Of a DNA stretch of 64,000 nt, positions 1 to 64,000 are shown one piece after another. The stretch comes from Bdellovibrionales bacterium. Lineage in GTDB: Bacteria; Bdellovibrionota; Bdellovibrionia; Bdellovibrionales; JAUICD01. The translations under genes were made by a program, and so were the position numbers. The DNA lies in contig OZ253553.1 in the NCBI GenBank assembly GCA_965262715.1, positions 2,688,001-2,752,000 on the forward strand, read 5' to 3'. The notes beneath the pieces were generated by a model. That model had not been told where the DNA came from and did no database searches. It saw nothing but the letters and a program-made list of their open reading frames with translations. Within the stretch, counting starts at the first letter, position 1; every line of letters starts with the position of its first letter.

Positions 1-365
1 ATAGAATAAAAGATGCATCTCCTGGCTTGTTTTTTTGGCATGATATATTTCATATATTAAAGGAGGATGTTAATGATTCACCAGAATTTCTTTCTCGGTT
101 TCAGCAAAAGTTAGTAGGTCTTCCAAGATATCAAAGGAAGTTAGTTGAGAGTATTTACCTTCAATTGACTTATGAATTAAGGCTCTCTCTTAAGGAAGGC
201 GAAGAAACATTTATTATAAAAGGCAGGCGATTTCCAATAATAAGGCCACCATCAAACTTTTTATTGAGGTTGGTTTTATTGGTAAAGGATGCCTATGGAC
301 TTGAACAATTCTGGAGGCTCATTTCAGAGGTCAGTCAAGAACTTGCGTTATCTGATAACAAATAA
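1..365 (+). CDS. 3' part of a hypothetical protein, paralog of the 2457..3860 protein (truncated by window edge)
   Basis: Frame is open to the window start. FQQKLVGLPRYQRKLVESIYLQLTY aligns by eye with FQSMLAGLTPLQRENVEIAYFGATY of 2457..3860. Confidence 0.65.
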   Translation, partial: RIKDASPGLFFWHDIFHILKEDVNDSPEFLSRFQQKLVGLPRYQRKLVESIYLQLTYELRLSLKEGEETFIIKGRRFPIIRPPSNFLLRLVLLVKDAYGLEQFWRLISEVSQELALSDNK

Positions 366-476
366 ACTCTTTTAAGTAAGAGAGGTAAAGACAAGCTTAA
401 AATAAATTAAATCACACACAATTAAATCTGTTAAGCTATCATTATGAGAGATCATATTTTACAAAAAAATACATCT

Positions 477-614
477 AATATTGTATTAAACTACAAATAT
501 TTACTATAATATTTGTAGAAAACTACATTTTTTATCAAGATGAGTCGTTTTTTACAAAAAAAATATAAAATATTGTATTTAACTACAAATATTTAGTATA
601 ATATTTGTAGAAAA
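477..614 (+). promoter_or_regulatory. Duplicated sigma70-like promoter, each copy overlapped by a perfect palindrome CTACAAATAT-N8-ATATTTGTAG
   Basis: TTGTAT-N18-TATAAT occurs twice. Palindromes at 491-518 and 583-610, upstream of the Fic gene. Confidence 0.6.
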
Positions 615-658
615 TAATGGTTTATTGATAACATATTAAATAAAGAGGTTAAGCTAAA

Positions 659-1894
659 ATGTCTAAGGATGACTTTCATTTTTTAAACAGTCAGGTCTGG
701 TTAAAGTACACTCAAGAAAGATATTTGCCTCTGGATGAGATCAAATATCGTTTGGAAGGTCTTGGTATTCAAAAAGATAGTTGGCATGAAATCAGACAGC
801 AAGTTCTAAGCTTTAGAAAAGTGGGAGCTGTTATTTTTAATTTGGATAGTATAGGTAAAACATTTTGGTATTATCCTGCGGATTGTATTTACAAGAAACT
901 TTATCAAATTGAAAAGCTTGGTATTTCTCTATTCTATCAAATAGAAAATTATAGTGCTTTTAAAAATGAGTTTATAAATTATTCATTAACGGAAGAATCT
1001 GTGACCTCTTCTATTTATGAGGGAGCTAATAGCACAAGGGCAAAAGCCAAGGAGCTTATTGCCATAGGTCATCGGGCAAAAAATAAAGATGAGCAGATGT
1101 TAATTAATAATTATAAAGCTATGCAATGGGTTAAAAAAAATTTCAGTCTTCCAATATCAAATAGTCTTATTTTAAGGATACATAAAATTATAACAGATAA
1201 AACTTTAGAGAAAAACTGTGGTCAATTCCGTGATGATGTTGTTTATGTAGGAAAACATGAAGGGGTATTATATAGTAAAATAACAAAAACTTTAGAAGAG
1301 ATCACTTATTTAATAACGAATCATCCAAGATTTCTAAATGGTTTAGATAAATTAATGCAGAGCATATTTTTTCATTATTTTATTGCTTATGTTCATCCAT
1401 TTTTTGACGGTAATGGCAGGACTGCAAGAACTTTGTTTTACTTAAGTGCAATGAAAAACAATCTTAAATTTGTGGAGTTGCTTTCTATTTCTGCAAATTT
1501 AAAGCATGGTTCGAAATATGAACGGTCCTTTGACTTAGTAAAGAAATATGAATTTGATTTAACATATTTCATTGATTTTTGTTTGGATTCATTGATTTTC
1601 GCACTTAATCATACACATCAGCGTGTAAATTATCTTAAAAATATTTCAAGGCTTATTGATATTATAAGAGTTAACAATCATCAAATATTTTTATTACAAA
1701 AAATGACTTTAAACAAATACAAACCGATCACTATTGAGGAATATGCAGAAAGTATAAATAAGTCAAGAGAGCTTGCCAGAAAGGATTTGAAAGATTTAGT
1801 AAAAAAGAAATTGTTAAGTGAATGTAAAAAAGGCAAAAAGTATGTTTATTATATTGAAAACAAAGTATTAAGTCAGAAGCTAAAAATGCTCTAA
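659..1894 (+). CDS. Fic family protein with C-terminal winged helix-turn-helix
   Basis: Canonical Fic motif HPFFDGNGRTAR, inhibitory-helix-like SSIYEG, C-terminal ELARKDLKDLVKKKLL. RBS AGAGG. Confidence 0.9.
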   Translation: MSKDDFHFLNSQVWLKYTQERYLPLDEIKYRLEGLGIQKDSWHEIRQQVLSFRKVGAVIFNLDSIGKTFWYYPADCIYKKLYQIEKLGISLFYQIENYSAFKNEFINYSLTEESVTSSIYEGANSTRAKAKELIAIGHRAKNKDEQMLINNYKAMQWVKKNFSLPISNSLILRIHKIITDKTLEKNCGQFRDDVVYVGKHEGVLYSKITKTLEEITYLITNHPRFLNGLDKLMQSIFFHYFIAYVHPFFDGNGRTARTLFYLSAMKNNLKFVELLSISANLKHGSKYERSFDLVKKYEFDLTYFIDFCLDSLIFALNHTHQRVNYLKNISRLIDIIRVNNHQIFLLQKMTLNKYKPITIEEYAESINKSRELARKDLKDLVKKKLLSECKKGKKYVYYIENKVLSQKLKML

Positions 1895-2031
1895 GATTTC
1901 TTATTAATCATCCATGTAAAAGTTATATAATCTCAATATCTATAGGATTTGAGTTGGTAACTTCATCAAATATTTTTTATTCATTAACTTGTATTCCAAT
2001 GCTAAGAGCAATTTATGCGAGTAGGCACTTC

Positions 2032-2073
2032 TCACAGGTGAGCCAAGAACTTGCCTTATCTGATAATAAATAA
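2032..2073 (+). repeat. 42-bp diverged copy of the 3' end of the 1..365 gene (324-365)
   Basis: Encodes SQVSQELALSDNK* versus SEVSQELALSDNK*. Differences are mostly synonymous third positions. Confidence 0.75.
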
Positions 2074-2240
2074 GCTTTTTTAAAAAATAAAAAAGTAAGC
2101 TGATTACATTTTTTGTAATCTTTTATTTTCATGCATGTAAAATTTACATAGTCTCAATATTTTATTGTATTTAATTATTCATACTGAACAGTAATTGTTT
2201 TAAGTGAATAATATCTGTCTATTCAGCGCACTGAAATATA

Positions 2241-2390
2241 CGATTTCCTTAACATGATGTTAAACAATGAGGGGAGTCTCCTTAGTAAAATGCCTCATAC
2301 TTTCTAGGCATTGCCTTATTTGCCAAACGACGTGAGCCAGTTTGGAGGCAATGCCAGAAAGTCGCCAGAGGCGAGATGCATTTTAGTGAA
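2241..2390 (+). repeat. Structured dispersed repeat family 1, single unit
   Basis: Starts CGATTTCCTTAACAT and ends TTTTAGTGAA. Stems GGCATTGCCT/AGGCAATGCC, CCAAAC/GTTTGG and CGCC-AGA-GGCG. Confidence 0.85.
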
Positions 2391-2456
2391 TTAGTCATTG
2401 ACTTATATTTAAAATTATCATATATAAATATCTTCATGAATAATATGGGAAACATT

Positions 2457-3860
2457 ATGTCTAGAGGTTATTTATTATTATTTTGTGCTTTTATATCCAA
2501 GACTGCAATTGTACATGGAGCATCTGATAACCTTGCAATACCGGAAATGACTGAACTCTCGAAGAGCGATTTAGAAGGAATGACAGCGGCAGGTTTATTT
2601 TGTGTTGATGCTCTTATGAATACAAAGAAAGTTAGATCAAATGAGTACTCAAATGAAACAGAGCAGAGCTTAAAAGATCGGGGGTACAATGAGAGGCTTA
2701 TTGAAGGGCTTGATCACGTGAATGCAAATTTAAGACTGGCTCAGTCTTTAAGAGATAGGTGGCGTGATGAATCCATTGACCTCAATACTTTACATATACC
2801 GGCATTTGCTGATCAAATTGATCTACATGTAAAGTTTATTGAAGGAATTATTAGATCTCAAAGCTCTAATGATAAAGTTGAGAGGTTAGAGTTATTAGAA
2901 GAACTTAAAGCTGAGGCACAGCATCGTAAAAGTTCAGAGAGTGTGACTTATCGATATTTCTTTAGTCTTAACTTACGTCTTTCTATTCTTGCAACTCCTG
3001 CAGGGGAAAGATATAAGAAGGCGGCTTATGAGCCTAGGTTTGATAATTCCGAACATTTTCAAAAATGGATGAGAGATACTAGTGGATTTCGAAAATGGAT
3101 AATCGATGATAGTGAATTAGAATCTGATTATGCGATAATTCAAGGAATAAATAATAGATATGTAGATTTTAATAGTCAAGATCAGGGTGAAGTTCTTGAT
3201 GCTATTCGTAAAGGAGTTGCACGTTTAACACCTTATGAACGTAGTAAAGTTGAAAGATTTTTATATTTGATAAACGTAATGTTTGACGACACTGAGTATG
3301 AGGCTTTTAAATTTGTAAATTTATTACATGATTTTCCAAGAAGGATTATGATACCGACAATATATGATTTAGGTATTATGTCTATAAATAGGACTTATGG
3401 AACAGGTGTGCATCTTATTGGCTTAAGTAAGAAATCATATGGAAGTTACTTTAGTGGAGATTTCAATTATGTATTTTTTCTTAGGAATATAAATGAGAGT
3501 ATAATGATGGATATAGATAATTCACAGATGGTTACACATTTTCAAAGTATGTTAGCAGGTCTTACACCACTCCAAAGGGAAAATGTTGAGATCGCTTATT
3601 TTGGTGCAACCTATCTATCTGAAAGATCGTTAGAAGATTTTCCTATAGACTTTTCACTTGTTGAGTATGAGATTTTAAAAATGTATGGACATAAAGTAAA
3701 TGAGCAGATGCTTGATGAAGGCGAACGTATTTTTATTTATCTTCTTATAAGCTCATGGATAAAAGAAAGAGGTATGGTCAAAACGATTGTATTAGTAAAT
3801 GAGTATCTTGATGAACATCCAGAATTAAAGGAGGAGATTTTAGAGATATTAAATGAATAA
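2457..3860 (+). CDS. Secreted hypothetical protein (signal peptide)
   Basis: Long ORF. The likely start is MSRGYLLLFCAFISKTAIVHG; the 2376 ATG is donated by the repeat end. Confidence 0.7.
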   Translation: MSRGYLLLFCAFISKTAIVHGASDNLAIPEMTELSKSDLEGMTAAGLFCVDALMNTKKVRSNEYSNETEQSLKDRGYNERLIEGLDHVNANLRLAQSLRDRWRDESIDLNTLHIPAFADQIDLHVKFIEGIIRSQSSNDKVERLELLEELKAEAQHRKSSESVTYRYFFSLNLRLSILATPAGERYKKAAYEPRFDNSEHFQKWMRDTSGFRKWIIDDSELESDYAIIQGINNRYVDFNSQDQGEVLDAIRKGVARLTPYERSKVERFLYLINVMFDDTEYEAFKFVNLLHDFPRRIMIPTIYDLGIMSINRTYGTGVHLIGLSKKSYGSYFSGDFNYVFFLRNINESIMMDIDNSQMVTHFQSMLAGLTPLQRENVEIAYFGATYLSERSLEDFPIDFSLVEYEILKMYGHKVNEQMLDEGERIFIYLLISSWIKERGMVKTIVLVNEYLDEHPELKEEILEILNE

Positions 3861-4058
3861 TCCAATATCCAATAATTGATAAAGGTGAGAGGAATTAGAT
3901 AAGAGATTATTTGCTGGTCAAGTTTTTTTGGAAATGAATACTATACAATAATTTTTTCAAATGAAGTGTCGACTTTATTTATAGACATCTTGTTGAACTT
4001 ATTGACTTATAGCAGCTATCATATTTAGATGCTCTCATAAGTAATGAGGAAAAATATT

Positions 4059-4319
4059 ATGTTTAAAGCTTATTTATTATTATTTTGTGGGCTTTTAATA
4101 AGTGCAAAAGTTGTAGCGACTGAACATGAAATTAAAATGGATAACTTAAATCTTTGTGCAACAAAGCCTATAAGAGTTAAAAAAATTGAAAGATATAATC
4201 ATATTATCAAATTGCTTGAAGAGGCTGGTGCAATACATGAGGAAGAAGTTGATGCAGTACATGAAGCAACAGATACTAATACAGTATTCGGCTATTTTAG
4301 GAGCCTGTTTCGACCATAA
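4059..4319 (+). CDS. Small secreted protein, possibly an internally deleted ankyrin-repeat protein
   Basis: Signal peptide MFKAYLLLFCGLLISAK, similar to that of 2457. YNHIIKLLEEAGA resembles a terminal ankyrin helix. Confidence 0.45.
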   Translation: MFKAYLLLFCGLLISAKVVATEHEIKMDNLNLCATKPIRVKKIERYNHIIKLLEEAGAIHEEEVDAVHEATDTNTVFGYFRSLFRP

Positions 4320-4383
4320 AATTTCCTCTTAATTTTTAAAAACAAAATACTTTCAATAGATCAAAAAAGCTAATGCTGTTCAA

Positions 4384-5538
4384 ATGAATTTAAAGAATCT
4401 AGATTTTGAAACAAGAGCTATTTATGCTGACCAACTTCCAGATGAACTCACTGGAGCTGTGATTACTCCTATAACACTTTCTACCACATTTGTTCAAGAC
4501 TCTCCTGGGGAGCATAGAGGTTATGAATACTCACGTAGCGGTAATCCTACACGTATGATCTATGAAAGGCATTTAGCTAATTTAGAGTCAGGAAGCTATG
4601 GTTTTGCCTTTTCATCAGGATCTGCTGCTCTTACAACTCTACTCCATCTTTTTAAAACAGGTGATCATATTATCTCTATGAATAATATTTATAGTGGCTC
4701 AGTTTGTTTAATCAATCAATTTATAAAAAGTCAGGGGATTAAGGTTGACTTTGTAGATCTATCAGATATTCATCAATTTGAAGATGCTATTTGTGAAAAC
4801 ACAAAATGTGTTTGGGTAGAGACTCCGACAAACCCTACATTAAAGCTTATTGATATAGGAAAAATATCTCAAATAGCTAGAAAGAAAAATATCTTAGTAG
4901 CTGTTGATAACACTTTTATGAGCCCTTTTTTTCAAAGGCCACTTTTATTAGGTGCAGATGTCAGTTGTCATTCAACGACTAAATATATTGGTGGCCATAG
5001 TGATGTAGTTGGTGGTTTTATGGCTGTGAAAAATAAGGAATTGGCTGAAAAATTGTACTTTTTACAAAACTCTCTTGGAGCTATTGCATCGCCTTTTGAT
5101 AGCTTTATGTGTTTACGATCTCTTAAAACTCTAGGTATTCGAATGAAAGCGCATGCTTTCAATGCACAGAAGATAGCTCATTTTTTAGAAGATCATGCTA
5201 AGATAGAGAAAGTTATTTATCCTGGATTAAAAAGTCATCCACAACACAGTTTAGCTCAAAAACAGATGTATGGTTTTGGAGGAATGTTGAGTTTTTACCT
5301 TAAAGGAGGACTTAAAGAAGTTAGAACTTTTTTAAGAAAATTACAAATATTTAACTTAGCAGTGAGTTTAGGAGGCACAGAATCTTTGATAGCGCATCCT
5401 GCAATTATGACACATGAGTACCTCTCAGAAAAAAAGCGTCAGAACTTTGAGATCACTGATAATTTTATTCGAGTGAGCGTTGGTATTGAAAACTTCCAAG
5501 ATCTTATTAACGATTTAGATCAAGCTCTCACCTTTTAA
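4384..5538 (+). CDS. Cystathionine gamma-synthase/gamma-lyase (Cys/Met metabolism PLP enzyme)
   Basis: YSRSGNPTR, ETPTNP, DNTF, HSTTKYIGGHSD (PLP lysine), RVSVGIE. Confidence 0.93.
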   Translation: MNLKNLDFETRAIYADQLPDELTGAVITPITLSTTFVQDSPGEHRGYEYSRSGNPTRMIYERHLANLESGSYGFAFSSGSAALTTLLHLFKTGDHIISMNNIYSGSVCLINQFIKSQGIKVDFVDLSDIHQFEDAICENTKCVWVETPTNPTLKLIDIGKISQIARKKNILVAVDNTFMSPFFQRPLLLGADVSCHSTTKYIGGHSDVVGGFMAVKNKELAEKLYFLQNSLGAIASPFDSFMCLRSLKTLGIRMKAHAFNAQKIAHFLEDHAKIEKVIYPGLKSHPQHSLAQKQMYGFGGMLSFYLKGGLKEVRTFLRKLQIFNLAVSLGGTESLIAHPAIMTHEYLSEKKRQNFEITDNFIRVSVGIENFQDLINDLDQALTF

Positions 5539-5797
5539 CATGATGTAAAAAAGCAAAGAATATCTCCCTACTCAAAATGAACAAATTTTCTAGGCAATTA
5601 CCATTTTACTGATGGTGTGAACCATCAGGCTGACTATGGTACATAACAACGATTTCCTTAACATAGTGTTAAGGAATGAGGAAGTCCTCCTTAGTAAAAA
5701 TGCCTCAAGCTTTCTAGGTAGTAAGCTTTTTACGACGACGAGAGTCGTCGAGCTTACTGCCAGAAAGTTGCTAGAAGCAAGAGATATTTTGAGTGAA
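5531..5797 (+). repeat. Structured repeat family 1, composite (partial outer unit plus full inner unit)
   Basis: Hairpins CTGATGG/CCATCAG, TTCCTTAACA-TAG-TGTTAAGGAA, GGTAGTAAGCT/AGCTTACTGCC and CGACGAC-GAGA-GTCGTCG. Its left end supplies the TAA stop of the upstream gene. Confidence 0.85.
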
Positions 5798-5942
5798 AGA
5801 TCGAAATTAATAAGCTTTCTTAAACGTTGAGATATATATGACAATATTTATATGTACGATAATAGAAGCAAAAAGTCATTTTCTTACTATAAAGCTAAAC
5901 CTTAACCTACTGCGAAGATTTGAGTACTTGTTAGAAAATTGG

Positions 5943-6208
5943 TTCCTTAACATGATGTAAAAAGCAAAGACTATCTTCTTACTCAAAAGGAACAAACTTT
6001 CTAGGCAATGACCATTTTACTGATGGTGTGAACCATCAGGCTGACTATGGTAAATAACAACGATTTCCTTAACATAGTGTTAAGGAATGAGGAAGTCCTC
6101 CTTAGTAAAAATGCCTCAAGCTTTCTAGGTAGTAAGCTTTTTACGACGACGAGAGTCGTCGAGCTTACTGCCAGAAAGTTGCTAGAAGCAAGAGGCATTT
6201 TGAGTGAA
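5943..6208 (+). repeat. Structured repeat family 1, composite; near-identical tandem copy of 5531-5797
   Basis: Direct sequence identity at a ~411-bp offset, including about 25 bp of 3' flank. Confidence 0.85.
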
Positions 6209-6520
6209 AGATCGAAATTGATAAGCCTTCTTAGACCTAAAGAGGTTATAGATCTACTTATAAATCAAGAGAATGCTGACATTTTAGGAAGATACATGCT
6301 TCAAGGTACAAATTACTCAAAAGAGGAATTTATAGAGATTGAAAATGAGATTATTAGAAGTAAGGAGGACCAAGTAATGAAAAGCACTTATGATCGATTG
6401 ATTGATGAAGGAATAGAAAAGGGAATGGAAAAGGTGGCTTTGCGGATGTTAGAGCAAAATATGGAACTGAAATTTATTGCCAAAATAACAAATCTTTCAA
6501 TCCAACAACTTAAAAAATAG
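6209..6520 (+). pseudogene. C-terminal fragment of an Rpn/YhgA-like protein, containing an intact small ORF 6377..6520 (RpnS-like)
   Basis: MKSTYDRLIDEGIEKGMEKVALRMLEQNMELKFIAKITNLS is a typical Rpn C-terminus. Strong SD TAAGGAGG at 6361 precedes the in-frame ATG 6377. Confidence 0.75.
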
Positions 6521-6804
6521 ATTCTAAAAAAAGAAAGCTGGGAGCATAGCGGGTTTTTGTTTTGCATTCAGACATGTAAAGGTTATATCTTACTTTAAGC
6601 ATTTCTTAGTATATTCAATATTGATTCAAATTGATACAAGATAAAAATAAAAAAGATTTTTTATTTTGATTTTCAAAAAATACATGTACAATAAAGAACA
6701 TCAAGTCTTGATTTTTTATCATAAGAATTTTCCATTAAAAACTAGTCAAAATGTTTTAAATCCAAAAAAAACTAAAGTACAGTCAACAAAAAGGAATTTA
6801 TTTT

Positions 6805-7348
6805 ATGAGCAGTAATAGTATCTTTGATCAATTCACCCATCAATACCCTGTGACCAAAACTCTAAGGTTTGCCCTCAAGCCCATTGGTAAAACAGAAGAG
6901 AACATAAAGAAAAAAGGGTTACTTAAAAAAGATGAAGATTTATCTAAAAAGTATAAACAGGCCAAAAAAATTATTGATGAATATCATAAGAATTATATAA
7001 ATGAAAAACTTAAAAGCTTTTCTTTTAAAATAGAAGACCTACAAGAATTTTCTGACATATATCATAACCTTAAAGAAAATAAAAATGATGATAAACTGCA
7101 AGAAAATTTTAAAACACAACAAAGCAAATTACGTAAAATTTTAGCAGATCAATTTAAAAATAAAAGATAGTTCTATGCCTCAGAATGCAGATGCCAATGG
7201 AGCTTATCACATTGCTTTAAAGGGTCAGTTGATACTTAAACAATTCTCAGAAAATAAAGATACGAAAAGCTTTAAACTAAATTTAAGTAATAAAGCATGG
7301 TATGAGTTTATCCAAAATAAAAAAAATATATCCCGTTGTAAATACTAA
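6805..7348 (+). pseudogene. cas12a: Cas12a (Cpf1) remnant: N-terminal 121 aa joined out of frame to the last ~60 aa
   Basis: 6805..7170 SIFDQFTHQYPVTKTLRFALKPIGKT...YKQAKKIIDEYHK is the Cas12a N-terminus. 7175..7348 MPQNADANGAYHIALKG...LSNKAWYEFIQN is the Cas12a RuvC-III/C-terminus. Confidence 0.9.
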
Positions 7349-7594
7349 TACTATAGAAAATCGAGATATCAAAACAAAAAGCTCAGACAAAACTCAAGTT
7401 GCATGAAATATAAGCTTTGAATTTTAAAATGATATAACTTTTAAAAAGTATGTATATAACCAAACATATTGTACTTGCTATTTGAATTTACGAAACATGA
7501 AGATAAAGGTTTGGATATCAAAAATTTTGGATAAATCTGTTGATTCTTTAGTTAAAAATTGACATAAAAAAAGACTCTCAGTAAACAAGAAGTT

Positions 7595-7928
7595 ATGAAA
7601 AACGATGAAGTGCTAATTGAGCGTATTCGATCCATTCTTTCAAGGCGGAAGGGATTGTTCTCTGAAAAAAGAATGTTTGGTAGTGTTTGTTTTATGCTCA
7701 ATGGCAATATATGTGTTGGCACTTGGAGGAAAGGATCGCTAGAAACACGATGAGATACTTGCAGAACCACACACCAAGCCTGCTAACATGAGTGGTCGAA
7801 TAGTGAAAGGATGGGTGCTTGTAGATCCAGAGGGTATCGAAGATATGACAGTATGGATCAACAGGGCTATCAAATTCACTAACAGCCTTCCTTCTAAATG
7901 GTCCACTTCAGAACCGTTAAACAAATAA
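7595..7928 (+). pseudogene. TfoX/Sxy N-terminal domain protein, frameshifted
   Basis: ERIRSILS...EKRMFGSVCFMLNGNICVG, then a frame change near 7740 to HDEILAEPHTKP...GRIVKGWVLVDPEG...WINRAIKFTNSLPSK. Confidence 0.7.
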
Positions 7929-8019
7929 CCACAATTAAGAAAGATGACTACAAAACATAAGTTTTTCCTAGAGCAAAGACTTTTTTCAATACATTTGATA
8001 AAATTTGTATACACCATAA

Positions 8020-8048
8020 TGAGGTATAAAAAAGCTGTTTATTCCTCA
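8020..8048. promoter_or_regulatory. Inverted repeat upstream of the second Fic gene (putative operator)
   Basis: TGAGGTATAAA-N7-TTTATTCCTCA, one mismatch. Confidence 0.4.
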
Positions 8049-8062
8049 AAAATAGGCTATAA

Positions 8063-9256
8063 TTGAGTTATAACTTAGAAAAAAGAGATATCTTAGATAA
8101 GGAAATAGACTCAATGATGCCTTTAAAAAAGAAGATATGGAATTGGCAGAAAGATGAGTGGCCAAACTTTATTTACCAATCCAAAGACTTAGAAGATTTA
8201 GAGCAAACATTCTTACACAATTCAGGTGTGCTTTTTGGCATCTTTAAACATTTAAATGATCAAGATCAATTAAAGGTAGAAATCATTAGCCAAGAAGCTT
8301 TAGAAACATCTGAGATTGAAGGGGAATACCTTGATCGAGAAAGCCTGCAATCTTCTATAGCTCGTCATTTTGGATTAAAAATAACTCAAAAGAAAGTTTC
8401 CTCTCCAGAACGTGGAATCTCTGATCTCTTAATAGATCTTTACAAAAGTTATGATAAAGAATTAAGGCATGAAACCTTATGCCGTTGGCATTACAAGTTA
8501 ATGGGTCATCGTAATGATTTAAGAAATATTGGCTGCTATCGGACTGGGAAAGAGGCAATGCAAGTGATCTCTGGTCCTATACATGCTCCTTATGTTCATT
8601 TTGAAGCACCACCTTTTAAAAGAGTCAAAAAAGAAATGGACAGTTTTATCAACTGGTTCAATATAACAGCTCCAAAAGGCAAATCATCTTTATCTACACT
8701 TGCTCGCTGTGGAATAGCTCATCTTTATTTTGAATGTATTCATCCTTTTGAAGATGGCAATGGGCGAATTGGTCGAGCTTTATCTGAAAAAGTCTTAGCA
8801 CAGAGTTTAGGCAAACCAACTTTAATTGCATTAGCAACTATCCTAAATCAAGATAAAAAAGCTTATTACAAGGCCTTAGAGCAAGCTAGTCAAAAAAATG
8901 AAATCACTGATTGGCTTTGTTATTTTGCAAAAAAGATATTACAAGCACTTTGTTACACACAGTCCCTTATGGAGTTTCTCATTGCAAAAGCAAAGCTATT
9001 TGAACATTTGCAGAGTTGCCTCAATCCAAGACAGGAAAAATGTTTATTGAAAATGTTTCAAGCAGGGCCAAATGGATTTACTGGAGGTTTGAGTGCAGAA
9101 AATTATATCAGAATAACTAAAGCCACACGTGCCACAGCAACCCGCGACTTAAATGATCTTGTTGTCAAAGGTGCTCTCAATAAAACAGGAGAACGTAAAT
9201 CAACACGTTATACCCTTAATATAAAAGCAACTGGGCCTACAAAGTCCACAAGCTAA
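8063..9256 (+). CDS. Fic family protein (DUF4172 N-terminus, C-terminal HTH); start may be ~8114
   Basis: WNWQKDEWPNF, TSEIEGE, HPFEDGNGRIGR, ATATRDLNDLV. Confidence 0.92.
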   Translation: MSYNLEKRDILDKEIDSMMPLKKKIWNWQKDEWPNFIYQSKDLEDLEQTFLHNSGVLFGIFKHLNDQDQLKVEIISQEALETSEIEGEYLDRESLQSSIARHFGLKITQKKVSSPERGISDLLIDLYKSYDKELRHETLCRWHYKLMGHRNDLRNIGCYRTGKEAMQVISGPIHAPYVHFEAPPFKRVKKEMDSFINWFNITAPKGKSSLSTLARCGIAHLYFECIHPFEDGNGRIGRALSEKVLAQSLGKPTLIALATILNQDKKAYYKALEQASQKNEITDWLCYFAKKILQALCYTQSLMEFLIAKAKLFEHLQSCLNPRQEKCLLKMFQAGPNGFTGGLSAENYIRITKATRATATRDLNDLVVKGALNKTGERKSTRYTLNIKATGPTKSTS

Positions 9257-9279
9257 TCATTAAAAGATAAATACCTTCT

Positions 9280-10749
9280 TTACATCATTAAAAAAAACTT
9301 TATTGGTATTTTTACAATGCCTTGCTTTTTGAGATGCTCTATATCGGCACTCTCAGATATGATGACTGCATAGTCCCCAGATATTTTTTTTAAGGTTTTA
9401 ATTGACTGCTTACAATCTTTTTTCCCCATTCCAGTCTCCATAACAATCTGTTTTTTGTTATCAATTTGAACAATAAAATCTGCTCCGCCTTTTTGAGGAT
9501 CATATCTTATATTTCCTATACCCTTGGCAGTAAATTCACAGGTTAAATGCATTGCAACGATATCTTCTAAGTATTTGCCAAAATAGTTTAAAAATGTTGA
9601 ATGTTTTCCTGTTATTCCTAAAAATGCAGCTCTGATAGTAGGAGATGCAAATAAATATTTTGATGGTTTTGTGATTTTAGATGGATTAGAACCATAAGGC
9701 GCAACTTTAATGAGCAGTTCTGTCTGTTCTATAGCATCAAGAAGCTGTTGAATAGTTATTTTAGAAAATTTCATACGATCCGCTAATTTATGAACACTCA
9801 ATGTATCACTTGAAGATATAAGAAATAATAACGTATTGATGGCATTGAGAGTCGTTTGATTAAAAGATTTGAGGTGAGTTATGTCTTCTAAAATGATTTT
9901 ATTTATAACCTCTTGTATGGATCTGAATACATGAGAAGTATTTGATATTTCAAGAGTTGATGGTATAGTGCCTTTTTGTAAATAGTTTCTGATTTCTATT
10001 TTTGGTTTTTCTGGTATCTTGACCCAATATTTCTGCACTTCAGAGTTTAATTTTTTTAATTTTGTATACACCTCTTGACTGTTTTTAGAATAATAAACAG
10101 CTTCTTTGATTTTTTCTTTAAGCTTTGGGTTGGGGTGAATGTTTCTTCCAAGCATTTGATACTCTGTAAAACTGAGTGGATATAATTTTTCAGTAATAAC
10201 TCTTCGGCTAATATCTACATTGGCTTGTAAAGTCAAAGCTGAAGAGCCAGTACAACAGATAAAGGCTTTTTTAGTAGAATCATATATGGTTTTTAAAGTA
10301 AGGCCCCATTGAGGATCATATTGAGCTTCATCAATAAACAAAAAAACTTGATACTCTAATGTTTCAAAAGATTCTCCTAATATCTCTTTATAAGATTCAA
10401 TGACATCTAATAAGCTAAAGCCTCGTATTTTGAGATCATCAAGAGATATGCACAAAATGCGTTTGTTATCATCTACTTTTTCATAAATATGCAAAAATAA
10501 CTGTGACAAAACAGTTGTCTTACCAATACCCCTTAATCCAGGTATCAAAAACCATCTTTTTTCAGACTTTAATAAATAAAAATCATCAAAATACTTTTTA
10601 AGTGTAGGATAAATATGCCTCTTAGGGTAGCTTGTCTTATCCTGATCTGCTCTAACAACACTGTTTTTCAACCGATTGTATCCTATACTTAACTGTTGTT
10701 GCACATACTCTGTAACTTGACTTTTCATTGCACTCTCCCTCAAATCCAT
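9280..10749 (-). CDS. AAA+ ATPase (AAA_14/DUF4143-type) with C-terminal PD-(D/E)XK-like domain
   Basis: Walker A GLRGIGKTT, Walker B LFIDEAQ, TGSS, YPLSFTEY, C-terminal ADFIV...METG. Confidence 0.85.
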   Translation of the reverse strand: MDLRESAMKSQVTEYVQQQLSIGYNRLKNSVVRADQDKTSYPKRHIYPTLKKYFDDFYLLKSEKRWFLIPGLRGIGKTTVLSQLFLHIYEKVDDNKRILCISLDDLKIRGFSLLDVIESYKEILGESFETLEYQVFLFIDEAQYDPQWGLTLKTIYDSTKKAFICCTGSSALTLQANVDISRRVITEKLYPLSFTEYQMLGRNIHPNPKLKEKIKEAVYYSKNSQEVYTKLKKLNSEVQKYWVKIPEKPKIEIRNYLQKGTIPSTLEISNTSHVFRSIQEVINKIILEDITHLKSFNQTTLNAINTLLFLISSSDTLSVHKLADRMKFSKITIQQLLDAIEQTELLIKVAPYGSNPSKITKPSKYLFASPTIRAAFLGITGKHSTFLNYFGKYLEDIVAMHLTCEFTAKGIGNIRYDPQKGGADFIVQIDNKKQIVMETGMGKKDCKQSIKTLKKISGDYAVIISESADIEHLKKQGIVKIPIKFFLMM

Positions 10750-10774
10750 AGCTTATACATTTAAAATGTACCAG

Positions 10775-10868
10775 TTTTAGTATATTGTAATATATTAAAA
10801 ATATCAACTTTTAATATACTAAGATATACTAAAACGATTATTCTTTAGTATATTCTAGTATACTAAAA
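10775..10868. promoter_or_regulatory. Three tandem 26-bp palindromes (TTTTAGTATA-N6-TATACTAAAA) at exact 34-bp period
   Basis: Copies start at 10775, 10809 and 10843, directly upstream of the ATPase start. Confidence 0.7.
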
Positions 10869-11398
10869 ATACAAATTAGAATATGGTACTCAAGGCAATT
10901 CTTATTACAGAGCTAAAATGAGGGATTTTGTGGAGATGACTCTCATCATCTGAAGTCATGCTTCAATTTATCATAATAATTTGAAGTTATATCCCTGTGA
11001 ATTTAGGATTGTAAGAGAAAATGATATTTCTATAGAACTTCTCATAAAAATTATTGTAACATTAGAAAACAAAATATTTTTTGTTTAAATGTGTAGTTTG
11101 TTTCATTTATATATACAATTTAAATAAAGAATCACTTATATCTTACCGATAATTAAACATAGTATCTTTTTTAAATCACAAAATTCTTAACATCACAGTT
11201 TTTCTTCTACTTAACAAAAATAAATGAAAGGGCATTCAAAGTGAATGGCTTGTATAAAACAAAGCATACTTAGAAGCATTACTTTATGCCTATTCATATT
11301 ATTATGCTTACAGAAAGACTGCATATAGTGTGGATCTTGCTAGAAATATCCTAAAGATTGATGCTCGCTGAAACAAAGGTTCTGTAGCTTTTGTCATG

Positions 11399-11653
11399 CT
11401 AGGATAAAAGAGGGTCTAATTTACCTTGATCATCTAAGTTGGCAAGTTCTTGGAAGCCTCCAATAAACTTGTCATCAATAAAGATTTGAGGGACTGTTCT
11501 CATACCTGTTTGTTTTTGAAGTTTCTGAAAGTCTTCTATATTTTCATCAGTGAAGCAAATGTCTTCAAATGGTTGATTTTTATTTTGAAATAAATGTTTT
11601 GCTCTGTCGCAATAAGGGCAATAGGTTTTAGAATAAATTACCACTTTAGCCAT
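11399..11653 (-). CDS. grxC: Glutaredoxin 3
   Basis: CPYC active site, TVPQIFI, GGF. Confidence 0.9.
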   Translation of the reverse strand: MAKVVIYSKTYCPYCDRAKHLFQNKNQPFEDICFTDENIEDFQKLQKQTGMRTVPQIFIDDKFIGGFQELANLDDQGKLDPLLS

Positions 11654-11988
11654 AAATATCTCCTTTTTGAGTAGAATAACAGAATGACAGTTTTTTTGGC
11701 AGAGTTATTATTATGAGGCTTATCTTATATTATAATAAAAGTGTGACTTTTTATTCACATAGAGCTTTTAGCTTTTATTATAGATGTAGGTAGCTTATAG
11801 ATTGATTATTTCATATCTATTTTAAGAGTTGTCAATTTGAGTTATTTGCAATATTAAGTTTAAAGCTAAATCTAAATTTGATGAGATATATAATTTATCA
11901 TTTATTTATCATTTATTTTTTATAATATCTTTTGCATTTTTTGATAGAAAGTGATATAGGTGCAAGTTAGGTTATTAGGCACTTTACA

Positions 11989-13041
11989 ATGAGAGACAAC
12001 ATCTTAGATAAGAGATCACAATATAAAAAGGCAGGGGTTGATATTCAAGCTGGCGAGGAGCTTGCTGATTGGTTGAAAGACCATGTATCACAATCTGCTT
12101 CTAACAGGTCTGATGAACTTCAAAAACATCTTATATCAGGTATTGGAGGCTTTGCTTCTGTTTTTAGGCTTCCTACTGGTTATAAAAAACCTTGTTTAGT
12201 GAGCTGTACAGATGGGGTGGGCAGTAAGCTTCTCTTAGCTATTCAATCTGGTAAGTTTCGAAGCTTAGGGAAAGATTTAGTAGCTATGTGTCTTAATGAT
12301 TTGATTGTGCAAGGGGCATCTCCCTTATTTTTTCTAGATTATTTTTCAACGGGAAGGCTAGATATGACTTTGACTAAAGAATTTCTTTTAGGAGTCAATC
12401 TGGCTTGTAAGGAAGGGAGATGTTTGCTTGTGGGGGGTGAAACAGCTGAGATGCCAGGTTTTTATCCAAAAGGGCACTTTGACTGTGCTGGCTTTGCTGT
12501 AGGTGTTGTTGAAGAGGATCAATTGATTACCGGTGCGAACATGCAGGAAGGGGATTATGTTTTGGGTATTGAAAGTTCGGGATTTCATAGTAATGGTTAT
12601 TCTCTTTTACGTGAGATATTTAAACATGACCTTGAAAGTTATCTTGATCAGCTGCTTATTCCTACTAGGTTGTATGTTGAGCCTATTTGCAATCTTTTAA
12701 AGCAGAAGGTGGATATTCATGGTATGGCCCATATTACAGGTGGAGGTATGGACAATATCAGTCGTGTTTTGAAAAAAGGATTATCTTTAACTATAGAAGA
12801 TTGGGTATGGCCTCCTATTTATAAGGAGATCCAAAATCGGACAGGTATGGGTGTTAAAGAAGCCTTAAAAACCTTTAATTGTGGTATTGGTTACGTTTTG
12901 ATCATTCCGCCAAAATTCTTGAATGCCGTTCAAAAGGAGTTTGATCTTCATAAATGGAAATCTCGTCGTCTTGGCATTCTTAAGTTGAGTGATTATTCAT
13001 CTTTGCATTACAAACTTGACGAACAGATAGAAAATAAATAA
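11989..13041 (+). CDS. purM: Phosphoribosylformylglycinamidine cyclo-ligase (AIR synthetase)
   Basis: YKKAGVDI, TDGVGSK, DLVAMCLND, GGETAEMPG, HSNGYSL, AHITGGG. Confidence 0.96.
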   Translation: MRDNILDKRSQYKKAGVDIQAGEELADWLKDHVSQSASNRSDELQKHLISGIGGFASVFRLPTGYKKPCLVSCTDGVGSKLLLAIQSGKFRSLGKDLVAMCLNDLIVQGASPLFFLDYFSTGRLDMTLTKEFLLGVNLACKEGRCLLVGGETAEMPGFYPKGHFDCAGFAVGVVEEDQLITGANMQEGDYVLGIESSGFHSNGYSLLREIFKHDLESYLDQLLIPTRLYVEPICNLLKQKVDIHGMAHITGGGMDNISRVLKKGLSLTIEDWVWPPIYKEIQNRTGMGVKEALKTFNCGIGYVLIIPPKFLNAVQKEFDLHKWKSRRLGILKLSDYSSLHYKLDEQIENK

Positions 13042-13106
13042 AGCGATTAATTTTTATTTTGCTTAAGCCGACATATTTTTATGTCTATTTAAGTGAAGGG
13101 AAGATT

Positions 13107-13301
13107 ATGAACTCTCAAGAAAATCAATTACAAAATTTGACTAATGATTCTATTATAGCTGAATATCATTGTTGTTATCTTTGTGGTGAACAGTTGGTTT
13201 TTTCATATAAAACGGATGATTTTTACCAAAAGATTATTGAGCAATCAGTTTGTAAGAGTTGTGGTTTTAAGAGTAAACCAAAACAATTTAGCTTGCAGTA
13301 A
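13107..13301 (+). CDS. Small zinc-ribbon-like hypothetical protein
   Basis: CYLC...CKSC pair. RBS GAAGGG before ATG 13107. Confidence 0.55.
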   Translation: MNSQENQLQNLTNDSIIAEYHCCYLCGEQLVFSYKTDDFYQKIIEQSVCKSCGFKSKPKQFSLQ

Positions 13302-13361
13302 TACTTGGCACTTTAGCTCAAATGATTCTAACTTATTTGTAATGTAGTCAAGTTAGAGGAC

Positions 13362-13916
13362 TTACTCTAAAGGAAAGACATAAGTGGTTTGGAGTACTTT
13401 ATCTTTTAAAGTGTAAAACTCTATAGGATGTTTTTGAGTGATTAGGCCTTTAGTTTTGATGAATTTTTTAACTTTAGGATATACTTTCCAAGGGCTAATA
13501 GCAGGTGATCCTTTAAAATAAGCTATAACTGATTTTGTTTTAGGCAGTTTTTTGACATGATATATTGAAGGTATTTGTTTGGGAGTGTTATTTATGACAC
13601 AACCGGCATGGCTTTTTAGATATTGTGTTTGTATTTTTTCTGGATCACTTAAATACTCACCAAAGGTTGTTTGACAGTCATAGCCATTTTTCCATGCCCA
13701 TTTTTCAACTTCAGTAATACTTGAATTGATTTTATGATAAGCACCAGTATGATTTTTATAGATGAGGTACTTTGGTCCAAAAAAACTAATTTCTATAGAA
13801 ACGGTTTTAAATCCACCTAATCGTATGTAAATTACGAAAGCAAAACTACAGAGAGTTGTGATGCAGAATAAAATAATTAACATTATAATACTCTTTTGAT
13901 TATTTAATTTTTTCAT
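13362..13916 (-). CDS. GyrI-like small-molecule-binding domain protein with N-terminal membrane anchor
   Basis: TM segment, then HTGAYHKI...FGEYLSDP...FKGSPAISPWKVYP...PIEFY. Start is uncertain. Confidence 0.65.
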   Translation of the reverse strand: MKKLNNQKSIIMLIILFCITTLCSFAFVIYIRLGGFKTVSIEISFFGPKYLIYKNHTGAYHKINSSITEVEKWAWKNGYDCQTTFGEYLSDPEKIQTQYLKSHAGCVINNTPKQIPSIYHVKKLPKTKSVIAYFKGSPAISPWKVYPKVKKFIKTKGLITQKHPIEFYTLKDKVLQTTYVFPLE

Positions 13917-13992
13917 AACAAAGTTAATTAAAGGAAAAAAGTGTATAAGGCAAGGGCTTGCTTGTTTTGTAAAATCAGTTTTTAATAATTCA

Positions 13993-14490
13993 ATGGAATT
14001 GATCAAATATATTCAAAAAATCAAAATATTGATATGTGATTTAGATGGTGTTTTCACAGATGGTCGTATTTGGTTAGGTCCTGAGGGTCATTGGAGGCGC
14101 GCATTTTATGTACATGATGGTGTTGGTATTAAAAGGCTACAAAAAGCAGGTTATAAAGTGGCCATCATTACAATGTCTGATGCAGAGGATGTAAGAAAAA
14201 GAGCAGCTTATTTAGGTGTAGATTATTTTTACGATAAAGTTTTAGAAAAAGCCACACCTTATGCCGATCTATTAAAAAAGACAAAATTCGATACAAATCA
14301 GACAGCTTATATAGGTGATGATCTTCCGGATGTTCCTATTCTTCAAAAATGTGGTTTTAGCGCAAGTGTGCCTAATGGAATGGATGATGTAAAAAAAATA
14401 GTACATTATGTGACTAAAAGTCCAGGAGGAAGAGGCGCAGTTAGGGAAGTATGTGAACTTTTATTAAAATATGGTTATTATAGTAGGTAA
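13993..14490 (+). CDS. kdsC: 3-deoxy-D-manno-octulosonate 8-phosphate phosphatase (HAD)
   Basis: DLDGVFTDG, DGVGI, YIGDDLPD, GGRGAVREVCE. Confidence 0.92.
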   Translation: MELIKYIQKIKILICDLDGVFTDGRIWLGPEGHWRRAFYVHDGVGIKRLQKAGYKVAIITMSDAEDVRKRAAYLGVDYFYDKVLEKATPYADLLKKTKFDTNQTAYIGDDLPDVPILQKCGFSASVPNGMDDVKKIVHYVTKSPGGRGAVREVCELLLKYGYYSR

Positions 14491-14515
14491 GGTAGGGCTG
14501 TGAAAAAGGCAGGAA

Positions 14516-14675
14516 CGATTTCCTTAACATAATATAAAAAGAATGGGGGTATCTGTGTTACTAAAAATGAACGGATTTTTGAGACAGTCAGCATTTTCTG
14601 AAGACTTTGAGTCTTCAGGCCGACTGTCCAAAAACAGCCAGAGGCTTGCCTCGAGAGGCTGGTTCATTTTTAGTG
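14516..14675 (+). repeat. Structured repeat family 1, single unit inserted in the 5' end of the OMP gene
   Basis: CGATTTCCTTAACAT left end. Closing stem ACTAAAAATGAAC/GTTCATTTTTAGT; GACAGTCAGC/GCCGACTGTC; CTGAAGAC/GTCTTCAG. Confidence 0.85.
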
Positions 14676-15418
14676 TATATATACTGGTGATGTTTTGTTT
14701 TACAGGGCATATTTTTGCGCAAGATGATGTTCATTTGACAGATAAAGAGCTTGCAAGAGAGTCTGTCTTGCCAGTTATTGAGAATCCTCAATCAGTAAGG
14801 AACCGTAATGTGTCTAAGGCAGGTTCATTAAGTCTTTATCCTTTAGCTGGTGCTGTGGTCAATAATCCATTTTTCTTTAACTTAGCTTTTGGAGGAACTA
14901 TTGGCTATCATTTCAATGAATTTCATAGTATTAATTTACTTGGTGCTTATATGTATAGCACTTCAACAAAGTATGTGGATGATATTGTTAATAATGATGA
15001 GCTTACAAATGATGGAGGGGGTATTATTAGAAGTCATTTAAGGGAGTTTAAAAACTTTCCTAAAGTTAATTTGTTAGCACTTCTGATGTATGAGTTTTCT
15101 CCTTTGTATGGTAAGATGAGTTTTTCAAAAAATATGGTTTTAAATACTGACCTCGTACTTTCAGCAGGAGGTGGAACAATTATTTTTGGTGGTGGAAATT
15201 ACTTGCCTGCTTTTACTCTAGGGATAGGACAGAGGTTTTATTTTGGAAAGAACTGGGGGATTCGATTTGATCTTATGGGATTGATGTATCCTGGTCCTAA
15301 TTACACTTCTCTAAAAGGACCACCAATACTTGATAATAATGAATATACTTTAGAGAACTTTAATCGTCAGTTCACTTTTCACTTCTTATGTTCTGTAGGT
15401 CTTGTTGTTTTATTTTAA
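14543..15418 (+). CDS. Outer-membrane beta-barrel protein of the gliding cluster (GltA/GltB-like); N-terminus derived from the repeat
   Basis: SVRNR, GYHFNE, FSPLYGKMS, C-terminal aromatic beta strand (GLVVLF). First gene of the agl/glt cluster. Confidence 0.7.
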   Translation: MGVSVLLKMNGFLRQSAFSEDFESSGRLSKNSQRLASRGWFIFSVYILVMFCFTGHIFAQDDVHLTDKELARESVLPVIENPQSVRNRNVSKAGSLSLYPLAGAVVNNPFFFNLAFGGTIGYHFNEFHSINLLGAYMYSTSTKYVDDIVNNDELTNDGGGIIRSHLREFKNFPKVNLLALLMYEFSPLYGKMSFSKNMVLNTDLVLSAGGGTIIFGGGNYLPAFTLGIGQRFYFGKNWGIRFDLMGLMYPGPNYTSLKGPPILDNNEYTLENFNRQFTFHFLCSVGLVVLF

Positions 15419-15829
15419 GATGGTTTCTAAGATTTAAAATATATTTTTGTTAACATTTCCAATTTCTGTAAATAATATGATATATAGAAAACTTAAGATA
15501 AATTGGTGTTGATGATGGATATCAATAGATCCTTGTTGGCTGACACTAATGCCAGTTTGCCAGGCTACCAGATTCCAGAATATATGTTGTAAAATGCAAT
15601 ATCTATTTTTGAGACTATTTCTGCTCATATTTAATTTCTAAAGCTTTTATTAGATAGACTTTAGATTTTCTTTAGTTCTATAATAAACTTATGCTTGGTA
15701 TTTTAAAAGGTTATACTAGTAGAGTTATAGTCTAGATTTGCTTTATCTATTGTCTGGCTTTTGTTCACTCATTTCTAAAAATAGCAATACAATGTATATA
15801 AGAGGTCTTAAGAATCAGGGGATATTTTT

Positions 15830-16633
15830 ATGTTTCGTTTTTTATTTATTGTGGTTGCTCTTTGTTTTTGTTTAATTCAAAATTCCTTTGCACAATTATC
15901 AGATAGGGGACAAAGACGGGTAGTTGCTCAAAATCAACAAAGACCATCTTCTACAGATAATTATTCAGCAGAGGACCTAAGACAATTAGTTCTTTTTAAA
16001 GACATTGTTGTGATACAGAGAAGGTTTTTACCTAAGGTTTCACGTTTTGAATTTCATCCCAGTATTAGATGGATCATTAACGATCCTTTTCATTATCACT
16101 TTATGGGATTTGGTAAAATTGGCTATCACTTCAGTGAACCTTTAGGTATTGAACTTTTTGGTGGTATAGTATTTGGTCCTAATCGTAAAGTCACAAATGA
16201 TCTGCAAAGAATAAATATTCAAGTTAGTTCAGTGGTATTTCCTAAGTGGCTCTATGGTGCTGCAATTAAGTGGTCTCCTCTTTATGGTAAGTTTGGAGGA
16301 GTAGGTAATACTATTTTACCTTTTGATATGTATTTTAGTTTAGGGGGTGGTCTGTCCCACCTTGAAACAACAGTTAAACTTGAAGGAGATGAGGTATTCG
16401 CTTGTAATGCTAATGCTATTACAGTGAACATAGAAGCAGGTCAATTGATCCCCTTTTCCAAAAGCAGTGCATTGAGGTGGAGCGTTGGATGGTTTTTACA
16501 TCCTAAGATATTTGAATGGGAATGTGAAAGAGGGATTTCGTTAGGATCAGACCAAGCACCAAGGGGGTTTGTACAAGATATTTATCTTTCTTTAGGATGG
16601 AGTTTCTTTTTCCCTGGAGCAAAGTATAGATAA
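15830..16633 (+). CDS. Outer-membrane beta-barrel protein (GltA/GltB-like)
   Basis: Signal peptide, VIQRRFLPK, NDPF, WSPLYGK, C-terminal LGWSFFFP. Confidence 0.75.
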   Translation: MFRFLFIVVALCFCLIQNSFAQLSDRGQRRVVAQNQQRPSSTDNYSAEDLRQLVLFKDIVVIQRRFLPKVSRFEFHPSIRWIINDPFHYHFMGFGKIGYHFSEPLGIELFGGIVFGPNRKVTNDLQRINIQVSSVVFPKWLYGAAIKWSPLYGKFGGVGNTILPFDMYFSLGGGLSHLETTVKLEGDEVFACNANAITVNIEAGQLIPFSKSSALRWSVGWFLHPKIFEWECERGISLGSDQAPRGFVQDIYLSLGWSFFFPGAKYR

Positions 16634-16721
16634 TGAAATGAAATTTATATCTATAATTATGATTTATGATGCCGATATATAGTAAAAGATGATTTCATTT
16701 CATTCAATCTAGGATAAGGTC

Positions 16722-18356
16722 ATGATAAGACTGAAATTACAGTGGTTTATTTTTATTTTTGCTTATCTCATTATCGATGTAGATATACATTCCTTTTTAT
16801 CTGTGGATATTAAAACATCCTCATTTGGTATATCGTCATTGCAAGCACAAGAGCAAAAAAGAAGAAGAGTGAGAAGACGATCTCCAGCGTCTAGGCAATT
16901 AAATTCTGCGTTAATCTCAGCAAAACAAGGTGACTTTACAGAAGCGTCTCTCAAATTATTTAATTTACGTTCTCATCCTGATTTTAGAAATAGAAGAGGA
17001 AAAATTTATTATCTACTAGGACTTATGCTTTTTAAGATGGACTTGCATCAAGTATCAGCTTTTCAGTTCAGTGAAGTAATTAGTAGACAGGATAAAAAAT
17101 ATCTTCAACCTAGTATAGAAAAGCTTATTCGTTTGACATCTGAAATTTTAAATTCAGATGCTGTTTTAAATTATTCTTTAGGTAGAATTAACTTAAAAAG
17201 ATTTCCCAAAAAATATAGAGATCAATTGCAACTCCGTATTGGTGAAGCTCAAATAAAAAATAAACAATTCACAGAAGCTATTCGCACTCTTGGACGTGTG
17301 AATGAAGGTAGCTTTGCTTATCCAAAAGCAAAATATCTAGAGGGTTTAGCCTATGTAGAAAATGATCAACCAAAGAGAGCTTTTCGATCTTTTGCAAAAT
17401 TAGCAGATAGTAGATCTGAGCGACCAGTTAATGATTCTGTACGCACTACAGCTCTTATGGGAATGGCCAGAATGTCCTATCAACTTCAAGATTGGGATCG
17501 TGCAATAGAATTGTATAGACGTATCCCCAAAGACACAGAGCAATGGTTTGACTCTCTCTTTGAAATTACATGGGCACAACTTAGGGCAGCTAAATTGAGG
17601 TTTACATTGGGAAATTTCCATTCTTTGCATTCGCCTCATTATGAAGCAAACTATCAACCTGAATCTTTAATTTTAAGAGCTATTTTATATCTATATATTT
17701 GTCAATATGATGAAATGGGAAGAACATTAAGCTTTTTTGAGAAAGTTTATTTCCCTGCAAGGAAAAAGTTGAGAAAGTATATGGGTACTAATCCTAGTCC
17801 TAAAAATATTTATAAGGACTTTGATTTAGTGTATCAAAGTCATGCCTCATATCAAAGCCAAGAAAGTATGAAGATCCCTTACATTGTCGCAAAAAGCATT
17901 CTTAGAGAAGGAGATGTTAAGGATGGAATGTCCTATATCACACAAGTGAATGCGGAATTGGAGAAAGTCCAGAATATGCCGGATCATTGGCAGAACTCTA
18001 AACTTGGACGTTATGCTAAAAGGCTTTTAAGTAAGAGAATACAAAACGCTCAACTTACAATAGGACAGAACATTGCTGCCCATATGAGACGTATAAGAAA
18101 AGAACTAGCACAAATGATTAGTCAACATGGATTGGCTCGATATGAGATGTTGAATGCTAAAAAAGATACTCTTAAAACTAAAATTGCATTAAAAAAGAGC
18201 ATGGGAAAAAGCATGCAAGCTGAAAAAGGTAGAAGCTTTTATGTGCAAGGTGGTTATGAGTACTGGCCTTTTCAGGGGGAATATTGGCTAGATGAGCTTG
18301 GTAATTATTACTATTTAGGCGTCAATAGCTGTGAGAAATATGCAAAAAATAATTAA
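16722..18356 (+). CDS. gltC: Gliding motility TPR protein GltC-like
   Basis: TPR repeats, GNFHSLHSP, C-terminal YEYWPFQGEYWLDELGNY...C motif. Confidence 0.75.
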   Translation: MIRLKLQWFIFIFAYLIIDVDIHSFLSVDIKTSSFGISSLQAQEQKRRRVRRRSPASRQLNSALISAKQGDFTEASLKLFNLRSHPDFRNRRGKIYYLLGLMLFKMDLHQVSAFQFSEVISRQDKKYLQPSIEKLIRLTSEILNSDAVLNYSLGRINLKRFPKKYRDQLQLRIGEAQIKNKQFTEAIRTLGRVNEGSFAYPKAKYLEGLAYVENDQPKRAFRSFAKLADSRSERPVNDSVRTTALMGMARMSYQLQDWDRAIELYRRIPKDTEQWFDSLFEITWAQLRAAKLRFTLGNFHSLHSPHYEANYQPESLILRAILYLYICQYDEMGRTLSFFEKVYFPARKKLRKYMGTNPSPKNIYKDFDLVYQSHASYQSQESMKIPYIVAKSILREGDVKDGMSYITQVNAELEKVQNMPDHWQNSKLGRYAKRLLSKRIQNAQLTIGQNIAAHMRRIRKELAQMISQHGLARYEMLNAKKDTLKTKIALKKSMGKSMQAEKGRSFYVQGGYEYWPFQGEYWLDELGNYYYLGVNSCEKYAKNN

Positions 18357-18530
18357 TTAATAATTATTTAAAAAAAATTAAGAAAACACAGCTCAATATC
18401 CGAAAAAAATTAAAGACCTTCGGGTTAATGAATGCAAATTAGCTGAATATTTATTTGCTTCATTATCCTTATTTTCCTTTTATTAAAAAATAAGGTAAGA
18501 AATGAATCGGTTAATATGTAGAGGTAGACT

Positions 18531-21500
18531 ATGAAACACATCGATAGGAGCAAAATGAATACAATAAAATATTTATTGATTTTTATTTTCTTTTTTACAG
18601 GGACTATTGTCGAAAGTCAGAACCGTACTGTAAAAGATCTCATAAATAAGGTTTCTAAGCAAAAGGTTAGAAAAAAAAGAACGATTCTACCTGAGACGTT
18701 ATCATCAAGGCCTAAAAGAATTCAAAAGTCTCAATTAAGAGCTGTTGCTCCAACGAGAAGAAGCAGTGTTTTATTTAAAGCCAAAAATCAAGATGAAGCA
18801 GAATTAGGAAGGTTATTAGACGAAGAAATAAAACAACTTTTTACACTTATGAAACGTTATCAAAGAAGCAAAAATCGTGGTGAGGTTTGGTTGCGGTTAG
18901 CTGAACGGTATATGGAAAAGTCTAAACTTGTAGAGTTTACCCTGCAAGAGAAATTTGATGAAAGACTAAAGGCGTGGCAAAGCACTAAAAATAAAGGAAG
19001 ATCTCCTAAATTAAGCTTAAAGTCTGCTCATGATTTCAAAAGAAAAGCTATTTCACTGTACAAGCTTTTTTTAGAAAACTTTCCAAAAGATAATAAAATA
19101 GATCAGGCTTTGTTCTTTTTGGGATATAATCATTATGATTTAGACGATTTAGAAAAAGGTGTTAAATATTATAACCAGTTATTAAAAGAATATCCAAGAA
19201 GTCCTTATGTAGAAGAAGTGTATTTCTCTTTGGGTGAATATCACTTTGAAAAAGGCGAATGGTCTAAGGCTAAAGAACATCTTCTTAAAATACTTCGCAG
19301 AAAGAAAAAAGGTAAGTTTTATAATGTTTCTACATATAAGCTGGCGTGGTGTGAATTTAATTTAGGTAATGGTGGCAAAGCTATAAAGTACTTAGAACGA
19401 GTTTTAAAAAGAACTCAAATGTTAATAGCAAAAGGTCAGCAGAGAAGCAAGACGAGAGCAGAGTTTAGTCCTATTTATTTATCTGCTGAAACAGCCAGAG
19501 ACTTAGTTGTTTTTTACTCTAAAGTAAAAAATTATAAGATAGCTAGAGCATATTTTCAAAGTCTTCTTAAACCAGATGATGCCAATAAACATCTTGAACA
19601 GTTAGCTTACATCTATGCTGATAATAAAAATCAAAAAGCTACTCGCTATTTATTTAAGAGCTTAATTACAGATGATCCTTATTCTAAAAAAGCTTTTGAG
19701 TATCAGAAAGAAATTGTAGAAGTCTATTATGGCTTTAAGTCTTCTGTTTTTAAATCAGAGCTCTTTGATTGGGTAGTTCGATACTCCAAAAAGAGTAAAT
19801 GGGGTATGAGAAATGCTCAAGATGCAGAAGTTCTACAAGAAGCTGAAGATGTTCGAGAAGTTGCTTTAAGAGATTATATTTTAAACATTCATAAAACAGC
19901 TCAAAAGTCTGAGTCTGTCAGATCTAAAAAAGATGCTATTTCAGGATATAAGGTTTACCTTAAATATTTTCCAAAGCACAAAGAAGCTATAGAGATGAGA
20001 TTTTACTATGCAGAGCTACTTTATGATATGAAAATGTTTGAAGAGGCAAGTAAAAATTATCTTAAAGTTGCAGATATTAAGCCAAAGAATAAATATACAG
20101 ATGATGCTGTGATGAATGCTATATTAGCTTTAGATCAGAAGTTGCAAAAATCTGATGGTCGTTTAAGCAAAGATATTAAAAAGATTCCTTATAAGACAGC
20201 TGAAAGACAGTTTTTGTTAATAACCAAAAAGTATTTGCCTGTAATAAAGAAGTCTCATCCTGATCGTGTAGCGAGTATTGAATTTAAAAGATCCTATATT
20301 ATGTATGCACATAATCATTTTGAGTCAGCGTTAAAGGCTTTCTGGACTATTATAAAGTCCTATCCTCGAACTGAATTTGTTGAGTCATCAGCTCATCTTA
20401 TTTTAGATATTCATAACTTACAAAAAGACTACAAGGGTTTAATCGCTTCGGGCACAAAACTTGCTATATCTGAAAAGTTAAGTCCAAATCTGAGAGCTGA
20501 AATTAAAGACATTGTTGAAAGGTCTCAATTTCAAATTGCTCAAGGTTTAGAAAAGAAGAGAGAATATCAAAAAAGCGCAGAAGCTTATTCTGGCTTTGCT
20601 AACAAAAATCGTAATTCTAAATTATTCTCTGTTGCTGTTTTTAATGCTGCTATTAACTTTGAGAAGGCAGGTGATGTTTTAAAAGCTATTCAATATCATA
20701 GACATGTTTTAAATCAAAAAGATGGTCTTTCCAAAAAGAATCATCATCAAAAGTCTAGGCGTATTTTAGCTACTCTCTATGAAAAAACAGGACAATTGGA
20801 AAGAGCGGCAGTTCATTTTGAGGAATATGCAAAAAGCTATCCCAATGATCAATATACTGCTGAGTCCTATTACAATGCAGCTATCATTTTTAAAGGGCTT
20901 AGAAGAAATAGTAGGGCTATTCAAACTTCAATTCTTATTATAGTGTAGCTCAAAAATCTAAAAAAATTAACAGAGCAAAATATTTAGCTATTTTAATATC
21001 TATTGCAGAAATTCATGAGAAGGCTGGAAACAGAAACCGTGCTTATGCTTATTATGAAAGATATATAAAAGAAAACTCTCCAGATGCAAGTACACTTATA
21101 CTTGCGCATGTGCGTTTAGCTCGTCTTTCTAAGGCATTGAAATGGAGAAAACGAACGGATGATTGGTATAAAAAAGTTGTTGCTGTTCAAAAGGTTTATC
21201 CTGATGTAGGAAAATCAGAAGCAGCAGAAGCTAAATTTCATCTTCTACAAGAAACATACAAAAAATTTAAATCTATGAAAATACCTGCCAATGAATCTCA
21301 GCAAGCTAAGGTTATTAATCAAAAGTTAGTACTTTTAAAAGACCTAAATGGTAAATTAGCAGCAGTTATTATTTATGATGATCCTGATTATATTATTCGT
21401 TCTGTGACATTAATAGGTGAAGCTAATGAGCATTTTACTAATGCTGTAATGACAGCTCCTCTACCAAAAGGTTTAACTAAGCAGCAACAGAAAGAGTATA

Positions 21501-22396
21501 AAGAAGCAGTAGATAAAAAACTAGCAGCTCTTCCAAGGCGTACAGCTATAGAAAATTATAAACTAGCTATTCAAAGATCTTCTGATTTAAAGACCTATAA
21601 TGATGCAGTGAAAAAAGCGTTTGAAAGACTAAGTGTCATGCAACCAAACACTTACTTTAGGATGAAAGAAACTCCTATCAAAGTGGTTAAATTGGATTTG
21701 TACAAACTGAAACAGGCAACAGAAGATAATAAAGGATATGCTCCTTTTATTACTGCTATTCAGAGTGAGGACGAATCTGATGTGATCAGGGAGGCTTCAA
21801 AAATCCTCGCTAAGAATGAAAAAAACGGAGTAGTGCTTAATGGACTGGCAGTTTTTTATCTACAAACTAAAAGACCAGATCTTGCTAAAATCTATTTAGG
21901 GAGGGTTTTAAAAACAAAATTGCCAAAGGTTGTCTTACAAAATAACAGAGCTGTAGCACTCCTTATGGAAGGTGGTAGTATTAAACCAGCTGTTGATGAT
22001 CTGTTTAATACATTGAGAGAAAATGAAACACTAGGACCTGCTGCTGCCAACTTAGGTTATATTTTATTGGATCATCAAGATATAGTAAACAGTGTTCGTT
22101 TCTTGGAAACAGCAGCTGAGAAGTTTCCAGAAGATCCTGCCATCTTAAATAATTATGCTATTGCTTTAAAATATACAGAAGAATTTGATAAGGCGAAAAC
22201 CTTTTATGAGAAAGCTATTTCTAAAGATAGTTCTAATATGGATATTCAGCTTAATTATGCCAGGTTGTTAGTTGATCAGTTTAAAGAAAATGAAAGGGAG
22301 AGAGCTGCAGAAATTCTGAATAAATTAAAGTTTATTGGAAGTGATAACAAGATGATTGATGAGGCTGACCTCTTATTGAATCAGATACGTCAATGA
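18531..22396 (+). CDS. Large TPR gliding protein (GltD/AgmU, possibly fused to a GltE-like part), split by a 1-nt frameshift near 20923
   Basis: ORFs 18531..20948 and 21110..22396 join into a continuous TPR protein (RAIQNFNSYYSVAQKS...) if one A is added to the A-run at 20923-20925. Confidence 0.75.
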
Positions 22397-22477
22397 GAGA
22401 ATGTTATAATAGATTAGGGATTTCTTATGATAGATGAAAGAGACAAAGTTAATTTAAAGTATAAGGAGGAAATAAAT

Positions 22478-22756
22478 ATGAAGCCTTGGTTTATGTTTAT
22501 TTTATTAGTATTTTTTACTACTTTATTGTGGAATGCAGATCTTTCTGCTCAGCAAAAGAGTAAATCAAAAAAAAACAAAACGCAAGTTATCGACTTTGAA
22601 GATCAGTTGGTAGAAGGAGACGTGAGTCGATCAGAACTCTTACTTTTATTACAGAAGAAAGAGTATAACCTTGGACGTTTGATTGAACTTAGAGAGGATT
22701 TTTTACCTGAGTTGCGTCGTGCACAACAAGATATAACAAGCGGGAGTAAACAGTAG
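22478..22756 (+). CDS. gltF: Gliding motility protein GltF/CglF-like
   Basis: Signal peptide, TQVIDFEDQLVEG...LIELREDFLPEL. SD AAGGAGG. Confidence 0.7.
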   Translation: MKPWFMFILLVFFTTLLWNADLSAQQKSKSKKNKTQVIDFEDQLVEGDVSRSELLLLLQKKEYNLGRLIELREDFLPELRRAQQDITSGSKQ

Positions 22757-22816
22757 TATGGTGGCTTTCAATAAATAAGCTTAATTTAAGAAGTAATAAA
22801 TATCAGCAAGGAATGA

Positions 22817-25708
22817 ATGATGAATATGAGATCTCTTTTCATTAAAATTTATAAGAATGGACAGCTTATAGAGGTCAAGCAGTTTCATGCAGAGCGTATT
22901 GTTCTAGGTAGTGGAGATGTAAATGTAGATATTCGTTTGGAAGGTCTTTTGCCTTCTTCTCATGCTGTTATTCAAAAAGAAAGTGATGGCCTTTATCATG
23001 TTGTTATTTTAGCAGGTGTAGAGCCTGGTATTTTTGTGTCTGGCCAACAAGTTTGGCGGTACCCTCTTGTATCTTATGGAGTTTTCCAATTAGGTTATTA
23101 TCATATAGAGTTTTGGGAGATGCTTTCTCAGAGAGTATCAGTACCTCCTCATCCTCCAGTTGTAGCACATCCTATATCAAACCCCTTTGATGAAGATCAA
23201 AAAACACAAGTTACTACTACACAAACTGTCTCTTCACCAATAGATCCACTTATACAAACTCAACAGGATTCACCATTTCATCCCTCGTATTCGGAGATAC
23301 CTACACAAAGTGGTCCTGTTCCACCACCTCAAAGCCCACAGTTTCCTTCGCATCCAGAGATACCTACACAAAGTGGTCCTGTTCCACCGCCTCAAAGCCC
23401 ACAGTTTCCTTCGCATCCAGAGATACCTACACAAAGTGGTCCTGTTCCACCGCCTCAAAGCCCACAGTTTCCTTCGCATCCAGAGATACCTACACAAAGT
23501 GGTCCTGTTCCACCACCTCAAAGCCCACAGTTTCCTTCGCATCCAGAGATACCTACACAAAGTGGTCCTGTTCCACCGCCTCAAAGCCCACAGTTTCCTT
23601 CGCATCCAGAGATACCTACACAAAGTGGTCCTGTTCCACCGCCTCAAAGCCCACAGTTTCCTTCGCATCCAGAGATACCTACACAAAGTGGTCCTGTTCC
23701 ACCGCCTCAAAGCCCACAGTTTCCTTCGTATCCAGAGATACCTACACAAAGTGGTCCTGTTCCACCGCCTCAAAGCCCACAGTTTCCTTCGTATCCAGAG
23801 ATACCTACACAAAGTGGTCCTGTTCCACCGCCTCAAAGCCCACAGTTTCCTTCGCATCCAGAGATACCTACACAAAGTGGTCCTGTTCCACCACCTCAGG
23901 TAGCAGAAGGTGAACCTTATCCGGAGGCAACCACAGAAGTGCAACAAAATCTATTACATTCAATACAATCAGATATGTTGAGGTCATCAGCTTTTACTTT
24001 GCCAACTGAAGTTCCAGTATCTGTGCTTACAAAGCCTGCTCAACAAGAAGTAAAACAAACATTTGTGCCAAAAGAAAATATTGTTCATTCTTCACCATCA
24101 CAAGTTGGAGTATTACAAATAGAGGAAGAACCTTCTGGTCGACAGGAAGGTGAGAGTTATCGTAGAAAAAGAACATTCGCAGACAATAGTCATGTCAAAG
24201 ATATTAATGAGAGAGTTCAACCAGAAAATGGCAGTGTTGTTAAAGTGATTGTAGCTTGGAATGATAAAATTCTTAATACACTTTATTTTGATTATAACTC
24301 TACTGTAAAAGTTGGTAGTCATTCTAAAAATGATATAGTATTACCTGTATTTTCTGATTCTAAAGATTCGCACTCACTTATCAAAATTAAAAATTTAGCA
24401 TCTTTATTTGTTACTTATGAGATGAAAGGTGTTTTAGTTAAAGGTTCTGAAACGATCACTTTTGATGATATGATCAATAATGGAGCAGCATCAAGGCAGG
24501 ATACAGGTTTTACAATTGATCTACAGAGAGGAGAATTAGCTCGAGTTGATTTTGATAGTGGAATTTCAATTTTTGTAAAATATACTGTACCTTCACCTAA
24601 ACCTCTGATTGGACCTTTCTTTGACTTCACCTCTGGAGAGTTAAATACTATTATTATGGCCATTGGTGGTTCTATTATTATGGCTATCTTCTTTTTAATA
24701 GCCCATGAGCCTGAAGTGGTGAAGTTAGAGGATGAGGTTGAAAGAAAGGCTATTTTCGTTTATAAGCCACCACCTCCACCGCCTCGTATTGATCCTATAC
24801 CTGTAAAACCTAAGCCTATAAAAGTGAAGCCTAGGAAAGTTAAAAAAATGGCTAAGAAGCCAAAAAAGCCAGCACAAAGGGTAAAAACAGTAACTAGGCA
24901 GAAGCAAGTAAATAACAAAAAAACAAGAGTTGCTCAACGGAGACCTAAAAAAGAAGGTAAAAGAGGAGGAGGAAGAAAGGCCAACAAATCAAAAAACCGT
25001 CAAGCAGTTGCATCGGCTAATGCAAATAAAACTAAAAACCGCAGTAGAGGTGGTGGTGTTGCAGCTGGAAGAAAGAATAAAAAAGATGTGAGTAAATCAG
25101 GATTACTAGGAGCTTTTGCAAAAGGAGGTCAACAAGATTCTTTAAGAGAAGCTTTTGATGGAGCAGGTGTCGTAGAAAACCTAGCTCAACGAGCAAAAGG
25201 TCGTGGTGGCGGTAGAGGCGGCGGTATTGGAGGAGAGCTTGCAGCTATAGGTAAAGGTGGAAGAGGAGAAAGCACTTACGGTGTTGGCGGTATTAAAACA
25301 AAAGGTCGCGGAGGTGGTGGCGGTGTTAAAGGTGCTGGACAAGGATCTTTAGGCGGCAAACTAAATGTGCGAGTTGATGTTTCTGGAGGTGCTGGAGAAT
25401 CTTTTGAAGGTGTTATTGATAAGGAAGCTGTTCGAAGAGTTGTGAAAAGAAATGTTAAACAGTTGAGGACTTGTTATGAAAGACTTGCTCAAAAGGATCC
25501 GAATGCTTCTGGACGAGTAGATTTAAATTGGACAATTGGGAAGCATGGTCGTGTAGGAAGTGTTAAAGTGGTTAAATCGCAAATTAAAGATCGAAGTACA
25601 TTGGATTGTATGAAGTTACGTTTAGCAGCGTGGAGATTTCCAGACCCTCCAGAAGGAGTCATTGGAGATATAAACTACCCATTTGTATTTGTAATATCTA
25701 GGCAATAA
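22817..25708 (+). CDS. gltG: GltG/PglI-like protein (FHA-like N-terminus, Pro-rich repeat, TM, Gly-rich linker, TonB-C/AgmX C-terminal domain)
   Basis: Domain order as listed. C-terminal IDKEAVRRVVKRN...CYE...WRFPDP...INYPFVF. Confidence 0.75.
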   Translation: MMNMRSLFIKIYKNGQLIEVKQFHAERIVLGSGDVNVDIRLEGLLPSSHAVIQKESDGLYHVVILAGVEPGIFVSGQQVWRYPLVSYGVFQLGYYHIEFWEMLSQRVSVPPHPPVVAHPISNPFDEDQKTQVTTTQTVSSPIDPLIQTQQDSPFHPSYSEIPTQSGPVPPPQSPQFPSHPEIPTQSGPVPPPQSPQFPSHPEIPTQSGPVPPPQSPQFPSHPEIPTQSGPVPPPQSPQFPSHPEIPTQSGPVPPPQSPQFPSHPEIPTQSGPVPPPQSPQFPSHPEIPTQSGPVPPPQSPQFPSYPEIPTQSGPVPPPQSPQFPSYPEIPTQSGPVPPPQSPQFPSHPEIPTQSGPVPPPQVAEGEPYPEATTEVQQNLLHSIQSDMLRSSAFTLPTEVPVSVLTKPAQQEVKQTFVPKENIVHSSPSQVGVLQIEEEPSGRQEGESYRRKRTFADNSHVKDINERVQPENGSVVKVIVAWNDKILNTLYFDYNSTVKVGSHSKNDIVLPVFSDSKDSHSLIKIKNLASLFVTYEMKGVLVKGSETITFDDMINNGAASRQDTGFTIDLQRGELARVDFDSGISIFVKYTVPSPKPLIGPFFDFTSGELNTIIMAIGGSIIMAIFFLIAHEPEVVKLEDEVERKAIFVYKPPPPPPRIDPIPVKPKPIKVKPRKVKKMAKKPKKPAQRVKTVTRQKQVNNKKTRVAQRRPKKEGKRGGGRKANKSKNRQAVASANANKTKNRSRGGGVAAGRKNKKDVSKSGLLGAFAKGGQQDSLREAFDGAGVVENLAQRAKGRGGGRGGGIGGELAAIGKGGRGESTYGVGGIKTKGRGGGGGVKGAGQGSLGGKLNVRVDVSGGAGESFEGVIDKEAVRRVVKRNVKQLRTCYERLAQKDPNASGRVDLNWTIGKHGRVGSVKVVKSQIKDRSTLDCMKLRLAAWRFPDPPEGVIGDINYPFVFVISRQ
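23294..23899 (+). repeat. 63-bp coding tandem repeat, 9.6 copies (EIPTQSGPVPPPQSPQFPSHP)
   Basis: Near-identical units: 606 bp = 9 x 63 + 39. Confidence 0.95.
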
Positions 25709-25752
25709 GGAATAAATAATTTTTAAGATTAAAAACTTAAAAGGAGTTCATA

Positions 25753-26430
25753 ATGGAAGAACAGGTTTTTGAAGAAGTCGTAGCACAAAATCATTGGATT
25801 GTTCAAGCATTTATTGACGGAGGGATTCCCACCATGTCAGCAATTGCTTGTATTGGTATTTTAACCACCATACTCATTATAGAAAGATTTCTTTCTTTGA
25901 GGAAGTTTGGAGTTAATAAAGAAGATTTTAATGAAAAAATATTTGGAATGATTTTAAGAGGTGATGTGAAGCAAGCTGTGAACTTTTGTGATTCCAGAAT
26001 TACTCCTTTAACAGAAACCTTAAAAGCAGGCTTAGTTCAAGTTCTCAATTCTCGAGCAGATGAAGAAGTGCAAGTAGCTATGGATGCCGCTGTTTTAAGA
26101 GAAACTCCTAAAATTGAAGGATGGACAGGCTTTTTAGCAGTTTTTGGTAATGTGGCGACTCTTGCAGGTCTTTTAGGTACAATCATTGGATTGATTAAAG
26201 GTTTTGGAGCTTTATCAGAAGTTGATCCAGCAGAGAAAGCCAATATTCTTTCACAAGCTATTTCTCACGCATTGAACTGTACAGCTTTTGGACTAGTTGT
26301 GGCTATTCCAGCTTTGATTAGTTTTGGATATTTTCAGGTTAGAGTCGGTCGTATCATAAATGATATGGTAGAAAGCTCTATGAGTTTAATGAACTTAGTT
26401 GTATCTAATAGAGATAAATTAAAGGTTTAA
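25753..26430 (+). CDS. aglR: MotA/TolQ/ExbB family proton channel, AglR-like
   Basis: ATLAGLLGTIIGLI, ISHALNCTAFGLVVAIP. Cluster position. Confidence 0.8.
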   Translation: MEEQVFEEVVAQNHWIVQAFIDGGIPTMSAIACIGILTTILIIERFLSLRKFGVNKEDFNEKIFGMILRGDVKQAVNFCDSRITPLTETLKAGLVQVLNSRADEEVQVAMDAAVLRETPKIEGWTGFLAVFGNVATLAGLLGTIIGLIKGFGALSEVDPAEKANILSQAISHALNCTAFGLVVAIPALISFGYFQVRVGRIINDMVESSMSLMNLVVSNRDKLKV

Positions 26431-26432
26431 TT

Positions 26433-26918
26433 ATGGCATCGATTGAAGGTAATTCATCTGAAAGAGAGATCAATTATGAATTGAATATTGTTCCTTTTAT
26501 TGATTTGATGAGTGTTTGTATTATTTTCTTACTATTGACAGCTGTTTGGACTCAAGTATCAATGATCCAAATTGGAAGCTCTGTGTATGGAAAAAGAATG
26601 GATGATCAAGAGAATACTCCTCCCAGACCAGTGGTAAATTTGGAAGTGCTGGTAGATAAAAGAGGATATACTATTATTGTAGGACAAGAAACTCCTGTGT
26701 CTGTACCTCAGATAATAGGAATTGATGGTGAAGAAGCATATGATCAGAGAAATTTAATTCTTGTTTTAAAGAGTATTAAGGATAGATATCCTGATAAAAA
26801 AGATGCTTTGATTGCGCTAGAGGATGATCTTGTTTATGAAAATTTAATTCAAGGAATGGATAGCCTTTTACTCGCAGGATTTCCTGAAGTGGCTATTAAA
26901 ACAGGGAGTGTTCGATAA
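26433..26918 (+). CDS. aglQ: ExbD/TolR family protein, AglQ-like
   Basis: ELNIVPFIDLMSVCIIFLLLTA with conserved TM Asp. Confidence 0.7.
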   Translation: MASIEGNSSEREINYELNIVPFIDLMSVCIIFLLLTAVWTQVSMIQIGSSVYGKRMDDQENTPPRPVVNLEVLVDKRGYTIIVGQETPVSVPQIIGIDGEEAYDQRNLILVLKSIKDRYPDKKDALIALEDDLVYENLIQGMDSLLLAGFPEVAIKTGSVR

Positions 26919-27514
26919 TGGCTATATATGCACCGGGTAAGAGAAGTAGAAATAATCGCATGGATAAAACAACTCGTAAGATTGTGGCACAGCTTTCTTT
27001 AACGGCAATGGTGGATATGTTCACTGTTTTAGTGGTGTTTTTATTAATGAATTACAGGACCACAGAGACTGTTCTTTATATACCCAAAGAGGTTGAATTG
27101 CCAACAGCTTCTGAAACTAAGGAACTTAAGCCGGCTCATGTTGTGACAGTTTCTCCAAAAGAAATATTAATAGATAAGGAGAGGGTAGCTTCATTTAGAG
27201 AGGTTAGGGACCAAAGGGATTGGATGGTCATTAATTTGAGAAACAGGTTAGTTGAAATGTTTCGTCGAGATGAGTTAGAATATAACTCAAGAATAGCTGT
27301 ACAATTAAAAGAGGCTACTTTAGTGGATCCTAGGGATGCTGAAAGAGAAAAGGCAGCTTTACGTAAAATCACTATTCAAGCAGATAAGGATATTGATTTT
27401 TTAACTATCAAGAAAATCATGTACACAGTCACAGAGGCAGGTGCTCAAGAGATTAACTTTGCAGTGATTATAGTACCTAAGCCAGAAGATGCTGCTGCTC
27501 CTCCTTCCAGTTGA
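26918..27514 (+). CDS. aglS: ExbD/TolR family protein, AglS-like
   Basis: LSLTAMVDMFTVLVVFLL, IQADKDIDF...KKIMYT. Confidence 0.7.
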   Translation: MAIYAPGKRSRNNRMDKTTRKIVAQLSLTAMVDMFTVLVVFLLMNYRTTETVLYIPKEVELPTASETKELKPAHVVTVSPKEILIDKERVASFREVRDQRDWMVINLRNRLVEMFRRDELEYNSRIAVQLKEATLVDPRDAEREKAALRKITIQADKDIDFLTIKKIMYTVTEAGAQEINFAVIIVPKPEDAAAPPSS

Positions 27515-27769
27515 TCTTCATTCATAATGAAGTCTCTGAATTCATATCTATAAATTTATTTTGATATTTATGATTAAAAGTTTGTAGTCATCGGACAATT
27601 ACTCTGTGGAAAAACTCGCTTTTTTTGACATAAAGATCAAAACATCATTGAAAATATCCTAAAGAAAGTTATATATTGAAAATAGACTAGGCTTAACTAC
27701 TTTAAAGTCAAAACTTCAATGTTTAGTATACAATTTGATGTATCAAAGAAGATAAAATCATGTTAAGGT

Positions 27770-28348
27770 TTGAATATGAGCTATAAATGGATACTTTTAA
27801 GTTTTATTTGTGGATCATTGACTTGGACTTTTGCATCTAGAGCTGCCATAGATTCTCGTAATACTTCACTTTCTAATCAGATGAGTGTTGAGTGCAGAGA
27901 TTTAAAGAGATCATTTTTAAGAGTGAGTGTTCATGGTTCTAATTTACGTCATTTTCGTGTGACAAAGACACCATCTGGTCAACCTTATCAACATTTAAGT
28001 TTGAGATGTCGTCGTGGAAATTGTGTAATTGTTAAAGAGTCTAAGTTTGTAAACCGCTATTTACCGGATCACCCTAGTGCAGATGAGGATGGTTTTGTCA
28101 CTTATCCAGACATAAATCCTAAAAGAGAGCAAGCGGCTCTTAGAGCTGCCGTCACTGAACTTTCTGTTTTAGCTAGACAGAAGATTTGTGGTTCATCTTT
28201 ACATGAAGCTTCTGATGGCTTGCTTGTTAGATACAGCTTAAGTCGCAAAGTAGAAAGCGATGTATTTAACTTCAACCAACAAGACCGAATCATCTCTTGG
28301 GTTCGTAATTTTAAAGATGGTAGAAGCACTATTCTAAACTTCAATTAG
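27770..28348 (+). CDS. Secreted protein containing a FlgC-like (basal-body rod) segment
   Basis: Signal peptide; TKTPSGQPYQ and YLPDHPSADEDGFVTYPDIN resemble FlgC motifs. Confidence 0.55.
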   Translation: MNMSYKWILLSFICGSLTWTFASRAAIDSRNTSLSNQMSVECRDLKRSFLRVSVHGSNLRHFRVTKTPSGQPYQHLSLRCRRGNCVIVKESKFVNRYLPDHPSADEDGFVTYPDINPKREQAALRAAVTELSVLARQKICGSSLHEASDGLLVRYSLSRKVESDVFNFNQQDRIISWVRNFKDGRSTILNFN

Positions 28349-28355
28349 ATTAAGA

Positions 28356-28520
28356 AATTTCCATAACATGATGTTAAATAATGAGAACATCCTTGTTTTG
28401 TTTTATTCCGGCAATCCGGCAATCCGGCAATCCGGCAATCCGGCAATCCGGCAATCCGGCAATCCGGCAATCCGGCAATCCGGCAATCAGTATCTGGTAA
28501 CAGTTTGCTGGACTGCTAGA
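28356..28520 (+). repeat. Degenerate family-1 repeat containing a (TCCGGCAA)10 microsatellite at 28407-28486
   Basis: Left end AATTTCCATAACATGATGTTAAA, ten perfect 8-mers, then TCAG as in the GGCAATCAG of other copies. Confidence 0.8.
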
Positions 28521-28585
28521 TCCCTTATAGATAAAGGTACTTTAATAAGAGAGATTGTCTATTAAGTTTATGAAATACAGCCATT

Positions 28586-28864
28586 CTATTTTGAGGATAT
28601 GTTTCGAGAAGAATTTCTTTTTCTGTGTCTTTCAAAAACAACACCATTGAGTGATCTTAAATTAAGAGTTTGTTCTTCTCTCCCAGGTTTGAAGGTGCCT
28701 TTAACTAAACTTCTTGGAATCTTAAGTGTAAGTCCTTGATCTTTATGATAGAACTTTACTGTTTTTTCATTGAAACTCTGAACAACTCCAAATATTTGTA
28801 CATTGCCAATTTCTGCATGAGCAGTAAAGCCTATCAAAAAAATAAATAAAACTATACGAAACAT
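28586..28864 (-). CDS. Small secreted hypothetical protein
   Basis: Signal peptide MFRIVLFIFLIGFTAHA. SD AGGAGA. Confidence 0.6.
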   Translation of the reverse strand: MFRIVLFIFLIGFTAHAEIGNVQIFGVVQSFNEKTVKFYHKDQGLTLKIPRSLVKGTFKPGREEQTLNLRSLNGVVFERHRKRNSSRNISSK

Positions 28865-28911
28865 AATCTCTCCTGTTTATAAGGGTTAAGGATGAATTAA
28901 ATATTTTGTGT

Positions 28912-29703
28912 TCATTCTCTTCCTCCTCTTCTTGGTCTTCTCTGGCGTCTAGGGTTAGATGGTTCTTCATCTGCTTGGATCGTTTCAGTGCCTCCTATGT
29001 AATTGTTATGGCCATCAAGTGTATCTTTCGCACATTCATTAAGGTTTGTTGGACATGGACATAATTTTCCACTTGCAATGCCTGTAGAACAATTATACCC
29101 CGCAATGTCACAAATAAAGATATCTGTATTAACAGGTATACCATTAACAGAGCAATTTCGGACATTTGCATAACATAAATGTGTATCGCCGATGTTAAAT
29201 CCGTGGCGTCTTTGTTCCTCTCTAGTGAATATCTTAGCTCTCATAGGACCTATGTTCTGACAAGAAATATTGTTATCAACCCTCACCATTCTTACTCCAT
29301 TTCGATAACGGTTACGACCATCAATATTATCCCTAAAGCATTCCCTTGGATCTGTTGGGCACATACATCCACCATAAGTGCAAGGTCCAACATCGCACAT
29401 GACTGAAGCTTCATTTAGAGGTATGACATCAGAACCATGATTTATAGGTAAGCAATCTTGCACCGTTGCATAACATAATAGGTTTTGACCACTATTAAAA
29501 CCATGACGTCTTTGTTCTTCTCTGGTAAACCTTTTAACCCCTATAGGAGTTATGTATCTACAATTTTGAAGTTGAGCACTAAGTTGAGCACTAAGTTGTA
29601 TAGGTTGTATCAAAATTGAGCAGAAGATTTGAAAAGCTATAAAAGATATAAATACAGTGATATAGGAGATATAGGAAGAGTAAAAAATATATTTATTTTT
29701 CAC
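28912..29703 (-). CDS. Cys-rich secreted/membrane protein with two internal repeats
   Basis: FTREEQRRHGFN.G..LCYA.V..C...CD...CPT...EC..D..DG.N occurs twice. Confidence 0.65.
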   Translation of the reverse strand: MKNKYIFYSSYISYITVFISFIAFQIFCSILIQPIQLSAQLSAQLQNCRYITPIGVKRFTREEQRRHGFNSGQNLLCYATVQDCLPINHGSDVIPLNEASVMCDVGPCTYGGCMCPTDPRECFRDNIDGRNRYRNGVRMVRVDNNISCQNIGPMRAKIFTREEQRRHGFNIGDTHLCYANVRNCSVNGIPVNTDIFICDIAGYNCSTGIASGKLCPCPTNLNECAKDTLDGHNNYIGGTETIQADEEPSNPRRQRRPRRGGRE

Positions 29704-29987
29704 AGATAGTCCTTAGTCTTTGTTTTAATGACTTAACTTAGATTCTTATCGATAGAAAGGAATAAAAACTTAAATAAAAATAAGAAATTGTGACTTGTTA
29801 TTAGACCGCTTCTAATACTACATTAGCAAGTTATTCAGTGTCATGATAAAGAAGGTACCAAAAGACTTTTCTGGGAGCACTTTGGGTATATATGAATTTT
29901 TAAAAGTTTATTAATAAAAAGATGGATTTGTGGAATCGTTGTTTTTATAATTTTTTTGAAGTTGTTGCAAGAACATTTAATTTAATG

Positions 29988-30146
29988 ATAATAGCTATGA
30001 CAGGTTTCTTCACTAGCAGCAGGCAACCCCCGTGCCTTGTATTCCTGTCATTTTATGATTTGATTATAGAATCGAATATTTTAGTGAAAGCTTTGTCTTC
30101 TAAGGCACTGGCCTGAGCTAGATCAGAAGCCTGTCATAGCTATTAT
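29988..30146 (-). repeat. Structured repeat family 2 (rod-like, ~160 bp), copy 1
   Basis: Terminal stem ATAATAGCTATGACAGG/CCTGTCATAGCTATTAT; inner CTAGC, CAGGC and GTGCCTT stems. Homologous to 52493-52649. Confidence 0.7.
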
Positions 30147-30225
30147 AGAGCAAGGTTTTGTGTAACGGCTCTATATTTTAATATAAAACCATTGGCTTGC
30201 CAATGAATGTAGTACTAATTATCCT

Positions 30226-30837
30226 TTATATCTCAACGCCTATTAGGATGATAGGTACAGCTGGAACTCCTCGTCCCTGACGAACAATATTGTATAATTC
30301 ACGTTCATAATAAGCTAGCCCAGAACTCATATTCTTTTGTAAAGACTTCATAGGGAGTATTTCAATACCAACATCAATTTTATCACTGACATAAAAGCTT
30401 AAGTGTTTCACAAACAGATCATAAGCTACAAAAGCATATTTACCAAATTGGACCTCAACTGCAATGCGATCTTTGATAAAATCTGTTTGATTGGAGCTAT
30501 TAATGGGAGTTTCACCAGATAATTCTATTTCTTTTTTTTGCTCATTTGTAGACATTGTAAGTGTTTTTCTAGTAAGCTTTTCACTTTTTGTAACCCAATA
30601 ACTGACTCGGCTTTCTTTCCATTGCCTTTTATTAAATAGTTTTTTAAATTCCTTATTTATTTCTTTTGGGTCATATAATATTTTTCCTTTTTTTGTTTTT
30701 TCTTTTGAAATTTTAGTTTTACATTTTTTTCCATCTACTAGAGATATAACTTCTTCTAATTCTTCCCAAAGTTTTTTTTTGTGAACAAGGATATATTCTT
30801 TACCGTTTAAGTGGGAATAAAATTCAGATATTTTCAT
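30226..30837 (-). CDS. Type II restriction endonuclease, BglII/BstYI family
   Basis: NQTDFIKDRIAVEVQFGKYAFVAYDLFVKH; coupled to an upstream MTase. Confidence 0.88.
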   Translation of the reverse strand: MKISEFYSHLNGKEYILVHKKKLWEELEEVISLVDGKKCKTKISKEKTKKGKILYDPKEINKEFKKLFNKRQWKESRVSYWVTKSEKLTRKTLTMSTNEQKKEIELSGETPINSSNQTDFIKDRIAVEVQFGKYAFVAYDLFVKHLSFYVSDKIDVGIEILPMKSLQKNMSSGLAYYERELYNIVRQGRGVPAVPIILIGVEI

Positions 30838-31790
30838 ACATTAGTGTTATTAAATAAACTTATTTGGTTAAGATGATTGTCATTTTTATGAGATGGCTTC
30901 TTTATCAAATTGGATTTTCCAGGATCATAAATAGGAGTATTCATTTGGCGAGTTTTTAATAAGCCATCTTTAAGTTCTTTAATCCTGTCACAAGTGATTT
31001 GAATGTATTTTTTATTTACTTCCGCTCCTATGGCTTTCCTTTTATGCTTAAGAGCAGCAATTATACTTGTACCCGAACCTAAAAAAGGATCTAAGACCCA
31101 ATCATTTTTGTTTGTCATAGAAAGCACTAAACGTTCTATTAGTTCAACAGGAAATTGACAAGGGTGATTTGTTTTTTCTACATGATTGTTTTTGACATTA
31201 GGTATGACCCATAAATCCCCAGGGTTTTTTCCTAAAGGATTACAGGAATATTGACCTGCTTTTGGGCCCTTAAAGTATTTCTTGCCTGGGTACTTCTGAG
31301 GAACTCTAACAGGGTCAAGATTAAAAATATAATCATCTGTTTTGGTAAACCAAACAATGGTTTCATATCTTCCTGAAAATCTTTTTGTGCAGTGCAAACC
31401 GTGTTCAAAATGCCATATAATACGGTTTCTCATTTTTAAGTTAAGAGATGTAAAGATAGGATTTAAAACTATATCTAAAGGAGTAATAGAACCATTATTG
31501 ATATAATTACCGACTTGCCAGCAAATACTGCCTTTTTTAGATAAAATGCGGGTGCACTCTTTAATCACCTGAGTTTGTTGTTGGATATAAGTGTCTAATT
31601 TGAGTTTATTTTCATACTCTTTCCCAATATTATAGGGAGGAGAAGTGACTATAAGCTGTATGGATTCATTAGGAACTTGTCTTAAAAGCTCAAGACAATC
31701 ACCAGGATAAAGCACCTTTTTTGAGTTTTTATTAAACTCAGAGTCAATATGGAGCTTCTTAAATGAACTTTTTAAATAAGAGGTTAACAT
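30834..31790 (-). CDS. Site-specific amino DNA methyltransferase (beta class, likely N4-cytosine)
   Basis: Catalytic TSPPY precedes SAM-binding DPFLGSGT; HPCQFP. Confidence 0.92.
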   Translation of the reverse strand: MLTSYLKSSFKKLHIDSEFNKNSKKVLYPGDCLELLRQVPNESIQLIVTSPPYNIGKEYENKLKLDTYIQQQTQVIKECTRILSKKGSICWQVGNYINNGSITPLDIVLNPIFTSLNLKMRNRIIWHFEHGLHCTKRFSGRYETIVWFTKTDDYIFNLDPVRVPQKYPGKKYFKGPKAGQYSCNPLGKNPGDLWVIPNVKNNHVEKTNHPCQFPVELIERLVLSMTNKNDWVLDPFLGSGTSIIAALKHKRKAIGAEVNKKYIQITCDRIKELKDGLLKTRQMNTPIYDPGKSNLIKKPSHKNDNHLNQISLFNNTNV

Positions 31791-31827
31791 TTGAGAAGGC
31801 TAACATATTCTTAGAATTGATGACAAG

Positions 31828-32301
31828 CTATTGCTTTAATAGAGGTTGATTATTATAAAATTTATTTTCAATACTAGCTTGCTCTCTCACCAAAGATTGC
31901 CTTTCTTGACGTTTTTGTTTGGCATATTGAAGATGTAATCTTTCTTGTCGTTGCTGTTCTTTTTTCATTTGTTCCTCATGTTTAATCTCTAGTCTTTCTT
32001 GATTTCTTTGATTTAAAGATTGCCTACGACGTCGTTTTATTTGTTCTCTTCTCGCCTTTTCATGATCCAATAACTCTTGTTCGCGCAGGCTTTTTTGTTG
32101 CCTGCGAGCTTGCTCTCTTAAGTCTTTCTCTCTTGAGAGATTTCGAGAATAATTAGTATAACCTTCATCTTCTGAAATTCTAATTTGTTCATCTATTTCA
32201 TAATGATAATATTTGTTTTCAGCCGTAACTTTTCTAGAAGCTAAGGCGTGAAAAGTTACAAGAGTCATTAAAAAATAAAAAAAAGAATTAAAAGGTCTCA
32301 T
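31828..32301 (-). CDS. Secreted coiled-coil hypothetical protein
   Basis: Signal peptide followed by a Q/R/E-rich helix. Confidence 0.6.
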   Translation of the reverse strand: MRPFNSFFYFLMTLVTFHALASRKVTAENKYYHYEIDEQIRISEDEGYTNYSRNLSREKDLREQARRQQKSLREQELLDHEKARREQIKRRRRQSLNQRNQERLEIKHEEQMKKEQQRQERLHLQYAKQKRQERQSLVREQASIENKFYNNQPLLKQ

Positions 32302-32418
32302 TATACAGTTATCGGATAGAAACTTTTGAAAGCGTAAGGGTAAAAAAGAAATTTTTAAGCCAAGACAAAAGTCTAAATTTTACCTTAAATTTCAAGATGT
32401 ATTTATAAGCGTATCTTT

Positions 32419-33024
32419 TTGTTTTTTGTGCACTCAAAAAGAGAATATACTTATAACATGCAAGATATTTTGTTAAAATCCCTTTTCTCCGTAGGATTAT
32501 TCTTAATTATTTTTCACTCTATAATTTTTCATTTTGTAAGAGAAAAGCCTACTCAAAAATCAAATCACGTAGTAAAGCAACAGATAGAACAACCTAAAAA
32601 GCTTATAAATCGTCCTTTGTCTCCTAAAGTTAAGATAAATGATAAAAAGAGTGTCATATCGCAAGTTGTATCAAATAAATCAAGAACTTATAAAAACAAC
32701 AAAAAAAAATCTCAAATTCTTTCTAAAAAAAGAAGTGTGCAGGAAATATCTGACCAATATATAGAAACAATTTTAAATAAACAAAAAAGATTTTTTAAAA
32801 CATGTTATATACGTCATCTTAAAAATAATTTTACGTCTAAAGGGTCTATTTTACTTTCTTTTAATATTCATTCACCAGGTACAGTCTCTGATGTGTCTAT
32901 ACAAGGAGGGTCAATAAAGGATGTATTACTCCATAACTGTATGAAGAAAGTAGTAGAAAGAGTGACCTTTAGTCACTTTTCAGGTCCATTAACTAAAGTT
33001 TTTTATCCTATTGAATTTCATTGA
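32419..33024 (+). CDS. AgmX/PglI C-terminal (TonB-C-like) domain protein; start probably 32458
   Basis: TM, then FFKTCY...GSILLSFNI...C...F...VFYPIEF. Confidence 0.7.
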   Translation: MFFVHSKREYTYNMQDILLKSLFSVGLFLIIFHSIIFHFVREKPTQKSNHVVKQQIEQPKKLINRPLSPKVKINDKKSVISQVVSNKSRTYKNNKKKSQILSKKRSVQEISDQYIETILNKQKRFFKTCYIRHLKNNFTSKGSILLSFNIHSPGTVSDVSIQGGSIKDVLLHNCMKKVVERVTFSHFSGPLTKVFYPIEFH

Positions 33025-33074
33025 GTACACCGAAATACATTACAAGTTATTTATAATGTATAAAGAGTACAAAA

Positions 33075-33332
33075 ATGAGACGAAAAAAAAAGCAAAAAGT
33101 ACCTATACTTGATTTGCACGGCCAGACAACAGACCAGGTTTTTGATTTGATAGAATATTTCTTAAGACAATACGGTCATCTACCGAAAATTAAGATTATG
33201 ACGGGTAAAGGAATGGGAGCTGTACTTAATAAAACAAAGGAATATCTTAAGATGGGATCCTATCCATGGGAATATGAAAAAAGCCCTAATGGAAAGGTCA
33301 ATACAGGAGTATTATTGGTTTTTTTAAAATAG
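33075..33332 (+). CDS. Smr/MutS2-type small domain protein
   Basis: LDLHG, IMTGKG, NTGVLLV. Confidence 0.85.
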   Translation: MRRKKKQKVPILDLHGQTTDQVFDLIEYFLRQYGHLPKIKIMTGKGMGAVLNKTKEYLKMGSYPWEYEKSPNGKVNTGVLLVFLK

Positions 33333-33389
33333 CTGAGGTGAAAGAAGACCTTTGGTTCTTAGAACATTACTTATTATAGGTGAACTTTT

Positions 33390-35033
33390 TTGAAATTTTT
33401 ATTATCTACTTTTTCATTTTTATTGATTTTCTTATCTTTTTTGATAGTTAACTTTGCGTGCTTAAAGGAATCAGTTGCACAGGCCAAAGTTATTGCAACC
33501 ATCAATAATGAAAACGTCACTATTAAAAAATTTAATCGAAGATACAATGAAGTTCTTGAAGGTGCTATTAATCCTCCTACTCCAAAACAATTTTTAGAAG
33601 ACTTGATTCGATTTAAGGTAGGGGTTCAGGAAGCTAAAAAGCAAAGTCGAAATCCAAACGCAGAACTGCGATCAGAAGTACGTAAGTTGCTTTATAGATG
33701 GTTATTAGAAGAAGATTTAAGTGGGCAAATTCAAAATATTAAAGTTTCAGAAAAAGAGATGAGAAGATATTATAGCAGAAATCCTGAAATCAAAATAGCT
33801 CATATTTTTCTTGAAATGCGATCTAATGCAACTCATCAGCAAAAACTTCAGTATCGTAAAAGAGCAAGACAGGTTTATGCAAAGGTGAGACAATCCAAAC
33901 GACCTTTTAAGGAGCTAGTAAGAATTTATACAGACGATTTGTCTACAAAGGAAATTGGAGGAGACTTAGGATGGCAAGGCCGTAATACGATGATTCCACA
34001 TTACTATGATACAGCCATTAAACAGCGTATAGGCAGGATAGCTCCTTTAATAGAAACTAAGTATGGTTTTCATATTATAAAGCTTGTAGGTAAAAACCCT
34101 TATGATAAAGCTAACAAAGAAACCCTACAACAAGCTGTCTTTGAAGGTAAGAAAAGAAGATTATTTAGTACTTATTTTGCAAAACTAAAGAAAAGTTACA
34201 GGGTCAATAAGAATCAAGTGTTGATGAACAGTTTAATAAAGCAACCTGTCAGTAGATCAAATCAAAAAAGATCAATTGCATCTGTGAACAAGAAAAGTAT
34301 TACATTTGGTACTTTTCAAAGAGAATATAAAAAGATCGTTGATGAAACAATTAATCCTCCAAATGAGAACAGATTTTTGGATGATTTGATCCAATTTGAG
34401 ATGGGGGCACAAGAGGCTGAAAAGAAAAATATAGCAGCTAATTTTAAAGTACAAAAAGAAATGGATAAATTGCTATATAGATGGTTGGTAGAAAAAGATT
34501 TAGGTCAAAAAGTTCAACAGATCAAAGTTTCAGCAGCTGAAATGAAGAGGTATTACAATAAAAATCCTGAAATAAGGACATCTCATATATTTATTGAATT
34601 AAATCCAGAAGCAACACAAGTACAAAAAGCTGCGACCAAAAAACGAGCTATGCAAATTTATTCAGCTGTTAAAAAATCTAAGCGATCTTTTGAGGAACTG
34701 GTTAAGTTATATACAGATGATGTGTTAACTAGAGAAACAGGTGGTGATTTAGGGTGGCAATCAAGTAATATTATGATTCCAGCTTATTATAATGCAGCTA
34801 TTAGACAGTCTGTAGGAAAAATAGCCTCTTTAGTTGAAACTCAATATGGCTTTCATATTTTGAAACTCACTGGTAAAAATAGTTATAAAAATGCACGTAA
34901 AGAGTACATTAGACTGGCTATTTTTGAACAAAAAAGAAAAAAGATATTTGATGCTTATTTTGATCAGCTGCAAAAATCCTATAAGATCAGAAGAAATCTT
35001 GCTCTTCTCCCAAAAGATCCTGTTAAAAGATAA
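33390..35033 (+). CDS. Peptidyl-prolyl isomerase (parvulin/PrsA-like) made of two tandem homologous halves
   Basis: Two copies of INPP...FL.DLI...HIF...GGDLGW...ET.YGFHI.KL. Confidence 0.85.
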   Translation: MKFLLSTFSFLLIFLSFLIVNFACLKESVAQAKVIATINNENVTIKKFNRRYNEVLEGAINPPTPKQFLEDLIRFKVGVQEAKKQSRNPNAELRSEVRKLLYRWLLEEDLSGQIQNIKVSEKEMRRYYSRNPEIKIAHIFLEMRSNATHQQKLQYRKRARQVYAKVRQSKRPFKELVRIYTDDLSTKEIGGDLGWQGRNTMIPHYYDTAIKQRIGRIAPLIETKYGFHIIKLVGKNPYDKANKETLQQAVFEGKKRRLFSTYFAKLKKSYRVNKNQVLMNSLIKQPVSRSNQKRSIASVNKKSITFGTFQREYKKIVDETINPPNENRFLDDLIQFEMGAQEAEKKNIAANFKVQKEMDKLLYRWLVEKDLGQKVQQIKVSAAEMKRYYNKNPEIRTSHIFIELNPEATQVQKAATKKRAMQIYSAVKKSKRSFEELVKLYTDDVLTRETGGDLGWQSSNIMIPAYYNAAIRQSVGKIASLVETQYGFHILKLTGKNSYKNARKEYIRLAIFEQKRKKIFDAYFDQLQKSYKIRRNLALLPKDPVKR

Positions 35034-35328
35034 CAGTTATTGAACTCAAATTGATCAAAGTAGTCGGACAGCCAGGTAAATAGAAATCAAGCAGATATAA
35101 CTATTCAAATTCTTTGTTCGACTTTATCAATAGAATGGAAATCTTAAGCTATATCAAAAAGAGACATTAGAGACATTATTTTGTACCAATTTTATGCTAA
35201 TTTACGCTCAAGTTAATTCAGACTTTTACCGAGTAATAAATTAAGAAAATTATTTTGTCTCGCTTTAATGCGAAAATGAAAATGAGGTCATATATACAAA
35301 CAGATACAAATGAAGGAGTATTTAAAAA

Positions 35329-37125
35329 ATGGAGAAGTTAAATAAAAAACATCTTAAAAATGTTGTCATTTTAACAAGTTGTTTGTTTGTATTGATTATT
35401 GGATTTCAGAATTGCGGAAAAAAGAAGACAAATCAAGAAGGGGGAGCTGAATTTGATTCAAGTATAGATTTAGAGGTCACAGGGATTGAAAATAGCACAA
35501 TACCTCGACAATCTTGGACATGGGATTGTAATAATGCCCCTTGTGAATTTCGTTTTGTTATTAATGAATCAAGTGCCCATGACAATGCTTTAGATGATGA
35601 AGCATACAGTAGTGACAATAATACGGCAGCAGGCTCAGATGCACCCGGTGAAGGAGAATATTACCTACACATTCAAGCTAAGAAAGATGTTGTTGAATCT
35701 GAAGTAAAGACTGTATCAATTGTTGTTGGACAAGAAGAAGTAACTCCTTCTCTTGTTGATCAAGTGGATACAAGTGGCTCTCACGCCTGTTCTTTAAAGG
35801 ATGGCTATGTAAAGTGCTGGGGTTTAAATGATAAAGGACAATTAGGTTATGGTGATACAGATAACCGTGGTGATGGACCAGATGAGATCAGTGGGCTTGC
35901 AGATGTTAGCGTTCATGAAACTATTATTAGTGGTGGCACTGAAGATGGCCATCTAACAAAATTTATAGCGACAGGAGACCAGCACACCTGCGCATTGCTT
36001 AAAAATGAGTGTGTGAAGTGTTGGGGAAACAATGAATATGGACAATTAGGTTATGGTGACACAGATAATCGTGGTGATGATGTTGATGAAATGGGAGATA
36101 ATCTTGATCCTGTTGGCAGTTTAGAGTTTAAAGTTAAAACAGTTGCTACAGGACTTGCTCACACTTGTAGCATTACAAAAACTGATACAGTTAGATGTTG
36201 GGGCGGCAATGATCAAGGTCAGTTAGGACAAGGTAGTACAGATAATTTGACTGAGCCAAGCCCTGATGTTGATATTCATAATGATCCTGATGAACAAGAT
36301 CAAGCAATAATAGCTGGGTTTTTACCAAAACATGTGGCAGCAGGGGCTAAGCACACTTGTGCAATGCTCAACAATGATTGTGTGAAGTGTTGGGGAGGAA
36401 ACGAATATGGCCAGCTAGGTTATGGTGATATGGAGAATCGTGGTGATGATGCTAATGATCTTGTGACTGAAGATGTTGATGAAGGAGAAATGGGACTGAA
36501 TCTTCTTCCTGTAGGCGGCATGGAGTTTAAAGTTAAAGCTATTGCAACAGGAGATTGGCATACTTGTGCCATTATGAAAAGTAATGATAGTGTACAATGC
36601 TGGGGATTGAATGATGAAGGACAATTAGGCGTAGGTTCTACACAAAATATTGGTGATGCTAAAGATGCTGAAGATAAAGTGGTGTTTGCTCCTGTTGATT
36701 TAGGAAATCAAAAAGCCAAGTCTATCACTGCAGGAGCTAGACATACATGTGTGACCTTAGAGGATGACAGCACAAAATGTTGGGGACTGAATAAATCAGG
36801 TCAACTAGGCCAAGGTTCTATAGCTAATATTGGTAGTGCTGATGGTGAAACTGGAACAAGTCTTCCAGCTATTCCAATTGAGGCATCTAGCATAGTTAAA
36901 GGATCTGTCGTTGCAGGTGGTGATAGTACATGTTTCAAGTTGGATGATGGCAAAGTGAAATGCTGGGGGAATAATGATAAGGGGCAGTTAGCAAAAGAAC
37001 ATATCTGTTCTCTTGGTAATGGTCTTGGTTATTCTGTAAGTTCTACTGATCAGTGTAATAGCTCAGATGCAGAAGATGTGGTGGGTACAACTGTAGATCA
37101 AATTGAATATCTCAGTTTTGAATAA
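35329..37125 (+). CDS. RCC1-repeat lipoprotein
   Basis: Lipobox FQNC; multiple HTC...VKCWG.N..GQLG repeats. Confidence 0.88.
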   Translation: MEKLNKKHLKNVVILTSCLFVLIIGFQNCGKKKTNQEGGAEFDSSIDLEVTGIENSTIPRQSWTWDCNNAPCEFRFVINESSAHDNALDDEAYSSDNNTAAGSDAPGEGEYYLHIQAKKDVVESEVKTVSIVVGQEEVTPSLVDQVDTSGSHACSLKDGYVKCWGLNDKGQLGYGDTDNRGDGPDEISGLADVSVHETIISGGTEDGHLTKFIATGDQHTCALLKNECVKCWGNNEYGQLGYGDTDNRGDDVDEMGDNLDPVGSLEFKVKTVATGLAHTCSITKTDTVRCWGGNDQGQLGQGSTDNLTEPSPDVDIHNDPDEQDQAIIAGFLPKHVAAGAKHTCAMLNNDCVKCWGGNEYGQLGYGDMENRGDDANDLVTEDVDEGEMGLNLLPVGGMEFKVKAIATGDWHTCAIMKSNDSVQCWGLNDEGQLGVGSTQNIGDAKDAEDKVVFAPVDLGNQKAKSITAGARHTCVTLEDDSTKCWGLNKSGQLGQGSIANIGSADGETGTSLPAIPIEASSIVKGSVVAGGDSTCFKLDDGKVKCWGNNDKGQLAKEHICSLGNGLGYSVSSTDQCNSSDAEDVVGTTVDQIEYLSFE

Positions 37126-37133
37126 TAGCTGTA

Positions 37134-37462
37134 TCACTAAAAATGAACTGGCCTCTGTTTCACTAAAATACCTCTCGCCTCTGGCGACTTTTTGGCATTG
37201 TCCCCAAACGAGCTTACGCTGTTTGGCAAATAGGACAATGCCTAAAAAGCTTGAGGTATTTTAGTAGGAAGAATCTCTTTATTCTCTTATATCATGTTAG
37301 GGAAAATATTGTTGTTTACAAACCAACATGAAGGCTCACACCTTCAGTAAAATGCTGATTGCCTCATTTATCTACATGGGCAATCCTCAAAAAGGCTTGC
37401 CATTCGTTTATTTTTAGTAGGGAGGCTCTCTCTTCGTTTCTTTACACCATGTTAAGGAAATT
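37134..37462 (-). repeat. Structured repeat family 1, nested composite
   Basis: Outer stem ACTAAAAATAAAC/GTTCATTTTTAGT encloses an inner unit with ACTAAAATACCTC/GAGGTATTTTAGT. Confidence 0.85.
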
Positions 37463-37478
37463 TTCCTTCATCCTGCTT

Positions 37479-37720
37479 CTACTCAAAATGAATAGAAGAC
37501 AAGCCTCTCGAGGCTAGCCTTTTTGAGAATTGTCCATGAAATAAATCTAGGTACTGATCCGATGTCAAGAATAAGGTTTCCCTAACATTGTGTTAAGAAG
37601 CAAGAATATCCTCCCTACTAAAATGCATCAGGCTTTCTAGGTAGTCAGCTATTTGCTGACGATGTCAATCGTCAGGCTGACTACCAGAAAGTCGCCAGAG
37701 GCGAGATGCATTTTAGTGAA
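37479..37720 (+). repeat. Structured repeat family 1, partial outer unit plus full unit (37576-37720), back-to-back with the previous copy
   Basis: ACTAAAATGCATC/GATGCATTTTAGT, GGTAGTCAGC/GCTGACTACC, CTGACGAT/ATCGTCAG, CGCC-AGA-GGCG. Confidence 0.85.
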
Positions 37721-37827
37721 AATAATTGAGTCAAAATTTTCTTATAAAGTAAAATAAAAGTCTCTTTTATTTTTGTTGCTATTCACTGATTTTTGTAGAT
37801 AATCAAGTCAATTGAAGAGAGTGAAAA

Positions 37828-38784
37828 ATGCATCAAAAAAATACTTATTTTACCTTAACATTGTTTTTATTCTTAAGTTTCTTGTTTATAGGCTGTTTTA
37901 ATCAAAAAAGTGTACAAGATGTAATAATTGTGAAGGTTAATGACCATCATTTAACATCTAAAATGTTTGCGCAAAGACTTTCCATAAAGCTTAGGGCCCT
38001 TGATGTTTTACAAATCAAAGAGCCTCAAAATATTACAAAGATCAAAAAAAATGTTATTGATGAATTCATACATGAAACCATCATTACTAAATGGGCAAAA
38101 AATAAAAAAATAACTGTATCTCAACAGGAATTAGAAAGAAAAATGAAGCAAGTTATACAAGACTATCCTGATGATATAGCTTTTCGCAAAATTCTTGTAC
38201 AATCAAATAGAACAATGGAGACTTGGAAGAAAGACCTTCAAAAAAGGTTATTAGAAGAAAAAGTCTTTCAGTCTCTTCATCAAGACGTTAAACCACCTAC
38301 ATTAGATCATCTTAAGTCTTATTATGAAACTCACAAATCCTCTTTTGTAGAAAAAGAGAAGGTATACATAGAACAATTTTTATTAAAAACAAAAAATGAT
38401 GCTTATGATATCTATAATAAGCTAAAAGATAAACAGGCTTCCAGCAAACAGGTCAAAAACTCATATAAAATCAATCATAGTAAGTTATGGGTTGAAAGAG
38501 GGGTTTCTAATGTCTTTGAAAAGGCTTTTTTGATGAAAAAAGGGGTATGGAGCGACATATTAGAATCTCCTTATGGTTTTCATATTTACAAGGTTTTAGA
38601 TAGAAAAAGAAAAAACCATTGGACATTTAACGAGGCTAAGGGTAAAGTTCACAAGACTTTGATGGCTCAAAAGCAGCAAGCAAAATATGTTTCTTGGCTA
38701 GAGGATCAAGCAACTCATCTAGATGTATTTCTTAACGAACAAGCCATCTCAGACATATACATTGAAACTATGGGAGAGAAATAG
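37828..38784 (+). CDS. Parvulin-type PPIase/foldase lipoprotein
   Basis: Lipobox FIGC, SurA-N-like helices, ESPYGFHIYKV. Confidence 0.8.
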   Translation: MHQKNTYFTLTLFLFLSFLFIGCFNQKSVQDVIIVKVNDHHLTSKMFAQRLSIKLRALDVLQIKEPQNITKIKKNVIDEFIHETIITKWAKNKKITVSQQELERKMKQVIQDYPDDIAFRKILVQSNRTMETWKKDLQKRLLEEKVFQSLHQDVKPPTLDHLKSYYETHKSSFVEKEKVYIEQFLLKTKNDAYDIYNKLKDKQASSKQVKNSYKINHSKLWVERGVSNVFEKAFLMKKGVWSDILESPYGFHIYKVLDRKRKNHWTFNEAKGKVHKTLMAQKQQAKYVSWLEDQATHLDVFLNEQAISDIYIETMGEK

Positions 38785-38831
38785 AGAGATTGTTTTTTAG
38801 AAAAACAAGGAAAAAATCTTTGAAAGCAATG

Positions 38832-38914
38832 ATTTGATATTTTAAGTCAAAGCCTCGAAGTCCTCGGGCTATTGCCCTGCGGAAGATCTCGTCTTTGGCT
38901 TAAAATATCAAATC
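38832..38914. repeat. Structured repeat family 3 hairpin, copy 1
   Basis: GATTTGATATTTTAAG/CTTAAAATATCAAATC stem. The reverse-strand core TCTTCCGCAGGGC-AATA-GCCCGAGGAC is shared with 62960-63036. Confidence 0.65.
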
Positions 38915-38972
38915 TTTTGTTAGCTATAAAGATTTGGTGTGATTTGTAGGGAGAGGAGATAATAAGAGGAAA

Positions 38973-39064
38973 GTTTCCCTAACATGGTGTAAAATAATAA
39001 AGAGTATCTTTTTTTACTCAAAATGAACAGAGGCTCGCCTTGAGAGGCCAGACTATTTTTAGGG
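38973..39064 (+). repeat. Structured repeat family 1, internally deleted short copy
   Basis: GTTTCCCTAACATGGTGTAAA...ACTCAAAATGAAC-AGAGGCTCGCCTTGAGAGGCCA-GACTATTTTTAGGG. Confidence 0.7.
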
Positions 39065-39083
39065 ATACAGAAACGAGGTTATT

Positions 39084-40049
39084 ATGAGATTATTATTAGT
39101 TTTAACATTTTTATTTTTTACGACATCTGCTTCGAGCAGGGTGATTGAAAGCATTGTTGCTATTGTCAATGATGATATTATTATGCAAACTGATGTGCTT
39201 GATTACAAAAAGAAACTAAAAAGCAATCAATTTTTAGATGATACATTGGTTAGAAATCCTTCTGAATTACTAGAAAATCCTAAAGTGCTTATAGATCATT
39301 TGATCAATGAAAAATTGATAGACACAGAGGTAAAAAAACAAAATCTCACTGTAGCAGAGGAAAGAATTCAGCAAGAAATCCAAAAAATTGCTCAAGGTAA
39401 TCAAATTAGTAGAGGGCAGCTACTGCAAGCACTTAAAAGGGAAAATATTTCTTTTCAAGATTATAGGCAATTTCTTAAGACAAAACTAGAAAGACAAGCT
39501 CTTATAGAAAGGGTTATTATTCCTTATATACAGATATCAGATGAAGATATTGCCAATTATTATTATACGAGATTACAAAAGAGTAAATCTGGTAAAACAC
39601 CACGATTTGAATACGATATCCAACACATTTTATTTAACTGGGCTTCTCGAGAGCAAAAAGATATTCAGATGGCTAAATCACAAGCACAAAAAGCACACTC
39701 GCTTTTAGGATCAGGTACAAATTTTGACAGTTTAACCGAGGAGTACAACAAGAATAAAAACCCTCTAATATCAGGTGGATCACTTGGTACTTTCAAATCA
39801 AATGAACTATTAGCTAGTTTTAACGCAGCCGTACAAAGTCTTAAGCAAGGGCAAGCTTCTGAAGTGGTAAAAGGACCTAATGGCTTTCATATTTTAAAAT
39901 TGACAAGTAAAAGAGCGATTGAAGATCCCAACTTAACCAAAAGAAAACCTGAAATCCATAATGCTTTGTATCAAGAAGCTTTTAACAAAAGATTATCTCT
40001 TTGGTTAGATCAGAAGCGTCATCAATCTTTTATAAAAATTAATTCCTAA
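39084..40049 (+). CDS. surA: SurA-like chaperone/PPIase
   Basis: IVAIVNDDII N-domain, one parvulin domain (HIL, GGSLG, GFHILKL); upstream of pdxA. Confidence 0.8.
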   Translation: MRLLLVLTFLFFTTSASSRVIESIVAIVNDDIIMQTDVLDYKKKLKSNQFLDDTLVRNPSELLENPKVLIDHLINEKLIDTEVKKQNLTVAEERIQQEIQKIAQGNQISRGQLLQALKRENISFQDYRQFLKTKLERQALIERVIIPYIQISDEDIANYYYTRLQKSKSGKTPRFEYDIQHILFNWASREQKDIQMAKSQAQKAHSLLGSGTNFDSLTEEYNKNKNPLISGGSLGTFKSNELLASFNAAVQSLKQGQASEVVKGPNGFHILKLTSKRAIEDPNLTKRKPEIHNALYQEAFNKRLSLWLDQKRHQSFIKINS

Positions 40050-40067
40050 TCTTAATGGTGAAGATCA

Positions 40068-41024
40068 TTGCAAAAGCTTAAAGTTGCAATAACAACAGGG
40101 GATAGCGATGGTATTGGTAGTGAGATCACATCAAAAGCTCTTTGTAAACTAGGAGTCCAAGAAGAGATACAGTTTTTTATCTGGAGATCTCCTTCTTGTC
40201 CTTCGTCAGATATCGATCGTCTCATACAATCTCCATTGACCTATAAAAAGGTCTCAAGTTTACAAGAAGCTCTAAAAGTCCCATTTTCATACAATGTTGT
40301 TGATATTGAAAGCCAGCTCTCGCCAGTAAAATGGGTTGAAGAGTCTATTTTAGCTATACAAAACAAATATTTAGATTCTCTAGTAACAGCTCCTCTTTCT
40401 AAAGAGACAATTCATATCTCAAGCCCTTCTGATAAAGGTCATACGGATATCTTAAAAAGGGTTTGTCATACAAAGGATGTATTTATGTCCTTTGTAGGAG
40501 AAGGTTTTGCTGTTGTGCTTTTAACAGATCATATTCCGCTCTCTAAAGTTTCTGAAAGTCTATCAATTCAACGCATTAAAAAAGGGCTGTTTTTTGCTGA
40601 TCAGCTGCAAAAAGCGTTTTTTAAAAATACAAAACCTATTGGGCTTTTAGGGCTCAATCCGCATGCAGGAGAACAGGGTATTATAGGATCTGAAGAACAA
40701 AAGATTTTTGTGCCTGCACTGGATCAAGTGAAAAAAGAGCTCTTATTAGAGGTAGAAGGGCCATTGGTTCCAGATGTGGCTTTTCAAAATAAAAGCAGAC
40801 AAAACCATAATGTCTTTATGGCATGTTACCATGATCAAGGACTTATACCTTTTAAGGCACTTCATAAAAGTTACACAGGGGTACAAATCACAATGGGCTT
40901 GAACTTTGTAAGAACAAGTGTTGACCACGGAACAGCAAAGAATATCTTTGCTAAAAACAGAGCCAACCCAGAGTCTATAATCAATGCTATAAAATACAAC
41001 ATTCAACTTCTGAAAATGAAGTGA
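40068..41024 (+). CDS. pdxA: 4-hydroxythreonine-4-phosphate dehydrogenase
   Basis: GDSDGIGSE, TAPLSKE, GHT, GLNPHAGE, YHDQGL, RTSVDHGTA. Confidence 0.95.
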   Translation: MQKLKVAITTGDSDGIGSEITSKALCKLGVQEEIQFFIWRSPSCPSSDIDRLIQSPLTYKKVSSLQEALKVPFSYNVVDIESQLSPVKWVEESILAIQNKYLDSLVTAPLSKETIHISSPSDKGHTDILKRVCHTKDVFMSFVGEGFAVVLLTDHIPLSKVSESLSIQRIKKGLFFADQLQKAFFKNTKPIGLLGLNPHAGEQGIIGSEEQKIFVPALDQVKKELLLEVEGPLVPDVAFQNKSRQNHNVFMACYHDQGLIPFKALHKSYTGVQITMGLNFVRTSVDHGTAKNIFAKNRANPESIINAIKYNIQLLKMK

Positions 41025-41097
41025 AGTAAAACTACACTTTCATTTCAAGCTTCATTGAAATCACACATAGCCCCAGCTATGTTAAACCGTGTACAAA

Positions 41098-41328
41098 TTA
41101 GCTGACAATTCTGACTTTGATAGCACAAGGCCCTTTTCGACCTTGACCTACTTCAAATTCTACATTGTCACCATCTTTAGGCTCTGCTCCATTTGTCTCA
41201 GAGACATGGAAGAACAAATCCTGACCTGATTGCTGCTTAATAAAACCAAAACCTTTTGAAATGTTAAAAAATTTAACAGTTCCTTTTTGGCCCTTTTGGG
41301 CTTGAGTCTCATTATTATCCTTTTGCAT
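41098..41328 (-). CDS. Cold-shock protein
   Basis: GTVKFFN..KGFGFI, DLFFHVS, GRKGP. Confidence 0.92.
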   Translation of the reverse strand: MQKDNNETQAQKGQKGTVKFFNISKGFGFIKQQSGQDLFFHVSETNGAEPKDGDNVEFEVGQGRKGPCAIKVRIVS

Positions 41329-41614
41329 GATCTATATCAATCCTTTTTAAATAAAATTAAGTTAAAAATAAAAGTATACAAGTTCCTATACAGTTTATCT
41401 ATATAGAAGGCTGTAATGAAAAATGAGTTTAAATATGAAACAGATATATTGTCAATAAAAATCCTCCGATATATTTCAAAAAGTTATTTCAAGTATGTAA
41501 AGTTTCAACAGGTGTCTTATATACCTTCAGTATCAAAGAGATACTAAGCCTACCATATCCATTATTTACCACTTTCATCAAGCATTTTTCGAATTTTACC
41601 CCTTTTTAGTCTTT

Positions 41615-41631
41615 TTGGCACCATTTTAGCA
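41615..41631 (+). promoter_or_regulatory. Putative sigma54 (-24/-12) promoter
   Basis: TTGGCACCATTTTAGC (GG-N10-GC), about 28 bp before the ATG at 41659. Confidence 0.5.
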
Positions 41632-41658
41632 CTTTTCAAATATGGATGGGGGTGAATT

Positions 41659-44514
41659 ATGCATAAGAAATACATTTTGAGTGTGGGTATATTATTTTTA
41701 GTGCTGATGGGTAATGGCTGTGGGCAGGAAGAACTTGATCTTAAAAGCACTTTGGATACAAATAATACGGCATCTTCTAATGTAGAGCAAAAACCTCCAG
41801 CTCCTCATGTTCCTATTCCAAACCCTGGATCTAACTCAAACCCTAAGTCTAACACAAATTCAAATGATGGCCAAAATAACGATTCAGATACTGGCTCTAA
41901 CAACAATGGTCAAAATAACGATCCAGATCAGGGTGATACTTCTCCAGAAAATGACTCATCTGGAGACAATATTGCGCCAAAAGTGCAAATCAAAGGTTTA
42001 TTGAATGAACAGATAGTGTCTTTAACTGTCAAAGATGAAAATGGAAATATCGTAGATTCTGTTCAGACAAACTATAATAAAAAAATTGATCTAAGCCAAT
42101 TAGACCTTAACCTAGGTGATACTTATACAGTAACAGCAGAAACTCCTGGCTATAGTGTTTCAGAGCCACAAAGTTTTGTTGCCAGTGAAGAGAGTCAAGA
42201 TATAGAGATTACCTTTGAAAAAATAGAAGATGATTTATTTCATTATCATTGGGAAAATGACTTTGCTAATAAAGAATATGAATACTCTTCTGAAGCTCCA
42301 TCGCCACCACAAATTGAATTTTTAGATGAAATTGTATCAACTCCAGATAATGCATCAGCTCAAATCTTACTTGATGATTACAATATTATTTTGAGTAATG
42401 AAGAACTTACTTGGACACAAGATTATACGAATCGTTTATACAAAACAATTAGCCGCATTCCACATGATGAAATAAAAAAAGCTAAGTTTGTTTTAAAGAA
42501 TGATCATTTAAGTGATGATATTGATATAGAAGTTCAAGATGGTCAAAAAATAGTCTCTATCAGCAAACATGCATTTAATAATGCAGAACCTAGACTTGTT
42601 CGTTTTAATGGAGCTAGAGGGCGCTTCTTTTCTCATCGTTTGTTTCATGCCTTGGTTTATTTTTATACAAATGGTGGTCAAAATAGAAGAGCTGTTGCAA
42701 AAATCCTTGAAGATAAGTTTCATCTCTCATTAACACCTTCTAATATTCAAGCACTTACAGGTGAAGATCCAGATAATTTTCAAAAGTTTCATCATGCAGA
42801 ATTATTGGATATTATAACTGCGCTTGCTGAGATGCCGGCAGGCTATTATGAAGTCCCTGGATTACGTTATTTTTTGAGAAGAAAGGATGGACATCCACAT
42901 CCTTTATATCCAGAAGCTCCTGCTGTTGCATGGCCTCGTGGTGCTGATTCAGACAGTTATGTTGAGTTTATGGATTCTGCATTTAGACAGCTTGGTGGTG
43001 TTGGTTCAAGCATTGATCAAATAAGAGATTATATTCATCGTCTCATTTTACATGAAAAAACTCACTTCATTTATAGAAATGTACTTTCTGATAAATTAAG
43101 ACAAGAATGGATTACAGTTGCTGGTTGGTATGAAAATGCAAATGATCCTGATGGTTGGTCGAATAAATACACTACATCCTTTGTGAGTCCTTATGCTCAT
43201 AAGAAGAATCCTAATGAAGATATGGCAGAAACTGTATCCTACTATATTTTAAATCCCAATAAGTTAAAATCTGTAGCACCAGCAAAGTTTGAATTCATCA
43301 AGAGTCATATTATGAGTGGTTATGAATATGTCTTAGAAGTCAGAGAAGATCTGAAGTTTGAGGTTCTCAATCTTTTCCCAGATTATGATTACCCTGGAAA
43401 GATCAAAAGAGTAGATGTATATGCTCGTGGTGCAAAAGATGAAGATAAAAACATAGAAGTTGAGATTGAACTTTTGAATAAGGAAGGTTTTGAAGATGGA
43501 GCAGCAGGAGCTATGACACGTATCTTTAGTCCAAATGGTACTTTCATAGATATGAGGCTATACCCAGTCAATGGTAACGAGCATATATTAAAAGGAACTG
43601 CTAAATTATCTAAGTATGTTAAAGCAGGATACTGGAAAGTAGATCAAATTACAGTTACTGATGAGCATAACAATGACCGCATGGAAGGTGTGGATGATTT
43701 TGGATTTAAACTTTACATCAATAACCAAACAGAAGATACCACTCCACCAAAGTATGTTAAAGACTCATTAGAGATTGAAGTGACTCCTATCACTGTTAAT
43801 GGGCACCAGATTCATAGAGTCACTATTGAGTGGGATATAGAAGAAGATATGGAAATGCAAAAACATTCAGGAGTCTATGTAAATTTTGTTTCATTAGATT
43901 ATGATGAAGCTTATGCTCTACAAGAGTATGGTGATGTTAATCTTAGCACGAATAGAGCTAAAGTAGTTATTGATGTGACTGAATACTTTCCAGCAGGAAG
44001 GTACATTGTGGCCTACTTACGTATGCAAGATAAGGCTTTAAATTCAGGGAGTCAGTATTTCTCTGAAGATAATCCTAATCATGAAGAGCCAGTTATTGTA
44101 GATATAGAAACAACTAATCATGATAGCGTAAAGCCTACATTAGATGTCAATCGTATATCTATCACTGCAGCACCTGTAAATCCAGACAATCCAGATGGAC
44201 AGACAAATGTCACTATCACATATTATGCAAAAGATGATAAGTCAGGTGTCGGGCTTGTTAATTATGTCTTAATCAATCCAACAGGAAGAACTTTCTTTGA
44301 ATATCATTATCATAGTAATTTTTACACACAGTTCTTTAAGGGAGATCCTACAGCTTACAGGAAGTATGTGATTCACCATGTATTACCTAAAGGATCTGCT
44401 TCTGGTACATGGGGATTGAAAGAAATGAATATTAACGATAAGGGTGGTAACACAAAGAATTATGATTTTACTGAAGTCATGCACTTCTCATTAGAAAATG
44501 AAGAAAGTGAATAA
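41659..44514 (+). CDS. Large lipoprotein with putative zinc-metallopeptidase domain and repeated beta-sandwich domains
   Basis: Lipobox GNGC, Asn-rich linker, HEKTH plus NPNEDMAE, repeated DTTPP/DSVKP domains. Confidence 0.75.
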   Translation: MHKKYILSVGILFLVLMGNGCGQEELDLKSTLDTNNTASSNVEQKPPAPHVPIPNPGSNSNPKSNTNSNDGQNNDSDTGSNNNGQNNDPDQGDTSPENDSSGDNIAPKVQIKGLLNEQIVSLTVKDENGNIVDSVQTNYNKKIDLSQLDLNLGDTYTVTAETPGYSVSEPQSFVASEESQDIEITFEKIEDDLFHYHWENDFANKEYEYSSEAPSPPQIEFLDEIVSTPDNASAQILLDDYNIILSNEELTWTQDYTNRLYKTISRIPHDEIKKAKFVLKNDHLSDDIDIEVQDGQKIVSISKHAFNNAEPRLVRFNGARGRFFSHRLFHALVYFYTNGGQNRRAVAKILEDKFHLSLTPSNIQALTGEDPDNFQKFHHAELLDIITALAEMPAGYYEVPGLRYFLRRKDGHPHPLYPEAPAVAWPRGADSDSYVEFMDSAFRQLGGVGSSIDQIRDYIHRLILHEKTHFIYRNVLSDKLRQEWITVAGWYENANDPDGWSNKYTTSFVSPYAHKKNPNEDMAETVSYYILNPNKLKSVAPAKFEFIKSHIMSGYEYVLEVREDLKFEVLNLFPDYDYPGKIKRVDVYARGAKDEDKNIEVEIELLNKEGFEDGAAGAMTRIFSPNGTFIDMRLYPVNGNEHILKGTAKLSKYVKAGYWKVDQITVTDEHNNDRMEGVDDFGFKLYINNQTEDTTPPKYVKDSLEIEVTPITVNGHQIHRVTIEWDIEEDMEMQKHSGVYVNFVSLDYDEAYALQEYGDVNLSTNRAKVVIDVTEYFPAGRYIVAYLRMQDKALNSGSQYFSEDNPNHEEPVIVDIETTNHDSVKPTLDVNRISITAAPVNPDNPDGQTNVTITYYAKDDKSGVGLVNYVLINPTGRTFFEYHYHSNFYTQFFKGDPTAYRKYVIHHVLPKGSASGTWGLKEMNINDKGGNTKNYDFTEVMHFSLENEESE

Positions 44515-44520
44515 GTCTGT

Positions 44521-44850
44521 TTCCCTAAAAATAGACCAGCCTCTGTTTCACTAAAAATGCCTCTTGCCTCTGGCAACTTTCTGGCATTGCCCCCAAACGG
44601 CCCTGCGCCGTTTGGCAAATAAGGCAATGCCTAGAAAGCCTGAAGCATTTTTACTAGAAGGATATCCTCGTTTTTTAACACGATGTTAGGGAAACTGTTA
44701 TTATTTACCAGTCAGCATGAAGACTTACGTCTTCAAGAAAATGCTGATTGCCTCATTTATTTATATGGGCAATCTTCAAAGAAGCTTGCCATCTGTCTAT
44801 TTTTAGGAAGGAGACTCTTTTCGTTTCTTTACGAAATGTTAAGGAAATCG
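44521..44850 (-). repeat. Structured repeat family 1, nested composite (plus an isolated right-end fragment at ~44860-44893)
   Basis: Colinear with 37134-37462. Outer stem covaries to CCTAAAAATAGAC/GTCTATTTTTAGG. Confidence 0.85.
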
Positions 44851-45103
44851 TTGACTAAATCACTAAAAATGCATCTAGCTGTTTTCTGGCAATACGGCAA
44901 GCAGATATGACCATTCAAGTTCAACTTTTTAGCACAATAATCTGATCCAAGCAGTAATGGTATATTTATAATTTTATTCATCATCTTTTGTGGTTTTTGC
45001 AAAAATAACATCATAAAGTTCTATAAAACATAACAAATCTCTTAATGCTAATTTAAAAACTTTAAGTAAATACACCTTATAAAAAACAAATAAAATAAAT
45101 GTC

Positions 45104-45378
45104 TGAAATCCGGATTCGATGTCCAATTTGTCGGACAATATCTTGTATTTTAAATCTGAAACCTTGTTTATTCCTGTTTTTAGCTTGGCATATATCTTGC
45201 CTGTATTCCTATTAGGTTTTTTCACTTTAGGAGGGCATAAATTATGGATTCAAATGATCAATATAAGTTATTAGACATTGAAGAATTTTTAAAAAAGTCT
45301 CATTTTTTAAAATTAACAAATGATACAGCTCTTAAAGCCCATTTTAAAGGTAATGAAGAGGTTTTAAAGTCCCTTTGA
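45104..45378 (+). pseudogene. Leader plus 5' fragment (45244..45378) of a PD-(D/E)XK/Rpn gene, paralog of 59043..59432
   Basis: MDSNDQYKLLDIEEFLKKSHFLKLTND...; about 140 bp of leader is nearly identical to the reverse complement of 59433-59572. Confidence 0.8.
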
Positions 45379-45437
45379 ATATGCTAAAAGTTTAAATGCA
45401 AAACAAAAACTTGCTATATCGCCTGTATCTTAAAAAA

Positions 45438-45556
45438 TTATTTTCTAAGTTTTTGGAGTTGTTGGATTGAAAGATTTGTTATTTGAGCTATAAGTTGCAA
45501 TTCCATATTTTGCTCTAACATTCGCAAAGCCACGTTTTCCATTCCTTTCTCTATTC
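45438..45556 (-). pseudogene. Rpn C-terminal fragment, paralog of 6377..6520
   Basis: IEKGMENVALRMLEQNMELQLIAQITNLSIQQLQKLRK*. Confidence 0.75.
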
Positions 45557-45847
45557 TCTCTTTTCTTCCTTTTGCAAAAATTATGGTTTATAAATATCCT
45601 TTATGATTTTGTGCTCTCTTAAAGCCCTTAAAATAGAGCTTTTTGACTATGAAAGTTAAGTGAGTTTTTCAATATCACGAGTGGAAAGCTTGAGATCAAC
45701 ATAAAGTTTCCGTAATATTTTAGAGTTTTTTTCTGGAGTGTTAAGAAGATGTGTAATAAATAAAGAGACATAGTTAGAGTCATAGTTGGAGATATCCAAT
45801 ATTGCACTTACTCCACCAATTTCTCTAGAAATTGAAACTTCTGAGTT

Positions 45848-45953
45848 TTTTAATGATAAGAATGATAAGTAAGAGAGGGATTATGAGGCAATCAATCTGA
45901 AAGTTAAATTAACGTTATTAAACTTTCGGTAACAAATATTCTGAGGCAATTCG
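45848..45953 (-). mobile_element. Solo left end of the IS at 54406-55775
   Basis: Reverse complement reads CGAATTGCCTCAGAATATTTGTTACCGAAAGTT...GATTGCCTCATAATCCCTCTCTTA, matching 54406-54500. Confidence 0.75.
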
Positions 45954-46023
45954 TCTATTTGAATACTTACTGTTCTATGGTTCCATGTTTGACAATATAG
46001 ATTAAACCTTGTAATATAAAAAT

Positions 46024-46243
46024 ATGCCTTTAGCCGGAAAAGTCATTGTCGCCTTATTAAAGAAGTATGGTTGGAAGCATGTGAGAACTAGGGGAAGTCA
46101 CCATATTAATTATGGCAAAGGGAAAGAAAACAATTCCTGTGCCTGTACATGGGAACAAATCCTTAGGTAAGGGATTAGAAAGCAAGATTTTAAAAGAGGC
46201 AGGGATTAAAAAACAAAAAAAATCAAGGATTAAAAAGAAATGA
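46024..46243 (+). pseudogene. hicA: HicA toxin, 1-nt frameshift near 46108
   Basis: LKKYGW...RGSHHI, then in a shifted frame MAKGKKTIPVPVHGNKSLGKGLESKILKEAG. Its stop overlaps the hicB ATG. Confidence 0.8.
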
Positions 46244-46665
46244 AATATTTTGCTCGTATCACCCAACAAAAAGATAAATCATACCTTATTGAATTTCCTG
46301 AACTTGAAGGGTGTTTTACTGAGGGAAAAACTCTTGCTAAAGCAAAAAAGAATGCATCGGAAGCCCTTAATGGATGGTTGGCTTCTTGTTGCGATCGTAA
46401 TCTTAATATTCCTTATCCTAAGCAGAGAAGAGGCAAAAACTTTTATCCAATAATGGTTGATTTTCAAATATCATTAGCCATTGTTTTGAAAAGAAAAAGA
46501 AAACAAAAGAGACTATCTCAGGTTCAAATTGCAAAAAAACTTGGCATAACTCAACAAACTTATACTAAATTAGAAGCTTCTCTAAAAACAAACTTGTCAC
46601 TTACTACTTTGCAAGAATTATTAAAAGCTCTAAATATAGAATCACACTTTGACATAGCTGCTTAG
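46240..46665 (+). CDS. hicB: HicB antitoxin with C-terminal XRE HTH
   Basis: YLIEFPELEGCFTEGKT..A..NASEAL; LSQVQIAKKLGITQQTYTKLE. Confidence 0.88.
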   Translation: MKYFARITQQKDKSYLIEFPELEGCFTEGKTLAKAKKNASEALNGWLASCCDRNLNIPYPKQRRGKNFYPIMVDFQISLAIVLKRKRKQKRLSQVQIAKKLGITQQTYTKLEASLKTNLSLTTLQELLKALNIESHFDIAA

Positions 46666-47159
46666 TCTTAGTCTATGGTATATCTAAATAATAACCCTTA
46701 TGAAAAGACACACCATATCTAAATCATTAGAAAGGTAGTTTTGTGCTAGTGAGTTTTTTAGCAAGGCCTTCTGGTTTTGACTCTCTTCATGGTTATTTTC
46801 TCAACATCAAATAAAAACTCTTTGGCAAAATAACCCGACCCTAATAGTAATGATATATTTATAATCAATTTAATGAGTGTCTCCACTTTTCCTCCTTTTG
46901 CAAAAATTATGGTTTATAAATATCCTTTATGATTTTATGCTTTCTTAAAGCCCTTAAAATAGAGCTTTTTGGCTATGAAAATTAAGTGAGTTTTTCAATA
47001 TCACGAGTGGAAAGCTTGAGATCAACATACAATTTTAAGTAAAATTTCTAAATTTTTTCATGGAACATTAAGAAAACGTGTAATAAATAAAGATACATAA
47101 CTAGAACTATCGGAGGAAATACCTATAAATATGGCTACTGAAATATTATAGATTTTCGT

Positions 47160-50100
47160 TTTCGACAATTTGTAGCAGTAGTGCCGCCATTTGCACCTAC
47201 ACAGTGCCATGTATAATGTGTATTTGTATCGGCTATAGCTGCATCATTTGCTCTACCAGCAGAGCAACCGTTTTGTTGACTCTCATCACAAACACTGTTT
47301 ACTGGACAGGTTTTTGAATGTTCCAGGAAAAAATTTAGAAATTTTACTTACGTTTGAAACATATTACTGTTCCACCGCCATTTGAACCTTCACAAAGCCA
47401 TCCGTAATGTGTATCTGTATCTGCAAACGCGCCGTCGTTTGCAGTGCCGGAAGAGCAGGTATTTCTTTGGTTTTCTTGACTCTGGGAGCTGCCACCACTA
47501 CAAGCACCGTGTATTGGTGGTTTCTGTATCTGACAATTTGTAGCAGTAGCACCGCCTTTTGCGCCCATACAGAGCCATGTATAATGTGTATCTGTATCAT
47601 CTATTGCGCCGTCGTCTGGAGTCCCAGAGCTGCAGCCATTTCGTTGGCTGTTATCACAAACTCCTTCGATGATACTTTTTAATCTGGTACAATTTTGATT
47701 TCTACCTCCATGCAAACCTTCACAAACCCATTCATAATAGTAAATATTGTACCCATCTAGAAATGCATTTGCAGTTCCAGAAGAACAACCATTTCTTTGA
47801 TTCTGATCACAAACGCCATCGATAGGTATTAGCTTTTGACAATCTATAGCAGTAGTGCCGAAATTTGCACCTATGCAGTACCATCTATAATGTGTATTTG
47901 TATCTGCAATAACGCCGTCGTTTGCAGTGCCGGAAGAGCAGCTATTTTGTTTACTGTTATCACAAACGCCATGGATAGGCTAGTTTTTGACAATTTTGTG
48001 CTGTAGTGCCGCCATTTGAACCTTCACAGTGCCATGTATAATGTGTATTTGTATCGGCTATTACGGCGTCGTTTGCTCTGCCAGCAGAGCAGCCATTTCG
48101 CTGACTGTTATTACAAACACCGTTTACTGGTGCAGGTTTTGCCTTTTGACAATTTTGTGCTGTAGTGCCGCCGTTTGCACCTACGCAGTACCATCTATAA
48201 TGTGTATTTGTATCTGCAATAGCGTTGTCATTAGCAGTACCAGCAGAGCAGCCATTTTGTTGGTTGTTATCACAAGCACCGTTAATAGATTTTGCCTTTT
48301 GACAATTTTGTGCAGTAGTGCCGCCATTTGCACCTACGCAGTGCCATCTATAATGTGTATTTGTATCGGCTATTGCACCATCGTTTGCAGTGCCCGAAGA
48401 ACAGTCATTTCTTTGAGCATTATTACAAGCACCGTTAATAGATTTTGCCTTTTGACAATTTTGTGTTGTAGTGCCGCCGTTTGCACCTATGCAGTACCAT
48501 CTATAATGTGTATTTGTATCTGTTATAGCTGAGTCATTAGCAGTACCAGCAGAGCAGCCATTTTGTTGGTTGTTATCACAAGCACCGTTAATAGGTTTTG
48601 CCTTTTGACAATTTGTAGCAGTAGTGCCGCCGTTTGCACCTACGCAGTGCCATCTATAATGTGTATTTGTATCTGCAATAGCGTTGTCATTAGCAGTACC
48701 AGCAGAGCAGCCATTTTGTTGGTTGTTATCACAAGCACCGTTAATAGGTTTTGCTTTTTAACAATTTTGTGCAGTAGTGCCGCCGTTCGCACCTACGCAG
48801 TGCCATCTATAATGTGTATTTGTATCGGCTATAACTGAATCATTTGCTGTGCCAGCAGAACAACCATTTTGTTGACTGTTATTACAAACGCCGTTTACTG
48901 GTGCAGATTTTGCTTTTTGACAATTTGTAGCTGTAGTGCCGCCATTTTTACCTACACAGTGCCATGTATAATGAGTATTTGTATCTGCTATTACGTCGTC
49001 ATTTGCAGTTCCAGAAGAACAGCTATTTCTTTGACTGTTATTACAAACGCCGTTTACCGGTGCAGATTTTGCTTTTTGACAATTTGTAGCAGTAGTGCCG
49101 CCATTTTTACCCACACAGTGCCATGTATAATGAGTATTTGTATCTGCTATCGCTGAGTCATTTGCAGTTCCAGAAGAACAACCATTTTGTTGACTGTTAT
49201 TACAAACGCCGTTTACCGGTGCAGATTTTGCTTTTTGACAATTTGTAGCAGTAGTGCCGCCATTTGAACCTACACAATGCCATGTATAATGAGTGCTTGT
49301 ATCTGCTATAGCTGAATCATTTCCTATACCCGAAGAGCAGCTATTTCTTCGACTGTTGTTACAGACGCCATTGACAGGGATAGCTTTTGTACAACTTGCT
49401 GTTGCACCACCATTTGAGCCAACACAATGCCATGTATAATGAGTACTTGTATCAGCTATTGCGCCGTCGTCTGGAGTCCCAGCAGTACAACCATTTCTGA
49501 TGGTGTCATCGCCGCAAACACCATTTATTGGTGCTGCTGTATCAATGGCCATACTGCAGCAACCTGTAGCATCAGTGCCATCGTTGGTACCTAAACACTG
49601 CCACTGATAATGAGTTTCTGAATCATCTATGTCATTTAAAGTACCTTGACTGCAACCATTCTTAACGGAGTTATTACATTCTCCATTTACGATTGAAGAT
49701 GGATTGCGTGTAACACTCTGGCTTAATATAGAATTGTCACAAGTCTGATAACTTAATGGACCAGGTAAAGGTCCGGAAAAATAACAATAACTGCCTCCTG
49801 ATGGACAGTAATTATAATAAAACTGTTCAACTATACCATCTACTGAAGTTTGACTATCTATAGTGGTAGAAGAAGAGGTTGAAGCTTGTATTGCTATAGT
49901 ACTTTTTACACATGATTCACTTGAAGTGATATCTATTACACCATCACTGCAATTTAGTACATCCTCACTGCCACTATCAATTTGAAGTTCACATTGATTC
50001 GCATTTTGAATATTTGTATGTAATGTCCAAGTTCCACCTTCAGGTCTTAAATACTTATAAATGTTATTATTTTCTAACATCACAGCAATTTCTTCATCAT

Positions 50101-50911
50101 TATGTTTAATAATTATTGGATTAAAATGAGGTTTAGAATTAGAGCTCACTTGCAAAACTTGTTTTCGATAGGTGAGGCAATCAGAATTGTCAGGATCTTC
50201 TGCAGACACCTCAATAGTAACAGAACCAGTAGATTCATCGGTAAAGTCTAATTCAATACTTTCACTATCATCTTCGTTTGTCTCCTCAGTTGAAGAAGGT
50301 AATGTGACTTTCCATATAATGTTCGAAAAATCTGTAGCATTCTTTAATTCAAAAGTGGCAGTCTGTCCAACAGTCAAAGAACCGCTTTCAAGAAAGATCT
50401 CTAAGACATCTGTTAATGAGCATTCCTCACCAATCACGAGTTTTTTACTGGCCACAGTTAACAAATCGGAGTTTTTATAAGATGTAGCAAAAATATCATA
50501 ACTTCCAGGTTTTTTAAATTGATATTGATATTCTGGTTCAGTTGTTGTCTCTTCTCCATCAGTAACAATTTCAAAGGCTCTAGTGATTTTCCATTTAAAA
50601 TCTTCAGAATCAGAATGACTATTCATAACCTTTAGTTTCACATCAGTATCAATTAGGAAATGATCTTCTATCGAGATGCTTTCATCTTCTGATGGTAAAT
50701 AAGCAATAATATAACCTTTATCATTAGATACCGTTTGTTCAGAAAACAGGTTAGGAGCTTGACTTACATTTGAACCGCAGTTTTGAAAAGCTAATAACAA
50801 GAAAAGTGAAGCCAATAGAATTATATAAAAAGTATTATTAAAACTTAACAAAAAATGCTTTTTTATGTTTCGTTTTTTTATAACCCTAAAGAATTTCATT
50901 ATTCTTGTCAT
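47160..50911 (-). pseudogene. Large lipoprotein with Ig/PKD-like N-terminus and many ~51-53-aa Cys-rich repeats, disrupted
   Basis: FQNC lipobox. Repeats NG.C.N...NGCS.GT.ND..IADT.THY.WHC.G.NGG.TA.NC. CAA>TAA at 48758-48760, a frameshift near 47980, a tail 47344..47715 and an orphan repeat at ~47160-47305. Confidence 0.8.
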
Positions 50912-51065
50912 TGCTCTATACTTTCATCATCGTTGTATTACGAACCTTCTTTTATGTGCTATGTGGTGCTAGTTGTCTAAAAACTTGAAAGGTAAAATAA
51001 GTAAAAATATCAAAAATGTAAATCTTTAAAACCAAGCCAAAAGACTGGGTTTTTAGCCTACCTGG

Positions 51066-51243
51066 ACTGTAACTTACGTACAAAAGTTACAGTATTAAGT
51101 TATTGAAATAACTACCGATACAGGTATTGAAGAGCTTTAATTGCTAATAGTCTTTGGTGTGGAAAATGACCAAAAACATCAATGATTTTAAGGGGTCAGG
51201 ACTGTAACTTATGTACGTAAGTTACACTATCAAGTTATTGATT
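51066..51243. promoter_or_regulatory. Two palindromes ACTGTAACTT-N8-AAGTTACA(G/C)T, each followed by AAGTTATTGA
   Basis: 51066-51093 and 51201-51228. CAAGTTATTGATT at 51231-51243 fits the IHF consensus. Confidence 0.5.
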
Positions 51244-51504
51244 TCATTGAGCTATTCGGAATTTCTATCTTTTCTCGATATGGCATTAAGGTCATGTAAA
51301 GGTCTAGGACCGTTGCAAATTGATACAATATGTGCCTTTTTTGAAAATAACTCCTTATATTTTCTTTTTAGTGAAACAATGATTAATAATATGAAACAGA
51401 TATAAAAAACGTTCATCAAAAACATAAATTAATTCTCAAATGAGATTTTTCAATTTTTAAATGATACCCACAACTCTCTTACTTAATTTAATAAGAGTTA
51501 CGGG

Positions 51505-52227
51505 TTACGGAGTGGGGTTCTGTGATCTGATCACTGAATCAAAAGGCCCATTACAACTACCATACTTGTTATAGGCTATGCTTTCAGGTACCAAGACCCA
51601 TTGTAAGAGAAGACCACCTCCTATCGGCCGGTCAACAACACGACTGAGAGAGAGCCTAATTATAAGTTCATTAGAATGAATGAATTGAACGTTAGCTCTA
51701 GCAATCATATTAAAAGGTTCTAAAGCTATTGTACCTTCTATACCTTCACATTGAAAAAGCCGACAACCACGTTGACCTCTATTTATAAGATCCTGTTCTT
51801 TCCTAGTCAATTTTTCTGGATAACATTTCACAGAATTGCTATTAGTTTCTCTATTATTTTCTAAGAGCCACTGTTTATACTTATCAGAGATATAGTGCAA
51901 ATGTATAATTTCTATATTCGCAATTGATAATGGTACAGATAAAACCACAGTTTGATCATTTTGTGTTGCAGACGAACAATGCTCACAACTATTCAAGACA
52001 GTAGCTAATGCAGATGTAAAAGTTGAATCACCTCTATTTGCTTCAAAAAAGTTTTCAAAATCTTCACTTAAAAGATCACTCAAAGTACCAGAGCGACATT
52101 CTTTTAAAAAAACAGTATTATTATCTTCAATTAAGTAAACATCACCTTCTTCACATTGCTGAGCAAAAGATGGAAAACATACTAAATAAAGAAATAAAAA
52201 TAAACCTGTAATAATATAACTTTTCAT
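51505..52227 (-). CDS. Secreted hypothetical protein
   Basis: Signal peptide MKSYIITGLFLFLYLVCFPSFA; 240 aa ORF. Confidence 0.65.
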   Translation of the reverse strand: MKSYIITGLFLFLYLVCFPSFAQQCEEGDVYLIEDNNTVFLKECRSGTLSDLLSEDFENFFEANRGDSTFTSALATVLNSCEHCSSATQNDQTVVLSVPLSIANIEIIHLHYISDKYKQWLLENNRETNSNSVKCYPEKLTRKEQDLINRGQRGCRLFQCEGIEGTIALEPFNMIARANVQFIHSNELIIRLSLSRVVDRPIGGGLLLQWVLVPESIAYNKYGSCNGPFDSVIRSQNPTP

Positions 52228-52492
52228 ATCAAACTTCCTATTGCTATCCTTAAATTTCTTAATTTAAAAAAAATATACTAAAAAACATATAATTCAAGTG
52301 TTAATTAAATTTAAAAATTAACTTCTTAAAGTGTCATGAACCAAAGTTTTTATAAATATCCAGAAATAAATATTTAGCTCTCTCATAATAATATTTTATT
52401 TTGTTTTGTTAAAATTTGGATGGTTTGAGTATTAAGACAATTTAGAAAATAGTTTTCAGAGATTTTGTTGCACAGATACTTGTATGTTTTAG

Positions 52493-52649
52493 TAGTGTTT
52501 TTTGATAGGCTTGCAAGCTAGTTCTTATCCAGTGCCTTAAAAGGTAAGGTCTTTATTGAAATATTTCATTCCATGATCAAATCATAAAATAACAGAAATG
52601 CAAGGCACGAAGACCCTCTGTTGAATGAAAATCCTGTCAAAAAACACTA
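52493..52649 (+). repeat. Structured repeat family 2, copy 2
   Basis: Terminal stem TAGTGTTTTTTGATAGG/CCTGTCAAAAAACACTA; shared core CCAGTGCCTTA...ATCAAATCATAAAAT...CAAGGCACG. Confidence 0.7.
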
Positions 52650-52888
52650 ATGGTAATCTTATGTAATAGGATCATATTTATACAACAAGACCATCATGAA
52701 ATATAAAATAAAGAATTTTAAAATTTTTAAACAATCTGCTAGTTAACAAGAGTGTTCGAATTTGATTATGACAATTATTTGAATTTACAAAGTTAAAAAC
52801 AAGTAAGACTTGACTTTTTTGCTTATAAGATATATTCTTTTAAGAAGATTTGTCTTGTTTTTTATAATGCAGTAGGACCAGCAAAATA

Positions 52889-53130
52889 ATGCCAACTATC
52901 TTAAGAAGGGATGGCTACAGATTTTTCTTTTATAGTAGAGAGGGTAAAGAGCTGTCCCATATTCATGTTATTGGGCATGAAGGTGAAATGAAAGTATGGC
53001 TTGAAAGTATGAAAATATGAATGTTGCAAATGTTTATCGTTTATCCCTAAGTAAACAAAAGAAGGTGTTAGAAATAATTCAGGAAAACAAAAAACTTTTC
53101 CAAGATACATGGAGAAAATTTCATGGGTGA
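52889..53130 (+). pseudogene. DUF4160 protein (putative toxin), frameshifted by an 8-bp duplication
   Basis: MPTILRRDGYRFFFYSRE...HIHV...KVWLE. GAAAGTAT/GAAAATAT duplication at 53003-53018. Tail ...WRKFHG* overlaps the next ATG. Confidence 0.75.
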
Positions 53131-53368
53131 GCCAAATATACAAATAGATTTCACAATTCAATCCTTTTCAGTGAATCAAGATTTTTTAACTGCGAAGATC
53201 AACGATGGTCGAGTTATTTCAATTCCTATCAATTGGTTTGAACGTTTGAGGAAAGCTTCTATAGAACAACTTCAAAATTTTGAAGTTTCACCATCTGGTT
53301 ATGGTATTCATTGGCCAGAAATAGATGAAGATATTTCTATTCGATCATTTCTTTCACCTCAAAAGTAA
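53123..53368 (+). CDS. DUF2442 protein (putative antitoxin)
   Basis: DGRVISIPINWFERLRKAS..Q..NFE...GYGIHWPEIDEDISI. Confidence 0.88.
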   Translation: MGEPNIQIDFTIQSFSVNQDFLTAKINDGRVISIPINWFERLRKASIEQLQNFEVSPSGYGIHWPEIDEDISIRSFLSPQK

Positions 53369-53370
53369 AG

Positions 53371-53750
53371 TCATTTATATGCCCTGTCAGATTTGAAAAT
53401 AATTCCCTCTGGTACAATTACTCCTGCTCGACCATTTAAACTCAAAAGCTCGGCAATGTAATCTACAAAAAGCACTTCTGACCTATTAGAAGTTACTGAA
53501 AATCTACTATGAGGACGAATGCCTCCTTTTGGACTCATAAAAGAATGATTAGCTAAAATTATGTCAAAATCATCATCCCAACGATGATCTGAAGTTAAAG
53601 TATCATATTCATAGATTTTGGGGTTTTTAAATTTATGAAGATACATGTTCACTAAAAGAAGCTTTACTATATCAGGAGAAATATCATAACCTACAATATT
53701 TTTTTGCATTTTCTTTCTCTCAAAAGATTTGAGTTCTTCTCTTTTATACC
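53371..53750 (-). pseudogene. Internal fragment of an N6-adenine DNA methyltransferase (HsdM-like)
   Basis: GYDISPD, NMYLH, DIILANHSF (NPPF degenerated), GRAGVIVPEGIIF. Truncated at both ends. Confidence 0.75.
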
Positions 53751-53773
53751 GATAAATTCAATATGAAACAATG

Positions 53774-53826
53774 CGTAACTTCAAATCGCAAGTGCAACTC
53801 TTTTGTGTTTATAGATATTCTTAAGA
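53774..53826 (-). mobile_element. Solo right end of the IS30-family element
   Basis: CGTAACTTCAAATCGCAAGTGCAACTCTTTTGTGTTTATAGATATT is the reverse complement of the IS30 right end ending at 63176. Confidence 0.8.
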
Positions 53827-54405
53827 ACTGCTAGATTTACTTTTGATACTTATACAAATGAGCTTATGTATAAAAATATGGGCACTGCTCAACAGCAGCC
53901 TCAAAATAGAGTTGTATAAATGTATGTATTGTACAAGTCATATAATGATACGAGTACGTTATTGGCACTTGCTTTGAATTTGCAGAACTTCTTTTTCTGA
54001 AAGTCCTGTTGCTTTACTTATGGCTTGTATATCCATATCAGTTGTCTTTAGAAGATTTATAGCAACTTTCTGCAAACCTTTCTGCAATCCTTCTTGCAAT
54101 CCTTCCTGTCGAGCTTCTTGCCTTATACGATCTCTCATCATTTGTAATGCTGGCATTGTTCTCTTCTCCTCTGATACGTTTTTTTCTTCTATCTCTTGTA
54201 AAGTATTCCAAGTAAAGCTTGGATCACAGAGCTTCACACAATCAACTGCCCTTTCCATTAAAAAGACACGGTCTTCTTTATTGGCAAGCTTATTGGATAA
54301 CTTAAACAAATCTCCAATGACCTGCTCATCTAAGTTCCATACACTCTTTAGTATAAACAAAATCGTCCCAGATAGCAAGTCCTTTGAGCTTAATTCTGCC
54401 ATTCC

Positions 54406-55775
54406 CGAATTACCTCAGAATATGTGTTACCGAGAGTTGGTAATGTAATTTTGATTTTCGGATTGGTTGCCTCACAACCCCTCTCTTATTTATCATTAAA
54501 AATAACCAACAATTTTAATGAATTTAGCAAACAAGGGAGGGTATCATGAGTTACCATACTATCTTAGAATATATCAATGAATTAGCCAAGTACTACTTTG
54601 AAGCTCAGAGAGTTAAAAAGACTCAAATGTTGGATCATGCTACTGAAGTCACCGGACTTCACAGAAAAACTATCATCAGACAACTTAAAATCTCAAAGAG
54701 GAGTCAATTAGCCAATAATAAGAAAAGATGCGGCGCAAAGCAAAAATACCCTACAGAGTTACTTTTACCTCATATTGAATATCTGTGGAAACAAATGGAT
54801 CGGATATCTGCTAGAAGAATGAAAGCTGCTTTGAAAGATTGGCTGCCTTACTACAATGAAAATAATGTGAATGATCAAGTTAGAAGTCTTTTACAAAAGA
54901 TGAGTGTCTCTACCCTAGATCGCTTCTTAAATCTTCTTAGAAAGCGATACAGAAGCTCAAAAAAAGGAATTTCTTCCACATCTCCAGCTACTTACATGAA
55001 AAATAAAGTTCCTATCAATACTTTAGACTCCAGAGTCACTCGACCCGGATACACTCAAGCAGACACTGTAGCTCATTGTGGAGATAGGCTTATTGGTGAA
55101 TTTATGAACTCTATTACTATCACTGACATCTATTCTACATGGACTGAAAATAGAGCTTTATTCACTAAGAAAGCTTTAGAGGTAAGACGCTGTTTTAGTG
55201 ATATTCAAAGGCACTTGCCATTTAAACTTATTGCTATTAATACAGATTCAGGCAGTGAATTTCTTAATAAACCGGTCTTCAATCAATTCAAAAATAATAA
55301 AGTTATCTTTACACGTTCTAGGCCTTATAAGAAGAATGATAACTGCTATGTAGAACAGAAAAACTATACTCATGTCAGAGAGCTTTTTCACTATTATAGG
55401 ATTGAGAATAAGGAACTTAAATCAATAATGAATGACATTTATATCAATTGTTGGAATCCTTATCAAAATTACTTCATGCCTTCTTTTAAGTTAAAAAAGA
55501 AAACTCGAATCGGAGCTAAAATTAAAAAAGAATACGATGAACCAATGACTCCTTATAAAAGATTAATAACATCTTCTCATATATCCGAAAAGCAAAAGGA
55601 AGCTCTCATACAGAAGAAGAAAAAACTCAACCCATTTAAATTAGTTAAAGCTAGAGAAAAAAAACTATCTGAATTCTTTAAACTACTCAACTTATATAAT
55701 AAACAAAGGAAAAATAATGAATAACTTAACTCTTATACAAAAACTCTTGGTAACAATTTATTCTGAGGCAACACG
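54406..55775 (+). mobile_element. Insertion sequence, 1370 bp, imperfect ~30-bp terminal IRs, 4-bp target duplication TTCC
   Basis: Ends CGAATTACCTCAGAAT... and ...ATTCTGAGGCAACACG. TTCC at 54402-54405 and 55776-55779. Confidence 0.88.
54546..55724 (+). CDS. DDE (rve-type) transposase, ISNCY-like
   Basis: QADTVAHCG, TDSGSEFLN, FTRSRPYKKNDNCYVEQKN. Confidence 0.88.
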   Translation: MSYHTILEYINELAKYYFEAQRVKKTQMLDHATEVTGLHRKTIIRQLKISKRSQLANNKKRCGAKQKYPTELLLPHIEYLWKQMDRISARRMKAALKDWLPYYNENNVNDQVRSLLQKMSVSTLDRFLNLLRKRYRSSKKGISSTSPATYMKNKVPINTLDSRVTRPGYTQADTVAHCGDRLIGEFMNSITITDIYSTWTENRALFTKKALEVRRCFSDIQRHLPFKLIAINTDSGSEFLNKPVFNQFKNNKVIFTRSRPYKKNDNCYVEQKNYTHVRELFHYYRIENKELKSIMNDIYINCWNPYQNYFMPSFKLKKKTRIGAKIKKEYDEPMTPYKRLITSSHISEKQKEALIQKKKKLNPFKLVKAREKKLSEFFKLLNLYNKQRKNNE

Positions 55776-56619
55776 TTCCTAAATCATTTAAGTTTAATAA
55801 TCTATACTTATAATTTAAAACATTCTCACCGAAAGCCTTTTTAAGCTCTAAAGACTTAAAGTTCAAGTAATCATGGAAGCTCAAAGGTAAATTCCATCCA
55901 CTTTTACCAGAATAAACCAACACAGGGATCACTATGGATGGAGCTTTACGTTTTCCACTCTTAACATCTTTACTGTCTTTCTCATAAATACTTGCTTGAT
56001 ACTTAAGAAGCTGTAAAAAAATATCCGAGTCATTATAGGATTTATGCTCAAAAAGAAAAATAATTTCTACAATCTCATCTGAATCTTTCATCTTCACTGA
56101 AAAAATCACATCAGCTCTCTGCTCCCTAAACACCTGATCTACAAAAACAGTCACTTTTGACTGTAGAGTCTTCCAATCAAAAAGATCAAATTCTTCAGGA
56201 GTTAAAACCAAACGAAACAAGTCTAAAACATACCGCTCCTTGCTATAAATTTCATAAAACAAATGATTGAAAATATGAAAAACTTCACGTTTTAACTCCT
56301 GTTTGTTTTTTGGAAGCTTTACCTTTTTATACTTAGATCTGACCATCACAAAACCTCTTAACTAGCTATGAACCTTATTAAACATAAAAACCTTAATCAA
56401 ATGAAAACTCCTGCTTGCATCATAATTTAATTTCAAAAATATAAAAAAATACTCATCAAAACCTCTCTAGATAAATCCTTCTGCAACAAGACCTCTGAAA
56501 AGTACAGTTCTTCGAGTCCATATTTCATTAGAAATAAAATGGTAAGGTATTAGTTTTTTAAGATTTTGTTTTGCTTTTTCTAAAAAACCAGTATTCTCTC
56601 TAAAACTCTCATATAAAAT

Positions 56620-57510
56620 CTATCGTTTAGATTTTTCTTGAAGCTTACAAATTTCTTCCTTTGAAAAACCAGTAACTTTAGATATTTTTTCTGCACTCAT
56701 ACCAGTGTTTAGAAGCTTTAATATAACTTCTGCTATCCCTTCCTGCCGTCCTTTTTCTATTCCTTCCTGTTGCCCTTCTCTTCGAGCTAGGTTTTCTGCG
56801 CTAATTCTATCTCTCTCTCTTTTATCAAGTGCATCTAAATATTCTTCTAAAATTTCATCTTGGGATAAGTTCCAAAACTTCTTTCCTGTTTTTGTTGTAT
56901 TTTTTCCTTTCATAGCTTCTCTAAGGTCTTCTAATCTTTTAAGTCCTTCTAATGCGTCCTTAGTAAATTTTGTAACATCAAGAATAATCTGAGTATCGAC
57001 TCCATTTTTTAGCATATTTAAAGCAACATTCTCACGTTCTTTATGTAGTCCTTTTATAACTCCTTCTTCAAATCCTTCTGTGTGAATGAGTTTTTCTCTA
57101 TTGACTCTATTCTTCTTTTTCTTTTCAAGGATATGTAGGTATTCACTTTCAATCTCTTTTTGAGAAATATCCCGGTAGTTCTCTACTTCCCTTGTTATGT
57201 CAATATCTTGACTCTTAAAATTCTTATACAAAATCTGCTGTTTAGCTTTTTCCTTAAATTCATAAATTTTTTCTTTTGAAAAACCAGTGACTTCAGATAT
57301 CCTTTCTATTTCTACACCAGAATCTAGAAACTTTAATATGGCTTCCTCTACTCCTTCCTGTTGTCCTTTCTTAAATCCATCCTCGACACCTACTTTATAA
57401 ACATGTTCTTCGCTACTAACTCTATCTCTTTCCATCTTGTCATAGGCATACAAGTATTCCTCTTCACCTTCTTTTTGGGAAAAATTCCAAAGTTTCTCTG
57501 TTTCTGCCAT
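56620..57510 (-). CDS. Protein made of three tandem Rpn C-terminal modules
   Basis: Three (W)xxSQ...RDR...EG..EG...VI/AL.(F/M)L..G...I..VT.F units. SD GAGGAG. Confidence 0.75.
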   Translation of the reverse strand: MAETEKLWNFSQKEGEEEYLYAYDKMERDRVSSEEHVYKVGVEDGFKKGQQEGVEEAILKFLDSGVEIERISEVTGFSKEKIYEFKEKAKQQILYKNFKSQDIDITREVENYRDISQKEIESEYLHILEKKKKNRVNREKLIHTEGFEEGVIKGLHKERENVALNMLKNGVDTQIILDVTKFTKDALEGLKRLEDLREAMKGKNTTKTGKKFWNLSQDEILEEYLDALDKRERDRISAENLARREGQQEGIEKGRQEGIAEVILKLLNTGMSAEKISKVTGFSKEEICKLQEKSKR

Positions 57511-57803
57511 ATCGTCTCCTCAACCCTTAAAGTCCTCATATAAAGTTTATTACTTAGACTTATCTTGAAATTTACAAATTTCTTCCTTTGAAAAACCAGT
57601 AACTTTAGACACTTCTTCTCCACTCATTACAACGCCTTAAAAGTTTCAATATAACTTCCTTTATTCTTTCTTGTTGTCTTTCTTTTTTACCTTTCTTAAT
57701 TCCTTTTTCTATCCATTCTTATCATCTTTCCAGATGTTCTTCTCTGTGAGCTAGATTGTCTGCACTAACCCTCTCTCTTTTAGAGATCCTATCTCTTTTG
57801 GAT

Positions 57804-58406
57804 TTATAGATATTTTTTAAGATGTTCTAATTTTTTAAGTCTTTCTAACTCGTCCTTAGTAAATTTTGTAACATCAAGAATAACCGGGGTATCAACTCCA
57901 ATCTTTACCATATTTAAAGTAATGTTCTCACGTTCTTTTTGTAGTCCTTTTATAAATCCTTCTTCAAATCCTTCTTTGCGAATGAGTTTCTCTCTATTGG
58001 CCCTATTCTTCTTTTTCCTTTCGAGAACATACAAGTGTTCACCTTCATCCTCTTCTTGAGAAACATCCCAATAGTTCTCTACTTCCTTTGTTATATCAAT
58101 GTTTTGATTCTTAAAATTCTTATACAAAATCTGTTGTTTAGTTTTTTCATGAAACTTATGAATTTTTTCTTTTGTAAAACCAGTAATTTCAGATACTTTT
58201 TCTATCTCCTCATCAGCATCTAAAAATTTTAATATAACTCCCTCCATTCCTTCTTGTCGTCCTTGCTCAAATCCATCCTCAACACCTTCTTTATAAACAA
58301 ATTCTTCTCTAGTTATTCTATCTCTTTCCATCTTGTCGTAGACAGATAAGTTTTTTTCTTCACCTTCTTTTTGAGAAAAGTCCCAAAAGTTTTCTGCCTT
58401 TGCCAT
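57804..58406 (-). CDS. Protein made of two tandem Rpn C-terminal modules
   Basis: Paralog of the first two modules of 56620..57510 at an 896-bp offset. SD GAGGAG. Confidence 0.75.
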   Translation of the reverse strand: MAKAENFWDFSQKEGEEKNLSVYDKMERDRITREEFVYKEGVEDGFEQGRQEGMEGVILKFLDADEEIEKVSEITGFTKEKIHKFHEKTKQQILYKNFKNQNIDITKEVENYWDVSQEEDEGEHLYVLERKKKNRANREKLIRKEGFEEGFIKGLQKERENITLNMVKIGVDTPVILDVTKFTKDELERLKKLEHLKKYL

Positions 58407-58445
58407 ATCGTCTCCTCAATCCTTAAGGTTCTTATATAAATTCTA

Positions 58446-59432
58446 TTATTTAGATCTTTCTTGAAACTTACAAATTTCTTCCCTTGAAAAACCGGTAACT
58501 TTAGACACTTCCTCTGCACTCATACCAGTATTTAGAAACTTTAATATAACTTCCGCTATCCCTTCCTGCCGTCCTTTTTCTATCCCTTTTTCTATTCCCT
58601 CCTGTTGTCCTTCTCTGCGGGCTAGGTTTTCTGCGCTAATTCTATCTCTTTCTCTTTTATCAAACGCATCTATATATTCTTGTAAAGCCTCATCTTGGGA
58701 TAAGTTCAAGAGATGTTTTACTGCTTTTGCCATATCTTCTCCTTTATTTTCCAAACTCTTATATTCAGTATCATTCATTTTATATGAATTCTTTAATAAA
58801 TAACACCATGACTCTCTTATATCATACAATTGCTTTACATTTTTATCAAATTTCCCTAACTCTGCTTTTTTCACTAAAAATGAACCAGCCGTCGAGGTGA
58901 GCCTCTCGAGGTGAGCCTCTGGCTGTTTTTGGGCAATGACCCCGACGGCTAATGCCCTCGGCAAATAGGTCATTGCCTCAAAAACCTGTTCATTTTTAGT
59001 AAGAAGATACTCTTCATTTTTTAATAAGATGCTAAGGGAATATTAAAGCCTACATGCATATACCAATGCTCTATCTGTAAAATAAGGTTTTGATACTGTT
59101 TGCATCTCTACATTTACAATCTCTGTTTCCTGGGTACCTGATTGTGTGTTCCTTTTTAAATGCATTCTCAAGTCGAGAACAAATCTTCTACCAGATTCTT
59201 CACCTTTTATAACAGAAGGAGTATCAGGATGAAGATCAGGATCTAAAACGTCTACTTTTATAACTTCTGAATGTTTTGGAAGTGGCAAAAAATGTGTGAG
59301 TAGTGATTTTAAAGCTTCTTCATTGCCTTTAAAATAGGTTTTAAAAGCTGCGTCATTTGTTAATTTTAAAAAATGAGACTTTTTTAAAAATTCTTCAATA
59401 TCTAATAACTGATGTTTATTACTTGAACCCAT
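58446..59432 (-). pseudogene. PD-(D/E)XK nuclease family (Rpn) gene disrupted by a family-1 repeat; intact internal small ORF 58446..58733
   Basis: NDAAFK, VLDL, NVEMQ, RAL.Y then TAA at 59043; ELGKF and WCYLLK resume in the same frame. AAGGAG precedes ATG 58733. Confidence 0.85.
58870..59043 (-). repeat. Structured repeat family 1, single unit inside the Rpn gene
   Basis: ACTAAAAATGAAC/GTTCATTTTTAGT, GGCAATGACC/GGTCATTGCC, TATTTG bulge, CCGA/TCGG. Confidence 0.85.
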
Positions 59433-59572
59433 AATTTACGCCCTCCTAAAATGAAAAATCTAATAGGAATACAAGCAAAATACATGCCAAGCTAAAAGCA
59501 GGAATAAACAAGGTTTCAGATTTAAAACATAGAATATTGTCCAACAATTTGGACATCGAATCCGGATTTCAT
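59433..59572 (-). promoter_or_regulatory. Conserved Rpn leader with sigma54-type promoter and upstream palindrome
   Basis: TTGGCATGTATTTTGC (GG-N10-GC), TGTCCAAATTGTTGGACA, SD AGGAGG. Second copy at 45104-45243. Confidence 0.55.
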
Positions 59573-59731
59573 ACATCAAAACTAAATTGAAATAAAATAT
59601 TTAAATAAAAAAACTGACGCATTATTTCTTCACATTAATATTATTTAGAGACATCATCTAATAGCTTAAAATAGGTTGTTATATGGAAAGCTATTGTCGT
59701 CAATAAAAGTACTATAAATCGAGGAGTAAAA

Positions 59732-61198
59732 ATGAAAGAGGATCAACATGGTTTAGAATCTACCAATTCAAGTAAAGTGGATAAAGAGAATTTAGCAAAT
59801 AAAAAAATGACCTTTGAGGATTTTGATAAGTTAAATTTAAAGTTGTTTGGAGAAGACATTGTTAAAATTATAGAAAATGACAAAACTCTTTCTAATGATC
59901 AGAGGTCTTGCACAATAAGTTTAAATGCAGATTTTGGACAAGGAAAAACTACTTTTTTAGAGATGTTAAAGAACTTTATTGAAAAAGAAAAAGGTGATAA
60001 ATACACAGTTTTATTTATAGATGCTTGGAAAGGAGACTTTTTTAAAGAACCTATTATCACAATCCTTTCAGAGTTTTTAGAATATTTAGAGAAGAACAAG
60101 AAAGCTAAAGGTAAAAAAAACATTCTTAAAGTAATTGGAAAAGCTGGGGGTAACTTAACAAATCAATTATTAAAAAAATACACAGGCATTGACTCAAAGG
60201 AAGTGAGAAAAGAAATCAAAGAAGAAGAACTAGGAGAAAATATTTTTAAAGAATTTAAACAAAGGAAAGAAGTTTTAAAAGAGATTAAAAACATTATTTC
60301 AGATTACACTAAAGATGGTAAGAAGTTAGTGATTATTGTCGATGAATTAGATCGAGCAAGGCCTGATTATGCTGTTCATTTCCTTGAGGACATGAAACAT
60401 TTTTTTGATATTGAAAATATTGTCTTCATCTTTGGAGTTAATAAGGAACAAATGGAGGCCACTGTAAAGACTTTATATGGCAACAATCTCAAATTTGAGG
60501 GATATTATAGAAAATTTTTTAAGCATGAAAGAGACCTTCCTGACCCTGACCAAGAAGCCATAAACTTTATTAAGAGTTTATTAAAACAAACAAAAGCACA
60601 TCCAGAGCTTAACTCTGCAAATATTCATTTTTTATTTAAGGCATTCAAGTTAACATTAAGGGACTTATCTCGGTTTATAGAACATTGTGATGTTGTTCTT
60701 GCAAAAACTAAAAAAGATGATAAACGAAATTACAAATATAGTAATAGTGTTTTATTTTTTATTTGTTTGCTTCTAAAGAAACAAGATATTTTTAATAGAG
60801 TTTTAAATAATGAATTTAATCTAGATGATTTTTTAAATTTTATAGATAAAGAAAAAATACCTTATCACAGTAATGAGGAAAAAACTTTCCTAGCTGAAGT
60901 AGCTTTCTCTTTTTTAAAACCTGAATTTAAAGAGCTTATGGATGATATTCCTATCAATGATAAACTAAAACAAGAGATTGAAAACTTTGAACGTGGTAAA
61001 CAAGAAATAAAAGTAAAATTTGGCGAATATTTGATGAATAAAGCATTCTCATATCTATTTGATTCTCAACGGTCTTATATTATGAGAAAAGAGCCATGTT
61101 TAATCATTTGTGATGCTATACAACACCGAAAAGCATTTTATTTAAATAATTTAGGATTTCTGAAAATTACCCCTCAATACAATAGCTACTATAGTTAA
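59732..61198 (+). CDS. KAP-family P-loop NTPase
   Basis: ISLNADFGQGKTT, DAW, VIIVDELDRARPD, YYRKFF. Confidence 0.85.
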   Translation: MKEDQHGLESTNSSKVDKENLANKKMTFEDFDKLNLKLFGEDIVKIIENDKTLSNDQRSCTISLNADFGQGKTTFLEMLKNFIEKEKGDKYTVLFIDAWKGDFFKEPIITILSEFLEYLEKNKKAKGKKNILKVIGKAGGNLTNQLLKKYTGIDSKEVRKEIKEEELGENIFKEFKQRKEVLKEIKNIISDYTKDGKKLVIIVDELDRARPDYAVHFLEDMKHFFDIENIVFIFGVNKEQMEATVKTLYGNNLKFEGYYRKFFKHERDLPDPDQEAINFIKSLLKQTKAHPELNSANIHFLFKAFKLTLRDLSRFIEHCDVVLAKTKKDDKRNYKYSNSVLFFICLLLKKQDIFNRVLNNEFNLDDFLNFIDKEKIPYHSNEEKTFLAEVAFSFLKPEFKELMDDIPINDKLKQEIENFERGKQEIKVKFGEYLMNKAFSYLFDSQRSYIMRKEPCLIICDAIQHRKAFYLNNLGFLKITPQYNSYYS

Positions 61199-61199
61199 G

Positions 61200-61296
61200 A
61201 TTTTTCTTTTTTTACATCTTTAAAAGGTTCATCATCTGCTTTTTAGCCTATAAATCTACCAGTCTCAACATCTCTTTTTGCCCATTTACCATTTCA
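61200..61296 (-). pseudogene. Remnant of a small conserved hypothetical protein
   Basis: NGKWAKRDVETGRFIG*KADDEPFKDVKKEK with an internal stop. Confidence 0.4.
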
Positions 61297-61349
61297 TAAT
61301 CATAACAATAAGTTAAATCTTGTGAAAATCAATTTAAGTAGTTATGAAT

Positions 61350-61607
61350 CTAAAAGAAATATAGCACTCCAAAAATAATAAATCCTAAGACCTCTAGTAT
61401 GCTTGTTGTTAAAAGAAATATTTGTAATGCTCTAACTTTTTTCTCAAGAATCTGAGTTCTTTCTTCGACTTGTTTTGTGTATTCCTCAAATTCTTTTATA
61501 TACTCTTGAAGATGCTCTTTAGATTCAGAATCATCTTTTGTGAATTTTTTGACAATATTGTGAACAACAATAGGAGAGAGAAGTTCTAATAATACTTTCC
61601 CTATCAT
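61350..61607 (-). CDS. Small coiled-coil protein with C-terminal TM segment
   Basis: SD AAGGAG; coiled coil followed by a hydrophobic tail. Confidence 0.6.
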   Translation of the reverse strand: MIGKVLLELLSPIVVHNIVKKFTKDDSESKEHLQEYIKEFEEYTKQVEERTQILEKKVRALQIFLLTTSILEVLGFIIFGVLYFF

Positions 61608-61931
61608 TTTAACTCTCCTTTCTTTTAATAAAATGTGATTTCTATCTAGAATCTTTTTTAGTGAACTTCTATGATATGTTTATTATTTTGATTTCATGAT
61701 TAACCTATCGGTCAAAAAAATCAGTTTATCAATTAAACTTCATAAAGAAGATGATAATTTATTTTATTTTGAAAAGGGGTGTTACGTAATAGTAGCAAAA
61801 TAGCTTTTAAGGTAACTTTTTTGATTTATAGCTGTGGATTCAAGTCGTAAGTGCAACTCCTTGCATAGTTATTTAAAGCGGGTTAGAGGAATACTCTAAT
61901 CAATAGCTTTACATAATGAAAGGAGTATTCC

Positions 61932-62885
61932 ATGAGCAATTACACTCATCTAACCCAATATGAGAGATATCAGATTTCAGCTCTTTTGAGAAGTGGGAAA
62001 TCAATAAGTTCAATTTCAAAGCAGTTAGGTCGAGATAAAAGCACCTTATATAGGGAAATGAATCGTAATAAAGGTTTGCGTGGATATCGCGCTCACCAAG
62101 CCCATGAAAAAGCCTCTTATCGTCTGAAAAATTCTCATAGATATATAAAGATAACACAGAAAGTTATTGGTAAGATTGAAAGGTTTCTTGTTCGTGATTG
62201 GAGTCCGGAACAGATATGTGGTTATCTTCTTGAAAGAGGTTTATTTGTAAGTCACGAGAGTATTTACCAGCATATTCTAAAGGATAAGAAAGTAGGAGGT
62301 TCTCTCTACAAATTTTTAAGATGTCAGAAAAAACGGAAGAAGCGATATGATACAAGTAGATTTGATAAAAGGGGTCAGATACAGAATAGAGTGAGTATTG
62401 ATAAGAGGCCTAAGATAGTAGATAAGAAGCTTCGGATAGGAGATATAGCAGGTGATCTGATGATAGGAAGAAATCACAAGGGAGCTTTAGTGACTCTTGT
62501 AGATAGATGCTCTAAGAAGACGAGGATCGTCCAAATAGAATCTAAGAGATCTGAAGCCGTTTTTCATGCTATTTCTAAAGCTCTTAAAGGAGAGATTGTT
62601 CGTACAATGACTTTGGATAATGGTAAAGAGTTTTCATGTCATGAGAAGATCAGTGAATATACCGGATGTAAAGTTTATTTTGCACATCCTTACAGTTCTT
62701 ATGAGCGAGGTTTAAATGAGAACACAAATGGTTTAATCCGTCAGTATTTTCCAAAGAAGACAGATTTCAGAAAGATCACTCAAAAGGATGTAAAAAGAGT
62801 TGAAGTTCTTTTAAACCATCGTCCTCGTAAGAGTTTAGGTTATCTAAGTCCTAATGAGTTTCATAGACAGAAGATGATTTGCTGA
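61932..62885 (+). CDS. IS30-family transposase
   Basis: YTHLT..ER, WSPEQI, HESIY, TLDNGKEF, ERGLNENTNGLIRQYFPK, LNHRPRK. Confidence 0.95.
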   Translation: MSNYTHLTQYERYQISALLRSGKSISSISKQLGRDKSTLYREMNRNKGLRGYRAHQAHEKASYRLKNSHRYIKITQKVIGKIERFLVRDWSPEQICGYLLERGLFVSHESIYQHILKDKKVGGSLYKFLRCQKKRKKRYDTSRFDKRGQIQNRVSIDKRPKIVDKKLRIGDIAGDLMIGRNHKGALVTLVDRCSKKTRIVQIESKRSEAVFHAISKALKGEIVRTMTLDNGKEFSCHEKISEYTGCKVYFAHPYSSYERGLNENTNGLIRQYFPKKTDFRKITQKDVKRVEVLLNHRPRKSLGYLSPNEFHRQKMIC

Positions 62886-62959
62886 AGTCATTCATAGTTT
62901 ATCCATTTAATGTCACTTATATATAATAACTTCTGCTAATGAATATCTCATTTGACAGC

Positions 62960-63036
62960 TTGATGTTTATGGCAGAGGATCGTTCTTCCGCAGAGCTTTA
63001 GCTTGAGGACTACTTTGGCTTTGCCATAAACATCAA
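62960..63036 (+). repeat. Structured repeat family 3 hairpin, copy 2 (inside the IS30 3' region)
   Basis: TTGATGTTTATGGCAGAG/CTTTGCCATAAACATCAA stem; core TCTTCCGCAGAGC-TTTA-GCTTGAGGAC. Confidence 0.65.
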
Positions 63037-63176
63037 AATACATTCATTCAAATTAAATAATTTACAATAATCTTTCATGATAATTAAAACTTTGTTGGAA
63101 TATTAATCCTAAAGTGATACAACTTTTAAAAATATCTATAAACACAAAAGAGTTGCACTTGCGATTTGAAGTTACG

Positions 63177-63374
63177 AGAACTTTTAATCCTATTTTTTGG
63201 ATTAAAGAGCTTCTTGACTTTATTGTTGGTATTCCTTTTTATTTCTTAAGAAAATCAGGCTTCAATAGTAGTTTGGAAGAAACTTTTCTAGCAAGAATCA
63301 TAAAACTTATAATGTATCTTGTTTCATTAATATCAGGAGTTTCGTTTATTGTAGATAAATTTTTGGGAATGTAA
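63177..63374 (+). pseudogene. 3' fragment of a membrane protein gene truncated by IS30
   Basis: NPIFWIKE...IPFYFL..SG... begins exactly at the IS end. Confidence 0.5.
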
Positions 63375-63449
63375 AAACAATTTATTGTAATTACTTTTTA
63401 ATGATTATAAGAATAATTAAAGTTTATTTTAAAGGCATATCAATATCAC

Positions 63450-63806
63450 TTGCATGCTTTTTTGATTAAAGAAGGGATAATATTTATGATTCAAGATCAT
63501 CAAGACAATCCATTAAAGGGTTTCTTAAAAGAGCCTAGAAATAAACAAGAAAGAATATTGTTAAAAGAATATAGACGAACTTTTCAAGGCAAGGAACTTA
63601 CTAAGAAGGGAATAGAACTTATATATGTTAATATTCTTGCTTTGTTGTATGAGAAGACTAGAACTACAGAAGAAATATCAGAAGAAACAAGTCTTAATCA
63701 ATATAAGCATCAAACTTCGATAGCTAAAACTTTCCTTAAGAATTTAAAAGATCAAAATCATGTTAATGAAAGAAAAAGAAGAAAGTTTATGGAAAATTAC
63801 AGATAA
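63450..63806 (+). CDS. Hypothetical protein (possible HTH-like C-terminus); start probably 63486
   Basis: ORF only. Confidence 0.4.
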   Translation: MHAFLIKEGIIFMIQDHQDNPLKGFLKEPRNKQERILLKEYRRTFQGKELTKKGIELIYVNILALLYEKTRTTEEISEETSLNQYKHQTSIAKTFLKNLKDQNHVNERKRRKFMENYR

Positions 63807-64000
63807 GGGCCATGAGTTTTTATCAAAACACAGACAAAAAAATGATCCATACAATAGCTATCAGTCTTATGTTAATTACTTCCTAAAGTTAGGTGAGCAA
63901 GAGCCGATACTTTTAAATCCATCACGTGTAACCAATAAAAAATCTCAGATAAGTTCAAGTACTAAAAGTCGATATAGAAAAGGAGTCAAGGACTTTTTAT

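Follow-up and report, generated by a model that had tools for sequence, protein, structure and literature searches.

A non-coding repeat of about 150 bases filled approximately 2% of the genome of an uncultured bacterium (G000). On balance, it is probably a selfish DNA element of ~150 bp, kept by its fold and not by its letters, and copied at the DNA level without a transposase of a standard type. Either DNA strand can form the fold, and it is the fold that the copying machinery, or a nuclease specific for structure, would recognise; therefore only lineages that fold would leave descendants. New copies would enter chromosomal sites by break-associated, template-switch-like copying, and further copies would arise via local duplication and gene conversion.

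Copies in the window

In the window (the whole 64-kb stretch of DNA analysed), the motif GATTTCCYTAACAT, with at most 2 mismatches, occurred 11 times vs 2.1 expected (0 of 100 shuffles reached 11), and TTAACANNNTGTTAA occurred 9 times vs 0.8 expected. There were 13 matches by nhmmer, and the covariance model found 8 full units; copies that were partial, nested or reduced to stubs were also present. The ten loci named in a first-pass annotation of this DNA all existed, but that at 28356 was a stub, that at 38973 was internally deleted and that at 37479 was a rearranged partial module. Every stem pair quoted there read as claimed in the sequence. There were two complete nests (37134-37462 and 44521-44849). 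At two more loci, 5531-5803 and 5943-6214, an inner unit was preceded by the left half of an outer one. The features were:

2238..2396, + strand: full unit, type A (short GCC-AGA-GGC hairpin); covariance model 155.5 bits, DNA fold z = -7.2
5535..5635, + strand: outer unit, left half only (profile positions 9-109), with an inner unit after it; nhmmer, junction read
5647..5803, + strand: full inner unit; covariance model 150.3 bits, sequence read
5943..6046, + strand: left half of an outer unit; nhmmer, direct repeat D10
6058..6214, + strand: full inner unit; covariance model 154 bits
14513..14683, + strand: full unit, type B (lengthened AGAGGC-containing hairpin); covariance model 119.1 bits, sequence read
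28356..28404, + strand: 5' stub with the first two hairpins only; motif with 2 mismatches, repeat D7, sequence read
37134..37157, - strand: nest, right tail of the outer unit (CAGAGGCCAGTTCATTTTTAGTGA); sequence read, junction alignment
37153..37311, - strand: nest, full inner unit; covariance model 159.8 bits
37328..37461, - strand: nest, left part of the outer unit (profile positions 3-102); nhmmer, junction alignment
37463..37574, + strand: rearranged partial module; sequence read
37571..37726, + strand: full unit, type A, the top-scoring copy; covariance model 166.2 bits, DNA fold z = -10.3
38790..38972, + strand: module P, a second repeat family of ~190 nt; blastn, sequence read
38973..39066, + strand: internally deleted unit; nhmmer (38973-39028), sequence read
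44521..44546, - strand: nest, right tail of the outer unit; sequence read, ungapped 85-88% alignment to intact units
44541..44700, - strand: nest, full inner unit; covariance model 151.4 bits
44708..44849, - strand: nest, left part of the outer unit (profile positions 2-111); nhmmer, junction alignment
58864..59046, - strand: full type B unit carrying additional AGAGGCTCACCTCG repeats, inside a PDDEXK_2 nuclease gene; covariance model 145 bits
59043..59432, - strand: truncated N-terminal ORF of 129 aa, Rpn-like PD-(D/E)XK nuclease (PF12784); PF12784 profile positions 2-93, translation

The 3' end of the inner unit at 5647..5803 also paired with the 5' closing strand of its outer unit. The left half at 5943..6046 was a duplicate of the 5535 locus (411-nt spacing, 95% identity), and the stub at 28356 continued into an (TCCGGCAA)n octamer array (28391-28502). 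The module at 37463..37574 held the closing 5' strand, the GC hairpin and the 5' strand of the arm in altered order; together with the unit at 37571..37726 it made a composite of ~320 nt that occurred at 6 further places in G000 (82-89% identity). In the unit at 38973..39066, the 5' hairpins were followed by the GC hairpin and the closing 3' strand, and the long arm was missing. Module P often lay directly 5' of a unit, and had 78 blastn matches in the genome, ~40 of them of >150 nt.

Copy number, distribution and termini

Genome-wide, nhmmer gave 436 matches in G000 (285 full length), which confirmed the dispersed repeat on both strands reported in the first-pass annotation. They covered 58,876 bases, or 2.0% of the genome, in ~241 distinct clusters evenly distributed round the chromosome. 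With ORFs of 110 aa or more counted, 421 of the 436 matches overlapped ORFs by <20%. Copies were single, nested in one another, or in tandem arrays with periods of 158, 230, 236, 257 and 431 nt. Among 31 related genomes, the covariance model found the repeat in G000, in G001 (same genus; the richest genome, with 208 matches in its first 400 kb) and in G004 (second genus; 12 copies), and not in the 28 others; copy number ranged from 0 to roughly 1300. In a pattern scan of 20 of the 64 parts of a set of 185,579 species genomes, only the G001 record had many matches per locus, and matches elsewhere were single.

The 5' terminus, (C/A)RWTTTCCYTAACAT, and the 3' terminus, CATTTT(T)AGKGAAACAG, were sharp, asymmetric and conserved across 251 aligned full copies. 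Near-identical pairs (92-95%) in unrelated flanks stopped at the same termini. The fixed asymmetric ends proposed earlier were borne out. The companion claim that terminal inverted repeats are lacking was only partly right: there was weak similarity between the 5' end, TTTC-CTTAACATGA, and the reverse-complemented 3' end, TTTCACTAAAAATGA (local score 8, shuffle P = 0.028). The base preceding the unit was A in 213 of 251 copies, and the 5' flank carried an A-rich tract of variable length. No target-site duplication was found (best k-mer excess 24/131 vs 14.6 expected), nor a replication-arm bias in orientation (58+/50- vs 65+/68-, P = 0.52). Units were weakly co-oriented with flanking genes (68 vs 44 regions, P = 0.03). 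Truncation affected the 5' end in 30 copies and the 3' end in 86.

Fold and covariation

The fold was a three-way junction preceded by two small 5' hairpins. In the covariance-model alignment of 123 distinct copies, pairing was kept in 93.3% of cells vs 81.6% in shuffles and 37-49% with slid partners, and compensatory change on both sides occurred at 31 of 46 pairs. Both-side changes amounted to 763 cells vs 261 ± 18 in shuffles (0 of 500 as high). Between nearest-neighbour copies, divergence per column was 0.037 when paired vs 0.072 when unpaired, and there were 23 double changes from one Watson-Crick pair to another vs <1 estimated from rates. In four G001 paralogs, an arm hairpin differed completely, with its pairing intact, while the sequence on either side of it was 100% identical; hairpin arms were swapped between copies as cassettes. 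The earlier observation that pairing is kept while sequence changes held beyond chance, but part of the change was exchange of whole hairpins and not paired point changes.

Five window copies folded as DNA had z-scores of -7.2 to -10.3, which no shuffle equalled, and either strand folded equally well (z = -7 to -11). With two fixed wobble pairs set aside, there were 132 G-U and 110 A-C. Two G-T wobbles were fixed on the sense strand, which was ~3 kcal/mol more stable as RNA in 169 of 231 copies.

That the repeat is a structured RNA gene or cis-element serving the host (sRNA, mRNA stabiliser or terminator), multiplied because each copy is useful, is improbable. This would agree with the strong covariation, the more stable sense strand, the weak co-orientation with genes and the terminator-like score of the GC hairpin plus T-run of one copy; the paired columns, changing at half the unpaired rate between close copies, could reflect selection on each copy in place, i.e., host function. 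However, the two strands folded alike, G-U was about as common as A-C, copy number fell to 0 in related genomes, and units nested in each other and disrupted a gene. A sigma-70 -10 box stood 16-18 nt after the conserved TTAACA in only 10 of 179 copies, and distance to gene starts or stops showed no preference. Rfam gave no match, either at the gathering cut-off or with E relaxed to 10, in agreement with the first-pass annotation, which had recognised no known family. The structured ncRNA family that it had offered as an option is unlikely because a promoter, a fixed distance to genes and an Rfam match were all not found.

Nests, insertion sites and duplication

Without its inner unit, the nest at 44521-44849 gave ungapped 85-88% alignments to intact units, and that at 37134-37462 a 75-80% alignment with a 1-nt gap. 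At paralogous empty sites, units had replaced 1-3 nt of target. A module P was interrupted by a unit at TAGAAA^A^ACAAGG, as judged from the intact module in the window. Of the empty-site pairs, the cleanest showed the A-run to be part of the target and not of the insert.

The unit at 58864..59046 interrupted a nuclease gene. The 129-aa ORF terminated exactly at the 5' end of the unit, and the gene resumed at ~58863 and continued down to ~58600. The flanks were identical to an intact paralog at 387 of 389 and 256 of 265 positions, and the alignment anchors were separated by 184 nt with the unit vs 184 nt in the intact paralog. Judged by this alignment, the unit recently replaced 184 nt of the nuclease gene, destroying the gene. 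Together with the 436 matches and the reconstitution of the nests, this recent entry into a gene bore out the non-autonomous dispersed element put forward in the first-pass annotation.

Full-length pairs of at least 92% identity had unrelated flanks on both sides in only 14 of 346 cases, and recent growth was therefore mostly tandem or segmental duplication; recent movement was rare. One 95%-identical pair sat in unrelated contexts. The many tandem arrays, the recurrence of composites with conserved linkers and a 100%-identical conversion tract across divergent paralogs also agree with a family that is immobile, now or always, and that grew as a few old insertions underwent gene conversion and duplication, both tandem and segmental. 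Such a family is nonetheless quite improbable: against it stand the ~241 separate clusters evenly round the chromosome, the unit within a gene with flanks 99.5% identical to the intact paralog, the clean-junction insertions into module P and into other units, and the 95%-identical pair just mentioned.

Of 43 nest break points in G000, 21 were at profile positions 109-111, and those in the first 400 kb of G001 were scattered from position 54 to 129. The G000 nests shared a conserved 12-nt linker, which suggests that one old nest was copied whole and not that a hot spot was repeatedly used.

Search for a mobilising enzyme

No longer, gene-bearing copy of the repeat was found in G000 or in the first 400 kb of G001. 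The Y1_Tnp and RVT_1 profiles each had 0 matches in G001 and 0 in G004; IS110 DEDD and Y2 transposases were not found in G000, nor tyrosine recombinases in G004, and a TnpB-type TNB domain was found only within one 1343-aa ORF. The ends of resident IS30, IS4, IS5, IS256 and IS3 copies were unlike those of the units, and only 5 of 56 full IS copies adjoined a unit. Neither an intermediate nor a polymorphic insertion was seen. The earlier statement that no mobilising enzyme could be assigned still holds, though the window has the truncated Rpn-like nuclease gene adjoining one unit.

A Y1 HUH transposase (RAYT or TnpA) acting on single-stranded DNA could have moved the repeat as a REP/REPIN-like or IS200/IS605-derived element: the repeat is hairpin-rich, intergenic and free of target duplication, and G000 has one Y1_Tnp gene. 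This gene, however, was part of a normal IS200-type copy whose own end hairpins were unrelated, and no unit lay within ~1.8 kb of it; G002 had 3 Y1_Tnp genes and no repeat, and a fixed 4-5-nt target was not found; this route is very improbable. Hardly any probability attaches either to a SINE-like retro-element, the transcript of which is reverse-transcribed and then inserted. The fixed 3' end, the A-rich tract of variable length at the 5' flank and the three reverse transcriptase genes of G000 (a group II intron, a truncated copy thereof and a 590-aa reverse transcriptase) would suit it, but 5'-truncated copies were fewer than 3'-truncated ones, and the A-run of the cleanest empty-site pair belonged to the target. 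The REP/RAYT, IS200/IS605 and retro-element readings were rejected because the richest genome, G001, has neither a Y1 transposase nor a reverse transcriptase. With both enzymes also absent from G004 despite its 12 copies, the RNA intermediate envisaged in the first-pass annotation is unlikely, and so is its ssDNA intermediate by a RAYT or IS200-type route, for which a replication-arm bias was lacking as well.

A dedicated, fold-reading transposase or recombinase, encoded elsewhere and outside the searched families, might excise or copy the unit with exact ends and insert it after an A. The preceding A and the clustered G000 break points point to it, and sharp ends in hundreds of copies, including the near-identical pairs with unrelated flanks, are better explained by a dedicated enzyme that recognises the ends than by untargeted repair of breaks. 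No candidate was found, however, with Y1, Y2, IS110, TnpB and reverse transcriptase absent where needed and tyrosine recombinases absent from G004. Target loss varied from 1-3 nt to 184 nt, unlike that of a precise recombinase, the G001 break points were scattered, and the shared G000 linker argues against repeated use of a hot spot; such an enzyme is rather unlikely.

PF12784 nucleases

In the favoured scheme of break-associated copying, the helper enzyme might be an Rpn-like PD-(D/E)XK nuclease of family PF12784; this is its least certain step, and a doubtful one. PF12784 had 5 matches in G000, 14 in G001, 1 in G004 and 0 in G003 and G002. It was present in 7 of the 31 relatives, i.e., in all 3 bearers of the repeat and in 4 of the 28 others, which have it without the repeat; this co-occurrence rests on about two independent contrasts because the compared genomes are close kin. 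A unit began at most 120 nt from the stop in 12 of the 14 PF12784 ORFs of G001 vs 28 of 259 background ORFs.

The link is a correlation, and does not hold for the intact PF12784 genes of G000 (three) and G004 (one), within ~2 kb of which there was no unit. In G022, 13 aligned PF12784 loci (of 14 matches) made up an IS-like unit that was not followed by such a repeat. The related family PF04754 had 16 members in G003, which has no repeat, and its genes in G000 lay at a median distance of 4.9 kb from units vs 4.25 kb for random genes.

In the available part of PMC5350276, RpnA is a nonspecific endonuclease, and the ends that it cuts can prime polymerase and permit joining via primer-template switching. 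Such joining would fit insertion without target duplication and with target loss. The accessible text of PMC10400941 treats Rpn proteins as a toxin-antitoxin defence against phages, and one of its headings says that they encode no conventional transposases. The available parts of both sources (PMC5350276, PMC10400941) describe no repeat partner for Rpn proteins, whereas the related PF12784 family here co-occurred with the repeat and was flanked by it in G001.

Comparison with known systems

As far as the available part of Bertels and Rainey (2011, PMC3116915) goes, REP/REPIN sequences with RAYT are alike in that hundreds of short, hairpin-forming, intergenic, non-autonomous repeats occur per genome in a narrow lineage, with no target duplication and with apparent recognition by structure. 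A REPIN is a doublet of 20-40-nt palindromes, whereas the present repeat is a single asymmetric three-way junction of 150 nt; two of the three genomes that bear it have no Y1 (RAYT) gene, and units do not flank the sole Y1 gene of G000.

BOX elements of Streptococcus pneumoniae are modular (boxA-boxB-boxC), and to our knowledge their mobiliser is not known or is debated. Compared by description only, they are likewise modular, strongly folding intergenic repeats of ~100-200 nt with a variable number of internal modules; by the same comparison, they have no sequence relation to the repeat, which has a three-way junction with covarying arms, nests, and in G001 occupies a much larger part of the genome.

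Correia/NEMIS and RUP are MITEs derived from DDE insertion sequences. They share with the repeat small size, lack of coding, multiple copies and weak inverted similarity of the ends, but the repeat has asymmetric ends that match no resident IS30, IS4, IS5, IS256 or IS3, and no target-site duplication.

IS200/IS605-derived palindrome-associated elements (PATEs) and TnpB omega-RNA ends have neither terminal inverted repeats nor target duplication, and resemble the repeat in their asymmetric ends with subterminal hairpins and in a structured 3' part. Unlike them, the repeat has two dissimilar end hairpins, and neither a strict tetra- or pentanucleotide target nor a lagging-strand orientation bias; G001 and G004 have no TnpA, and TnpB was not found.

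Rickettsia palindromic elements, for which we know of no transposase, are known for in-frame insertion into protein genes. They are also foldable repeats of 100-150 nt in a reduced or host-associated low-GC bacterium, but 421 of 436 matches here were intergenic, and the sole insertion into a gene destroyed that gene.

Abundance and distribution

The 5' motif of the unit occurred 11 times in the window (2.1 expected) and its first-hairpin motif nine times (0.8 expected), counts reached by no shuffle. A profile built from nine window copies had 13 window matches, and across the 2.94-Mb source genome (G000, a single contig) it had 436 (231 plus-strand, 205 minus-strand). The whole profile was covered by 285 of the 436, and together the matches occupied 58,876 bases (2.0% of the genome). 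Seven window copies served to build a covariance model, which recovered 8 full units in the window; with 400 kb of sequence from elsewhere included, its matches totalled 164. The units are intergenic. Measured against a crude ORF set (longest ATG ORFs of at least 110 aa, spanning 74% of the genome), 421 of the 436 matches overlapped long ORFs by less than 20%, and 9 by more than 80%.

Every stem pair quoted in the first-pass annotation reads as stated in the sequence. The ten loci that it listed all exist, three of them not as ordinary full units:
28356: 5' stub, the first 45 nt of the unit only, then an (TCCGGCAA)n array
38973: unit without the long arm
37479: rearranged module, forming with the next unit a ~320-nt composite that recurs at six other places

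The octamer TCCGGCAA forms a perfect tandem array of ~10 copies at 28391-28502, after the 5' stub. Degenerate NNGGCAAN octamer runs precede several other units, and octamer runs are also present inside the ORF G000:1519729-1521378 and in split nuclease genes of G001, a genome of the same genus. The octamer runs may be a separate small repeat family.

Among 31 related genomes the covariance model matched three (G000, G001 and G004) and had no match in G003 and the 27 others. The first 400 kb of G001 held 208 profile matches, from which the repeat is extrapolated to make up several per cent of that genome. G004, from another genus of the same family and a congener of the repeat-free G003, carried 12 unit copies; a mobile island as their location was rejected, their neighbours being housekeeping genes such as recG, dcd, nfu and a HhH-GPD glycosylase. 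When single genomes representing each species were scanned for the pattern (20 of 64 parts), many matches per locus were found only in G001, and single ones elsewhere.

Anatomy and fold of the unit

The consensus runs (C/A)RW-TTTCCYTAACAT ... CATTTT(T)AGKGAAACAG, and information content is at background level within 3 nt of each end. The similarity between the two ends was weak (score 8, P = 0.028). From 5' to 3' the unit consists of:
Part 1: 6-bp hairpin TTAACA-NNN-TGTTAA
Part 2: weak second hairpin with an ATC loop
Part 3: 13-bp closing stem enclosing a long bulged arm that is itself tipped by a hairpin
Part 4: short GCC-AGA-GGC hairpin, giving a three-way junction

In type B copies this last hairpin is longer by one to three AGAGGCnnnCCTCG units.

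The fold had been proposed to persist while the sequence changes, and it does. Across 123 distinct copies, in an alignment fitted to the structure of the covariance model and thus leaning towards that structure in its pair counts, standard pairs filled 93.3% of pair cells (81.6% when shuffled, 37-49% with partners slid by 1-3 columns). Two-sided changes occurred at 31 of the 46 pairs in that alignment, in 763 cells (261 ± 18 when shuffled; 0 of 500 shuffles as high). RNAalifold, run independently on a MAFFT alignment of 7 copies, arrived at the junction as well, and 18 of its 40 pairs were compensatory.

The composition of this covariation was examined in 43 nearest-neighbour copy pairs of at most 12% divergence. 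Differences were fewer in paired than in unpaired columns (0.037 vs. 0.072 per column). The changes at paired sites comprised 59 single pair-breaking changes, 30 switches between a Watson-Crick pair and G-U, and 23 double changes that exchanged one Watson-Crick pair for another, of which fewer than one was estimated by chance. The excess of double changes is in part cassette exchange: four G001 paralogs show 100% identity to either side of the arm hairpin, and the hairpin itself is wholly different and still pairs. Conserved blocks flank each helix and can serve as short homologies for such hairpin swaps. Strong covariation in a multi-copy DNA family can stem from selection among copies and cassette exchange, besides functional RNA.

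RNA or DNA

A structured non-coding RNA family had been one of the two initial proposals. Folded as DNA, the two strands were equally stable: the sense strand gave z-scores between -7.2 and -10.3, and the antisense strand -7.9 and -11.5. When RNA parameters were used, sense was the stabler by a mean of 3 kcal/mol, in 169 of 231 copies, and units were weakly co-oriented with their flanking genes (68 vs. 44 regions, P = 0.03). As a rule, functional RNA families accept G-U much more readily than A-C; here G-U numbered 132 and A-C 110, two fixed wobble positions being set aside. A sigma-70 -10-like hexamer stood 16-18 nt after the invariant TTAACA in just 10 of 179 copies, promoter and terminator sites in window positions 1-16000 were no more numerous than in shuffles, and units had no preferred distance to neighbouring gene starts or stops. 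Membership of a known Rfam family, named in the first-pass annotation as an outcome against its own proposal, was looked for, with 0 matches in the 64-kb window at the gathering score; at E up to 10 on 37100-37760 the best match reached 20.7 bits (threshold 57). The 8 public runs listed as containing this DNA include none of RNA. A functional RNA gene family is unlikely, as both strands fold alike, G-U is about as frequent as A-C, Rfam gave no match and -10 boxes are few.

Ends, targets and dispersal

Near-identical copies (92-95%) in unrelated contexts lost similarity exactly at the unit ends, and ends this sharp point to some form of end recognition. No target-site duplication was detected at any offset for k = 2-8 (best 24 of 131 sites, 14.6 expected). 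The base at -1 was A in 213 of 251 copies and was the sole constrained target position; the 12 nt upstream of the unit were purine-rich and C-poor. Some paralog comparisons suggested that the unit includes an A-rich 5' leader, a reading rejected because near-identical pairs diverge at the TTTCC end and the insertion site in the repeat module P has an A-run of its own.

The empty-site comparison advised at the outset proved possible with paralogs, several units lying inside multi-copy sequences of which uninterrupted copies are present, and it revealed loss of target DNA without duplication. In the cleanest pair, a unit lies in module P at TAGAAA^A^ACAAGG, with one target A lost; the insert extends from TGATTTCC to GTGATACAG, and window positions 38790-38972 hold an intact module. 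A larger and recent replacement was found in a gene of the Rpn-like PD-(D/E)XK nuclease family PF12784:
58864-59046 (-): unit in a PF12784 nuclease gene, aligned to the intact paralog L223 (G000:2753912-2754868) just outside the window

The flanks were identical to the paralog at 387 of 389 and 256 of 265 positions, and the stretch between the same anchors is 184 nt of element in the window and 184 nt of coding sequence in the paralog. The disrupted gene recurs at 2779 kb, where this event is also seen but the element has one 14-nt repeat fewer. Since the 2779-kb copy is 14 nt shorter, the exact match in length may be coincidental, and we know of no mechanism that predicts replacement by equal length.

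Nesting of one unit inside another, also claimed for the window, held at both loci: removal of the inner copy restored an ordinary unit, ungapped and 85-88% identical at 44547, and 75-80% identical with a 1-nt gap at 37160. At ~28 loci of the source genome a complete unit, preceded by a 12-nt linker, separates the left part of another unit from its right tail. Break points of the source-genome nests fell at profile positions 109-111 in 21 of 43 cases, and these nests have a common conserved linker, ATAAAYAACAAC; in G001 they were scattered from 54 to 129. The conserved linker and the clustered break points suggest that in the source genome one old nest itself propagated as a unit.

Recent dispersal was rare, with unrelated flanks on both sides in just 14 of 346 full-length pairs of at least 92% identity; tandem arrays and segmental copies account for most of the recent growth. 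Orientation was independent of replication arm (58+/50- vs. 65+/68-, P = 0.52), with origin and terminus placed from a noisy GC skew. As to population empty sites, Logan contigs from 4 runs broke at every repeat, none spanning a unit, and their joints join different repeat copies. Synteny between G003 and G004 yielded one aligned stretch of 70% identity, too diverged for empty sites. A longer copy enclosing a gene, the autonomous form suggested for search, was absent from G000 and the first 400 kb of G001, where all left and right end pairs 250-8000 nt apart were nests or arrays. Left-end motifs outside profile matches were short stubs.

Outside the window, an IS30 copy (1338 bp, 15 full copies) lies in the first hairpin of a unit at G000:C1:399667-401010; inspected by eye, its flanks show a 3-bp GTA duplication. 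This insertion illustrates one way in which solo 5' stubs can form.

Resident enzymes and known repeat families

Movement through an ssDNA or RNA intermediate had been the other initial proposal. The Y1 HUH transposase (PF01797) that would provide the ssDNA route numbered 1 in G000, 0 in G001, G004 and G003, and 3 in G002, and was rejected as mobiliser on its absence from the repeat-bearing G001 and G004 and its three genes in the repeat-free G002; the lack of a replication-arm orientation bias also speaks against that route. The only Y1 gene of the source genome (1839505-1839864) is an ordinary IS200 copy with unrelated end hairpins of its own, the nearest unit being ~1.8 kb away. In REP/REPIN-RAYT systems every repeat bearer has a RAYT gene, the gene is flanked by repeat copies and the repeat is an inverted doublet of short palindromes, whereas here G001 and G004 have no such gene, the only Y1 gene is not unit-flanked, and the unit is one asymmetric 150-nt three-way junction. 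IS200/IS605 PATEs have a fixed 4-5-nt target 5' of the insertion and an orientation bias to the lagging-strand template; here only the -1 A is constrained and no such bias was found.

Reverse transcriptase (RVT_1) matches numbered 3 in G000 and 0 in G001 and G004. SINE-like retro-elements have a reverse transcriptase where they multiply, and a non-LTR or SINE-like element was rejected on its absence from these two repeat bearers, which disfavours an RNA intermediate. The source genome carries an intact group II intron RT/maturase (465 aa) and a truncated copy (L033 and L035; G000:1927350-1931009 and 1878784-1882104), and a 590-aa RT beside a tRNA-like stretch (L034).

Neither IS110 DEDD nor IS91 Y2 genes were detected in G000, the Y2 model being silent in every control genome as well. 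The sole TnpB match was a TNB-like zinc ribbon inside a 1343-aa ORF. That ORF (L002, G000:C1:2590983-2594114), whose ribbon is Cas12f1-like, may be an intact type V effector.

IS gene copies in the source genome were IS30 (22), two IS4-like kinds (20 and 9), IS5 (14), IS256 (11) and IS3 (~10). All were rejected as parents, their ends being unlike those of the unit, and just 5 of 56 full IS copies abutted a unit. MITEs of DDE-type IS have a fixed-length target-site duplication and terminal inverted repeats matching an autonomous resident IS, whereas the unit has no duplication, its empty-site pairs show target loss, and its ends differ from all resident IS ends tested. Tyrosine recombinases were rejected, there being none in the repeat-bearing G004, as was Transposase_31 (PF04754), with 16 matches in the repeat-free G003 and no proximity to units in G000. 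Rickettsia palindromic elements (RPE) are frequently inserted in frame in protein genes, in contrast to the 421 of 436 matches with less than 20% ORF overlap here.

The family is a real, abundant, structure-preserving, non-autonomous DNA repeat. The resemblance to REP/BIME and RPE first suggested holds as to kind, as it does for BOX and Correia-type repeats, but not for the defining tests of REP/RAYT and RPE, and the repeat fails those of each family tested. Its junctions point to copy-in at breaks together with duplication and conversion. Small folded repeats are common in bacteria, and to our knowledge a spread mechanism is known for only a few, REP (RAYT) and MITEs (parent IS) among them. 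The lineage is a clean place to seek a different way of moving structured DNA, because the repeat makes up 2% of the genome, G001 and G004 have no Y1 or RT, no duplication is made and 184 nt of a gene were overwritten.

Rpn-like nucleases as candidate mobilisers

The Rpn-like nucleases are one testable candidate mobiliser; the natural DNA transactions of such nucleases are still debated. PF12784, a family related to PF04754, was the single lead left by the enzyme tests; its matches numbered 5 in G000, 14 in G001, 1 in G004, and 0 in G003 and G002. Among the 31 relatives the family occurred in seven: 3 of 3 repeat bearers and 4 of 28 others. These four have PF12784 without the repeat, which, like the kinship of the genomes compared, counts against a link. 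In G001 a unit started within 120 nt of the stop codon in 12 of 14 PF12784 ORFs, compared with 28 of the 259 ORFs of that 400-kb stretch at its start, although the independent count is smaller, three of the 14 being near-identical duplicates. No unit lay within ~2 kb of the PF12784 gene in 3 of 3 intact cases in G000 and 1 of 1 in G004. In four G001 genes the unit stands between the nuclease ORF and a Shine-Dalgarno sequence plus ATG that open a C-terminal tail ORF, a layout recalling the separately translated RpnS tails described elsewhere (PMC10400941).

RpnA is reported to cut DNA nonspecifically and to leave ends that can prime a polymerase, allowing joining by primer-template switching (PMC5350276). 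Such cutting with template switching would fit insertion without target duplication and with target loss. An Rpn-like nuclease would cut DNA, primer-template switching would then copy the folded 150-nt unit into the break, and the repeat would spread without transposase or duplication, with target DNA at times overwritten. A link between PF12784 and the repeat is doubtful. Somewhat less probable again is the fuller reading, in which the repeat would be the first natural client of Rpn-like PD-(D/E)XK nucleases, copied into breaks by template switching. If true, that reading would describe a new class of bacterial mobile element and supply the missing biological role behind the "putative transposase" label of the Rpn-like family.

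A general partnership between PF12784 and the repeat was rejected, as the PF12784 loci of G022, a relative from another family, have no such repeat behind the genes. In that genome 13 aligned loci (L238-L250) form an IS-like unit, with a conserved ~170-nt upstream region carrying a TCCGGATTAAATGTCCGAATACCG motif, then the gene, similarity stopping at the stop codon; GxxxG-type tail repeats vary in number.

Other features in and near the window

Module P (38790-38972) is a second repeat of ~190 nt with a purine run at its end, a long imperfect palindrome (TTAAGTCAAAGCCTCGAAG...CTTTGGCTTAA) and 78 blastn matches in the genome. It often lies directly 5' of the 150-nt unit and is probably the family behind the 257-bp array at 558-562 kb.

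A Transposase_31 (Rpn/YhgA-like) match at G000:2743786-2744262 falls within the ORF at window 55726-56349 (-). Beside that ORF, 56600-58770 holds diverged direct repeats of 300-900 nt (D6, D8, D9, D16, D17, D19) that resemble a minus-strand gene family duplicated in tandem. A 963-aa ORF at 22817-25708 (+), with no Pfam match, contains ten 63-nt (21-aa) tandem repeats at 23155-24021, and a 717-aa ORF at 48758-50911 (-) overlaps 12-14 repeats of 153-159 nt (47148-49510).

The window also encodes two Fic-domain proteins (659-1894 and 8063-9256), an RCC1-repeat protein (35329-37125) and, at 30226-31790 (-), a pair formed by a BglII-like restriction endonuclease (PF09195) and an N6/N4 DNA methylase (PF01555). 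Directly downstream of two composite loci, a 121-aa ORF at 6805-7170 (+) matches Cas12a REC1 (PF18501, E = 3.9e-10) and looks like a Cas12a gene fragment.

Follow-up and report, generated by a model that had tools for sequence, protein, structure and literature searches.

The loss of a type V-A CRISPR locus has been reported in Francisella hispaniensis, where, according to the accessible part of a preprint (bioRxiv 10.1101/2023.03.03.530964), all that is left of the locus is a degenerate last repeat, suggested by the authors as a possible recombination target for recapture. As the same part of that source presents it, no cas gene is left in this remnant and the comparison is one between genomes. 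In the locus described here, in contrast, cas12a has kept both its ends, several flanking blocks survive with it and an intact sister locus lies on the same chromosome; as far as the accessible text goes, the F. hispaniensis remnant is the nearest precedent. Loci with two effectors have also been described. Cas12a3 loci can be associated with Cas12a systems (available portion of bioRxiv 10.64898/2026.01.16.699850), and Cas12a3 is characterised, in the available portion of a second report, by a tRNA-loading domain and no aromatic clamp regions, with Cas12a4 as a separate clade (PMC12851939). Like the Cas12a and Cas12a3 dual-effector loci of that portion, the sister locus pairs Cas12a with a Cas12a3-like protein, cas4/cas1/cas2 and one array, whereas of the Cas12a3-like gene the collapsed copy retains just the upstream region. 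No report of cas12a decaying naturally, or of an effector being replaced in place, was found in the literature searched, from which most subscription journals and supplements were excluded. Short-repeat-mediated deletion is known in bacterial pseudogene decay, in which out-of-frame loss is accompanied by further indels in neighbouring genes. The case described here is the same in kind, although a loss of 3.45 kb within one gene and the survival of both gene ends make the relic legible.

The window is a stretch of 64,000 nt, positions 2688001-2752000 of a single 2.94-Mb contig. In our analysis positions 6805-7406 of the window are what is left of a cas12a gene: its two ends, fused out of frame, lie in a stripped-down V-A locus copy and very probably form an inactive pseudogene. 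The relic aligns to the first ~120 and last ~50 residues of Cas12a/Cpf1 (TIGR04330; PDB 8qwd, 'ReChb'; the 1300-aa chains 5nfv and 8y0b). Compared with an intact Cas12a/Cpf1 gene it is without ~85% of the sequence (602 nt in three frames remain of about 4,050 nt), its halves are out of frame and no complete repeat lies nearby. The 5' remnant (6805-7170, + strand) comprises the N-terminus and the start of REC1, in 121 codons ended by a frameshift stop. It corresponds to Cas12a residues ~1-120, matching Pfam REC1 with an E value of 4e-10 (40.6 bits against a cut-off of 37.4), positions 1-110 of the NCBIfam model TIGR04330 and 26 PDB sequences (best E 4e-25). The region upstream (6521-6804, + strand) is identical to that upstream of intact cas12a at 274/284 positions and contains a ribosome-binding site, AGGA at 6792-6795; the Shine-Dalgarno pairing of the start at 6805 is -5.8 kcal/mol, compared with a median of -3.9 for 763 long ORFs of the genome. 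A promoter scan gave 6 sites, with 7.2 +/- 2.8 expected, and was uninformative.

The 3' remnant (7160-7406, + strand) comprises the RuvC-III region and the C-terminal tail, corresponds to the last ~50 Cas12a residues (RuvC_1, E 2e-13; TIGR04330 positions 1238-1288; 26 PDB sequences, best E 4e-12) and includes a 57-aa ORF at 7175-7348. A reading made earlier from the letters of this DNA (the sequence-only reading) had proposed a 121-codon Cas12a N-terminus with a ribosome-binding site and, 4 nt past its stop, a 57-aa Cas12a C-terminal ORF. The domain and PDB matches, the latter labelled Cas12a, Cpf1, 'ReChb' or 'nuclease', bear out both identifications and go far beyond what chance would give. 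The same reading had the 3' piece start at the ATG and end at 7348, and stated that the ORF track had missed it; the ORF itself stands, but the true span of the piece is 7160-7406 and an ORF listing at >=45 aa includes it. Asp6 of this ORF, in the motif ADANG, aligns with residue 1255 of chain 8y0b and is presumably the third RuvC catalytic residue. ADANG is the sole RuvC motif left in the remnant, which shows the N-terminal/REC1 homology of a Cas12a without the single ORF of ~1200-1400 aa.

A search for longer proteins returned 26 at E<=1e-10 among 607 candidates. An intact, uncharacterised relative had been predicted, and it exists: P0001 (1357 aa) is identical to the 5' piece at 111/121 residues, and it is joined by P0002 (1343 aa, 105/119), P0003 (1352 aa, 95/119) and P0027, which comes from the P0002 cluster (1350 aa, 99/119). 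These four, here called the parents, show 79-92% identity to the 5' piece and 72-81% to the 3' piece, where 41-44 of 54-57 columns are identical (42-44/54 in P0001, P0002 and P0027). All are unnamed and are singletons or pairs in the protein collection. P0001 has REC1, REC2, PI-like, NUC and RuvC domains, and all four parents have the three RuvC acidic motifs; the REC2, PI and NUC domains found in P0001 are absent from the window pieces, and the parental motifs IGIDRGE and FEDLN/LEDLN fell in the deleted part. In a phylogenetic analysis the relic is placed within the group of the parents (UFBoot 97, 92), while the 1407-aa Cas12a resident in the same genome groups apart from it with P0036-P0039 and P0046 (UFBoot 99); the tree has 33 rows and the 160 columns covered by the pieces, with G244 and L013 dropped (empty extraction) and G355 excluded because it has no N-terminus. 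At the DNA level, genome contigs yielded 27 related loci (best 53%), none of them a ~90%-identical parent, metagenome contigs yielded none among 74 candidates, and a degenerate-pattern search yielded 2 loci at 54-57% only. The relic has led to intact but unnamed Cas12a proteins of one clade that could be tested for PAM and activity.

Searched against the window by tblastn, P0001 falls into three pieces, residues 1-123, 1277-1332 and 1331-1357. The comparison with full-length parents confirms the proposal of a single large internal deletion joining the Cas12a termini, and revises its size, put earlier at roughly 1,100 codons, to 3,437-3,473 nt (~1,150 codons). At the junction, ATAAAAGAT at 7160-7168 (+ strand), the bases give N-K-R when read in the frame of the 5' piece and I-K-D in that of the 3' piece, and the 3' homology begins at 7160, five codons upstream of the ATG (IKDSS|MPQ). 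In the parents FKNK(R/K)L occupies residues 116-122, and (N/D)IKDNSMPQ is found around residue 1270. The same bases agree with the parents in both frames, which suggests a deletion between short direct repeats. Junction microhomology had been anticipated near 7155-7170, and from the parent proteins we infer one of 6-9 nt. Its length depends on the parental codons: NKR with a following TTA or TTG leucine would give 9 nt, any other leucine codon 8 nt, and NKK, which is what P0001 has, 6 nt. In G001, a genome of the same genus, a same-clade allele carries TTAAAAGAT on the 3' side. Among random breakpoint pairs in five intact cas12a genes an overlap of >=6 nt occurs in 0.3-0.5% and one of >=8 nt in 0.03-0.06%.

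The deletion length is 2 mod 3, that is out of frame, against 4/4 parents. The stop at 7168-7170 arises from the D-S codons when these are read with a shift of one base, and the D-N of the parents likewise gives a stop if coded GAT AAT. The stop thus exists because the deletion shifted the frame, and no selection is needed to explain it. The ATG at 7175 is the internal Met of the parental NSMPQ; it has no Shine-Dalgarno site and its pairing with the 16S tail is -1.1 kcal/mol, compared with -5.8 at the true start. A second frameshift, of one base, falls in the A8 run at 7319-7326 and masks the true end of the 3' piece at 7406; the 28-aa tail thus hidden, up to that stop, is identical to the P0001 tail at 21/28 residues. 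This frameshift, in a weakly conserved variable tail, could predate the main deletion. An out-of-frame deletion against every parent together with a second frameshift is the frame structure of a pseudogene.

The 121-aa peptide, with or without the 57-aa piece, might instead have been retained in a regulatory role, such as binding crRNA or dampening the resident Cas12a or the Cas12a3-like effector; coupled and retained mini-peptides had also been considered in the sequence-only reading. Given the intact upstream region, which is as like that of the intact gene as described above, and a good Shine-Dalgarno site, the peptide may well be made, and both possible targets are present in the same cell. 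Highly conserved columns are changed in 0/27 cases in the 5' piece and 0/12 in the 3' piece, and private changes number 2 and 3, where the intact parents span 5-21 and 0-7. Unchanged conserved residues would fit a recent deletion and would equally fit retention. However, the stop is explained by the frameshift alone, the second start is without a Shine-Dalgarno site, and PI, REC2, NUC and two of the three RuvC motifs are missing. The junction is also unique among 384 genomes of the order, with no match across it in the 383 others and no exact copy in viral contigs, and rpn, tfoX and the array alongside it are broken. Among proteins of 66-212 aa, only 3 of 32 candidates are other short N-terminal pieces, and these are 53-59% identical with unrelated ends. 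Retention as a regulator is in our judgement very unlikely, and the coupled mini-peptides find no support: the stop and the ATG are by-products of the breakpoint.

Another alternative is that the collapse is an assembly error or a minority allele in an organism that has a full-length gene at this position. The assembly is of a genome with many repeats and the junction is A-rich. Five sequencing runs hold part of the stretch, and four of them, all from one sample, hold 93-100% of its words; no RNA run was among those listed. In each of these four a 1007-nt contig (6711-7717) spans the junction without a single difference or gap; its depths are 4.5, 10.5, 15.7 and 5.9, compared with flanking single-copy depths of 4.3-5.8, 10.2-13, 15.5-20.4 and 5.6-8.6. 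At 80% likeness no loose end was found at 7160-7168 among the matches listed (20 of 24), and tblastn found no middle part of a P0001-like gene elsewhere in the assembly. Loose ends at 7185 and 7224, with unrelated flanks, were taken to be the cas12a of another organism. The fifth run, X5, has a small share of the stretch and covers only 7444-7491 and the tfoX region, not cas12a. The four junction-bearing runs may be the source sample of the assembly itself, and contigs drop rare alleles; the contigs argue against an assembler mis-join, while a rare intact allele could still exist. With the junction reproduced at single-copy depth by separately assembled contigs in 4/4 runs, the mis-join for which a check of read support had been suggested was not seen, and we hold an assembly error or minority allele to be extremely improbable.

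An intact V-A locus lies on the same contig, 93 kb away (genome 2589509-2607940), with an array, Cas12a, a Cas12a3-like gene and cas4/cas1/cas2. The resident cas12a (genome 2597532-2601755, L001:7532-11755, - strand) encodes 1407 aa and scores 980 bits against TIGR04330, for which the cut-off is 300; it belongs to a divergent clade, its closest relative being 41% identical over residues 15-600. The Cas12a3-like gene (genome 2591988-2595992, L001:1991-5992, - strand) is intact and encodes a 1334-aa protein that has no NCBIfam match and, in the PDB, matches Cas12a3 structures only (21we, E 4e-72; 9hlx, E 7e-62). The protein carries GIDRG, LLEDL and DPDKVAAYNIA, which we take to be RuvC motifs, and two CxxC, which we take to be a zinc ribbon. 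By these features the protein is Cas12a3-like, and it may be a Cas12a3 or a Cas12a4. The cas4 of the locus is TIGR04328, cas1 and cas2 were named from sequence and gene order, and genes for rpn (315 aa), tfoX (120 aa) and EcsC-like proteins are also present. Of the 60 repeats, 59 are in one array and one is detached, and the two effectors have this one array in common. With its full-length Cas12a, array and cas4/cas1/cas2 the sister copy appears complete as a V-A locus. The genome-wide repeat search that had been recommended found 60 full V-A repeat motifs, all of them outside the window. The earlier conclusion that a V-A system had been inactivated in this lineage does not survive these findings: since the sister locus is intact, the lineage kept V-A immunity and one of two loci collapsed. 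The relic in this way leads to an intact locus with a divergent Cas12a and a Cas12a3-like effector on one 60-repeat array.

Most spacers of the sister array (51/60) have a length of 25-28 nt, and 9 were left undelimited by the script; 56/60 are unique. A block of three spacers is duplicated (L001:14418-14800), the last two before the trailer spacer are identical, and one full repeat-spacer unit is separated from the array by 769 nt. Spacer 28 matches the chromosome at 26/26 positions (L041:6807-6832, genome 156807-156832), within a 410-aa gene without a Pfam match. The bases adjacent to this self-match are TCAT, not TTTV. The crRNA of spacer 28 would be complementary to the mRNA, in which AUGAAA follows, and this could matter for an RNA-triggered effector.

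Window positions 5535-11326 correspond to the sister locus block by block and in the same order, with flanks that are 89-98% identical. The left edge (5535-5825) is a dispersed hairpin repeat element that ends in a truncated half of a V-A repeat (5808-5825) and abuts a metB-like gene, which in G001 has other neighbours. A second copy of the element, with the truncated last repeat of the lost array (6214-6236), occupies 5947-6236, as identified by blastn matches to the sister trailer and array repeats; over 5535-6236 the identity to the sister array-trailer region is 672/701. It is followed by a lone 27-nt piece (6237-6263, - strand) of spacer size that is absent from the 60 sister spacers and is probably a spacer; a 27-nt window offset from it by one base has 6 mismatches to its best other genome match and 14 to its best array match. 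Next comes the 3' third of rpn (YhgA-like, Transposase_31; 6264-6520, + strand), which matches the 3' end of the sister rpn at 253/257 positions, joins the array trailer at ATC and has two more internal gaps of 36 and 9 nt. Beyond the cas12a relic lies a tfoX-N pseudogene (7595-7928, + strand) with a frameshifting 20-nt gap and indels of 9 nt and 1 nt (370/415 identical to the sister tfoX). A fic gene (DUF4172-Fic, + strand) and an ATPase gene (AAA_14/DUF4143, - strand), identified by Pfam at 8063-10749 and single copy in the genome except for a 126-nt piece, are not in the sister locus; the segment 7961-11122 that holds them is peculiar to the window copy. The right edge (11123-11326, + strand) is the upstream region of the Cas12a3-like gene, which stops 41 nt short of the start codon and is identical to genome 2596236-2596033 at 196/204 positions.

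No tblastn match to cas1, cas2, cas4 or the Cas12a3-like gene was found in the window, and of the 60 copies of the V-A repeat motif TTTCTAC...GTAGAT (36-nt repeats) none is there, only half-repeats without the hairpin. The observation that no cas1, cas2, cas4 or array is visible in the window thus holds for the cas genes but not entirely for the array, of which the half-repeats and the 27-nt piece remain. Without a whole array or cas4/cas1/cas2, the window copy would not be a working V-A locus. A regulatory mini-array was considered for the 27-nt piece and rejected, since neither cas upstream regions nor the rest of the genome hold a near match and the hairpin handle has been lost; ATCTAC at 6252-6257 is less likely to be the start of a next repeat, as this would leave a 15-nt spacer. 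The dispersed hairpin element has 322 matches in the genome at E<=1e-5, and its copies at the array trailer, in the window (5535-6236) and in the sister locus (L001:17140-18440), are each fused to a truncated CRISPR repeat. Two Fic-domain genes lie within 9 kb of each other, at window 659-1894 and 8063-9256, the latter inside the collapsed locus beside the ATPase gene. Many copies or 3' fragments of rpn (YhgA-like) occur genome-wide, including window 45441-45533 and 55786-56220.

We suggest that the V-A scaffold came to exist twice, by duplication or by a second acquisition from a close relative, and that one locus copy, being redundant, would then have shrunk by successive deletions, several of them at short repeats. 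The ~3.45-kb loss from cas12a would be one such deletion between short direct repeats, and a recent one. The same 5.8 kb contains other lesions: the array is reduced to half-repeats and the lone 27-nt piece, rpn is 5'-truncated, tfoX is frameshifted and the Cas12a3-like gene and cas4/cas1/cas2 are absent. In a less supported step, the cas12a body of the surviving copy would have been replaced after codon 14 by that of a divergent Cas12a, with the promoter and start kept. The relic is very probably an ordinary pseudogene with a useful evolutionary footprint. Its value is mainly indirect, in leading to full-length relatives and to what is likely a nuclease-gene swap.

Cas12a occurs above the family cut-off in 10/384 genomes of the order, this one included. 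In the stretches fetched from the 9 other Cas12a-bearing genomes, a Cas12a3-like gene lies near cas12a in 6, and homologs of 38-50% identity adjoin cas12a in G001, G370, G309, G307, G300, G355 and L023. The same-clade cas12a of G001 (L061:9349-12343) has suffered a separate out-of-frame deletion of ~1 kb after MKNPDSIFKEFTNQY, known from one assembly. It starts directly after FTNQY and leaves a 982-aa frame from an internal Met. In the same genome the Cas12a3-like gene is complete and both cas4 and cas1 are cut; the fetched stretch holds 6 repeats. With the 5' piece as query cas12a was found in only 2/60 relatives and G001 was missed, because it has lost that part; a family search recovered it.

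The first 41 nt of the relic and of the resident cas12a are identical at 40 positions, and the next 61 nt at only 39. Together with flanks that are 89-98% identical, the shared start would fit a relic that arose as a partial copy of the resident cas12a and then underwent its deletion. Beyond codon 14, however, the relic protein shares only 34/107 and 18/53 residues with the resident, as against 84-99/107 and 40-43/53 with the four parents, and the two group apart in the tree; a duplicate of the resident gene is next to impossible. A 4635-nt contig in runs X2-X4 has the resident-type switch at window 6845. The first 14 residues of both genes match P0001 at 12/14, better than they match the resident's own relatives. 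This suggests that a P0001-type gene was the first occupant of the scaffold and that in the surviving copy the cas12a body after codon 14 was exchanged for a new one; gene conversion of the upstream region is a possible alternative.

A related alternative is that the two genes arrived independently and that their promoters and flanks were homogenised by gene conversion, with no swap and with neighbours of the relic that were never a complete CRISPR locus. The uneven identity of the scaffold (89-98%) and the presence of fic and the ATPase gene in one copy only agree with this, and the resident's closest relative, at 41%, is too far away to polarise the change. Five blocks in the same order and orientation over 5.8 kb speak against it, however, as do the 14 residues that in both genes are nearer to P0001 than to the resident's relatives, and G001, in which a P0001-clade cas12a lies beside a Cas12a3-like gene. 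We regard independent arrivals as most improbable and prefer replacement of the cas12a body. If this replacement is true, the pair of loci is a within-genome record of a change of nuclease without a change of promoter or array.

Because identity drops from 40/41 to 39/61 at codon 14, and because the G001 deletion begins after FTxQY, we speculate that the FTxQY motif (codons 10-15) is a recurrent recombination point for in-place swaps of the nuclease body in V-A loci. We put this forward tentatively, as a generalisation that is rather unlikely to hold. A locus swapped in this way would keep its promoter, start codon, array and Cas12a3-like partner, and both outcomes would be preserved in this genome, the incoming divergent Cas12a at the live locus and the former allele in the relic.

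Among the other Cas12a-bearing genomes, the Cas12a frame of G011 (L006:7987-12891) is unusually long, with 1634 aa from a TTG, an N-terminal extension of ~115 residues and a different insert in the PI region. The genome studied here has further cas1 homologs at ~1345000-1372000 (28%) and ~2338000-2360000 (24%), each with a separate repeat family, in which the commonest 24-mer is present in 24 and 16 copies. This points to the likely presence of at least two additional CRISPR systems.
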